Source: Octopus bimaculoides
Taxonomy: Eukaryota
NCBI RefSeq assembly: GCF_001194135.2
Contig: NC_069006.1
Span: 705,509-762,395 of the forward strand
Reading direction: 5' to 3'
Length of the DNA stretch: 56,887 nucleotides
In this document: positions 1 through 56,887 of the stretch, piece by piece
Numbering within the stretch: position 1 is the first letter of the stretch
Layout of the letters: every line of letters begins with the position of its first letter
Made by a program: the position numbers and the translations under genes
The notes under the pieces: generated by a model
Databases searched by the model: none
What the model saw: the letters and a program-made list of their open reading frames with translations, nothing else
What the model was told of the DNA's origin: nothing

Positions 1-56
<56 letters not shown>

Positions 57-574
57 CATGTATGTATAGTTTCTATATTAAACAACAATGTGATGAATGA
101 TGGGTGATTAGTCACAGTTGACTTTCACACACAGACACACACACACTCTATCTCTCTGTATTCAGATCACACACCTTGTACACATACTGTTTATGCCCAC
201 CACTTAATCTCTCTCTCTCTCTCTCTCTCTTTCTGTCACCCTCTCATACACTCACTCCGTTCACACACACACCAGTTCAATTTTATTCCAAGCTGTGACA
301 GTCAATCAGTCGCAGCTTCAAGTGGTCATTTATTTGCTACAGGGAAATGAAAGTGAAGACAGGTGTATTCTGGAGTGTGTTTAAATAACAGATATTAAAT
401 TGGTCAAGTGGATTCCCTCATGGAGTTGCAAGCATGCGAAGAGGAGGGGGAGTCCGGTTATTCAGTTGCTTGCATATAACAAGTGGAATCCTGCTGAGTA
501 ATTAATAGGTTGAGTGAAATCCTGTTTGTTAGCTGTCAATGTTAAGGAAAGTCCTTTGTCTTGTTGCTTCTAAT

Positions 575-1010
575 TTATGTTCCCAGCATCAGTTCAATAA
601 TGACAAAATTATTTTAGAAATTCTCCATTATTTTCATAATTAATTGAAACAAAAGTGATGCATTTCAACAGAAATATGGTAGCAAAATGGCGAAAGTGAT
701 TAAAATTTAAAAAAAAAAATCTTCCATTAAAATTTTGCTATGTTCCAAACACAAGCTTAATAACAACAAAGTTATTTTACTAAATTTGCCATTATTTTAA
801 AAATTACTTGAAATGAAGTCAGTGTATTTCAACAGAAGTATGGTAGTAAAAGAGTGAAAGTGGACTAAAAACCTTCCATCAAAATTCCATATCAATTTAT
901 GTTCCAAACACCAGATTGATAATGTCAAAGTTATTTTACTAAAATCTTCATTATTTTCAAAATTAATTGAAATAAACGAAGTGTATTCCATAAGAAATAT
1001 AATAGTGAAA
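575..1010 (+). repeat. Degenerate ~160-bp tandem repeat, 3 copies
   Basis: Recurring tatgttccaaacac...aaagttattttactaaa...cattattttc...aattaattgaaa...gtatttcaacagaa.tatggtag. Confidence 0.65.
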
Positions 1011-1159
1011 CAGTTTTAAATTAGTCATATAGTGTTAATTAGAACAGAAAAAAAAAAAAAAAAAAAAAAAAAAAACAGAATTCCAAACGATTCAATGAAA
1101 CAGAAACTTAACCCCCTCTCAGGGACAGGTGAAATGTGCTGTTTTAACACATGGGCATA

Positions 1160-1352
1160 CTAAGGCAGTGCTAGGCGAAATGCTTACTGGTATTTCATCT
1201 GTCTTTACGTTCTGAGTTCAAATTCCAGCAAGGTCGACTTTGCCGTTCATCCTTTCGGGGTCGATATATTAAGTACCAGTTGCATACTGGGATTGATCTA
1301 ATTGACTAGCCCCCTCCCTCAAATTTTCAGGCCTTGTGCCGAGAGTAGAAAA
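1160..1352 (+). mobile_element. SINE family D
   Basis: B-box-like GTTCAAATTCC followed by gtcgactttgcc.ttcatcctttcggggtcgat...aagtaccagtt...tttcaggccttgtgcc. Other copies at about 13885-14060, 15345-15575, 31910-32010, 34535-34920, 52195-52350. Confidence 0.7.
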
Positions 1353-1399
1353 GAATACATGGGCATACTGGTAAGTTGCTTGGAGTCTTCACATGTCTA

Positions 1400-1845
1400 G
1401 GTACTCAATTTTGATGTATGTATGCTGCAGTTTACTGTCAATAAATATTATAGGGCCCATGGCATTGATTTGTCAGGGGCGTTTGTGTGTCTAGGCACCC
1501 AATTCTAATGTATGTATGTTGTGGTTGTCAATGAATAAATAATATAGAGCCCAGGTGTTTGAATTGCTCAGAGGTCAAAGGGTTCAATTTTGATCTATAT
1601 ATGCTGCAGTTTGCTGTCAAATACTATAAGGCCCAAGGCATTGATTTGTCAGGGGCATCCAATTCTGATGTGTGGATACTGTGAGTTGTTGTTAATAAAT
1701 ACATACTACAGGGCACATGGCATTGAATTGTTAGGGGCCCTCAGAGGTCTAGGGATTCCAATTCTGATCTATGTATGCTGTAGTTTGCTGTCAAAAATAA
1801 ATATATACCATAGACCAAGTTCATTGATTTGCCTGGGGGTGTATA
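1400..1845 (+). repeat. Degenerate tandem repeat, ~75-100-bp unit, ~5 copies
   Basis: Recurring caatt.tgat.tatgtatgctgcagttt.ctgtcaa...gcccatggcattgatttgtcagggg. Confidence 0.7.
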
Positions 1846-2440
1846 AGACTAAGATGGGGCCTTCACACACACACACACACACACAAACAGATACACATAC
1901 AAACATGTACACATTAATAATTTAGTGTTAGGGATATACTGCAATTCATAAAGGCAAGTACCAAGTTAATAAAGTGATGGAGAGGAAGAGGGTGGTATCA
2001 GGGATGAGACTGGAGAGTGGTCAGTGGGCTAGTAACAAGGTAAAGGGTGGTGGTGGCATTTGTGATGGAGATGAAGGGCAGTGGTGGCTGGTCGCTGGGT
2101 GCCGATTTTTCTTACCCCACGATTCCAAGAGAGAACTCCTTGCAACAATGTCTGAATCAGCAGGGGATGTAGCTTCAGGAGGAGTTAGAGCTTAAAGAAT
2201 AAGAATTCATCATCATCATTACAATCGTCTGTGAAAATATATATGAATAATGACAAATTTCTCGGATGGAAATTTCTATATTTTATGAATGCATTGCTAC
2301 ATATGTTTCCCCATGACATGTGTTTCTTTGTGACTACATTCTCACATCCATCAAATATCATTTATAATACACACGCAAACATGAATATATATTTACAAAT
2401 ATATATATGTGTGAGAAAAATTATGATAAACACAAATGTA

Positions 2441-2682
2441 TATTATTAGTTTCTGCATATATTTCACAATTATGGTCTCTTGGAACCTTGCATTGGATGT
2501 TTAACCAGGACAAACGATCAGGGAACACTTTATGGCATTAAATTACAGATAGCTAATCTAACTTAATGCAATAAAGTGTTCCCTGGTGATCCATTCTGTT
2601 TAAGCCTCTAAATGCTCTTGGAACATGCAATGTAGGGTTCCAAGCAACCATAATGGTGAAATGTATGTGAGAACTAATAATA
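2441..2682. mobile_element. Foldback element with nested inverted repeats
   Basis: Outer arms 2441-2496 / 2628-2682 and inner arms about 2517-2541 / 2563-2587 (cagggaacactttat / ataaagtgttccctg). Confidence 0.7.
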
Positions 2683-2858
2683 CGAACTCGAGTTTATCAT
2701 AATCTCTCATACATTTGCCCTGTATTTCGTAACTAGTAAGACAATTAAGTACAGTAGCCACTTAACCACTATACCGAAAGCAGGCTGGACTAAGATGGTC
2801 TATGTGGAGCTCCAAACTTAACGGTAGCAGTTGTACATTTATCTGTACACAAGATATA

Positions 2859-2889
<31 letters not shown>

Positions 2890-3023
2890 AGCTATTTGTT
2901 AATGGTACCACTAACTTAAAGATTGTTATAAAACATGAATGTATTTGTGTTGTTGTAATACATAATATAAAAATACAAAAATAAAATGTGAAAATTAGAC
3001 CATGTTGGAATGACTCTGTGTGT

Positions 3024-3154
<131 letters not shown>

Positions 3155-3903
3155 CAGCAAAATATAACAAAAAAACAAAAAATAACAAAAGTACAAGAAA
3201 AATGTTCATAGTTAATATTATCAGGTGAATACAGAAAGATGAACAGAAAAAGTTGAAGTTATATTTTTGGTGATATTCCTTCTTCAGATACTAAAAGGAA
3301 GCCCAGGAGAGATGGGGGAAAAAAAGGAAAAGAAGAAGGGAGATTAAAAAAAAAAAAGATGAAGAGAGTCTGATAAAAAAAAATGATGTAGATTTGAAGT
3401 CCATGTTTGTTAAAATTTCCATTTTCTGAAAATGGCAACAGAAAAGCAATGATGTGAAATGAATGAACAAAAGATTATCTTTTATCTCTTAGCTTTGTTT
3501 TACTGGTTTCTGTAACTGGACTGCGGCCATGCTGGAGCTCTGCTTTGAATGGTTTTAGTTGAACAAAATCCACCCCGGTACTTAATCCTAAGTCTGGCAC
3601 GTAATCTCTTGGTGTCTTTTTGCCAAACTATTGTTACAGGGACGTAAACAAACCTACAGTAGCTGTCAAGCAGGAGGAGGGGGACAAACTGACACAAATA
3701 GATCATTTATCATCATCGTCATTTAACGTCCGTCTTCCATGCTGGCATGGGTTGGACGTTTTAACAGGAGCTGGAAAGCCAGAGGACTGAGCAAAGCTCC
3801 ACTGTTTGTTTAGGTACGGTTTTTACAACAGGATGCCCTTCTAACATCAACCAATTTATAGAGAGGACTGGGGGCTTTTTACTTGGCACCAGCACACACA
3901 CAG

Positions 3904-3934
<31 letters not shown>

Positions 3935-4738
3935 CATATATATATATATATATAGATTCAGGTGAATATGGTACTTAACGCATATAATCAATAAGTTCCT
4001 TTAAAAGAACTTATTGATTATATGCGTTTTGCTCCATTTATTATTATTCTTTATATCTACTCAAAATGCATCACTTTAACATGGAATTTCTACCCATTAA
4101 CCGGGTATGATATCCCAGTTTTTGTGTGATTTTTGCTACCCTGGTAACTATTAACATATTTGCATTATCAAAGTTTTTCAACCAAGATAATATTAATATA
4201 TACATAAATTAAAATATATATATACATATATGTATATATACTGTGTAGGTAGGTTAATGAAACATGTGTAATAGTGAATAAGTAGTGCCAATATATTTTC
4301 CAGCTTCCAATATTAAGATTGGTAGATAGTTAAGTAGATAGACAAAAATGTACAAATGTATACGTCCACTCATATATTTAATGGAACAACTATTTTATAC
4401 ATAAATACACACNNNNNNNNNNNNNNNNNNNNNNNNNNNNNNNNNNNNNNNNNNNNNNNNNNNNNNNNNNNNNNNNNNNNNNNNNNNNNNNNNNNNNNNN
4501 NNNNNNNNNNNNNNNNNNNNNNNNNNNNNNNNNNNNNNNNNNNNNNNNNNNNNNNNNNNNNNNNNNNNNNNNNNNNNNNNNNNNNNNNNNNNNNNTTTAT
4601 GTTTAATATATATGGTCGTGTATGCTCACCCACATATATTAAAAACATACACACACACACATATAATTATCAACTGATTTGTAGATTCCACTTACTGACA
4701 CAAAACAGACACCAGAGATACAACAATCACAACAACAA

Positions 4739-4789
<51 letters not shown>

Positions 4790-7119
4790 GATACCACCAC
4801 CAGTGCCACCATCAGCTTAAACCTCACCACAACCACCTCCCCTTTCTCCACCCCCAACTCACCCCTATCATATAAGCCAGTCTAAACAAATACCACTAAA
4901 TCAATAGACATTTTTTTTCTATTTTTTTTGCAGTAAAAACAATCAGTTTAGATCAGATGATCAAAAAAGTAATATCGAATTGATGAATGGGGTGTAGGGT
5001 GGGTGGGGTGGCTGTAGAAAATGGCTGAGCAGGGTGGTTGTGGAATGGTTGTAGGGGTGGTTGTAGAGTGGCAGAGCAGAGCGTTATGGGGTGGCAATAG
5101 TGTGGCTGTAGAAACGGCAGGGTGCGGTGAGTATGGGTTACTGGGTGGATGTAAGGGGTGTATGGAGGGTAGGGCGGTGTGTGGGGATGGTCAGGTGGTT
5201 GCAGCAGGGTACATGGAGGATGTGGGTGATCAGGTGGATGGAAGGGGTGCATGGAGGGTAGGGTGGGTTCTAGAGATGGCAGGATGGGATGGGTGTAGGT
5301 TGGGGGTGGCTGTAGAGATGGCAAAGTGGGTGTTGGGACTACATGGGGAAGGGGGAAGATGGCTAGGGGAAGGAAGTGTGTGGATGTTAGGGTTAGGGTG
5401 GTTGTGAAGATGGCAGAATGTGGGTAGCCAAATGGTGAAAAGGAGGACAGAAGATGGAGAGGGGGCAGCTAGGTTTGATTGGTCGGTTGACAAATGGAGG
5501 GAATCTCCCTTAAATTCCCACCCTACTATTATAAAAAAAAAAAAGAAACAAAAACAGTGATGGTCACAGTTGGATTGTCTTTCAGCATAGATTTGTTCTG
5601 TGAAGACTGACATGAATGAAGTTAGACAACATCAACACACCGAGACAAGAGTTATGGGGGTGGGTGGGGGTGGCTGTATATGGTGATGTGGTCTGCTAGA
5701 AATCATAAATGCCAAAATCTCCCTTTGAAGGACATCTTGTCATCTTAACAAAAAAAAGGACACATTAGTTAATGTGATCCCAGATAATGTTGTCTAAAGC
5801 TAAAATAAACAAGGGGTGGCCATGGCCAGAATGTCTCTCTGTCATAGATCTGTTTGATCTGAGGTGACCCTGGTATAAGAACAGAAACATATACTTAACA
5901 TAAAAGACAGCAGGGAGACTGAGAGAGGGGGATGAGGTAGAAGGGAGAGAGAGAGAGACAGTGAGAGAAAGAGAGACAATGAGAGAGAGAGAGAGAGAGA
6001 CAGTGAGAGAGAGAGAGACAGTGAGAGAGAGAGAGACAGTGAGAGTGAGATATAGGAGAGAAAAAGAGAAAGGAGAGAGAGAGAGAGAGGGTCAGTGAGA
6101 GGTGAGAGACAAAGAGGCGTGAGAGTGAGACACAGAAGAGAGACAACGAGAAAGGAGAGAGGGGGAAGAGAGAAAAATGAGGGGGAAGTGAGACAGAGAG
6201 AGAGAAAGGTGATGAGAAGGAGGTGTGTGCGTGTGTGAGAGAGAGGGAAAAGGTGGAGAGGAAGTTAAAAAGCTACTGTGAAAAATATTTACATAAATTG
6301 AATAATTACTACAGAAAAAATATGAAAAACAAAAAAAATTAAAAGAAATGAAAGAAAGAAGGAAGAGGAAGAGGTAAAAATGTCAAAATTAAACTTATAC
6401 TTTCTGATGATGATAACAATGATGATGATGATGGTGGTGGTTGTGGTGTTGGTAGTATTTCTGAAAGATTCTGAAGGAATGCTTTGTTTTGTTAGTGTTT
6501 ATTTATTTACTTTTTTTTTTTTTTCTCAGTAGTTTTCCTTTTCTCCAACTATTTATCAACACAAAAACATTGAACCGATTACTAGGTGTGTGTGTGTGTN
6601 NNNNNNNNNNNNNNNNNNNNNNNNNNNNNNNNNNNNNNNNNNNNNNNNNNNNNNNNNNNNNNNNNNNNNNNNNNNNNNNNNNNNNNNNNNNNNNNNNNNN
6701 NNNNNNNNNNNNNNNNNNNNNNNNNNNNNNNNNNNNNNNNNNNNNNNNNNNNNNNNNNNNNNNNNNNNNNNNNNNNNNNNNNNNNNNNNNNNNNNNNNNN
6801 NNNNNNNNNNNNNNNNNNNNNNNNNNNNNNNNNNNNNNNNNNNNNNNNNNNNNNNNNNNNNNNNNNNNNNNNNNNNNNNNNNNNNNNNNNNNNNNNNNNN
6901 NNNNNNNNNNNNNNNNNNNNNNNNNNNNNNNNNNNNNNNNNNNNNNNNNNNNNNNNNNNNNNNNNNNNNNNNNNNNNNNNNNNNNNNNNNNNNNNNNNNN
7001 NNNNNNNNNNNNNNNNNNNNNNNNNNNNNNNNNNNNNNNNNNNNNNNNNNNNNNNNNNNNNNNNNNNNNNNNNNNNNNNNNNNNNNNNNNNNNNNNNNNN
7101 NNNNNNNNNNNNNNNNNNN

Positions 7120-7150
<31 letters not shown>

Positions 7151-7175
7151 TATGTGTATATATATAAATATAAAT

Positions 7176-7210
<35 letters not shown>

Positions 7211-7945
7211 CACACATACATGAATCAAAATAGTATCTAAGAAATACCTCTACAATACGAGGAAATAACATAAGTGTAAATAAAATCAAAACATAAGTCT
7301 CAGAAGAACAAAAGTTTGTATTTTTAACTTTTAATTTAATATTTTGGATTAAAAAAACTCCTTATCAAGAAAATAGATTACAAACTACCTCTGTCTGCAT
7401 GGATCAAAATAACTCATCTGGATAAGTTATTCTGATCTATGCAGATGAAGCTAGCTTGTCCTTTATTTTCTTGACAAGGGGCAGATTGAAATAAATTTTA
7501 AAATACAAACCACTGTGTAGTTTTGCTCATAATTATTATACTCCTTTATTTCCCAAAATTTCATTGTACTGGGATGATGCTGGGTCGCTGGTTTCAAGGG
7601 TTCTAATACTTATACTTTAAAAAAAAGTCTGATACTTATCGTATCAGTCTCTTTCGTTGAACTGCTAGGTTACACTGATTAATACGAACCAAACACTAAC
7701 TGTCAAGTCATGGAATGGTGATGAACACAGAAACAAACACCATATGTGTATGTATATATATATATATATATATATACACAATGGGCCTCCACACAGTTTC
7801 CATTTGCTAAATTCACTCAGAAAGCATTGGTTAGCCTAGAACTAAAGTAGAAGACACTTTCCCCAGTGTGCTACACAATGCCACTGAACTTGACCACATG
7901 GTTGCAGAGATAGGTTCTTTACAATACAACCATGCATATGCACTT

Positions 7946-7979
<34 letters not shown>

Positions 7980-8395
7980 CATACATACATATGTATATAT
8001 ATTCTTTTATTCTTTTACTTGTTTCAGTCATTTGACTAAAGCACCACCTTTAGTTGAACAAATCAACCTCAGGACTTATNNNNNNNNNNNNNNNNNNNNN
8101 NNNNNNNNNNNNNNNNNNNNNNNNNNNNNNNNNNNNNNNNNNNNNNNNNNNNNNNNNNNNNNNNNNNNNNNNNNNNNNNNNNNNNNNNNNNNNNNNNNNN
8201 NNNNNNNNNNNNNNNNNNNNNNNNNNNNNNNNNNNNNNNNNNNNNNNNNNNNNNNNNNNNNNNNNNNNNNNNNNNNNNNNNNNNNNNNNNNNNNNNNNNN
8301 NNNNNNNNNNNNNNNNNNNNNNNNNNNNNNNNNNNNNNNNNNNNNNNNNNNNNNNNNNNNNNNNNNNNNNNNNNNNNNNNNNNNNNNNNNNNNNN

Positions 8396-8437
<42 letters not shown>

Positions 8438-8800
8438 TATCTTTTTGGAAATATTTGTCTCCAATGATTTGCAAAAGTTCACTAATATTTTCTAAACTAA
8501 ACAACTCCACAACAATGTTTGGCACCAAATATTAGCAACAATCGGCATTATTTTTGGCAATATTTGGCAGTGAGCAGAGGCCATGTGTATGTTTATATAC
8601 GTATGCCTCACTATATATATGTATGTATGTATATGACCTCGAGCAAAAATTTGGTTTGATAGGTGTATATATATGTATGTATGTATTTATATATTTGTTT
8701 ATATATATATATATCATCATCATCATCATCATTTAACATCCATTTTCCATGCTGGCATGCATCTTTGTTTTTGTGTGCTCATTTCTGTTTGTATCTCTGC

Positions 8801-8908
8801 TTATAAGTAAATGTCTGTGTGTATGTATGTGTTGGTTTATAAGTAAATGTCTGTGTGTATGTATGTGTTGGTTTATAAGTAAATGTCTGTGTGTATGTAT
8901 GTGTTGGT
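8801..8908 (+). repeat. 36-bp tandem repeat x3
   Basis: ttataagtaaatgtctgtgtgtatgtatgtgttggt at 8801, 8837 and 8873. Confidence 0.9.
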
Positions 8909-9371
8909 TTTAGTTTACAAAATTCATTCACAAGGCATTGGTTGGTCTGCAGCTATAGTAGAAGACATTTGCACATGGTGCTCCGCAATGGAACTGAACC
9001 AGAAACCACACGTTTCCAAAATGAGCTTCAAAACTTCACAGCAGTACCTAATTCTCAAAAAGTTCCAAACTAACTCAAGGATTGGCAATTTTGTCCATAG
9101 CATTTATCAAATTTATTTTGAAATTAGAAAGACTGCTCTTGTATAGATTAACTTATAATGAAAATTATAATCATCACTGTAATGTTTGAGAAAAAAAAAT
9201 TGAAATTGGAAGGGCCTCACAAATAATGTTGATTTCGTTTTCAAATAGTCTCCCAAAATTATGATGACTTGTAAGTTGATTGACGGCAGAAAGCTCTCTG
9301 AATGACCCATCCTTGTTTCTTCCTATCCTTCTTNNNNNNNNNNGGCGTGTGTACACTTTTGGTCTCCTGCA

Positions 9372-9426
<55 letters not shown>

Positions 9427-9676
9427 TTAAGCATGTTTACATGAGAATAAAAAGATTTTGTTGTGCCTATGTACATAGTTATCTATGTGTGTGTAGACAG
9501 ATAAGAAGACCATTTGTGTGTGTGTGTTCATATATCTCTAATAGTTTCTAAACATGTATTTGTGTGAGTACAGCAATAAGTTATACATATATATTGATCT
9601 ATGTCAGTTTGCACATCCATATATCAAATAGTGTGTGTTTGCACTTGTATAATTAATGTTGTTTGCGTGTGCTCAT

Positions 9677-9718
<42 letters not shown>

Positions 9719-9735
9719 AATCTCTATCTATCTAA

Positions 9736-9777
<42 letters not shown>

Positions 9778-9800
9778 GCCTTTATATCTATTTATCTATC
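9677..9800 (+). repeat. (TATC)n microsatellite, representative of dozens of (TA)n, (CA)n, (GA)n, (CAT/CAC)n, (GGT)n, (ATT)n tracts across the window
   Basis: Directly visible. These tracts explain most poly-I/Y, H/T, V/C, poly-H and poly-V ORFs in the track. Confidence 0.95.
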
Positions 9801-10239
9801 TATCAATCTATATGTGTGTATGAACAGGTGTTTTTAAATATGTATAAATAGTTGATTGGTTGCTATGAGTGAGTATATATGTGTGCTAGTATATATATAC
9901 ATGTGTGCGTGTGTGGTTAAGATTAAGATGTGTTTGCGCACACATCTGTTAGATATGAAAGTAATAGCACATTAGCATGCACACCGTGTGTGTGTGTGTG
10001 TGTGAGTTTGTATGTGTATTTATAACTAATTATCTTTATAGATATAGGTTTATATCATTTTATGTTTCTATATGAATGTAAATGTGAGTGCATGTTGGTA
10101 TGTTTGAATAGGTGTGTTTCTATATGTACTGCTCTGTGTGTATGCACATGTGTTTGTATGTGTATTGAGAAGTTTGAACACACGTGCATGTGTGCATGCA
10201 TGCACATATATATATGTGTGTGTGTGTGTGTATGCATGC

Positions 10240-10299
<60 letters not shown>

Positions 10300-11455
10300 G
10301 CATGTGTATCCAAAACCAGAAATGTTTATATGTATATATATATATATATATGCGTGTGTGTATATATGTGTCTTCCTATCTAGAAGTTTGTAAATATGTG
10401 TGTGTGAGTGTGCATATATTTGTGTGTGTGTGTATATGTATATATATATATATTTGCGTGTATTATATATTACAGTGTCTGCATCTGTGTGTTGGTATTA
10501 AAATGTGTGTGTGTGTGTGTGTGTGCATGTACAAACACAGAACCACGTGCAAAAACTTGCGTGTATATAAACCATTTATATTGCGTGTATATATCCAGTA
10601 ACGATCAGTACCAATGGTTTCTTTTTTTTATCAATAGGAAGTGCACTCACTCACTCACTCGCACACACCCTCACACTTAAGCACATTTACAGACAACTCT
10701 GCTAATTAGTATTAGTTTCTTGTTTTTAATTATTTACCTGCAATGGATGACATCAATATCTCAGTCACTATCATCACCATCACCACCACTATCATTATCA
10801 CTATCACCACCATCATCATCATCACCTCTTCCACTATCATATTATCACCGCCACCACCACCATCTCCTCTCCCACTATCATGATTGTCTTTACCACCACC
10901 ACCATCACCACCACCACCACCACTGCCATTGTCTTCCATATCTTTGTCCTTGTAACCATCATCCCTTTAAACGGTCCTGTTTGGTGATCCATCTGAACAT
11001 CGGTCAATGGCTCTCTTGACCAGTCTGTCCAGGTTAGGCATTCCTCACCCCCTCCACCCCATTAATGGCGTTCCTGTTACCAATAACTCATGCATAATTG
11101 AATGCAGCCATGCATATCTAACGCTTGGGTTTATTACAAGTACAACATGGCTTCTCTGTCAACTAGTTTAAAAGAAATCACTATTGTTATTACCTCTCTA
11201 AGCATAGACCTGTGAGTCAGAGAAGGGGAATCAGAGAGGGCACCTGGCCTTGGTGGTCGATGAGATCTTGGACAGTGGGGTTCCTGGATTATCCCTAGGG
11301 GTCATCCTGTATCAGGAAGACTACATCTCTGTCATCCCCGACCTTTCAAAATTCATTTTTTTTAACCTTTGTATTCTGTGTATTTTCCTTCCTTTTCATT
11401 GTATACAGTGTATACTTATTTTTTTGTTATTTATGTATTTTATCATCTCATCATG

Positions 11456-11836
11456 TGGAGGTGCAATGGCCCAGTGGTTAGGGCAGTGGACTCGCGGTCA
11501 TAGGATCGCGGTTTCGATTCCCAGACCGGGCGTTGTGAGTGTTTATTGAGCGAAAACACCTAAAGTCCCACGAGGCTCCGGCAGGGGATGGTGGCGAACC
11601 CAGCTGTACTCTTTCACCACAACTTTCTCTCACTCTTTCTTCCTGTTTCTGTTGTGCCTGTAATTCAAAGGGGCCAGCCTTGTCACACTGTGTCACGCTG
11701 AATATCCCCGAGAACTACGTTAAGGGTACATGTGTCTGTGGAGTGCTCAGCCACTTGCACGTTAATTTCCTGAGCAGGCTGTTCCGTTGATCAGATCAAC
11801 TGGGACCCTCGACGTCGTAAGTGACAGAGTGCCAAC
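11456..11836 (+). mobile_element. tRNA-derived SINE, family B, near full length
   Basis: Pol III A box TGGCCCAGTGG and B box GGTTTCGATTCC in a tRNA-like head, plus a conserved body. A second copy lies at 44447-44816 (-) and a partial copy at 43600-43870 (-). Confidence 0.8.
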
Positions 11837-13532
11837 ACATCTCCTCATATGTAAACCCTTACACATTGTGTTTGTCTTTGTACTGTCCCTCTCATCCTTT
11901 GCCCTTGTGGCAAATAAATGAAATCATCATTATTATTATTATTATTATTATTATTCATACAATTAGATGGAAGAGCATCAAAGAAAATGCTTAGCAGTCA
12001 CCCGTGCATACCAGCCTCCCCTCTCCACGCCACCAGTGTTATCCAAGGGAAAGGCAAAGGGGCCGATACAGCTTGGCACCAGTGATGTCACAACTCATTT
12101 CTACAGCTGAGTGAACTGGAGCAACGTGAAATAAAGTGTCTTGCTCAAGAACACAACACGCTGCCCGGTTCAGAATTCNNNNNNNNNNNNNNNNNNNNNN
12201 NNNNNNNNNNNNNNNNNNNNNNNNNNNNNNNNNNNNNNNNNNNNNNNNNNNNNNNNNNNNNNNNNNNNNNNNNNNNNNNNNNNNNNNNNNNNNNNNNNNN
12301 NNNNNNNNNNNNNNNNNNNNNNNNNNNNNNNNNNNNNNNNNNNNNNNNNNNNNNNNNNNNNNNNNNNNNNATATATATATATATATATATATATAAGATG
12401 GGTTTCTTTCAGTTTCCATCTACCAAATCCACTTACAAGGCTGTGGTCAGACAAAGACTCTTGCCCAAAGTACCATGTAGTGGGACTGAACCCGGAACCA
12501 TGTGGTTGGGAAGCAAGCTTCTTACTACACAGCCAGAGAGAGAGAGAGAGAGAGAGAAATATACATATGCATGTACAAACACACATCGATGTGTACGGGG
12601 TAGCATTATTATTTGAGTGTATGAAAACTTTCAGGTCAATAGGTCAATATCTTTACTAATTAGCCATCAACAGAAATTCGTAAATATGGTTCTGGCACTG
12701 CTCTTTTAGAAGATTGGTTAATTATAAATTGACTCCTGGATCCATGCCATCGGTTCTTCTTCCTCTTTGTATTTTTATTTTTATTTTTTAAACTTTTCCA
12801 ATTCTTCAGCCAAAATTTCGCCAAGTTTGATTTACAGGTAACCTTTGACCTTTCCAAATTGGATAATACACACATACAACAACTGCTCCACTGATCGAGA
12901 GAGGGAGGGAGGGAGGAAGAAAAGAAGTGTGCAAGAGGAAGGAGTAAGAGAGTGAATAAGGTTAGGGAGGAGTAAATAACTTGATCAACTATAAATAATT
13001 AATCAAGGAAGGTTGCCATAAAAAAAAAACCCTTCCGAGAACCAAACACCCACCCCAACCCATACGAGTAGTGTTGATGAGGGATGGTTGCGTAAGGTCT
13101 GTGTGCAAGGTGGTGGGTGGTCGTTTATAAACAGTCGACGAGAGTGTGGCATTAATTCGTTTAAACAAGTTCATTTCCGCATGTTCTGTTTGTTTCATTT
13201 AGTGCCGCTAATTAATTTAATTATTATATCCCATCACACAAACACACATACATACATATATATATACATGCAATTGCCTATGGCTAAATGACCCCAGATG
13301 AGAGCCACAATGCAGTCGTCTGATTGGCTAGAAATAGCAACCAAACCCACTCCCTCTCAAATTAAGAATATTGGCATATGTTAATATATTAACAAAACAT
13401 TGACAATAGATAATACACACACACACACATATATATATAAATGCTTGCTTTCATGTTCAATTCTAATAAAAACAATTTTACACTAATCTGATGGGTTACT
13501 CTATACTTTAGTAGAGTACAAATATATTATTC

Positions 13533-13600
13533 TTATACAGGAATGTTGACAGTGACTTTGAAGTCCAACGATGGGTTAGCTGGCGGAAACTTCAAAGTCC
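13533..13600 (-). CDS. Candidate terminal coding exon of the TNFR-like gene
   Basis: Acceptor gatgttgtttgcAG|GG. The phase-1 frame gives (G/R)TLKFPPANPSLDFKVTVNIPV*. There is no homology support. Confidence 0.25.
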
Positions 13601-14141
13601 CTGCAAACAACATCCTTGTTTAAGAGTAATATATATATATATATAAATATATATATAGGTGCAGGCATGGCTGTATGGTAAATGGCTTGCTTCCCAACCT
13701 CATGGCTTTGAGTTCAGTCCCATTGTGTGGCACCTTGGGCAAGTGTCTTCTACTATAGCCTCGGGGCAACCAAGGCCTTGTGAGTGGATTTGGTAAACGG
13801 AAACTGAAAGAAGCCCATCGGGAAGACACTCAGCAAGAATGGAAAGAAAATTGAGAGAAGAGGATAACGATGATAATAAAAATAATAATCTTTTCTATTA
13901 AAGGCACAAGGCCTGAAATTTTGGTGGATGGGGTTAGTTGATGACATTGACCCCAGGGCTTGACTGGTACTCATTTTATCAGGTCCGAAAGGACGAAAGG
14001 CAAAGTTGACCAAAGTGGAATTCGAACTCAGAACATAAGGGGCAAATGAAATTCTGCTAATAATATTAATAAAAAACATAAATGAGAAAGTGGCCCCAGA
14101 TGTATATGGAAGAAAGAAACATGAAGGTTAAGTGACTGTAC

Positions 14142-14267
14142 CTTTATATTTTTCCACTATAACTTCATATTTACCAGCTTGGAAGTGCTTACGGAACAAT
14201 TCTTGTGGTAAACTCCAGATCTGTCGACCTATGTTGTTCTCGATAATTGTACAAGATGTATTTAAGG
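14142..14267 (-). CDS. TNFR-like gene, exon E (cytoplasmic, possible death-domain N-terminal part)
   Basis: Strong acceptor tgtctgtcttttcAG|CC, phase 1, open frame (A)LNTSCTIIENNIGRQIWSLPQELFRKHFQAGKYEVIVEKYK. The 3' boundary is uncertain because three phase-1 GT donors are available. Confidence 0.68.
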
Positions 14268-14401
14268 CTGAAAAGACAGACAAAAAACAGAAAACAGTGA
14301 TGTATCTATATATATATGGACATGTCTGTGTATAGGTAACATAATATATTTACAATACATACATAATATTATGCATGTACATGCATATATACCATTTTAT
14401 A

Positions 14402-14579
14402 TATAAGGAGTTGCCGAAAAGTTCCTGGCTTTAAGGGGATCATGAAAGGCCTGGTTGGAGGCCCAACCATCTGAGCTCTTTTTACACTGCAATATGAATG
14501 TGAACAAAACCATAATTAACTGATCCTCATGTATTTTCTTTTACCTAAAACCAAGAACTTTTCAGCACACCATTGTATA
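14402..14579. mobile_element. Short mariner-type MITE
   Basis: Imperfect ~32-bp TIRs (tataaggagttgccgaaaagttcctggcttta / taaaaccaagaacttttcagcacaccattgtata) with TA at the ends. Confidence 0.6.
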
Positions 14580-14628
14580 CTCACTCTCTCTTTCTCTCTC
14601 TCTCTCTATATATATATATCAAAATAAA

Positions 14629-14915
14629 GATATCCTTGTTGCTTATTTTGATTTTAATCACCTTACTTTGAAATTGTATGGTTAATACCTTACTAAATTC
14701 CGGTGCCTAAACTTAAGTACCATATTCACCTGAATCTGAATTTTTGCTATTCAAAACGCTTAGTTTAGAATAGAGGCAGCTGACGGAGGAAATATTCTCT
14801 ATGTGGCCTGTTTTTTTTGTGACGTCCTATACCCAGATATGCATCTATATATACATGTTGATGTAGGTATGTACATACATGTACGTATATATGCATATAC
14901 TCACATATTATTTGT
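14629..14915 (+). repeat. Interspersed repeat family; further copies at 20715-20822 (+), 50430-50640 (-), 3955-3990 (-)
   Basis: Shared blocks gatatccttgttgcttatttt...aaacttaagtaccatattcacctgaatct and ...gaggaaatattctctatgtggc...cccagatatgcatctatatatacatg. Class unresolved, possibly Penelope-like terminal repeat. Confidence 0.6.
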
Positions 14916-15953
14916 ATTATTATTATATATATATATATATGTATATATGATGTGTATATAGGGATAAATTAACCAGGCAGGTACTGTATAAGCATTCTGT
15001 TGTTGTCCAGGTATTCAATGTAGACTAACTGCATTGAGTAGTAAGAAGCTCCTAGGGTTACTTAAGGTTCGTAATCCCATTGTCCCATGGATAAATCCTG
15101 GGTTCACTTCACTGGATTATGAGTATTTTGGGGAAGTGGAAATCCGAGATCATTACAAAGAATACAGAGAATGACACATCTTTATATTTTCCCTTTTTAA
15201 TTGTCATTTTTGTCAGGTATTGAACTCCTAATGAATATATAACAAGTGCTGTACCTTCGTTTAAATAATTAAAAACCACCACCACTCACATGGCATGCAT
15301 AAGTTTTATGGGAAGTTGTCCGGTTTTCATTCTATATTTCTATTTATTTATTGCCCACAGGGGGCTAAATGTAGAGGGGACAAACAAGGACAGACAAAGG
15401 GTTTAAGTCGATTACATCGACCCCCCAGTGCATAACTGGTACTCATTTAATCGACCCCGAAATGATGAAAGGCAAAGTCGACCTCGGCGGAATTTGAACT
15501 CAGAACGTGAAGCCAGATGAAATCCCGCTAAGCATTTCGCCCGGCGTGCTAACGCTTCTGCCAACTCGCTGCTTTATTTCTATATACCATGATTAAAATA
15601 AATGGGGGACACACAATTGATTCCAATTGCACTTTATGGCAATTTGGTCCTTCTTCCCATTCCTGTGCTTGTGAAATAAGCAAAAATACAAAATTCGACA
15701 ATCTTTAGTCATTTATATGGAATAATTGATTGAGATGACTGACATGCGTTTCTGGTGCACATAGAATATGCAGCTGCATTTGCAACCAGCCGTTTCCAGC
15801 TCTGTACCTTCATTCAGGGTCTCTCCACAAATGTAGTTTACTTCAAAAATAGCTGTGTGTGTGTGTCTGTGAGGAGGAAACAGAAAAGAATCCTCCCAAC
15901 TGCAACCTCTCCCCCACCCTGCCAACAAGTGGACTAACCAAACAATTGCTTAC

Positions 15954-16205
15954 CTTGTTTGCAATATTTTTCATCTTTTTTCGCGTTCTCTATCACCTGT
16001 GAGACGACAGCGTCGAGCTCCTCCTGGGTGGGTGCCCGCTTCTTGTGACTGCGTGACCTCGGTCGATGGAAGCAAAAGTAATAACACAATGCAACTATCA
16101 CCCCGACAAACAATAAGACACTCACACAGCCAACGATGATTGCCGTATTACTAGATTCTTCAACTTTCGGCTTCTCTGTTGTCAAGTTGTCACAGTTGAC
16201 AATAT
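15954..16205 (-). CDS. TNFR-like gene, exon D (stalk, transmembrane helix, juxtamembrane tail with PTQEE)
   Basis: Acceptor cgtcgtttttcAG|AT and donor CAAG|GTaagc. The 252 nt encode (D)IVNCDNLTTEKPKVEESSNTAIIVGCVSVLLFVGVIVALCYYFCFHRPRSRSHKKRAPTQEELDAVVSQVIENAKKDEKYCKQ: a ~25-aa hydrophobic run followed by a basic stop-transfer segment. Confidence 0.9.
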
Positions 16206-16879
16206 CTGAAAAACGACGGAGGGCAGAAAAAAATGATTGACATAAAAGTGGTGCAGGTGGTGGTGGTGGAATGGTTCTAACAATTATAGTATTGGTTGGT
16301 GGTTGTGGTTGCAGAAGTTATAGGTAGAGGTGGTGGTGGTTGTGGTTGCAGAAGTTATAGGTAGAGGTGGTGGTGGTAATGGTACAGGTTGCAGTATAAG
16401 TTGTAGTGGTTGTGGCTGTAATGATTGTAATGGTGGTGGTTGCTGAAGTATCCTAGTGGTAATTGTGATAGTGTTGGTGGTTGTAGTGTTGCTGGTAGTG
16501 ACAATAATAGTGATGGTGGTGGTGGTGGTGGTGGGTGTGGTGGTTGTAGCATTGACAGTGACAGTTGTTGTTGCTGTAGTGAAGGCAGTGGTGGTAGTTG
16601 TGGTCAGGTGGTTACAGTGATGGTGGTGGGTGAGGTAGTTACTGTGACACAGGATGCAGGGTGGGTGGGCTCAAGGTTCCTGCTCATCAACATATTATTC
16701 TTTGGTGGAGGGCATCTTAACATGGGGCTTTTGCAAGCTAGGGAGGGTTACTGAGGCCACAGCCGTGTCTTTATGCCAATATACAAGTGTGTGATTTTTA
16801 TTGTATGGGTTTGTTTTGGCTTGAAATGACATCCAAAAAAACAATAGCTTTAAGAATAATAAAAAAAAAACAAACTTAC

Positions 16880-16956
16880 CATCCATCACAGGTCCACAGA
16901 CATTGTCAAATGTCCCGTTACTCTTCTTTAATGTACATCGAGATACCTTTTCACAA
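16880..16956 (-). CDS. TNFR-like gene, internal exon C (last cysteine-rich module)
   Basis: Acceptor ttcttgtcttgcAG|T and donor GATG|GTaagt. The 77 nt = 1+75+1 encode (N)CEKVSRCTLKKSNGTFDNVCGPVMD, resembling the membrane-proximal C......GT...D.VC module of TNFRs. Confidence 0.85.
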
Positions 16957-17477
16957 CTGCAAGACAAGAATATATAAATATTGATATATGTGTATATATA
17001 CATATAAAATAAGTTGTGAAAATATTCGTGAAATTACTAAAATGACCAACCCACAAAACTAAAAAAGGTTTATCAGCTTGAATGGAAATAAAAGATATAA
17101 AATGTTTTATTTAATGACAATAGCAACTTGATATACTTCAACAATGATTTTGTTTAAGGTGAACGAATACAGAACGAGAAGACAAGATTGTATTTATGTA
17201 GATCATAAAGTCAGGAAGTATGAGAGGTGAATCTATTTATTTCAGCCCTTGATATCTCTAGGATTATGGCCATTTTGCATCCTTCATTATGTAATAATAA
17301 TTTCAGGGTATAATAAATTGTTTTACATGTCTGCACCAATATGCATGTTGCACACTGCACAGTACAATTGTACATTTAAAAATCACTGCAAATACAGAAG
17401 GCTAGCTCTTCAGATCACCAGAGAGCATCATCTGCCAACTCTATGAGTCCATATATTGAACTCTTTTCTCTTTCTCA

Positions 17478-17855
17478 CTTTTACTAGTTTCAGTCATTTG
17501 ACAGTGGCCATGCTGGAGCACCGTCTTTAGTCGAAGAAATCAACCCCAGGACTTATTCTTTGTAAGCCTAGTACTTATTCTATCGGTCTCTTTTTGCCGA
17601 ACCGCTAAGTTACGGGCATGTAAACACACAAGCATCGGTTGTCAAGCGATGTTGGGGGGGACAAACACAGACACACATATATAAACATATATACGACGGA
17701 TTTCTTTCAGTTTCCGTCTACCAAATCAACTCACAAGACTTTGGTTGGTCCGAAGCCATAGTAGAAGACACTTGCCCAAGGTGCCACGCAGTGGGACTGA
17801 ACCCGGAACCATGTAGTTGATAAGCAAGCTACATACCACAAAGCCACTCCTGCAC
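17478..17855 (-). mobile_element. SINE family A, full-length copy (most abundant repeat in window)
   Basis: Head gtggctgtgtggtaagaagcttgcttcccaaccacatggttccgggttcagtccc, internal TA/CA microsatellite, tail ...gcatggccactgtcaaatgactgaaactagtaaaag. Confidence 0.8.
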
Positions 17856-18527
17856 CACTACGAAATTATATTTACATATGTATTTATGTAATTAGGCAGA
17901 CAGTATAATGACCTATCTGGTTAGTGCTAAGTGACCAATGAATCACATTGGAGAGTTAAAGCATATCTGTGCTCGTTTGTCAAAAAGACACAGTGATAAA
18001 TGAATCAACTCCATGCACTTTGTAAATGGAATGAATGATAGATTCATTGGCACCAAACTCGAGGCAAAGTCTCAACCGTTGCATATTTTCTTGAATACCT
18101 CTAAATTTTCCTGTCAGAGATAGACTCATCTGTGTTGTTTGTTAGGATCAGGCCCCATCATATTTGAATGAACGGTAGATTCATTGGCACCAAACTTGAG
18201 GCCCTCAGCCGCAAAGTCTCAACCTTTACATTTTTTTCTTGGTCATCTCTACCTGTAGAGTGTATTCTTGTAGAGAATACACTTGTCTGTGTCATTTGTT
18301 AGGATCAGGCACCCTTGCATATTTTCTGTTCACTGGTCCCGTGTTGATGGGTAAAAATAAGTAAATCATAAGGTCACAAGTTTGGTTCCCCAGGGGCACA
18401 TTGTATCCTTGAGCAAGACAGTTTGTTTCATGTTGCTCCAGTCCACCTAGAAAGCAAAATGGAGTTGTCCCTGGGTCAGCCTTGTCATATTCTGCATCAT
18501 TGCTGAATCAGGATACACATGTCAGAA

Positions 18528-18851
18528 GGGGAGAGTGAAAATAAAAAAATTGTGAAAACTGAAAATGCCTGAGGGCTAAAATGTTGCTATATTTGATTAC
18601 TAGAAAAATGCTGAACTTTTGCTGAGATCAATGAATGGCAGTTACTACCTCAAGCAACCCCCAAAACTCAGAAAATGTGGGATTTTTGTAAATTTTTTAC
18701 AATAGCGGAGTATGGGAGGTTTGAGGGAGTAAATTCCCTTGACTGATCTAAGCGAAAATTTAACATTTTTCTAGTAATAATAATATATAGCAAGATTTTA
18801 GCCCTCAGGCATTTTCAATTTCCACAATTACTTTTTATTTTCACTCCACCC
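18528..18851. mobile_element. Foldback/MITE with long imperfect inverted repeats
   Basis: gagtgaaaataaaaa...gaaaatgcctgagggctaaaat...gctatat at the left is mirrored by atatagcaagattttagccctcaggcattttc...ttttattttcactcc at the right. Confidence 0.7.
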
Positions 18852-19755
18852 TAGTGTTCAGCTACTTGCATGTTGAAATTCCAAGCAGGCTGTTCTGTGA
18901 GTCAGAGAGACAGGAATATGTGTTGTCTTAACCAACAGAGTGTCAGTCTTTTTGTGTCTTTTTTTAATGTTGGATTTCAGACACATTTGGTCTGGTCTGA
19001 GCACTTACTGTGTGTACCTGTTACATTTTTCTGTGACATTTTCTTAATTATATTTATATTACCATTCTTTCTTTTCCTAGGTTATCTTTGTCACGTCTCA
19101 GTTCCTTCCTCCAGCTTAGAGATGCATCACTTTTCCTCAACACATGTGCTCTTCCGAGTATTGCTGCCAGCTGTGTAATTCCTATGGAGTTTGGTATTTT
19201 CAGCTTTCCATGCCGAAATATTGCTTTCTTTGAGATGGTCCCAACTGCATTAATCACAAAAAGTTTCACACTCACTTTTAAGGCTCCATGGACACATTTC
19301 ACTTCCAATGTTAGATCTTGGTACTTTCCAACTATTATTATTATTATTATTATGGCCAAGTGGTTAGGGTGTTGCACTGTGTGCATGAGAGAAACACTTC
19401 CCCTCATGTTGCTCTGAAATTGTATCAACGTCTGACACACGGTACACTGTGCACCTCTTCAGGCAACACCAATTTGATGGAGAGAATGAACTAACGTACA
19501 ACACAGACATTGGATCCCTATAAACAAATCATTTGTGCAGAGCGTTTGGCACAAGCTGAATGCTCATAGGTTGTCTTTGAGAGGAGAGTCCATCATTATT
19601 TAATTAGCAGTAAGTTAGAAAGGCTAACCAAGGACCAAAAATTGTTTCATGCATGGTGCTTGTCAAACTGGAATAAAATGTAAGAGAACGCCTCATTACA
19701 TGGAGCGAATGATATGATTTCCTCTGGAATGTTCATTTACTAATTTCTACAAAAC

Positions 19756-19794
<39 letters not shown>

Positions 19795-20268
19795 NNNNNN
19801 NNNNNNNNNNNNNNNNNNNNNNNNNNNNNNNNNNNNNNNNNNNNNNNNNNNNNNNNNNNNNNNNNNNNNNNNNNNNNNNNNNNNNNNNNNNNNNNNNNNN
19901 NNNNNNNNNNNNNNNNNNNNNNNNNNNNNNNNNNNNNNNNNNNNNNNNNNNNNNNNNNNNNNNNNNNNNNNNNNNNNNNNNNNNNNNNNNNNNNNNNNNN
20001 NNNNNNNNNNNNNNNNNNNNNNNNNNNNNNNNNNNNNNNNNNNNNNNNNNNNNNNNNNNNNNNNNNNNNNNNNNNNNNNNNNNNNNNNNNNNNNNNNNNN
20101 NNNNNNNNNNNNNNNNNNNNNNNNNNNNNNNNNNNNNNNNNNNNNNNNNNNNNNNNNNNNNNNNNNNNNNNNNNNNNNTGTATATTCCATATTCTATATC
20201 CCACATTGGTTTTGCAGGAATATAAATAAAACATAAAAAACAGACAGTGTTGGAACTCTTTTAAACAA

Positions 20269-20347
<79 letters not shown>

Positions 20348-21034
20348 AATCATCATCATCATTTAATGTCTACTTTCCATGCTGACAGATTAGACAACTT
20401 AACTGGAACTGGTATATATATATATGTATGTATGTGTGTATATATATATATATCCAAATAACCATTTTGACTTAGCCAGACCATATAGGCTAACCTGTAT
20501 GGTCTGGCTAAGTCAAAATGTTTTTTTGTATTCCTCCTTTCTACTTGGAGAATTTCAGATCTATTTATAAAAATATGTCCTGTTTAAATGTAATTTCAGT
20601 AAATTTCTATATCTTTGGGCAGCTGAGGATTGCTCTGCATTTTACATTTGATGTAATGTTCACATTGCTTAATTAAATGGAGTCGCATGAAACGATCGTA
20701 CGGTATTAACTTTGGATATCCTTGTTGCTTATTTTAAATTTAATCACCTTATTTTGAAACTGTATGGATAATCCCATACTAAATCCTGGTACCTAAACTT
20801 AAGTACCATATTCACCTGAATCTATATATGTGTGTGTGTGTGTGTGTGTGTATAAATAACCAACAGATAAAAGAAATGATCGATTAGTTAACAATAAAGG
20901 AGTGAAATTGAACCAATGCATTTGTGTATTTATTATTACTGGTGTTGTGACCCTCCCAAGATGTGAGATTTCTTTTAACAAACCAACTCCCATTAAGAAT
21001 CTTACAAACCAAATATGCAAAACTGAAATAGAAA

Positions 21035-21069
<35 letters not shown>

Positions 21070-21234
21070 TGTGTATATATATACATGCACTCACACATAC
21101 AAGCTATATACATACATTTTCAGTTTGATGCCAATGATGATGATGATGCAGAATAAGTTGACTTTGGCAAGGTTTGAACACAAACCTGCAGGACACAGAG
21201 ATTGATTTATATATGCATAAAAAAACACATGCAC

Positions 21235-21281
<47 letters not shown>

Positions 21282-21583
21282 ATATATATGTATATACGAC
21301 TGAATGTTTTCTATAATCTGGTGCCAAAGGCGATGGTGGTAGTGACACCGTTTTACAAAAAGGGGTGAAAGGTCAAGTTGACTTTGGCAGGATTTGAAAC
21401 CCAGAACTGTAGGACACAAAGGTAAATTAGAAAGAAAACAAACGGAATAAAATGAAATAAAATGCAACCCACATCAAAACAAATAGAGAAAACAGTTTGA
21501 AATTTTGTTAATTCAGTGCCAAATATTGACTTACAATTCCATCCTGTCCCACATTGCAAGTGTATATGCATGTGTGTGTGCTA

Positions 21584-21623
<40 letters not shown>

Positions 21624-21899
21624 TACACATATATACACACACATATGCATATCTTTTGTCTTTTCCTGGCTTGAGTTATTAAACTGTGACCATTTTGGGG
21701 CTCTGTTTTGAAGGGTTTTAGTGAAATGAATTGACCTAGTTCATATTTTTGAAAACCTGGACCTTATTCTATTGGTCTCCTTTGCCAAACTGCTAGGTTA
21801 TGGGAATATAAACAAACCAACACTGACAGTCAAGCAGTGTTGGGGGTCCAACACAAAGACACACCCACACAGTCATAGAAACACACACACACACACATA

Positions 21900-22022
21900 T
21901 GTGGAAGGACCTCGTGGAGGAGGGAGACCCAGGAAGACATGGGATGAAGTGCTGAGCCTTATGACAGAGATGACAAAGAACTGAGATACATGGCACCTAG
22001 CTGTACTCAAGAAGACCCACCC
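21900..22022 (+). mobile_element. RTE-class LINE ORF2 3' end fragment
   Basis: VEGPRGGGRPRKTWDEVL...EMTKN*DTWHLAVLKKT contains the characteristic GRPRKTW C-terminal motif. Confidence 0.7.
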
Positions 22023-24012
22023 NNNNNNNNNNNNNNNNNNNNNNNNNNNNNNNNNNNNNNNNNNNNNNNNNNNNNNNNNNNNNNNNNNNNNNNNNNNNNN
22101 NNNNNNNNNNNNNNNNNNNNNNNNNNNNNNNNNNNNNNNNNNNNNNNNNNNNNNNNNNNNNNNNNNNNNNNNNNNNNNNNNNNNNNNNNNNNNNNNNNNN
22201 NNNNNNNNNNNNNNNNNNNNNNNNNNNNNNNNNNNNNNNNNNNNNNNNNNNNNNNNNNNNNNNNNNNNNNNNNNNNNNNNNNNNNNNNNNNNNNNNNNNN
22301 NNNNNNNNNNNNNNNNNNNNNTATATATATATATATATGTATGTATTTATATATATATATACATACACACACACACAAACACATGGCAGGTTTCTTTCAA
22401 TTTCCATCAAACAAGGCTTTGCTCAGCTTAAGAACATTGTAGAAGACATTTGTCTAAAGTGCCAAGCAGTGGGACTGAACACAGAACCATGTGATCGAGA
22501 AGCAAACTTCTTACCATACACACAAGCATAATATACATATGTTGTGATTAAAAACAAAAATCTCTTCCTTTTCTTCAGGGCCATTAACCATCATCATCAC
22601 CACCACCACAACTATCATCATCATCATCATAAATATCACATCACCAACATCATCATCACTATCACCTAGTGTTTATTTAGTAGAATGCAGCAAAAGTATA
22701 AGAGGTTTGTGTGTGTGGGGGGATAGGGGATAGAGACAGGGGAACAGATTGCCTTCAGGGCAAAAACAAACAGACAAAACAAAAGAATAAAAAGAATAGC
22801 AATCAAATAAAAGGAAAAAAATTCAAGTGCAGGGTGGGTCAGGTGGAAGGGAATAGAAAGGTGGGGGGAGGTAATTTGGATGGAGGGGGCCAGGGGTAGT
22901 GGTGGTGATGGTGGTGGTGGTGGTAGTGAGGGTGATAGTGGTGGTAGTGATCGCGATGGTGGTGGTGGTGGTGTTGTCGATGGTGGCGGGGATGTTAGTG
23001 ATGGTGTGCATAAATGTTATTGAAACTGAGAAAGGTAATGTTGGGAAGNNNNNNNNNNNNNNNNNNNNNNNNNNNNNNNNNNNNNNNNNNNNNNNNNNNN
23101 NNNNNNNNNNNNNNNNNNNNNNNNNNNNNNNNNNNNNNNNNNNNNNNNNNNNNNNNNNNNNNNNNNNNNNNNNNNNNNNNNNNNNNNNNNNNNNNNNNNN
23201 NNNNNNNNNNNNNNNNNNNNNNNNNNNNNNNNNNNNNNNNNNNNNNNNNNNNNNNNNNNNNNNNNNNNNNNNNNNNNNNNNNNNNNNNNNNNNNNNNNNN
23301 NNNNNNNNNNNNNNNNNNNNNNNNNNNNNNNNNNNNNNNNNNNNNNNNNNNNNNNNNNNNNNNNNNNNNNNNNNNNNNNNNNNNNNNNNNNNNNNNNNNN
23401 NNNNNNNNNNNNNNNNNNNNNNNNNNNNNNNNNNNNNNNNNNNNNNNNNNNNNNNNNNNNNNNNNNNNNNNNNNNNNNNNNNNNNNNNNNNNNNNNNNNN
23501 NNNNNNNNNNNNNNNNNNNNNNNNNNNNNNNNNNNNNNNNNNNNNNNNNNNNNNNNNNNNNNNNNNNNNNNNNNNNNNNNNNNNNNNNNNNNNNNNNNNN
23601 NNNNNNNNNNNNNNNNNNNNNNNNNNNNNNNNNNNNNNNNNNNNNNNNNNNNNNNNNNNNNNNNNNNNNNNNNNNNNNNNNNNNNNNNNNNNNNNNNNNN
23701 NNNNNNNNNNNNNNNNNNNNNNNNNNNNNNNNNNNNNNNNNNNNNNNNNNNNNNNNNNNNNNNNNNNNNNNNNNNNNNNNNNNNNNNNNNNNNNNNNNNN
23801 NNNNNNNNNNNNNNNNNNNNNNNNNNNNNNNNNNNNNNNNNNNNNNNNNNNNNNNNNNNNNNNNNNNNNNNNNNNNNNNNNNNNNNNNNNNNNNNNNNNN
23901 NNNNNNNNNNNNNNNNNNNNNNNNNNNNNNNNNNNNNNNNNNNNNNNNNNNNNNNNNNNNNNNNNNNNNNNNNNNNNNNNNNNNNNNNNNNNNNNNNNNN
24001 NNNNNNNNNNNN

Positions 24013-24196
24013 AACTCAGTTGGGGGAAAACGAGTAAAAACACTTCATTTCATGTTGCTCCGGTCAACTCAGTTGGGGGAAAACGAGTAAAAACACTTCA
24101 TTTCATGTTGCTCCGGTCAACTCAGTTGGGGGAAAACGAGTAAAAACACTTCATTTCATGTTGCTCTGGTCAACTCAGTTGGGGGAAAACGAGTAA
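24013..24196 (+). repeat. 53-bp tandem repeat, 3.5 copies, next to a gap
   Basis: Unit aactcagttgggggaaaacgagtaaaaacacttcatttcatgttgctccggtc starting at 24013, 24066, 24119 and 24172. Confidence 0.9.
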
Positions 24197-24599
24197 GTAC
24201 CTCCATTTCTAATGGGCCAGCCTCGTCACATCCTGTGTATCCCACTGAAACTCTGTGAGGACCCCATTAAGGGTACGTGTGTCTATGGAACGAGTGCTCA
24301 GTTACTTGCAGGCTCTTCCATTCATCGGATCAACCGAATTCTTGTCATCGTAACTGACAGAGTGCCACTGTGTGTGTGTGTGTGTGCGTGCGTGTACGAT
24401 CATTGTTTAACATTCTCATTCCATGGGTTGAATGGTTTGACAAGACTGTATGCAATGCTTTCCCCCATGTCACTGGCCCTAAGCAGTCTGCAAACCAAGA
24501 ACCCTTTATTGAGGTGGGTGAAATCTCGGGGGTGCTGGCTAGTGTCAGGTGTTGAGAATGCAAGAGTATGACAGGGGCATAAGTTCAGGTGTCTTACAG

Positions 24600-24815
24600 C
24601 AGAGGAGAGACAGGGCTATCTATGGGTGGCCTTTGGGAAAGTGGGAAACCTCATAAGTCCCAAGGCTTCCATGAAAATTGAAAGAAAGATCTTCAATGAG
24701 TACATCCTGCCAGTAATGATTTACGGCAGTGAAACAGGGGCTTTCAACCCTACTATTATGAATGCCCTCATGAATGCTTACCAGAAAATGGAGACAGGGC
24801 TGACCCAGGTGGAAG
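24600..24815 (+). mobile_element. RTE-class LINE reverse transcriptase C-terminal fragment
   Basis: WVAFGKVGNLISPKASMKIERKIFNEYILPVMIYGSETGAF...AYQKME matches the RTE post-RT motif (W.AF..L....K.K.F...ILPV..YG.ETW). Confidence 0.75.
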
Positions 24816-24884
24816 AGGAGAAATAAAGATGGTGATGATGAGGTGTCAGGACGTACCTTCAAGGGTCAAGAGAGTAATGAGGAT

Positions 24885-25170
24885 GGGGACAGAGGAACAG
24901 GTAAAGGGGACAGAGGAACAGGTGAAGGGGACAGAGAAACAGGTGAAGGGGACAGAGGAACAGGCGAAGGGGACAGAGAAACAGGCGAAGGGGACAGAGG
25001 AACAGGCGAAGGGGACAGAGAAACAGGCGAAGGGGACAGAGGAACAGGCGANNNNNNNNNNGGAACAGGCGAAGGGGACAGAGAAACAGGCGAAGGGGAC
25101 AGAGGAACAGGCGAAGGGGACAGAGGAACAGGCGAAGGGGACAGAGGAACAGGCGAAGGGGACAGAGACA
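24885..25170 (+). repeat. 21-bp purine-rich minisatellite, ~13 copies
   Basis: Unit gggacagaggaacaggcgaag. It generates the spurious (GTEEQAK)n ORFs. Confidence 0.9.
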
Positions 25171-25658
25171 GGGCATCAGGTCAGGTATGTTGGTGAGATG
25201 AATAACATATGGTTAGAGGGATGACTAGTAGATGATGAAGGGAGTAGCTGACGGGGGTGGGGATATCTGTTTTGTGGGAGGAGAAGGTGAAGGAAATAGG
25301 AGTGAGTCAGGGAGGAGGAGAAGGGGGCAGAGATGATAGGTGGTAGTGCAAAATGGTTGGGGGGGACAGCAGAATTGTAATAAAAGCCATATAAATGAGA
25401 AACAGGGAGATGATGTGAAGGGTATGTGTGTAGCGGGGGGATAGAGGGGTACTCAGTGGCTGGGTGGACATCTAAAGGTTTCAACACAGTTTCCTTCTAA
25501 TAAATCTCACAAATGTTTCGCTGACCTGAAACATTTCTATAAAAGACATCCCCGCCCCAGGGTGCCATTCATCATACAGTGGGATTAGAACTCTGGACAT
25601 GTTAAAAGAGGAGAAACAACAGAAGCAAGGAAGACGTTACAAACAAGAATAGACTTAC

Positions 25659-25737
25659 TTTTTTAATGGTTTACATGCTTGTAATCTGTCCTTTACATCT
25701 GAATACATATTTTTAGCAAGACAATTTTCACACACGC
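25659..25737 (-). CDS. TNFR-like gene, internal exon B (cysteine-rich domain)
   Basis: Acceptor tcttcttttgcAG|GC and donor AAAA|GTaagt. The 79 nt = 2+75+2 encode (G)VCENCLAKNMYSDVKDRLQACKPLK(N). Phase 1 in and phase 2 out exactly bridge exons A and C. Confidence 0.88.
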
Positions 25738-26417
25738 CTGCAAAAGAAGAGAAAGAGACATCGTTATAATCATCATCATCATCATTATTGAGTAAAAGAG
25801 CAGCACACGCCATCAGAGTGACAAAGTACAAATATATCAAACCCCACTATACCCATCATGACTACGCGTCTGATAAGGGTACACCAGGCACATGCATCAC
25901 AACCATATGTCTTTGATATGGTGATTTCATATCAAGATTAACAGTACATGACCTCGCAGGTGGGGCCCAGTTAGAATTGTCTTCAGGCTGAGTAGCTCAT
26001 CTCGCTCAAAAGGTCCCTGAATAAGGGTTGTTTAAGGATGGCGAACGAAACACTGATATTTCCAGAGATGAATTATTCAAACCCCAAAGAATTCATCTCA
26101 ACACATGGCTATGATGTTCCTCCACAACCTCTGCTCATATCGTCAGCTAATAAGGGATATGCTCAACTGGTTAAGATCAAGCAACTGACAAACAAACCTG
26201 TGGTATCATTCGGCAGAATATTTGCTGCAGCCCTTTTTGGGGTTAATTTAATAATCAGGCAACATCGATTTGATGAATTGAGTGAGCTAATACACAACAC
26301 ATACAGTGGATCACTATAAACAAATTATTTGTGCAGGTCGTTTGGCAAAAGCTGAAAAGCTCATATGTCGTCTTTGACAGGAACGTTTATTACTACTACT
26401 ACTACTACTACTACTAC

Positions 26418-26453
<36 letters not shown>

Positions 26454-26757
26454 TACTACTACTACAACACAATAAGAAGAGTGTGATGCAATATGTAATA
26501 AAATAAAGATTGATTTTGTTTATTGAACTGAAAAATATTTCAACAGCATGTTTGTCTGTCTGTCTGCAGGTTCGAAATGGAACATGAAAAATTCACAGAA
26601 ATATAGAAATTCAGAATTTCAACTGGATTATTGTTCCTAGACACGAAGACGTCATCGTGTTTTTGCTTGTTCATAATAATGAGTAAAAACAAGGCAAAAG
26701 AAAAAAAAAAGAAAAGAAAAGTAAAAAGAACTATGGAAAAAAAAAAGAAAAAAAATT

Positions 26758-28205
26758 CATGGGCCCAGGCATGGCTGAGTGGAAAGAAGCTTGTTTCCCA
26801 AACCACATGGAGTTGCAGGTTCAGTCCCACTGCAAAGCACCTTGGGTAAGTGTCTTCTACTATAGCCTAGAGCCGGCCAAAGCCTTCTGAGTGAATTTAG
26901 TAGATGGAAACTGAAAGCAGCCCATCGCATATATGTGTGTGTGTGTGTATACACACACACACACATATATAGAAAAGACCAGGAGTGGCTGTGTGGTAAG
27001 AAGCTTGCTTCCCAACCACATGGCTCCAAGTTCAGTCCCACTGTGTGGCACCTTGGGCAAGTGTCTTCTGCAATAGCCTTGGACTGTCCAAAGCCTTGTG
27101 AGTGGATTTGGTAGACGGAAACTGAAAGAAGCTTATCATATATGTGTGCTATGCACTCAGAAGGCTCTGCTATAAATCAAGCATAGGTGCTCTGCTGGGG
27201 AAAAAGAAAAGGAGTTGTCTCTGGACATGGGTAGTTCATGTCTTCTTTGTGTCCCTGAAATCTTGTTCTGTTTAAAGAAGGTGGCATCTTTGTGTTGGTG
27301 CAGCTTTGCCAGACAGGATGGTCTGCCTTGAGGCAGATTCTCTATGTTTGGATGCTCTTCCAGTTGCTCACCTTCACCTGTTACCAAGCAACGTAACATT
27401 TCCCAATGGCCAAACATGTTCATGCAGAATATTAGAAACGAATGGCACAGCTTGTACAACAGTGACACCCATTCACTTCTACCACACAAGACAACGACAA
27501 TACACACATCTGCACACTAACGAGTCATTAATTATGAATTTTTCGTTTGTTTGGTTTTGTTCAATTTTTCCATTTGCTATGTTAAATCTGTGAAATATTC
27601 ATGTTATGCAACGCACTCCCAATATTTTTACACACACACACACACATTCTTTTACTTGTTTCAGTCATTTGACTGTGGCCATGCTGGAGCACCGCCTCTA
27701 GTTGAAGAAATCAAGACTTAGTCATTGTAAGCTGAACAATTATTCTATTCGTCTATTTTTGCCAAACCATTAAGTTACGGGGATGCAAACACACCGACAT
27801 TGGTTGTCGAGTGATAGTGGAGGGACAAACACAGACACACACAAAAATATATATATTCATATATACGATGGGCTTCTTCCAGTTTCTGCCTCCCGAATCC
27901 ACTCACAAAGCTTTGGACAGTCTGAGGCCATAGTAGAAGACGCTTGCCCAAGTTACCATGAAGTGAGACTGAACCTGGGACCATATGGCTGGGAAGCAAG
28001 CTTCTTACCACACAGCCACGTCTAATATGTATACATATATATAAATGTATATATTACGAGTGGTGGGCTTCATTTAGTTTCTGTCTACCAAATCCACTAA
28101 CACGGCATTGCTTAGCCTGGGAATATAGAGGACACGTGCCCAATGTACCGTGCACTGAGACTGAACTCAGACCCATGTAGTTATGAAGCAAACTTTTTAA
28201 CCACA
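26758..28205. mobile_element. Cluster of SINE family A copies: two + heads (26758-26930, 26980-27140), one - full copy (27649-28022), one - head (28062-28205)
   Basis: Each aligns by eye to the 17478-17855 copy. Confidence 0.75.
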
Positions 28206-28455
28206 CAGACACACAGACACACATGTCTATACATGTGTGTGTGCTTGCACCTATACACACACACACACGTATAGACATGCAGTGGAGTAAAATCAGGGCA
28301 TTGATTTGTGTCCCTAATGAAAAGAAAAGGACAGCACCAACAGAACTGAAATGAGTAATCAAGTGAATATGATGCACTAAAAAGAGCTGATGAAGGTACT
28401 GCTCCAGCATGGGCACAGTGCAAATGACTGAAACAAGTAAAGGAATCATTTCAAA

Positions 28456-28509
<54 letters not shown>

Positions 28510-29195
28510 NNNNNNNNNNNNNNNNNNNNNNNNNNNNNNNNNNNNNNNNNNNNNNNNNNNNNNNNNNNNNNNNNNNNNNNNNNNNNNNNNNNNNNNNNNN
28601 NNNNNNNNNNNNNNNNNNNNNNNNNNNNNNNNNNNNNNNNNNNNNNNNNNNNNNNNNNNNNNNNNNNNNNNNNNNNNNNNNNNNNNNNNNNNNNNNNNNN
28701 NNNNNNNNNNNNNNNNNNNNNNNNNNNNNNNNNNNNNNNNNNNNNNNNNNNNNNNNNNNNNNNNNNNNNNNNNNNNNNNNNNNNNNNNNNNNNNNNNNNN
28801 NNNNNNNNNNNNNNNNNNNNNNNNNNNNNNNNNNNNNNNNNNNNNNNNNNNNNNNNNNNNNNNNNNNNNNNNNNNNNNNNNNNNNNNNNNNNNNNNNNNN
28901 NNNNNNNNNNNNNNNNNNNNNNNNNNNNNNNNNNNNNNNNNNNNNNNNNNNNNNNNNNNNNNNNNNNNNNNNNNNNNNNNNNNNNNNNNNNNNNNNNNNN
29001 NNNNNNNNNNNNNNNNNNNNNNNNNNNNNNNNNNNNNNNNNNNNNNNNNNNNNNNNNNNNNNNNNNNNNNNNNNNNNNNNNNNNNNNNNNNNNNNNNNNN
29101 NNNNNNNNNNNNNNNNNNNNNNNNNNNNNNNNNNNNNNNNNNNNNNNNNNNNNNNNNNNNNNNNNNNNNNNNNNNNNNNNNNNNNNNNNNNNNNA

Positions 29196-29380
29196 CACAT
29201 AAAAGCACCCACTACACTCTCTGAGTGGTTGGCGTTAGGAAGGGCATCCAGCTGTAGAAACTCTGCCAAATTAGATTGGAGCCTGGTGTAGCCATCTGGT
29301 TTCACCAGTCCTCAGTCAAATCGTCCAACCCATGCTAGCATGGAAAGCGGACGTTAAACGATGATGATGATGATGATGAT
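29196..29380 (+). mobile_element. SINE/LINE-tail family C ending in (GAT)n
   Basis: gttggcgttaggaagggcatccagctgtagaaac...ccaacccatgctagcatggaaagcggacgttaaacgatgatgat. Other copies at about 3705-3895, 33320-33510, 33885-34110, 40870-40955, 42645-42840, 47255-47352. Confidence 0.75.
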
Positions 29381-29772
29381 GTATATATATATACATACAC
29401 ATATACAATGTATACACACACACACACACACATTGGTGTTATCAGTATGCTCACAGCTGAATGTCTGATACAAGAAAAAGATATATACAGTCATAAAACC
29501 ATATACACTCACAAGACCATTGATAAGACCACAAATTTATATGCATATATGTATGTATATATACATGCATACATATACATGTATATATATACATATATAT
29601 ATATACATACATACACATATACATACATACATATATATATATACATACATACACATATACATACATACATATATATACATATATATATACATTTATACAT
29701 ATATATATATACGTTTATACATATATACACACATACATATATATACACATACATATATATGTACATATACAA

Positions 29773-29830
<58 letters not shown>

Positions 29831-30235
29831 NNNNNNNNNNNNNNNNNNNNNNNNNNNNNNNNNNNNNNNNNNNNNNNNNNNNNNNNNNNNNNNNNNNNNN
29901 NNNNNNNNNNNNNNNNNNNNNNNNNNNNNNNNNNNNNNNNNNNNNNNNNNNNNNNNNNNNNNNNNNNNNNNNNNNNNNNNNNNNNNNNNNNNNNNNNNNN
30001 NNNNNNNNNNNNNNNNNNNNNNNNNNNNNNNNNNNNNNNNNNNNNNNNNNNNNNNNNNNNNNNNNNNNNNNNNNNNNNNNNNNNNNNNNNNNNNNNNNNN
30101 NNNNNNNNNNNNNNNNNNNNNNNNNNNNNNNNNNNNNNNNNNNNNNNNNNNNNNNNNNNNNNNNNNNNNNNNNNNNNNNNNNNNNNNNNNNNNNNNNNNN
30201 NNNNNNNNNNNNNNNNNNNNNNNNNNNNNNNNNNN

Positions 30236-30273
<38 letters not shown>

Positions 30274-30378
30274 GTATATACATATATATATATGTATGTA
30301 TATATTTACATACACAATATACACTCATATTCATATACATACACACATACATAGATGATGTATGTCTATGTATATATA

Positions 30379-30429
<51 letters not shown>

Positions 30430-30844
30430 GCACAAATATATACACATATTCACATTCGTATATACACATGCACATAGACGTGTATGTATGTATATATATT
30501 ATATATATATATGGAAAAGAGACAGAGATAAGCATATACATCTGTACAGGCGTACAGACAGACACATATACATAATGCATTGTATAACAGAGACACACAC
30601 AAACAGACAAACTGTAACAAAAGAACGAATTCAGTTCAAAACAGCCTCAAGGTATTGTAGCTACTACAACACTAACACTGCCTCTACCACCACCACCACC
30701 ACCACCACCATCCCAGTAGCATATGATTACCCTAGTAGCAGCATCACCACCACTGCTGCTGCTACTACTACCACCACTACTACTGCAGCCTATACCACCA
30801 CTACTATGTTTGAATAAAAGACAGGATGTCATGGCTGGAGTGAC

Positions 30845-31215
30845 TCTGATCGTAAGTATGATGGATTAGGAGCAACCTGGGGCTAAACAGCAATAAGGAA
30901 GGGTACACTAGATAATGTAGTCCAAGATACATTATGCCTGAATGAAAGATGGGATGGTCAGAATTGGAACATCTTCAATCATAGATACAATGCATCAGGA
31001 CTGACCTGGGGTTAAGCAACAAGGAAGGCCACATTAGATGATGTAGTCCAAGGTATACTATGCCTCAACCAGAGCAGAGATGGTTGTACCTGGAGCATCT
31101 TTGATCATAAGTGTGATGGATCAGGATTGACCTGGGGTTAAATAACACGGTAGAGCACATTAGATAATGTAGTCTAAGATACACTATGCCTCAGCAAAAG
31201 ATGGGATCATCACAA
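30845..31215 (+). repeat. Degenerate ~128-bp tandem repeat, 3 copies
   Basis: acctgggg at 30875, 31004 and 31130, each followed by cacattagataatgtagtccaagatacactatgcct. Confidence 0.75.
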
Positions 31216-32012
31216 GTGATTTATCAGCACCACCAGTACCGATACTACTACCACTAGTGCTACTACCACCACCACCACCACCACCACCACAGTGTAATCA
31301 CTGTTGCCAATACTTTTATCACCACTACTGGCAGACCACCATTACTACCACACTATGCTACGACCTCTACCACAGCATAACTGGTACCATAGCACTGCTA
31401 TTACAACTACTACCACAACTGTACACAGCTAAGGGACACGGGGGGGGGGGGTACAGGGAGTTTTACATGTTTGGAAAATGTAAATAAGAGGGGAGGGGGA
31501 CGAGCATAGTTTCTTCTATGGACGGTGGAGGTGGTGGTAGTAGTGGTTGTGGTGATTGTGGTAGTTGTAGTGATGGTGTTGCAGTTGCAGCTGATGATGA
31601 TGGTGGTGATGATGATGATGCTGGTGATGATAAATCCAAGGTGGAACATGGTCAGACAATGTAAAACAGTTTGGTTTTATTTGCCAAGCAAATATATTGC
31701 AATTGTTTGGGGTTTTATTAAACCGACTGTTTGTGTGGTATGGTTGTTGTTGTGGTTGTTGTTGGTGGTGGTGGTGGTGCTGGTGATAGTAGTGTAGGCT
31801 ACCACTGTGGTGTATCTGACTGTCATTGATGTGGTTGTTATTGCAGTGGTGGGGTGTATGGATGATGTAGAGGTTCCGAGACATAGGAATCATAATGTTA
31901 TCTACTGTAGGCACAAGGTCTGAAATTTATGGGAGCGGGGATAGAAAATTACATTGACCCTAGTGCTCGACTGGATTATTATATTATCAACCTCGAAAGG
32001 ATGATAGGCAAA

Positions 32013-32052
<40 letters not shown>

Positions 32053-32383
32053 GAGGACTCAGAGAGCACAAACCTCCGTCAAGGCAACACCAATGTCCTC
32101 TCAATGATTAGCCAGAGATGATTTTAAAAATGAGAATATCTGAAATAAACTTGACTGCTCTCACAAATGAGAATACTAAAAATGAACCGGATTGCTCTCC
32201 AAAATAAAAAAAAACAAACAAACAAAAAAGAACCCCAGAAAAATAATCCAGAATGCTTGTCCGGTACCGGATCGATCCTAAAATCTAATCAGTTCATGTC
32301 AGTTACGAGTCCAAACATCCCTGAAAGTTTCATCTGAATCCATCCAGTGGTTCTTGAGATATCTTGTCCATGGACAAACAAAC

Positions 32384-32928
32384 AATATAGTGTGGGGAAT
32401 CACTGGGACTCCCATAGTTATATTAAGAATATAGCATGGAGAGTCACTGAGAGTCCCATAGTTATATTAAGAATATAGCATGGAGAGTCACTGGGACTCC
32501 CATAGTTATATTAAGAAATATAGTGTGGGGAGTCATTGGGACTCCCAAGGTTAAATTAAGAATATAGCATGGAGAGTCACTGAAACTCCCATAGTAATAT
32601 TAAGAATATAGCATGGAGAGTCGCTGGGACTCCCAATGGTTATATTAAGTACATAGCTTGGAGAGCTACCAGGACTCCCAAAGTTAAATTAAGAATATGG
32701 CATGGAGAGTTACTGGGACTCCCATGGATATATAAAGAGTATAGCGTGGGGAATCAGCTGGGACTCATGTCGTTATATTAAGAATATTGAATGAGGAGTC
32801 ACCAGGACTCTCATGGTTATATTAAGAATATAGTATGGGGAGTCACCAGGACTTCCCTGATTATATTAAGAATATAATCAGGGGAGTCACTACACATAGT
32901 ATATTAAGAATGTAGCATAGAGAGTAAC
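32384..32928. repeat. 44-bp tandem array, ~12 diverging copies
   Basis: Unit ggagagtcactgggactcccatagttatattaagaatatagcat. Period of 44 measured between 32401 and 32445. Confidence 0.9.
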
Positions 32929-33038
32929 ATGTAGACAAAAATGTTAAAAAACACATGTAGGAAGATGTAATCCCAGAAAGACAGCATTTGAAAAATCAAA
33001 ACAAAAACAACACCACATAAATGTAATGGTTAACTTAC

Positions 33039-33199
33039 CATAGGGTCCTTGCCCATAACCTTTATCACATTCTCTGTTGGGCACACAGGCCCTCTGGTCC
33101 TCATTTTCAAAGTGGTACCCTTCAAAGCACATACAGTCGGCATCTCGAACGGTACTCCCATGGTGCTGGTATTTCATGAAACGTTGTGTACACACCTTC
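33039..33199 (-). CDS. TNF receptor superfamily-like gene, internal exon A (cysteine-rich domains)
   Basis: Acceptor tctttgttcttgcAG|G and donor TATG|GTaagt. The 161 nt = 1+159+1 encode KVCTQRFMKYQHHGSTVRDADCMCFEGYHFENEDQRACVPNRECDKGYGQGPY, with TNFR-type Cys spacing (C..D..C.C..GY...C.P...C..G.G). The phase-1 end matches the next exon. Confidence 0.88.
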
Positions 33200-35474
33200 C
33201 TGCAAGAACAAAGAGACCAGGTTGTTAGTGACATCTTATATATATACATACATAAAAATACATATAAATACATGCAGATCCTCTCAAGAGATCTTTGTCT
33301 TACAAGTTATCTGGTGACTCTGCCAGTGCTGGTGCCACATATAAAGAACATCCAGTCTACACTGTAAATTTGTTGGTATTGTGAAGGGCATCCAGCTGTA
33401 AAATCCATGCCAAAACAGTGATGTCTTCTGGCTAGCCAGCTCCTGTCAGACTGTCCAACCCATGCCCGCATGGAAAACAAATGCTAAGTTATGATGATGA
33501 TGATGATATTTATATCTTTTATTTCTCTGCAGCCATGAAGGGTTTTAGTCAAACGAATTGACCCCACCCCCAATACTTATTTATCTATTTATTCTTCTTT
33601 TTTTAAATCTGGTACTTATTCTATCAGTCACTTTTGCTGCATAGCTAAGTTATGAAGACATAAATAAATCGAAACTGGGGAGACAAACACACATACAAAC
33701 ATATATACACACACAACAGGCTTCCACACAGTTTCCATCAACCAAATTCACTTCCAAAGTATTGGTTGGCCTGAGGCTATAACAGAAATATTTACCCAAG
33801 GTTCTGTGCAAGAGTAAATGCCAAATCCCATGGTGCAAAGCAAGCCTTTTAGCCACCCAGCCAAGGTAGAGTATATGATATATATCATCATCATCGTTTA
33901 ACGTCCGCTTTTCATGCTGGCATGGGTTGGACGGTTTGACTGGGGGCTGGTGAGCCAGAAGGCTGCACCAGGCTCCAATCCGATCTGGCAAAGTTTCTAC
34001 AGCTGGATGTCCTTCCGAATGCCAACCACTCCGAGAGTGTAGTGGGTGCTTTTACGTGCCACCTACACAGGAGCCAGTCCAGCAGCACTGGCAACACCCT
34101 CGCTTGAATGCTGTTTTTCCTGTACCACCGATATATATATATATGTATATATATAACTTGGTGTGGAGCTCAATTCACTTATACTTCAGAATGAAGCGTT
34201 GGTCAAGTTCAGAGAGGTAATAAGAAAATGAGATGAGAAAGGGATAAATGGTTATCTTATGAACTTCAGTAGCTTACAGCTGTTTCTGCTTGATGAAGCT
34301 CGGGTAATATTTCTCTTCCTCTGCTCTGGACATGCTTCCACAGGAGGTTGCAAATAAACAGCACCACTCGTTTGATGGTGATGTTTGTTTACAATTTGAA
34401 AACAATGTCAAAACAGAGACACATACACACACACACACACACCTATGCAGGGACAGACAAATCACACACACACACACGCATGCACGCACGCACACACACG
34501 CACACACACACACACACACAAAGGTGACAAACTGGGAGAGTTAGTAGTACGTCAAGTAAAATGCTCATTGGCATTTTCTTCCAGTTTGACATTCTGGGTT
34601 CAAATTCCGTCAAGGTTAGCTTTGCTTTTCATCCTTTAGGGTCGGTGAAAAAGTACCAGTTATGTAGTAAGGTTGATGTAATCGACTAGTCCCCACCCCA
34701 CCCCACACTAGCCCCCAAATTTCAGGCCTTGTGCCAATAGCAGAAATGATTATTACAATAATTATTATTAAGGTGATAAGCTAGAAGAATTGTTCGGATG
34801 CTGGACCAAAAACGCTTCACAATGTTTCGCCTAAATTAAGTACCAGTTGCGTACTGGGTCAATGTAATTGACTATCTCCCTACCCCAAATTTCAGGCCTT
34901 GTACCATTAGCAGAATGGATTATTATTATTATAACAGGGTGCTGGGTTGCTACATTACCACCAGGTGGATCACCATGTTTTTAGAGACGTGCACAACGCT
35001 GCATGCTGGGAAGGCAAAGATCTGCTTGAATATTTGAACAGTTCTGCCTTCTTGGGATGGTAGAGGCAGTAGTGGTGGTAGTGGTGGTGGTGTAACTGGT
35101 ACTGATAATGGAGGAGATGGTGGTAGTGATGCCGCTGTGATTGTAATTGATGATGTTGGCAATAGTAGTAGTAGTAGTAGTAGCGATAGTGGTATGAGAG
35201 AGTGTTGAAGTATAGGCAAGAGTAGGTCAAGGAGGGTTGAGTATGTTCAACGTAGTTGGTTGCTAGGCAGGTGCTTGTGTATATAATGATACACACACAC
35301 ACACACACACACACAGATGCATAGATGCACTGTGTGCATACTCACTCTTGTGTCTCTTAGCATTTGTAAATGTCTGCGTGTGTATATATAGATACACATA
35401 CATCTTTTATGTGTGTGTGTACAAACGTGTTGGTGTGTGTGCACATGAACTGCATACATATGTACTCTTAGATA

Positions 35475-35674
35475 CTTTTACTCGTTTCAGTCATTTGACT
35501 GCAGCCATGCTGGAGCACCGCCTTTTTTGGTCAAACAAATGAACCTTGGGATTTATTCTTTTAAACCTCGTGCTTATTCTATCAGTTTGTTTTGCCGAAC
35601 CACTAAGTTACGAGAATATGAACGCACCAACATCAGTTGTCAAGTGGTTATAGGGACACAAGCACACACACAGC

Positions 35675-35726
<52 letters not shown>

Positions 35727-35885
35727 TATACATACACGGCAGTAACTTCTGCCTACCAAATTCAATCACAAAGATTCCGTCGGTCCAGGGCTATAGCAGA
35801 AGACACTTGCCCAAGGTGCCACACGGTGGGACTGAACCCAAGACCATGTAGCTGGGAAGCAAGCTTCCTAACCACACAGCCATGC

Positions 35886-35925
<40 letters not shown>

Positions 35926-35935
35926 NNNNNNNNNN

Positions 35936-35971
<36 letters not shown>

Positions 35972-36134
35972 TATGATAAGCTTCTTTCAGTTTCCGTCTA
36001 CCAAATCCACTCACAAGGCTTTGGTCAGCCCGAGGCTATAGTAGAAGACACTTGACCAAGGCGCCACGTAGTGGGACTGAACCCAGGACCATGTGGTTGG
36101 TAAGCAAGCTACTTACCACACAGCCACTCCTGCG

Positions 36135-36135
<1 letters not shown>
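35475..36135 (-). mobile_element. SINE family A: full copy (35475-35888) plus tandem head (35985-36135)
   Basis: Same head and tail motifs. Other approximate copies: 3490-3700, 7640-8079, 8900-9030, 12397-12535, 13657-13820, 21660-21860, 22382-22520, 33590-33870, 37605-38000, 47795-48000, 48855-49035, 50660-50932, 54050-54268, 55375-55518. Confidence 0.75.
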
Positions 36136-36197
<62 letters not shown>

Positions 36198-36539
36198 ATG
36201 TATCTAGCGCAACCCTACGCTCATCTAGTACATTCAACTCAAGGTATTGGTTGTCTTGATATTAGAGTCAAAGACATGGATTAAATCTGGACCCATGCAG
36301 CTGAGGTGGTGATAATGATGATGATAATGCTGGTGACAGTGATGTGGTGGTGACCATGGTGATGCTTCGTGCTAATGATGGTTGTGAAGACACTGATGGT
36401 GGTGGTGGTGATGCTTGTGTCGGTGATGCTTGTGATGATGGGGATGATGATGATGATGGTGGAGGGGGCTGTTGTACATAAGACATGATAGGCTGTTACG
36501 TGTGTTCATGTTTTCTGCATATAATATTTATATATATAT

Positions 36540-36619
<80 letters not shown>

Positions 36620-36824
36620 TATATATATGAGAGAGAGAGAGTGAGAGAGAGAGAGAGAGAGATTAGAAAATATATATACATAAAAGTAGATAATTCCCTC
36701 TTTCTCTCTATACATACATGTGTGTGGATTCATATACACATATATGTATTTATAGAGTTAAAAATTTGTATATGTATATGTGTATATTTGTATGTATCTA
36801 TCTATATGTACATACATGTTTGTA

Positions 36825-36861
<37 letters not shown>

Positions 36862-39800
36862 GTGTGTTTAGACATTTGTGTATGTGTGTATATATATATA
36901 TACATATATATAGATATATATATATATGTGTTTAGACATTTGTGTATGTGTATATATACATGTAAATAGTGTAAATATATAAATATACGTTTATACATAT
37001 ATGTATATACACACATACACACACACACGTGCAATATTTTATGTTTAAATTTTGTGAAAACAGAAATTTCCAATAAGTTGCCGTCAGCACAGCTCGGGGA
37101 GCAAGCTAAACACTCATTTATGATAAAAGAAAATATAAGACAGCCACTGTGCCTCCCCAGTCAGCACCCCCCCAACCACACTACACCCCCTCTCCACCCA
37201 ACGAATCACAACAAATCGGTAAACATAATAATTGAATAATATAATGCAAAAAGAAAGAAAAAAAATGACAAAGGAAAAAAGACAGAAAGAAAGAAAAAGA
37301 AAGAAGACAACTATACAAATAAACATAAATGAACATGCTTATGATGATGATACTGATGATAATGATGGTTATGGTGGTGGTGGTGGGGGTTGTGATGGTG
37401 TGCTATTGTTGATGATGATGATGTGGTCATGATGTTTATGATGAAGTTCTTATTTATAATAACGATGATGATGATGCTGGAGGTAGTGGTGTTGGTGATA
37501 GTGGTCTTGTCTATGATGATGATGGTGGTGATGACAGTGACAGATAACGATGGTTAAGGTGGTAGTGGCGGTGGTAATAATGCTGGAAGTATATTTTTTT
37601 AATGTTTTAGTCCTCTGACTGTGGCCATGCTGGTGCACCACCTAAAATGGGTTTCTTTTGTTTAGTCAAACAAATCGATACCCTGGTACTTTCGATTTAA
37701 TTTTTTGCTTATAAAATCTGGTATTTAAATCTATATGTCCGTTCTGAGGTATCGCTAAGCCACAAGGATGTAAACAGACCAACACCAGTTACCAAGTGGG
37801 AGGTAGGACAAACACTGCCCCCTTCTCCAAATACACACACACATCACACACCTGACAGGCCACCACTACTAACTATACTCACAAGGCACTGGTCAGCCTG
37901 GAGCAATAACAAGCAGAAGACGACTAGCCTAAGGTGCCAGACAGAGGGACTGAACCCCAAACCCATGGTTACATACTAAGCTTCATGACCACACAGCCAT
38001 ATACATGATTATGATGATTGACAGTAGTGATGGTCACTTGTGGAGAGGAAATGGTGGTAGTAGTGATCCTGAACACACACAGCTGTTGTTTAGCATCCGC
38101 CGTCACTTACCCCCTGCATCCCAGATTCATTTCAAGCAGACCTTCATCGAAAGTAGTTCCAGCCATGACCATCCCGGCTGTTTCTTATGCACAAGGAACA
38201 CATGGCCATGTTATCTAACAGGTCAGTTTCTTTTCCACGAGTGATCTGAGTAAGATTTGGCTGCTATATCTAGCAAGCTGTATGACCACATAAAGCCTCC
38301 CCTGTTCGCTTCATTAAACGACACTTATTGAAGATGGTGATGGTGATGATGGTGATGATGATGGTGGTTGTGACAATGGTGGCACTGTTGATGAACACGA
38401 TGATGGTCATGGTGAACGTAGTGGTGGTGGTGGAGATGATGATGATGATGGTGATGAACATAGTGTTGGGGGGGGGTTGATTGTAAAGATATACATGGTG
38501 GATGGTGATGGTGGTAACAGCAACAGAATAAATGTGGTAGTGGTGGTAATAGTAGCAGAAGTAGAAGTAATGGTAGTAATAGCAGTAGTAGTAATAGTGG
38601 TTGTGGTGGTAGTGTTAGTAGTAGTGGCTGTAGCAACAGTGGTATTGGTGGTAGTTGTGGTGGTATAACCTTTTGTTATATTACATACAGAATTTCGTTA
38701 CAAGAAAATGCAATGATGATGATGATGGTGGTGAACGCTGGTGGTGCCGTCCATAATGGACATTATGACTGTGATGGTACATGGCAGCAGTGATGGTGGC
38801 AGTGATGGTGGCAGCGTTGGTGAAAGCTTTTGTTTTATTCTCCAAGTCTGCTAGAAGAAGCAATGGCGCCATTCCATCCCGTCTCACCACAACTTATTAA
38901 CATCTCAGAACTGTTTATGGTTTTTATTGATTACAGTTTCTCTTAGAAGTACCGATTACAAAGACAGAATTCACTGCTGATCTGTTTCTGGTGTGTGTGT
39001 GTAGAGGGGGGGGCATGCGTGTGGGGGTGGGTCAGGTCGGGTTGGGTGTGGGTTTGTGGGTGGTATATGCTGTGTTTGATATACATGTATATTTGTGTAC
39101 ATATACCCACTGTTCACCCGTGTGTATGTATATGAGAGAGCATGTGTGTATGTATGTATATATGTGTGTGTGTATGTGTGTATATATATGTATGTAAATG
39201 TGTGTGTGTGTGTGTGTGTGTGCAATGTACATATGCATGTATATGTGTATGTGTGAATATATGTGCGCATGTAGTGTACATATATGTGTGTGTTTGTGTA
39301 TATAAATATGTATGTATATATATGTGTATATGTACACGTAAACATGTGTAGTTATGTGTGTGTGTGTGCGTGTGTGGACATACGCGAGATGGGAGAGGAA
39401 AGGCAAAGAGGCGAGACAGCATGTCTGTGGAGGAATGGCTAGACCACGTTAACAAGAGACCCCTATGTCATTCAGTCAAGTGTCCTTTCCCTTGATGCAG
39501 TCTGGGATGTCTGTGTGTCTAACAGCAGGGACCATCCTGGATGTAGGGTCAGTAACTCCATTGAGGGGTCACCTCAGCTTTGTTAAGCAGCTTGTTTTTT
39601 GTTTAGCTTGTTTATTCGTTTCAGTTATTTGACTATGGTCAAGCTGGAGCACTGCGCTGCAGAGTTTTGTTCAGTGGTTCTGAACCAATTTAAAAAAATT
39701 TTTTTTTACTTATGGATCCCTTAGATTCCTGTCCTTAGGGAATGAGATGGGGAAGGGGATATAAATGTACTCAGTAAAATTTTTGTAGGACAATGAAAAC

Positions 39801-40124
39801 ACTTTGAACTGGATGTGGATTTGTACCTGTGAAGCCAATTTCCTTCCCACACGTTCATAGCCAATGATCTGCATTTGGTGGGATTGGGAAGGGCTACACA
39901 AAGACCCACACCAATCCACCAGAAAATTGTGTCAGCAGATGGGATGCTCATGTGACACAATTGTCTGTCACCTCCACTAGATAAGTAAGGTCTAAGAGTA
40001 TGGATGCCATATGGTCTCCACAAAGGAGACAAAACAACCGCGCTCCTGTGTCTGTCAACCTCAGCTTGCTCTTTCAACATCAAGCCACTCATGCGTGTGT
40101 GCAAACAAAGGTCTTTTTTTTATG

Positions 40125-40745
40125 GGAAATGGTATCTTTATTTCAATATGAAGCTGAGTTAAGAATGATTTAATCCCAACAAGCAAGCTACACCACAAGT
40201 CAAGCCAGAGTTACATGGACATAAGACTATGACCTATGACTGGTGGGACTGGGAAAGCTAATCCACAATAAAATGCTTGAAAACAACCACAAAAGCAGAG
40301 GTCTGTGTTCAGCAAACGCTCTGGTTCAACGGGGCAATCCAGCTGGGGACATGGTGTGCTGCTTTTAACATGACAATGCTCACCCAAACATTACTAATTT
40401 GACCAAAAACGCTATTTAAGATCTCTGTTGGGAACTTCTACTACAGCCACCATATTCTTCTGGTATGGTGCCTTCAGATTGTCGCTTTCAATTGGTCGCT
40501 CACCAACAGTTTGGGAGGTGTTTCTTTTTAACGATGACATGGAGTTAAAAACATGGTTTGATGAATTCTTTGAGTCGAGACACAATGATTCATACTGTCA
40601 AAGCGTTGACAAGCTTGTGGAACATGGAACATTAGCAAGAAGTTGTGAAGAATGACAGAGAATATATTATTGACGGAGAATATATTATTGATGGAGAATA
40701 TATTGACAGAGAATATATTATTGACGGAGAATATATTATTGACTG
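40125..40745 (+). pseudogene. Degenerate mariner (DD34D-type) transposase, C-terminal catalytic half
   Basis: Frameshifted/stopped motifs KPELHGHKTM..WWDW, HDNAHPN..., W.LL.QPPYSSGMVPSD, KTWFDEFFES...KLVE and GEYIID correspond to mariner WWD, HDNARPH, PYSPDLAPSD and the C-terminus. Confidence 0.8.
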
Positions 40746-40951
40746 GTTTGTCAAAAATATTGATGAAAAATAGATGATAAAAGAAAAACAAGCAAATTTA
40801 ATCTAACAACCCAAGAAATGCATGCATGTATTTATATAAGCATGTGTATGCGATTATGTGTGCATGTATATGTATGACTGGAACCTGGTGCAGCTCTTTG
40901 GCTTACTAGTTCCAGTCAAACCGTCTAACCCATGCCAGCTAAATGATGATG

Positions 40952-40982
<31 letters not shown>

Positions 40983-40995
40983 GCACATGTGTGGT

Positions 40996-41039
<44 letters not shown>

Positions 41040-42849
41040 CATGTATGCCTATATACAATCACGTGCATATATGTATATGTAGCTTGCAGGGTGATAGAGT
41101 GGAATGAGAGCAAAGTCATGATCAGCCATTCAGGGTACGTAAGCGTAAATCTTTACCCCAAACGTGTGTAGATATATGTGTGTGTGTATAAACATATATG
41201 TGCATATATAGATATATGTATGTATGTGTATTCACATATTTACATTGATAAATAAGCTCATCTCTTCATCTGTCCATGTTTCTGTGTGTGGATGTATTTA
41301 CACACACACACACACACACACATGTATGTACAGTGCTATATGATGCTGGAGAGAGGAGGTGAAAGGTAGGGTGAGAAAGGATGTGGGTGGACACGGAAAG
41401 CCATCATCCCCTTCATCAGTCGAGGATTCTGGTGAGATGAGAATCCTAGCAACCACAGACAGGATTAGACATGTTCTTGACAATGTAGCAATCAATAGAA
41501 TCTTGTGTGAACACACAGACACACACACACAGATGCTCTGCGTAACACATCAAATGTACATTCATACAAATATACATTTGTATATCAAACAGATTTCATC
41601 TTTCTCATTCTATCTCACACACGCACACACAGCCACTCCTGTGCTTATATATATAAATATAAAATAATAAATGTTTCCTTCTTGAGCCATGCCAGGCTGA
41701 TGAGGGCCGGATTCCTGCTTTCAATGGGGTATATGTTCCCCCACCTGGATGGGGTGCCAGTCCTTTGCAGGATTATTTATTTTTGCCAGCTGAGTGAACT
41801 GGAGCAACGGGAAATGAAGAGATTAGCTCAAGAACAGAACAGACAGCCCGGTCCAGGAATCGAAACTGCAATCATATGATCATGAGTCCAACACACTAAC
41901 CACTAAGCCATGTGCCTCCACACACACATACACATACATACACACGCACATGCATACATGCACACACAGATATATACATATACATACATGCACACACAGA
42001 TATATACATATACATACATAAACACCCACAAATATATATACATCTTGCTTTTAGGCTCATCTCAATAGGTTTTCCATAGAATCCAGAGCCAGTACTGCAA
42101 GTTATATATATATATATAATGACTATATATATATATATATATATACACACAGTGTGTATGTGTGTATATATTTTGTGTGTATGCGTGGGAGAGAAAGAGA
42201 AGAAAAATAAATCTGAAGTGTTATCTTAGTCATTACTCAACAACGTAAACAACCACCAATACTGTGTTGGGGTGGTGGAGGGGTGGCTACATAAGGATGG
42301 GTGGAATGCAGGTGTGTTAAGGGTAGATAGGGTGTCCAAATATAGGAACAACAAGGGGCCAACTAACAAACTTCTTTTCTTCTAGTGGTGGTGGTGGCAC
42401 GAGAAAAGAAATGGTCTTGGTCGGTGGGAATGGCTGAACTAATAGACTCCTGTCGTGCCTGCAGAAGAATGAAAGACAAAGTCCACCTCTGCAAATTATA
42501 AACTCAGAACATAATAGCAGAATGTTTGCTAGATGTTACAAGATATTGCTGTCTACCATCCCCAAAATTACAGCCAATCTTCAGCAATAACAACAAGGAT
42601 GAAGAATCTGACTCCAATTCAAGTTCTGTCATTCATTCATTTACACATCATCATCATCGTTTAACATCCGTTTTCCATGCTGGCATGGGTTGGACGGTTT
42701 CAATGAGGACTGGTGAACCAGATGGCCGCACCAGGTGGCTGCAGCAGGCTTCAACTTGATCTGGCAGAGTTTCTACAGCCGGATGCCCTTCCTAATGCCA
42801 ACCACTCAGAGTGTAGTGGGTGGTTTTTACATGCCACTGGCATTGGCTA

Positions 42850-43451
42850 CATTTGGATGGTGCTTTTTACGTGCCATCATGCTGGTTTTGATGAGAAACT
42901 CATGAGTGAGGAGAGCTTGGCAACATGGTGCATTATCGCCATGAAGGACCCAATTCTTTGAGGACTTTAGGATTGCCTGCACCACGGACCTGTATGACAG
43001 ACCAACAATATCAGAAATGTCCTCATGCACAAACTGATGAATTTTCTCCACATTTCTGAAGGGGTTGCTCATGGCAGGACTTCCAGATCACTCATCATTT
43101 TTCAGGGACCTTCTTCTGCTTTTGCCCTAACCACTCAAAACATTGTATATAACCCATTGCCTCATTGCTGTAGGCTTGCTGAAGCATTCTCAATGTCTCT
43201 GTAGCAGATTTCCCAAGTTTAATGCCAAATTTCCTGTTGGCTCTGTTCCAACTTCCTGGCCATGACAAAAATCACAGAGTACAACATATATGTAACCACA
43301 AAAACACAAATTGCAAAGTAAACAGAGTGATGTCACTCAGCACATTGCCTCATAAAAGTCACTGCTAGCTCTCACTGTGCATGCAACCGTGTGCTGCCAT
43401 CTATAAGCGTGCTACAAAACTAGTCCCGAAACTTTTTGATATCACCTCATA
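42850..43451 (-). mobile_element. Internally deleted mariner element with one terminal inverted repeat
   Basis: Minus-strand peptides VEKIHQFVHED...GLSYRSVVQAIL and WVLHGDNAPC. The end at 43420-43451 reads TATGAGGTGATATCAAAAAGTTTCGGGACTAG on the minus strand, a mariner-like TIR. Confidence 0.7.
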
Positions 43452-44080
43452 CAAATGTGTCTGGTTTTGGGATGACAACAGCATTAACTACAACAACCAC
43501 TTTTGTATTTCATACTGGATGTTGTTAACAAATATGGAGCCAGTACTCTCTCATATACATACATTCATACATACACTCACACACACACTGAAACTCAAAC
43601 TTGCACTCCACTGGATGCGATGAGTGCTCTAGCTGACCTGATCAATGGAACAGCCTGCTCATGAGATTAAATTAAAAGTGGCTGAGCATTCCACAGACAT
43701 GCATACCATAACATAGTTCTCAGGGAGATTCAGTGTGACAGGGAATGTAACAAGGCCGGCCCTTTGCAAAACAGGCACAGCTCATTTTTGCCAGCTGAGT
43801 GGACTGGAGCAATGGGAAATAAACAGCCTTGCTCAAGGACACAACATGTTGCTTACATGCTTCTCCTACATGTTTAATTAAGTAAATCATATATAAACTG
43901 AAACATGCACAGTGAAAAATAAATAACAGCAACATTTTTTTCCAATCTCCTGTTTTTACATACAAAAATTGTCAGAAATTACAGAGTGGCTCAAGGGCCG
44001 ACAGTTTCATGCATTGGCATTCACTAAACCTCTCTTTATGTATACACATACACTGTAAATACTAATAGACATTTTATATA

Positions 44081-44345
44081 TATTGGGTTGGTGTATATAA
44101 TTATTGTGGCTTTTTTTTAACAAATTTTATTTAACAAAACCAATAACCACATTTTACAAAAACATCTTTAAATGACGGTCTGACCGTCTGCCAAGCAGAT
44201 GGGAAGCAGTAATTGAAGTAGATGGTGAATATGCTCCAGAATAATCGTTTAGAGATTTAGAAATGCTTTTGTTACATGTTGTTATTGTTTTTGTTGAATA
44301 AAATTTGTTGAAAAAAAGCCACAATGATTATGCACCAACCCAATA
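44081..44345 (+). mobile_element. Mariner-derived non-autonomous element (MITE-like)
   Basis: ~60-bp TIRs TATTGGGTTGGTG.../...CACCAACCCAATA. The interior keeps the transposase C-terminus DRLPSRWEAVIEVDGEYAPE* (44182-44244). Confidence 0.8.
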
Positions 44346-44446
44346 TATAAATATATATATATATATAATTGCACACACACACACACATATATATGTATGT
44401 ATGTATGCATATGTGCATAGTGTATATATATGTATATATTACTATG

Positions 44447-44816
44447 GCACTCCATCAGTTACAACAACAAGGGTTGCAATTAATCCAATCAATGAAATAG
44501 CCTACTTGTGAAATTAACGGAGCTGAGCACTCCACAGACACGTGTACCCTGAACGTAGTTCTTGGGAAGATTCAGCGTGACACAGTGTGACAACGATGGC
44601 CCTTTAAAATACAGGTACAACAGAAACAGGAAGAAAGAGTAAGAGAAAGTTGTGGTGAAAGAGTTACTGTAGGGTTCGCCCCCGCCCCCTGCTGGAGCCT
44701 CATGGAGATTTTAAGTGTTTTTGCTCAATAAACACAACGCCCAGTCTGGGAAATGAAACTGCGATCCTATGATCATGAGTCCACTGCCCTAACCACTGGG
44801 CCATTGCACCTCTACA
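44447..44816 (-). mobile_element. tRNA-derived SINE, family B, near full length
   Basis: Reverse complement of 11456-11836 over its whole length. Confidence 0.8.
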
Positions 44817-45862
44817 CATGTATATATATATGTATAATGTATATATGTGCATACACACACGCACACACACACATATACTGCAAACACATGTATACACACA
44901 TGCATACACATATACTATACACACCCAAATATATATATACACACACACACACAGATATGTAGCTATACACACCAAAGCACACATGCACACTTATATACAG
45001 AAGTTAATAATTGTGGGTAAGTTCATATTCTGCTGGCAGGAATGGAATGCAATCTTTCAGAGGCAGTACTTATGCCTTTGAGGAGGAGATAAAACCATAC
45101 CCCNNNNNNNNNNNNNNNNNNNNNNNNNNNNNNNNNNNNNNNNNNNNNNNNNNNNNNNNNNNNNNNNNNNNNNNNNNNNNNNNNNNNNNNNNNNNNNNNN
45201 NNNNNNNNNNNNNNNNNNNNNNNNNNNNNNNNNNNNNNNNNNNNNNNNNNNNNNNNNNNNNNNNNNNNNNNNNNNNNNNNNNNNNNNNNNNNNNNNNNNN
45301 NNNNNNNNNNNNNNNNNNNNNNNNNNNNNNNNNNNNNNNNNNNNNNNNNNNNNNNNNNNNNNNNNNNNNNNNNNNNNNNNNNNNNNNNNNNNNNNNNNNN
45401 NNNNNNNNNNNNNNNNNNNNNNNNNNNNNNNNNNNNNNNNNNNNNNNNNNNNNNNNNNNNNNNNNNNNNNNNNNNNNNNNNNNNNNNNNNNNNNNNNNNN
45501 NNNNNNNNNNNNNNNNNNNNNNNNNNNNNNNNNNNNNNNNNNNNNNNNNNNNNNNNNNNNNNNNNNNNNNNNNNNNNNNNNNNNNNNNNNNNNNNNNNNN
45601 NNNNNNNNNNNNNNNNNNNNNNNNNNNNNNNNNNNNNNNNNNNNNNNNNNNNNNNNNNNNNNNNNNNNNNNNNNNNNNNNNNNNNNNNNNNNNNNNNNNN
45701 NNNNNNNNNNNNNNNNNNNNNNNNNNNNNNNNNNNNNNNNNNNNNNNNNNNNNNNNNNNNNNNNNNNNNNCTCCTTCATTACTCTTCCCCACCTCACCCC
45801 CATAGTTACACACACACACCTATGCCTGAGCATATATATGTATTTATATATCTATATCTATA

Positions 45863-45898
<36 letters not shown>

Positions 45899-46013
45899 TA
45901 CATATGAATACTATCTATCTATCTTTAGATGCACATAATTACACACACAAGCATTCTCTCTAAGTGGGGGAGAGAAAGACAGACAGACATAAAGATAAAT
46001 AGGTAGACACCTC

Positions 46014-46075
<62 letters not shown>

Positions 46076-47998
46076 TAATATACATACCCATGTATATGTA
46101 CAAACACATATAGATACATATTTGTACTCGTATATGCATGCACATGTGCACACATTTATGCTTACAGATGAAAGAGTACTCCAATACATGACAGAGAGTA
46201 TATATCCTATTAGGGATCACTTGTAGCTCCATTGCTACTCTGTGTACACACCTGTTGCCGAGGCACAAGTAATCAAGCAAGAATATATTATGCATTGATG
46301 NNNNNNNNNNNNNNNNNNNNNNNNNNNNNNNNNNNNNNNNNNNNNNNNNNNNNNNNNNNNNNNNNNNNNNNNNNNNNNNNNNNNNNNNNNNNNNNNNNNN
46401 NNNNNNNNNNNNNNNNNNNNNNNNNNNNNNNNNNNNNNNNNNNNNNNNNNNNNNNNNNNNNNNNNNNNNNNNNNNNNNNNNNNNNNNNNNNNNNNNNNNN
46501 NNNNNNNNNNNNNNNNNNNNNNNNNNNNNNNNNNNNNNNNNNNNNNNNNNNNNNNNNNNNNNNNNNNNNNNNNNNNNNNNNNNNNNNNNNNNNNNNNNNN
46601 NNNNNNNNNNNNNNNNNNNNNNNNNNNNNNNNNNNNNNNNNNNNNNNNNNNNNNNNNNNNNNNNNNNNNNNNNNNNNNNNNNNNNNNNNNNNNNNNNNNN
46701 NNNNNNNNNNNNNNNNNNNNNNNNNNNNNNNNNNNNNNNNNNNNNNNNNNNNNNNNNNNNNNNNNNNNNNNNNNNNNNNNNNNNNNNNNNNNNNNNNNNN
46801 NNNNNNNNNNNNNNNNNNNNNNNNNNNNNNNNNNNNNNNNNNNNNNNNNNNNNNNNNNNNNNNNNNNNNNNNNNNNNNNNNNNNNNNNNNNNNNNNNNNN
46901 NNNNNNNNNNNNNNNNNNNNNNNNNNNNNNNNNNNNNNNNNNNNNNNNNNNNNNNNNNNNNNNNNNNNNNNNNNNNNNNNNNNNNNNNNNNNNNNNNNNN
47001 NNNNNNNNNNNNNNNNNNNNNNNNNNNNNNNNNNNNNNNNNNNNNNNNNNNNNNNNNNNNNNNNNNNNNNNNNNNNNNNNNNNNNNNNNNNNNNNNNNNN
47101 NNNNNNNNNNNNNNNNNNNNNNNNNNNNNNNNNNNNNNNNNNNNNNNNNNNNNNNNNNNNNNNNNNNNNNNNNNNNNNNNNNNNNNNNNNNNNNNNNNNN
47201 NNNNNNNNNNNNNNNNNNNNNNNNNNNNNNNNNNNNNNNATATATATATATATACATCATCATCATCATCATCATCGTTTAACGTCCGCTTTCCATGCTA
47301 GCATGGGTTGGACGATTTGACTGAGGACTGGTGAAACCGGATGGCAACACCATATATATATGCTGGCAGTGATGAATAGCTTTGAAATAACAAGACACAC
47401 TGGTGACTCTAGAAATGCAGGAGATTTTCTCAAAATCAGATTAGTTTTGCATTGACAGAACTAATTATTCGTCAATTTAATCTTGACAACCTTATAATTC
47501 ATATTTCACAAATGACATCCAACTCCGTTGCGACTTCTCTGAAAAGATAAAAGGCAAAATTGTGTCGGAGTGTTTTGGGGGGAAAAAAAACGAAAAAGCC
47601 TTGCAAGATTTTATAATCTTGTGTTCAAACATTGCTATTGTTAGCTTCATCTCTCATCCTTTCAGGGTCAGTAAAGTACCAGTCAGATACTGGGGAAACA
47701 GGAGGGGGCAAGGTCCATGGCATTAACTAATATTTTCCTCTTGATATTGTTAGCCTAATGCTCAAAGAGGGAACAATTACTGGATACATTCTTTTATTTG
47801 TTTCAGTAATTTGACCGCGGCCATGCTGGAGCACCACCTTTAGTTGAACAAATCGACCCCAAGACTTATTAAGCCTAGTACTTATTCTATCAGTCTCTTC
47901 TGCTGAACCACTATGTTATGGGGATGTAAACACACCAACATCAGTTGTCAAGCGATAGTGAGGGGACAAACAGACACACAAATATATGCATATACATA

Positions 47999-48031
<33 letters not shown>

Positions 48032-51000
48032 NNNNNNNNNNAAAGCACACATGCACACTTATATACAGAAGTTAATAATTGTGGGTAAGTTCATATTCTG
48101 CTGGCAGGAATGGAATGCAATCTTTCAGAGGCAGTACTTATGCCTTTGAGGAGGAGATAAAACCATACCCCACCCCCACCCCTATTTATATACACACACA
48201 CACACACACACACACATACACACACCAGTATGTGCATAGTAACTGCATTATGTACACACACCCAACCACGTACTGACATACATGATGTATACATACATCG
48301 CACATACACACATGCGAGCAGCACACACACATGTATCTGTCTTGTATATGTGTACAAGACTCTCCCACCACCACCACCACCCATTCTGTCTTCCATCCNN
48401 NNNNNNNNNNNNNNNNNNNNNNNNNNNNNNNNNNNNNNNNNNNNNNNNNNNNNNNNNNNNNNNNNNNNNNNNNNNNNNNNNNNNNNNNNNNNNNNNNNNN
48501 NNNNNNNNNNNNNNNNNNNNNNNNNNNNNNNNNNNNNNNNNNNNNNNNNNNNNNNNNNNNNNNNNNNNNNNNNNNNNNNNNNNNNNNNNNNNNNNNNNNN
48601 NNNNNNNNNNNNNNNNNNNNNNNNNNNNNNNNNNNNNNNNNNNNNNNNNNNNNNNNNNNNNNNNNNNNNNNNNNNNNNNNNNNNNNNNNNNNNNNNNNNN
48701 NNNNNNNNNNNNNNNNNNNATTAGGGATCACTTGTAGCTCCATTGCTACTCTGTGTACACACCTGTTTCCTAGGCACAAGTAATCAAGCAAGAATATATT
48801 ATGCATTGATGAAAGAAGCTATATATATGTCCAATATGTAACAGCTAATTTTTTCTGTTTTAGTCAGTGGATTACGACCATGCTGGGACATCACCTTGAA
48901 GGATTTTAATTTAAAAAAATCCATTTCGGTAATAATTTATTTTTTTCAAAGTCTGGTACTTATTCGATCATTTCCTTTTGCCAAACTGTTAGGTTACTGG
49001 GATGTAAACAAACCAACACCGGTTGTCAAACAGTTGTGGAGCTGTCTCGCAAGGTGTTGTGCTGATTATTTCTTCACGTTGTTTGGAATTAATCATGCAT
49101 TATCTCGTTGCTTTGAGTCTTTGAAGATGTAACTATTTATCTTTAGAATGACATTGTAGAGTAGGTGTGAAAGGCTGGATCTGGCCAGTTTCAACATAAA
49201 ACAAAATAGAATATTTGGGTCATCAGATTAGGCCAGTTTAAATGCTAAGAGGTTAACAAAGGAATAGTGAGTGTCTCACTGCTTTGAAACTTGGAAAATC
49301 TTATACTCGAGGGATGAACAAGTTATCAAATTGTAGGGATTATAGGATCAATAACGAGGGGAAATATTATTTGATTAAATACATCAATTAAAATCAAAGC
49401 AGCATTTATTTCTTCCCCATCCTGAAATGTGGAGGACTTTCTTTCCAAACTTATATATATATATATATNNNNNNNNNNNNNNNNNNNNNNNNNNNNNNNN
49501 NNNNNNNNNNNNNNNNNNNNNNNNNNNNNNNNNNNNNNNNNNNNNNNNNNNNNNNNNNNNNNNNNNNNNNNNNNNNNNNNNNNNNNNNNNNNNNNNNNNN
49601 NNNNNNNNNNNNNNNNNNNNNNNNNNNNNNNNNNNNNNNNNNNNNNNNNNNNNNNNNNNNNNNNNNNNNNNNNNNNNNNNNNNNNNNNNNNNNNNNNNNN
49701 NNNNNNNNNNNNNNNNNNNNNNNNNNNNNNNNNNNNNNNNNNNNNNNNNNNNNNNNNNNNNNNNNNNNNNNNNNNNNNNNNNNNNNNNNNNNNNNNNNNN
49801 NNNNNNNNNNNNNNNNNNNNNNNNNNNNNNNNNNNNNNNNNNNNNNNNNNNNNNNNNNNNNNNNNNNNNNNNNNNNNNNNNNNNNNNNNNNNNNNNNNNN
49901 NNNNNNNNNNNNNNNNNNNNNNNNNNNNNNNNNNNNNNNNNNNNNNNNNNNNNNNNNNNNNNNNNNNNNNNNNNNNNNNNNNNNNNNNNNNNNNNNNNNN
50001 NNNNNNNNNNNNNNNNNNNNNNNNNNNNNNNNNNNNNNNNNNNNNNNNNNNNNNNNNNNNNNNNNNNNNNNNNNNNNNNNNNNNNNNNNNNNNNNNNNNN
50101 NNNNNNNNNNNNNNNNNNNNNNNNNNNNNNNNNNNNNNNNNNNNNNNNNNNNNNNNNNNNNNNNNNNNNNNNNNNNNNNNNNNNNNNNNNNNNNNNNNNN
50201 NNNNNNNNNNNNNNNNNNNNNNNNNNNNNNNNNNNNNNNNNNNNNNNNNNNNNNNNNNNNNNNNNNNNNNNNNNNNNNNNNNNNNNNNNNNNNNNNNNNN
50301 NNNNNNNNNNNNNNNNNNNNNNNNNNNNNNNNNNNNNNNNNNNNNNNNNNNNNNNNNNNNNNNNNNNNNNNNNNNNNNNNNNNNNNNNNNNNNNNNNNNN
50401 NNNNATATATATATATATATATATAATACAAGTAATATGTGAGTATATGCATATATACGTACAGGTATGTACATACCTTCATCTACATGTATATATAGAT
50501 GCATATCTGGGTACAGGACGTTGCAAAAAAACGTGGACAAAATGAGAAACAGAACATAAACAGAGCACAGAAAACACACATGCCATATAGAGAACATTTC
50601 CTTCATCAACTGCCACCATTCTAAAACTAAGTGTTTCGACACAGTTTTAGAATGGTGGCAACCAAATCTCTCTGAGCAGATTTAGCAGATGGAAACCGAA
50701 AGAAGCCCCTCATATATACATTTATCTATGTGTCTTTGTGTCTGTGTTCGTCCCCCAGCACTGCGTGACAACCGGTGTTGGTTTGTTTACATCCCTGTAA
50801 CCTAGCAGCATGGCAAAAAGGGCATGATGGAACAAGTACTACACTTAAAATAGAAGTCCTGGAGTGAATTCATTCAACTAAAAATTCGTCAAGGTGGTGC
50901 CCCAGCATGGCCACAGTCTAATGACTAAAACAGATAGGAGATATCTCCACTAACCATCACCACCACCATCATCATCATCATAACAATCATCAGCTCCATT

Positions 51001-52159
51001 CCTCCCCTCACTGTCTTAACAGTCACCATCATCACCAACACCACCCCCACTGTCCCTGCTACCACCACCACCACAATGACCACTGCTGTCATCATCATCA
51101 TCATCACTATCATGGCCATAACCATCATCATCATTAGCAGCCCCCATTGCCATTATACCAGTACTTTACCATCATGGCACAAGTCTATATAATCAATAAG
51201 AAATCCACTTAGGGAAATGGAAATAATGAAGTGTGTGTGTAGATGTGTGTAGAGTTATGTACTGGAATATACATACATACATGTGTATGCACGTGTGTGT
51301 GCGTGTGTGTATTTGTATATACATGAGAATAATTACGTCTAAAAAACATCCCCTTTTCATTCATCAGAATGTATATGATTATATATGTATATATATATTT
51401 ATATATATATATATATAAAGAGAGATATGTCTGCACATTATACAAACACATAAACAAACATATATATAATTTATAAATATAAAATATAAATATATATACA
51501 TGCACACACACACACACATACACATCCATACATATACATATATAAACAATATATAAAGATAAAATATAAATATATATATATATATACATCCGCATATATA
51601 CATACATACTATATAAAAATATATATACATCCACACACACATACATAGTATGTAAAAATAAAATATATATATACACATCCACACATATACATCTATAGTA
51701 TATAGAAATAAAATATAAATGTACAAGCTCATCCATACATATACATACATATATAAATAAGGAAAATGGACGTTAAATAATGATGACGATGATGATGATG
51801 ATGATACATCAACACACACACACACATGTACAGTATAAAAAAACGAAATGATCTCCACTGCCAGATCTACAACAACTAGAGCCTCTACCACCACCACTAT
51901 TAATACTACTACCTATACCAATCCACTAAAAGCAGATATACAGCTGTACCTAGATTATTAGAGTATTTACCGTTTTAATAAGTGGCACCAATGAACAGCA
52001 GCTGTACCACCACCACCACCAGTTGTAGTAGTCGTGGTGGTATTAATGGTAGTATTATTAAAAGTGATGGTTGTGGTGGTAGTAGTAGCAGTAGCAACAA
52101 TTATGTAAGTAGTAGTATCAGCAGTAGTGGTGGTGGTGTTACTTATAATACTATAATAT

Positions 52160-52195
<36 letters not shown>

Positions 52196-52603
52196 GTTTC
52201 ACATGTTGGCACATGGGCAGCAATACTGGGGAAGGGGACAAGTTGATTATATCGACCCCAGTGTTTCACAGATAATTTATTGACCCTGAAAGGATGAAAG
52301 GCGAAGTCGACCTCGGCTGAATTTGACCTCAGAACTTAGCGGCAGACAAAACACCACTCAAGCCCACCATATCCAACCAAAATATTCTCCCTGTTTTATG
52401 TCAAATCAGCTAAATTCTGGCTTTTCACACCTACCCTACAATGTCATTCTAAAAACAAGCAATCGCAACATTGAAATCTCAAAGCTACAAGACATGATTA
52501 ATTGAAAACTGTGCAAATAAATATTACATTTAATAGAGTAATCTGAATGGGTTAAAGGGTTAAAATAAAAGATTGATATATATTTGAAACAGTTTCATAA
52601 TCT

Positions 52604-52916
52604 TATTGCTGTATTTGGGGATGATCATGTTGCCAGTTTAGTCAATAAAAACACACACACTATATGTTTGGTGTTAATTTGCTTCAGCTTTATTTTATTT
52701 TTTACATTAATCGTGTGATCGTTAGTAAGGAAAGACACACAAATAAGAAAGAAGAAAGCAAAGGACCACTGATGAGGTCACAGAAGTGTGACAAAAGAAC
52801 TCTGGCTGAAATACGATTAATATAAAATAAAGCTGAAGCAAATTAACACCAAACATATAGTGCGTTTGTTTTTATTGGCTAAACTGGCAACATGACCATC
52901 CCCTAAAACAACAATA
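52604..52916. mobile_element. Foldback element (~105-bp inverted arms) with hammerhead-like core
   Basis: Arms 52604-52714 and 52813-52916 are reverse complements. The spacer contains CTGATGA-gGTCACagaagtGTGAC-aAAA. Confidence 0.7.
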
Positions 52917-53426
52917 TCTGTTTCAACACACAATTTCACATCAAGAATCTTGCAAAATGAATATATAAACGTAAGTTTAATAATATTTTGGTATTAACCC
53001 ACTTGAGACTATCCTTGCTTCTCTGATGCAAACTTCCTGTTTTAAAAGTGATCTAAATTAAAATTTCATATCAAGTAATATGCCAAACACCGGTTAAGTA
53101 AATGACGAAACTTTATTTCATTAGATTATTCTTTTATTTTTAAAATTTAATTGAAATAGAGGGGAGAATATCGACAGAGATATGATATCGAAAGGGTGAA
53201 TATATATTAAAAAAAAAGTATTTTATTGCTGATTAAAATATTTAAAAGTTGATGATGGATGAGGAGGCAGAGATAGACAACGTTTGGACAGGTGGATAAA
53301 GAGATAGGAGGAGAGACAGGTGGATAAAGAGATAGGAGGAGAGACAGGTGGATAGATTGGTTAGTCAACATCATAAGGGGGCACAGGGCCAGTTTCCAAC
53401 AGTAGAAGTGTGTAGGTTATTGACTG

Positions 53427-53695
53427 CAGTGGTTTTCAACAGGGCTCCATATGGCCTCTGAGGGTCCACAAAACAATACAGTAAATTGGGGATCCACAGT
53501 AATATTCTACGGGGCCCCTGGAAAAAAAGTTTGCTTAAGATGTGCATATTCGTATGTATTGCAAGAAACAGCTGGGTTTCTTTTTCTCTAATTTGACATA
53601 GATCAGACTAACACAAATTAATACATGAAAAAAACAAAATAGGAGTTTTGAAAGAAGTATCTATAAAACTAGTTTTTAAACATTGAATGGCTGTT
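53427..53695 (+). mobile_element. Possible hAT-type non-autonomous element end
   Basis: Starts CAGTGGTTTTCAAC, resembling hAT/Charlie TIRs. The other end is lost in a gap. Confidence 0.3.
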
Positions 53696-54689
53696 NNNNN
53701 NNNNNNNNNNNNNNNNNNNNNNNNNNNNNNNNNNNNNNNNNNNNNNNNNNNNNNNNNNNNNNNNNNNNNNNNNNNNNNNNNNNNNNNNNNNNNNNNNNNN
53801 NNNNNNNNNNNNNNNNNNNNNNNNNNNNNNNNNNNNNNNNNNNNNNNNNNNNNNNNNNNNNNNNNNNNNNNNNNNNNNNNNNNNNNNNNNNNNNNNNNNN
53901 NNNNNNNNNNNNNNNNNNNNNNNNNNNNNNNNNNNNNNNNNNNNNNNNNNNNNNNNNNNNNNNNNNNNNNNNNNNNNNNNNNNNNNNNNNNNNNNNNNNN
54001 NNNNNNNNNNNNNNNNNNNNNNGTATATATGTATATATATGTATGTGTGTGTGTGTGTATATGTTTGTGTGTCTGTGCTTGTCCCGCCAACATTGTTTGA
54101 CAACCGATGCTGGTGTGTTTATGTCCCCGTAACTTAGTGGTTCGGCAAAAGAGCCTGATAGAATAAGTACTAGGCTTACAAAGAATAAGTCCTGGAGTCG
54201 ATTTGCTCGACTAAAAGTGGTGCTCCAGCATGGCCGCAGTCAAATGACTGAAACAAGTAAAAGAGTAACCCTTTGAGTTAGCGTGTTGGACTCGTGATTG
54301 TGAGATTGTGGTATTGATTGCCTGGACTGGGTGATGTGTTCTTGAGCAAAACACTTCATTTCATGTTGCTCCAGTCCACTCAGCTGGCAAAAAATGAGTG
54401 ATCTTGTGACAGACTGGTTTCTTGAGGAATATATACACCAGATATATAGACAGGAGATGAATTAAATTAGTGAAGAGTTAGATAGAGAGGTAGAAGTATT
54501 TATCTTACACCTGTTGCTGTTCCTTTATCATATTTTAACCTGGCATTAAGCCATCTCTCTTAAAACTACTCCACCTCCTCAGTGGAAATGTCTTGTGTTG
54601 TGAGTTTTTAGGTGACCTCACTGGTGCTGGTGCCACATAAAAAAACACCCAGTTTAATTAGTAGATTGATTGACATTAAGGAAGGGCAG

Positions 54690-55359
54690 ACACTGTGTCA
54701 TCACATGTTCTTCATTGTCAGCAATGAAGGACATGTGATGCCTCCTTCCTGATTTCCACAAGGCCTTACAGTTAACTCTGCCTCCTACATTGAAGTCCTG
54801 GAAATAATTGCTAAGCCCTGAATAGACGGCGTATGCAATGGAAGGTCATATTGTGTTTCAGAAAGACTCTGCAGTATCACACATGGCTCTAGTAACACAG
54901 GAATGGATGGCTCAAAATTTCCATGATCACATAACCCCAAACATTTGGCCTCCTAATTCCCCAAATCTCAATCCATTGGACTATTACATGTGGGGCGTTG
55001 TAGAGAGAGCGAGAGAGAGATAGATAGATAGAGAGATAGAGAGGGAGAGAGAGAGAGGGAGAGAGAGAGTTAGAGAGGTCAACGAAAACTCCCATATCAC
55101 CAAAGATTCTTTGAAGGCTGCCATAGTCAGAATAATGTCCAAAATGAACCAGGACCACTTGATTCGAGTATGTAGATGATTTAGATCTCATATAGAAGCA
55201 GTTGTTGAAACTGAAGGTGGCTTTATTGAATAACATGAAAGAAAAGAAGGTTTGTTTTTATCCTCATGGCATTTTTTGATAAATAAAGTTGTTATCTGTT
55301 ATTATATAGATCCGTTTTTGGTAAACATCAATCTGCCCTCAAATATCTTACGCACCCTG
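54690..55359 (+). mobile_element. Tc1/mariner superfamily (maT/DD37D-like) transposase remnant with 3' TIR
   Basis: VFQKDSAVSH...TQEWMAQNFHDHITPNIWPPNSPNLNPLDYYMWGVVER...EAVVETEGGFIE*. The right end is ...CTTACGCACCCTG (reverse complement CAGGGTG). Confidence 0.8.
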
Positions 55360-55922
55360 TGTATGCATACAATAGGCTCTGTTCAGTTTCCATCTACGAA
55401 CTCCACTCACAAGGCTTTAGCTGACCTAAGGCTATACTAGAAGACACTTGCCCAAGGTGCCATGCAGTGGAACTGAACCCAGAACCATGCTTCTTACCAC
55501 ATGGCCACACCTACACCTATAAGCACGTTTATTAGTTTATTAAGTTGACTGAATCTAGACACAAGCTAAATACTGAAGGGCAAAATTTTTCACTTTTTCC
55601 CCTTCACAGTTCGTTTCATGTATTCGTTCATTCACGTCACTGGGTAATTCAAGTTATCGAAATACATTGTGTGTGCATATACGCATACACACATGCATGC
55701 GTGTCTACACACTATGTTTTTGCTGATAGTTCCTAAAGATGATGATCTAGATGGTCCAAACCATAGTTTTTGTATAAATATACATACATACACTCAAAGA
55801 TGCACAGACAGAAATATTATCACACGTGTCATGTTATATGACATGTTCCTCATAAATTCTGTCGGATATCATGTTACTTGCATTCTTCTTTCATTACATA
55901 TAACATATAAACAATAAGCTAT

Positions 55923-55956
<34 letters not shown>

Positions 55957-55990
55957 TTACTTACTTCTGCTACATATTTACATATTAATA

Positions 55991-56032
<42 letters not shown>

Positions 56033-56548
56033 NNNNNNNNNNNNNNNNNNNNNNNNNNNNNNNNNNNNNNNNNNNNNNNNNNNNNNNNNNNNNNNNNNNN
56101 NNNNNNNNNNNNNNNNNNNNNNNNNNNNNNNNNNNNNNNNNNNNNNNNNNNNNNNNNNNNNNNNNNNNNNNNNNNNNNNNNNNNNNNNNNNNNNNNNGTG
56201 TGTATGTGTGAGTGTGTGTGTAAGAGGATATAACTGAATGTATGGATATATATATACATTTCTCTATATTCATTTGAGAATGTCTGTGTATGCAAATAAA
56301 CATATGCGTGCACTTATAAATATTTGAAAAAAAAAAAGAAGAAAAAACTGCTTTATGACACAGTAAGTCCCCACTGTATTTGTGTATAAATGCGAGTGTA
56401 TATATCGGTGTGTATGATTCAATATATATCATCACCATCATTTATTATTATTATTATTGTTTTTTTTTAAACAGTCTGATTCAGGGTCCCACACAACTTG
56501 TTTGCCTGATATACATACATATGTATATATGTGCATATATATATATAG

Positions 56549-56887
56549 GTATTTCGTGTTGCAAGACAGTGTAGGAGAGAGAATAGTGATGTTGTAGGAG
56601 AGAAATGTGTTCGCATGGATGATGGTACGCTTGCATTAAATGAGGATGCAAAGAAAGAGGTCTGGAGATGCCACTACGATAGATTGCTTAATAAAGAGAA
56701 TGAATGGGAGAAAGAGAGCCTGCCTTATGTCGACCCAATAGAGGGACCAGCTATCCGAGTTGATAGTACCAGGGTAGATAAAGCAATTAAGAGTATGAAG
56801 ACCGGGAAAGCCCCCGGCCCATCAGGAATCACTGCAGAGATGCTCAAAATATCTGGCAGTGTTGGCTATAGCCTAGTCACCCGTATT
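56549..56887 (+). mobile_element. RTE-class non-LTR retrotransposon ORF2 fragment (endonuclease-RT linker), runs off window end
   Basis: Stop-free 113 codons VFRVARQCRRENSDVVGEKCVRMDDG...WRCHYDRLLN...DKAIKSMKTGKAPGPSGITAEMLKISG. KAPGPxGIxAExLK is the typical motif just upstream of LINE RT. Confidence 0.85.

What the first reader, a model, noticed from the sequence alone, without database searches (positions are those of the whole stretch)
14142..33199. Hidden five-exon TNF-receptor-superfamily gene on the minus strand
Seen: five GT-AG exons spread over 19 kb (introns 7301, 8702, 674 and 1686 nt) whose phases chain exactly (2-1, 1-2, 2-1, 1-1, 1-1). They give KVCTQRF...DADCMCFEGYHF...ACVPNRECDKGYGQGPYGVCENCLAKNMYSD...ACKPLKNCEKVSRC...NGTFDNVCGP...TM...PTQEE...GRQIWSLPQELF. 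The ORF track shows them only embedded in intron-derived frames and misses exon E. Known: the Cys spacing plus one TM helix is the TNFRSF architecture. From memory, the compact C..G.G....C..C module resembles 4-1BB/TNFRSF9. Inference: an invertebrate (probably cephalopod) immune or developmental TNF receptor that may be poorly annotated.
Basis: partly seen in the sequence, partly recalled or inferred. Interest (0 to 1): 0.75.

Follow-up and report, generated by a model that had tools for sequence, protein, structure and literature searches.

The report
Partial mollusc TNF death-receptor gene
The five minus-strand exons are real and form the middle of a TNF-receptor-type gene with a death domain; the same gene exists, so far unnamed, in other molluscs, so this is an ordinary find of a known kind.

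Summary
Five minus-strand exons (33039-33199, 25659-25737, 16880-16956, 15954-16205, 14142-14267) have AG acceptors and GT donors, and their phases chain. All six N gaps lie inside the two long introns, and no exon touches one. Orthologue transcripts align across both gapped junctions without an indel.

The spliced 231-aa peptide matches solved TNF receptors by sequence (CD40 1.7e-8, then RANK, DR6 and 4-1BB), although Pfam TNFR_c6 does not detect it. It belongs to a conserved mollusc family of about 440-540 aa. RefSeq calls these proteins "uncharacterized" in scallop, clam, limpet and Aplysia. They have four cysteine-rich domains, one transmembrane helix, a death domain (FADD 1.7e-8 by profile; fold TM 0.72-0.80) and a conserved tail.

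The window holds only profile positions 53-289 of about 455. The exon or exons for the first cysteine-rich domain, and two 3' exons for the rest of the death domain and the tail, are absent from the readable sequence. "Five-exon gene" is therefore wrong.

The 4-1BB likeness is limited to individual cysteine-rich modules. The death domain rules out a 4-1BB-type receptor. The species could not be identified.

Verdict: new member of a known kind, low interest.

The parts
33039..33199 (-). Exon A (161 nt, enters in phase 2, leaves in phase 1). It encodes the end of cysteine-rich domain 2 and most of domain 3: (x)KVCTQRFMKYQHHGSTVRDADCMCFEGYHFENEDQRACVPNRECDKGYGQGPYG.
   Evidence: Acceptor TTGTTCTTGCAG, donor GTAAGT. 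Family profile E 1.3e-26. tblastn with P0010 gives 1.2e-24 at 66% identity. Another species (L002) has the same acceptor and donor positions, and the snail Bulinus has the same 161-nt exon.
25659..25737 (-). Exon B (79 nt, phase 1 to 2): VCENCLAKNMYSDVKDRLQACKPLK, the first half of cysteine-rich domain 4.
   Evidence: Acceptor TTTTGCAG, donor GTAAGT. Profile E 1.1e-10. Bulinus has an exon of identical length (79 nt) and phase.
16880..16956 (-). Exon C (77 nt, phase 2 to 1): NCEKVSRCTLKKSNGTFDNVCGPVMD, the second half of cysteine-rich domain 4.
   Evidence: Acceptor GTCTTGCAG, donor GTAAGT. Profile E 2.1e-9. 85% identical to P0010. Bulinus has an exon of identical length (77 nt).
15954..16205 (-). 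Exon D (252 nt, phase 1 to 1): stalk with the last extracellular Cys, the transmembrane helix, a basic stop-transfer stretch and a helical juxtamembrane region ending ...KDEKYCKQ.
   Evidence: Acceptor GTTTTTCAG, donor GTAAGC. Profile E 6.4e-16. tblastn with P0010 gives 4.5e-29. Colinearity with the orthologues selects the distal donor at 15954 rather than the in-frame GTGATA at about 15996.
16069..16143 (-). Transmembrane segment AIIVGCVSVLLFVGVIVALCYYFCF inside exon D, followed by HRPRSRSHKKR.
   Evidence: Read directly from the sequence. The equivalent segment is a 26-residue helix (180-205) in the model of orthologue P0144.
16018..16032 (-). PTQEE in exon D. It fits the TRAF2-type PxQE pattern but is probably not a functional motif.
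   Evidence: Orthologues have L[TS]x[ED]Q at this place, not PxQE. The region is modelled as helix in P0144. That PxQE is a TRAF2-binding pattern is recalled from general knowledge, not tested here.
14142..14267 (-). Exon E (126 nt, phase 1 to 1): ALNTSCTIIENNIGRQIWSLPQELFRKHFQAGKYEVIVEKYK, about the first 40% of the death domain (helices 1-3). The gene continues beyond this exon.
   Evidence: Acceptor CTTTTCAG, donor GTACAG. Profile E 4.4e-18. 80% identical to P0010. It aligns to the first half of the FADD and RIPK1 death domains. Bulinus has a 126-nt exon in the same phase, followed by two more coding exons.
25738..33038 (-). Intron A-B (nominal 7301 nt). It contains N gaps 28510-29194 and 29831-30235, a 44-nt tandem array and microsatellites.
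   Evidence: No coding exon is missing here as judged by orthologue colinearity. An optional micro-exon cannot be excluded.
16957..25658 (-). Intron B-C (nominal 8702 nt). It contains N gaps 19795-20178, 22023-22321, 23049-24012 and 25052-25061, SINE-like copies and a 21-nt tandem array.
   Evidence: The junction CKPLK|NCEK is colinear with all orthologues.

Best explanation
The region holds five internal coding exons of a single-pass membrane receptor of the TNF-receptor superfamily that carries a cytoplasmic death domain, that is, a death-receptor-type architecture. It belongs to a family conserved across molluscs, with more distant relatives in nemerteans and brachiopods.

Full-length relatives have four cysteine-rich domains, a short stalk, one transmembrane helix, a helical juxtamembrane stretch, a six-helix death domain and a conserved tail of about 120 residues. 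The window encodes the end of cysteine-rich domain 2 through the first three death-domain helices.

Inferred mechanism, not shown here: the elongated cysteine-rich ectodomain binds a trimeric TNF-family ligand. Clustering then lets the death domains assemble with death-domain adaptors of the FADD/RIPK1/TRADD type, which drive caspase-dependent death and/or NF-kB-type signalling in immunity or development.

The 5' exon or exons (first cysteine-rich domain, start codon) and two 3' exons (about 159 nt and about 350 nt by analogy with the snail gene) lie outside the window or inside assembly gaps.
For: Exon model:
- Splice sites and phases were read directly.
- There are exactly five colinear profile hits, and each exon has a strong tblastn match to the transcript-derived orthologue P0010.
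- Intron positions, phases and exon lengths are the same in Bulinus truncatus (161/79/77/246/126 nt against 161/79/77/252/126) and in L002.
- All 13 conserved Cys are kept.

TNFRSF ectodomain:
- The window peptide alone gives CD40 1.7e-8, and all 14 PDB hits are TNFRSF.
- The family profile gives RANK 7e-13, CD40 1.2e-11, DR6 3e-9, OPG, 4-1BB, DcR3 and p75NTR.
- Foldseek on the P0144 model gives CD40, RANK, 4-1BB, DcR3, DR6, TNFR2 and p75NTR.

Death domain:
- The intracellular profile gives FADD DD 1.7e-8 and RIPK1 DD 1e-6.
- A mollusc-only profile gives RIPK1 DD 0.0085 and FADD 0.02, and 9 of its 10 hits are death domains.
- The models are confident here (pLDDT 85-94).
- The fold search of P0004 is topped by FADD, TRADD, RIPK1, ankyrin, PIDD, TNFR1 and Fas death domains, with target-normalised TM 0.72-0.80 (FADD hits) at 2.4-3.0 A.
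- Relatives in Lingula pass the Pfam Death threshold.

Family: members are in Mizuhopecten, Mercenaria, Patella, Aplysia, Bulinus and Tegillarca.
Against: - Pfam TNFR_c6 gives no hit for the window peptide or for any of the 14 family members scanned. Pfam Death is below threshold in all of them.
- Only about half of the expected coding sequence is in the window. A complete, expressed gene at this locus is therefore not shown: no start codon, no signal sequence, no second half of the death domain, no stop codon.
- There is no transcript evidence from the source species.
- Ligand, adaptors and biological role are inferred from family knowledge only.
Confidence: 0.9

Rival explanations
1. The five exons are a truncated copy or unprocessed pseudogene fragment of the family gene. 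It would lack its 5' and 3' ends, and the functional copy would lie elsewhere in the genome.
For: No match to profile positions 1-52 or 290-end anywhere in the readable window, on either strand. The exon E donor (GTACAG) is weaker than the others, and reading through it gives a stop after four codons.
Against: All five reading frames are open and all splice sites are intact. All 13 conserved Cys and the death-domain core residues (W, L) are retained. Identity to the nearest orthologue is evenly high across the exons at 59-85%. Introns here run to 7-9 kb, and 14 kb of 3' flank and 24 kb of 5' flank hold 13 N gaps, so the missing exons are easily explained by distance or gaps.
Confidence: 0.07
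2. It is the mollusc counterpart of 4-1BB/TNFRSF9. That would be a co-stimulatory-type receptor signalling through TRAF-binding motifs in a short tail.
For: 4-1BB is among the sequence hits (1.1e-3) and the structure hits (target-normalised TM 0.44-0.48). The last cysteine-rich module of P0004 is 37% identical to mouse 4-1BB over 30 aligned columns. The window has a PTQEE that fits PxQE.
Against: CD40, RANK and DR6 score better by orders of magnitude. The cytoplasmic region is a death domain, which 4-1BB lacks. PTQEE is not conserved in any orthologue.
Confidence: 0.02
3. It is the mollusc orthologue of p75NTR, the proposed ancestral 'PITA' receptor with four cysteine-rich domains and a death domain. 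It would then act mainly in neurotrophin-type signalling.
For: It has the same overall architecture of four cysteine-rich domains, a transmembrane helix and a death domain. The preprint 10.1101/2021.12.26.474206 reports p75NTR-like receptors in molluscs and brachiopods. The p75NTR ectodomain and death domain do appear among the hits.
Against: p75NTR is a weak hit (ectodomain 2.3e-3 against 7e-13 for RANK; death domain 6.6e-3 against 1.7e-8 for FADD). The accession numbers of the preprint's mollusc and brachiopod proteins could not be checked, because no supplement is held.
Confidence: 0.1
4. The exon chain is a chance alignment of cysteine-containing ORF pieces in repeat-rich DNA.
For: The window is full of low-complexity ORFs, some of them Cys-rich from (TG)n/(CA)n repeats.
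Against: Five colinear profile hits at E 1e-26 to 2e-9, with nothing else below 0.07. Splice sites fall exactly at the ends of homology. Intron positions are conserved in a snail.
Confidence: 0.005

Closest known systems
Unnamed mollusc proteins: Mizuhopecten yessoensis LOC110460945, Mercenaria mercenaria LOC123527594, Patella vulgata LOC126827483, Aplysia californica LOC101860934, Bulinus truncatus Btru_011485, Tegillarca granosa KUTeg_002634; and the transcript cluster P0010/P0143/P0144
   Same: Colinear over all five exons. Identity is 41-49% to full-length bivalve and gastropod members and 70% to the P0144 cluster. All cysteines are shared, and intron positions and phases are the same in Bulinus.
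   Different: Those proteins have an extra N-terminal cysteine-rich domain, the rest of the death domain, and a tail with PSAP and a terminal PVQASS-type end. None of these is visible in the window. Their databases call them 'uncharacterized', 'TNFR-Cys domain-containing' or 'Death domain-containing'.
CD40 (TNFRSF5) and RANK (TNFRSF11A) ectodomains
   Same: These are the best sequence and structure matches for the cysteine-rich region. The window peptide residues 8-102 align to CD40 residues 67-166 (domains 3-4). The family profile aligns over about 147 positions to RANK domains 1-4.
   Different: CD40 and RANK have no death domain and signal through TRAFs. Identity is only about 24-28%. Several modules here have one disulfide fewer or one more than in CD40.
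Vertebrate death receptors with several cysteine-rich domains (TNFR1, DR6/TNFRSF21, Fas, DR3)
   Same: They share the architecture of cysteine-rich ectodomain, one transmembrane helix and a cytoplasmic death domain. The DR6 ectodomain hits at 3e-9, and the TNFR1, Fas and DR3 death domains appear in the fold matches.
   Different: No one-to-one orthology is shown. The death domain is closest to the adaptor-type domains of FADD and RIPK1. The family also has a long conserved tail after the death domain.
p75NTR (TNFRSF16)
   Same: Four cysteine-rich domains, a transmembrane helix and a death domain. The CxC...GY motif at the domain 2/3 border looks alike (recalled from memory). It gives weak hits in both domains.
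   Different: It scores far below RANK/CD40 for the ectodomain and below FADD/RIPK1 for the death domain.
4-1BB (TNFRSF9)
   Same: Compact two-cysteine modules. The last module is up to 37% identical over 30 aligned columns, and target-normalised TM is 0.44-0.48 for the ectodomain.
   Different: 4-1BB has no death domain. Its overall E-values are weaker (1e-3 to 1e-4). It is known only from vertebrates (general knowledge).
Described mollusc TNFRs with death domains (Crassostrea gigas: 17 TNFRs, 4 with a death domain; scallop Azumapecten/Chlamys farreri TNFR)
   Same: They show that death-domain TNFRs are an established class in molluscs, linked to immune and stress responses (PMC4979521).

Membership tests
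TNF receptor superfamily | Extracellular cysteine-rich domains with TNFR-type cysteine spacing, recognisably homologous to solved TNFR ectodomains | tested here: met
   The window peptive alone gives 14 of 14 PDB hits as TNFRSF, best CD40 at 1.7e-8. The family profile gives RANK 7e-13. Foldseek on the orthologue model gives CD40, RANK, 4-1BB, DcR3 and DR6. All 12 extracellular Cys are conserved.
TNF receptor superfamily | Hit to the curated Pfam model TNFR_c6 (PF00020) above its gathering score.
   No hit, even at E <= 10, for the window peptide. No hit for the 14 family members. More distant relatives do hit it (P0064 at 9e-27, P0076). The modules here deviate from the six-cysteine model.
TNF receptor superfamily | Single-pass membrane protein with the cysteine-rich domains outside the cell | tested here: met
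   There is one 25-residue hydrophobic segment followed by HRPRSRSHKKR (positive-inside) in exon D. It is modelled as a helix in P0144. A signal peptide was not seen: the 5' exons are missing, and the orthologue transcript L003 has none.
TNF receptor superfamily | Binds a trimeric TNF-family ligand | not testable with these tools
   Needs binding assays with ligands of the same species.
Death receptors (TNFRSF members with a death domain) | A cytoplasmic six-helix death domain in the protein family | tested here: met
   The profile gives FADD DD 1.7e-8 and RIPK1 DD 1e-6. The mollusc-only profile gives 0.0085-0.03. The fold search is topped by FADD, TRADD, RIPK1, TNFR1 and Fas death domains, with target-normalised TM 0.72-0.80 (FADD hits). 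Pfam Death is only sub-threshold in this family.
Death receptors (TNFRSF members with a death domain) | A complete death domain encoded at this locus | tested here: inconclusive
   Exon E encodes only about the first 42 residues (helices 1-3). The remaining part, about 53 aa on one 159-nt exon in Bulinus, was not found in window 1-14141, which contains five N gaps.
4-1BB / TNFRSF9 | Closest relative among TNFRs is 4-1BB | tested here: not met
   4-1BB scores 1.1e-3, against CD40 1.7e-8 and RANK 3.7e-5. With the family profile it scores 8e-5, against 7e-13 for RANK.
4-1BB / TNFRSF9 | Short cytoplasmic tail without a death domain, signalling through conserved TRAF-binding motifs | tested here: not met
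   A death domain is present. PTQEE is not conserved in the orthologues.
p75NTR / 'PITA' lineage | Four cysteine-rich domains + transmembrane helix + death domain | tested here: met
   Seen in the full-length orthologues. The window itself shows domains 2 (end) to 4, the transmembrane helix and the start of the death domain.
p75NTR / 'PITA' lineage | Specific sequence affinity to p75NTR in the cysteine-rich cluster and the death domain | tested here: not met
   The p75NTR ectodomain scores 2.3e-3 and its death domain 6.6e-3. Both are far weaker than RANK/CD40 and FADD/RIPK1. No phylogeny was made.
Mollusc LOC110460945-type family | Colinear similarity over the whole available length, shared cysteine framework and shared intron positions | tested here: met

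The most novel reading that the evidence does not exclude
The gene represents a lophotrochozoan-specific clade of death-domain TNF receptors that has no vertebrate orthologue and has never been named or studied. Its unusual traits are cysteine-rich modules invisible to Pfam; transcripts that encode no signal peptide (a type III topology with an ectodomain of about 180 residues, or alternative first exons); and a conserved post-death-domain tail with a PSAP motif and a PVQASS end. If so, it would be an independent death-receptor lineage in molluscs, and this locus its copy in the (probably cephalopod) source species.
Probability: 0.3. Interest if true: 0.4.

Novelty: new member of a known kind. 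Interest (0 to 1): 0.25.

Why it matters
It adds one correctly delimited, partial gene model for a death-domain TNF receptor in a gap-ridden invertebrate assembly. It also shows that a whole mollusc family labelled "uncharacterized" can be assigned to the TNFR death-receptor class once profiles and structure are used in place of the Pfam TNFR_c6 model.

For comparative immunology and cell-death research, it gives a candidate upstream receptor for the FADD/caspase-8-type pathway in molluscs. It does not change any general picture: death-domain TNFRs are already known in molluscs.

Tried and rejected
- **Pfam on the spliced peptide and on family members:** no TNFR_c6 hit, and Death only below threshold. 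This was not taken as refutation, because PDB sequence and fold comparisons are clear.
- **Search for the missing 5' exon or exons:** a regex for TNFR-like Cys patterns, tblastn with full-length relatives and an N-terminal HMM over all six frames found nothing.
- **Search for the missing 3' exons:** tblastn, a C-terminal HMM and the whole-family HMM found nothing.
- **Species identification:** run accessions were not found in papers. A homology search with the ORF at the window end returned only unnamed metagenome proteins. Exact look-ups of two read-through ORFs of exon A were not on record. The species stays unknown.
- **First word-index homology search:** it returned only five proteins and missed close relatives that the exhaustive search found later. 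Its silence cannot be used to claim that the gene is unannotated.
- **Link to the 'PITA' p75NTR-like set:** accession numbers are not in the text and no supplement is held.
- **Pfam on nine other ORFs of the window (suspected transposon remnants):** no hits.
- **RNA genes:** Rfam and tRNA scans found none.
- **PTQEE as a TRAF motif:** rejected as a conserved feature.

Full report
**1. What is in the sequence**

On the minus strand there are five open segments bounded by canonical splice signals:

| Exon | Coordinates | Length |
|---|---|---|
| A | 33039-33199 | 161 nt |
| B | 25659-25737 | 79 nt |
| C | 16880-16956 | 77 nt |
| D | 15954-16205 | 252 nt |
| E | 14142-14267 | 126 nt |

Each acceptor is a pyrimidine tract followed by CAG. 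The spliced product is a 231-aa peptide: KVCTQRF...EKYK.

**2. The assembly gaps**

All six N runs inside the finding lie in the two long introns. Two are in intron A-B and four in intron B-C. The closest one (25052-25061) is 597 nt from exon B. Exon A, exon B and exons C-E therefore sit on three separate contigs of the scaffold.

Their order and orientation match what the homologues require. The nearest orthologue aligns across both gapped junctions (GQGPYG|VCENC and CKPLK|NCEK) without an indel. So no constitutive coding exon is lost in the gaps.

Two caveats apply. The two long intron lengths include estimated gap sizes. Also, Mercenaria isoform X1 and Patella carry 6-7 extra residues exactly at the A/B junction, so an optional micro-exon or alternative splice site cannot be excluded here.

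**3. More than chance**

A profile of the protein family, run with all filters off over every stop-free segment of all six frames of the 56.9-kb window, gives exactly five significant hits. All are on the minus strand. They cover profile positions 53-111, 103-135, 136-161, 159-245 and 246-289, with E-values of 1.3e-26, 1.1e-10, 2.1e-9, 6.4e-16 and 4.4e-18. The next hit has E = 0.07.

All 13 cysteine columns conserved in the family within this range are Cys in the window.

In the snail Bulinus truncatus the homologous gene has the same intron positions and phases. Its exons are 161, 79, 77, 246 and 126 nt. A genomic contig of another species has the same acceptor and donor for exon A. The colinear alignment also selects the distal donor of exon D (15954) over an in-frame GTGATA further upstream.

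**4. The gene is incomplete in the window**

Exon A opens in phase 2 and exon E closes in phase 1. A homologous transcript (L001) is open upstream of the point that matches exon A (GDRCRLRKTC...).

Full-length relatives have 55-75 further N-terminal residues with a first cysteine-rich domain (CPxGHxxxxC...CxQCxxxT[FY]QPNxNxxGDxCRLR). They also have 170-190 further C-terminal residues. In Bulinus, two coding exons of 159 nt and about 356 nt follow the exon E equivalent.

None of this was found in the readable window, by tblastn, by N- and C-terminal profiles or by the whole-family profile. The flanks contain 13 more N gaps, and introns here reach 7-9 kb. The missing exons are therefore most simply outside the window or inside gaps. 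A truncated pseudogene copy is possible but has no positive support.

**5. What the protein is**

*Pfam.* It finds neither TNFR_c6 nor anything else meaningful in the window peptide or in 14 family members.

*Sequence comparison with solved structures.* This is unambiguous:
- The window peptide alone hits only TNF-receptor chains: CD40 1.7e-8, RANK 3.7e-5, DR6 9.5e-4, 4-1BB 1.1e-3.
- The family profile hits RANK at 7e-13, CD40 at 1.2e-11, DR6 at 3e-9, then OPG, 4-1BB, DcR3 and p75NTR, over about 147 profile positions that correspond to four cysteine-rich domains.

*Structure.* An AlphaFold model of the closest orthologue, P0144 (70% identical to the window peptide), has moderate confidence in the ectodomain. 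Its best Foldseek matches are CD40, RANK, 4-1BB, DcR3, DR6, OPG, TNFR2 and p75NTR.

*Transmembrane segment.* One 25-residue hydrophobic segment followed by HRPRSRSHKKR gives the membrane span.

**6. The cytoplasmic part is a death domain**

- A profile of the intracellular region of the family and its brachiopod and nemertean relatives hits the FADD death domain at 1.7e-8 and the RIPK1 death domain at 1e-6.
- A profile restricted to molluscs plus the window's exon E still gives death domains in 9 of its 10 hits, but only at 0.0085-0.03.
- The region is modelled with pLDDT 85-94.
- The fold search with the P0004 model is headed by FADD, TRADD, RIPK1, ankyrin, PIDD, TNFR1 and Fas death domains. 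Target-normalised TM-scores for the FADD hits are 0.72-0.80 at 2.4-3.0 A, with Foldseek E-values of only about 0.02-0.5.
- Two Lingula relatives pass the Pfam Death threshold.

Exon E of the window encodes ALNTSCTIIENNIGRQIWSLPQELFRKHFQAGKYEVIVEKYK. This aligns to helices 1-3 of these domains.

**7. The family**

The exhaustive profile search found 137 proteins, 12 of them below 1e-30. The full-length members are:
- Mizuhopecten yessoensis LOC110460945
- Mercenaria mercenaria LOC123527594
- Patella vulgata LOC126827483
- Aplysia californica LOC101859829/LOC101860934
- Bulinus truncatus Btru_011485
- Tegillarca granosa KUTeg_002634

RefSeq calls all of them "uncharacterized" or "hypothetical". 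UniRef's automatic names are "TNFR-Cys domain-containing" or "Death domain-containing".

The closest cluster (P0010/P0143/P0144/P0145) comes only from assembled sequencing runs and carries no name. It is 70% identical to the window peptide, against 41-49% for the full-length bivalve and gastropod members. This fits two species of a third mollusc class. "Cephalopod" is reasonable, also given the AT-rich, microsatellite- and SINE-laden DNA with long introns, but it was not tested. Attempts to name the species failed.

More distant relatives are in Lineus and Lingula. Beyond those the hits are generic TNFRs named 1B-like, 11B or 21-like. No one-to-one vertebrate orthologue emerges.

**8. How it most likely works (inferred)**

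By analogy with solved TNFR-ligand complexes and death-receptor assemblies (established knowledge of TNFR1, Fas, DR6 and p75NTR), three steps are expected:
- The rod of cysteine-rich domains binds in the grooves of a trimeric TNF-family ligand.
- Receptor clustering brings the death domains together.
- These nucleate a complex with death-domain adaptors, leading to caspase-8-type apoptosis and/or NF-kB-type transcription.

Molluscs are known to have TNF ligands and death-domain TNFRs that respond to bacterial challenge (PMC4979521). What is shown here is only the domain architecture and its homology. Ligand, partners and outcome are not shown.

I do not count it as a motif.

**9.

[quoted passage not shown] is right. 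"Five-exon gene" is wrong, because these are internal exons.

The 4-1BB likeness is real at the level of single compact modules. The last module is up to 37% identical over 30 aligned columns, and 4-1BB structures give the highest target-normalised TM-scores for the ectodomain. But CD40, RANK and DR6 score much better overall, and the death domain excludes a 4-1BB-type receptor.

Whether the gene is unannotated in its own genome could not be tested. The first, word-index search missed relatives that exist in the collection, so its silence proves nothing.

**10. Verdict**

This is a genuine, well-supported partial gene for a death-domain TNF receptor, belonging to a conserved but unnamed mollusc family. 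It is a new member of a known kind and of modest interest.

The most interesting loose ends lie outside the window:
- Orthologue transcripts with in-frame stops before the ATG and no signal peptide, against a Patella isoform that has a hydrophobic leader.
- The conserved PSAP...PVQASS tail.

Noticed in passing
window 13630-13819, 17677-17890, 26948-27137, 27849-28062, 35957-36170; shorter pieces at 12454-12535, 22443-22524, 55441-55522: A dispersed repeat of about 200 nt (SINE-like) occurs in both orientations in the introns and flanks of the gene. Copies are 67-88% alike. It produces the recurring '...FQFPSTKSTHKALVGPRL' pseudo-ORFs in the ORF list.
   Followed up: partly
window 24885-25167: A tandem array of a 21-nt unit (13.5 copies, 88% matches) spans the 10-N gap 25052-25061 in intron B-C. 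It reads as a long GTEEQAK-type ORF, which is almost certainly not coding.
   Followed up: partly
window 32384-32925: A tandem array of a 44-nt unit (12.4 copies, 77% matches) begins about 115 nt downstream of the exon A donor, inside intron A-B. A further 126-nt x 2.5 repeat lies at 30889-31207.
   Followed up: no
window 56549-56887 (+), running off the window end: An open frame of 113 aa has four homologues (50-67% identity) on small metagenome contigs and no Pfam hit. From memory its ...KTGKAPGPSGI... stretch looks like the start of a retroelement reverse-transcriptase ORF, but this was not verified.
   Followed up: partly
L003 1-240 (transcript of the closest orthologue, P0144); P0156 (Patella isoform X1): The orthologue transcript has in-frame stop codons just before its ATG, and only nine residues precede the first cysteine, so it has no signal peptide. 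One Patella isoform instead starts with a hydrophobic leader. This suggests alternative first exons or a type III membrane topology for the family.
   Followed up: partly
family alignment A3/A5, C-terminal 120 residues (not in the window): After the death domain, all full-length members share a tail with FPC, KLL, a P[ST]PSAP motif and a terminal P[VI]QA[ST][ST]. No function is known.
   Followed up: no
P0152 (Mercenaria isoform X1) and P0009/P0156 (Patella), at the position of the window's exon A/B junction: Six to seven extra residues are inserted exactly at this junction in some isoforms or species. This suggests an alternative splice site or a micro-exon. A counterpart could lie in the gapped intron 25738-33038.
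   Followed up: no
whole window: There are 19 N gaps, most of them flanked by (TA)n/(CA)n microsatellites. Several apparent long inverted repeats (for example 6600-7143 with 49451-49994) are just N runs plus microsatellite matching each other, so they are artefacts of the repeat finder.
   Followed up: yes
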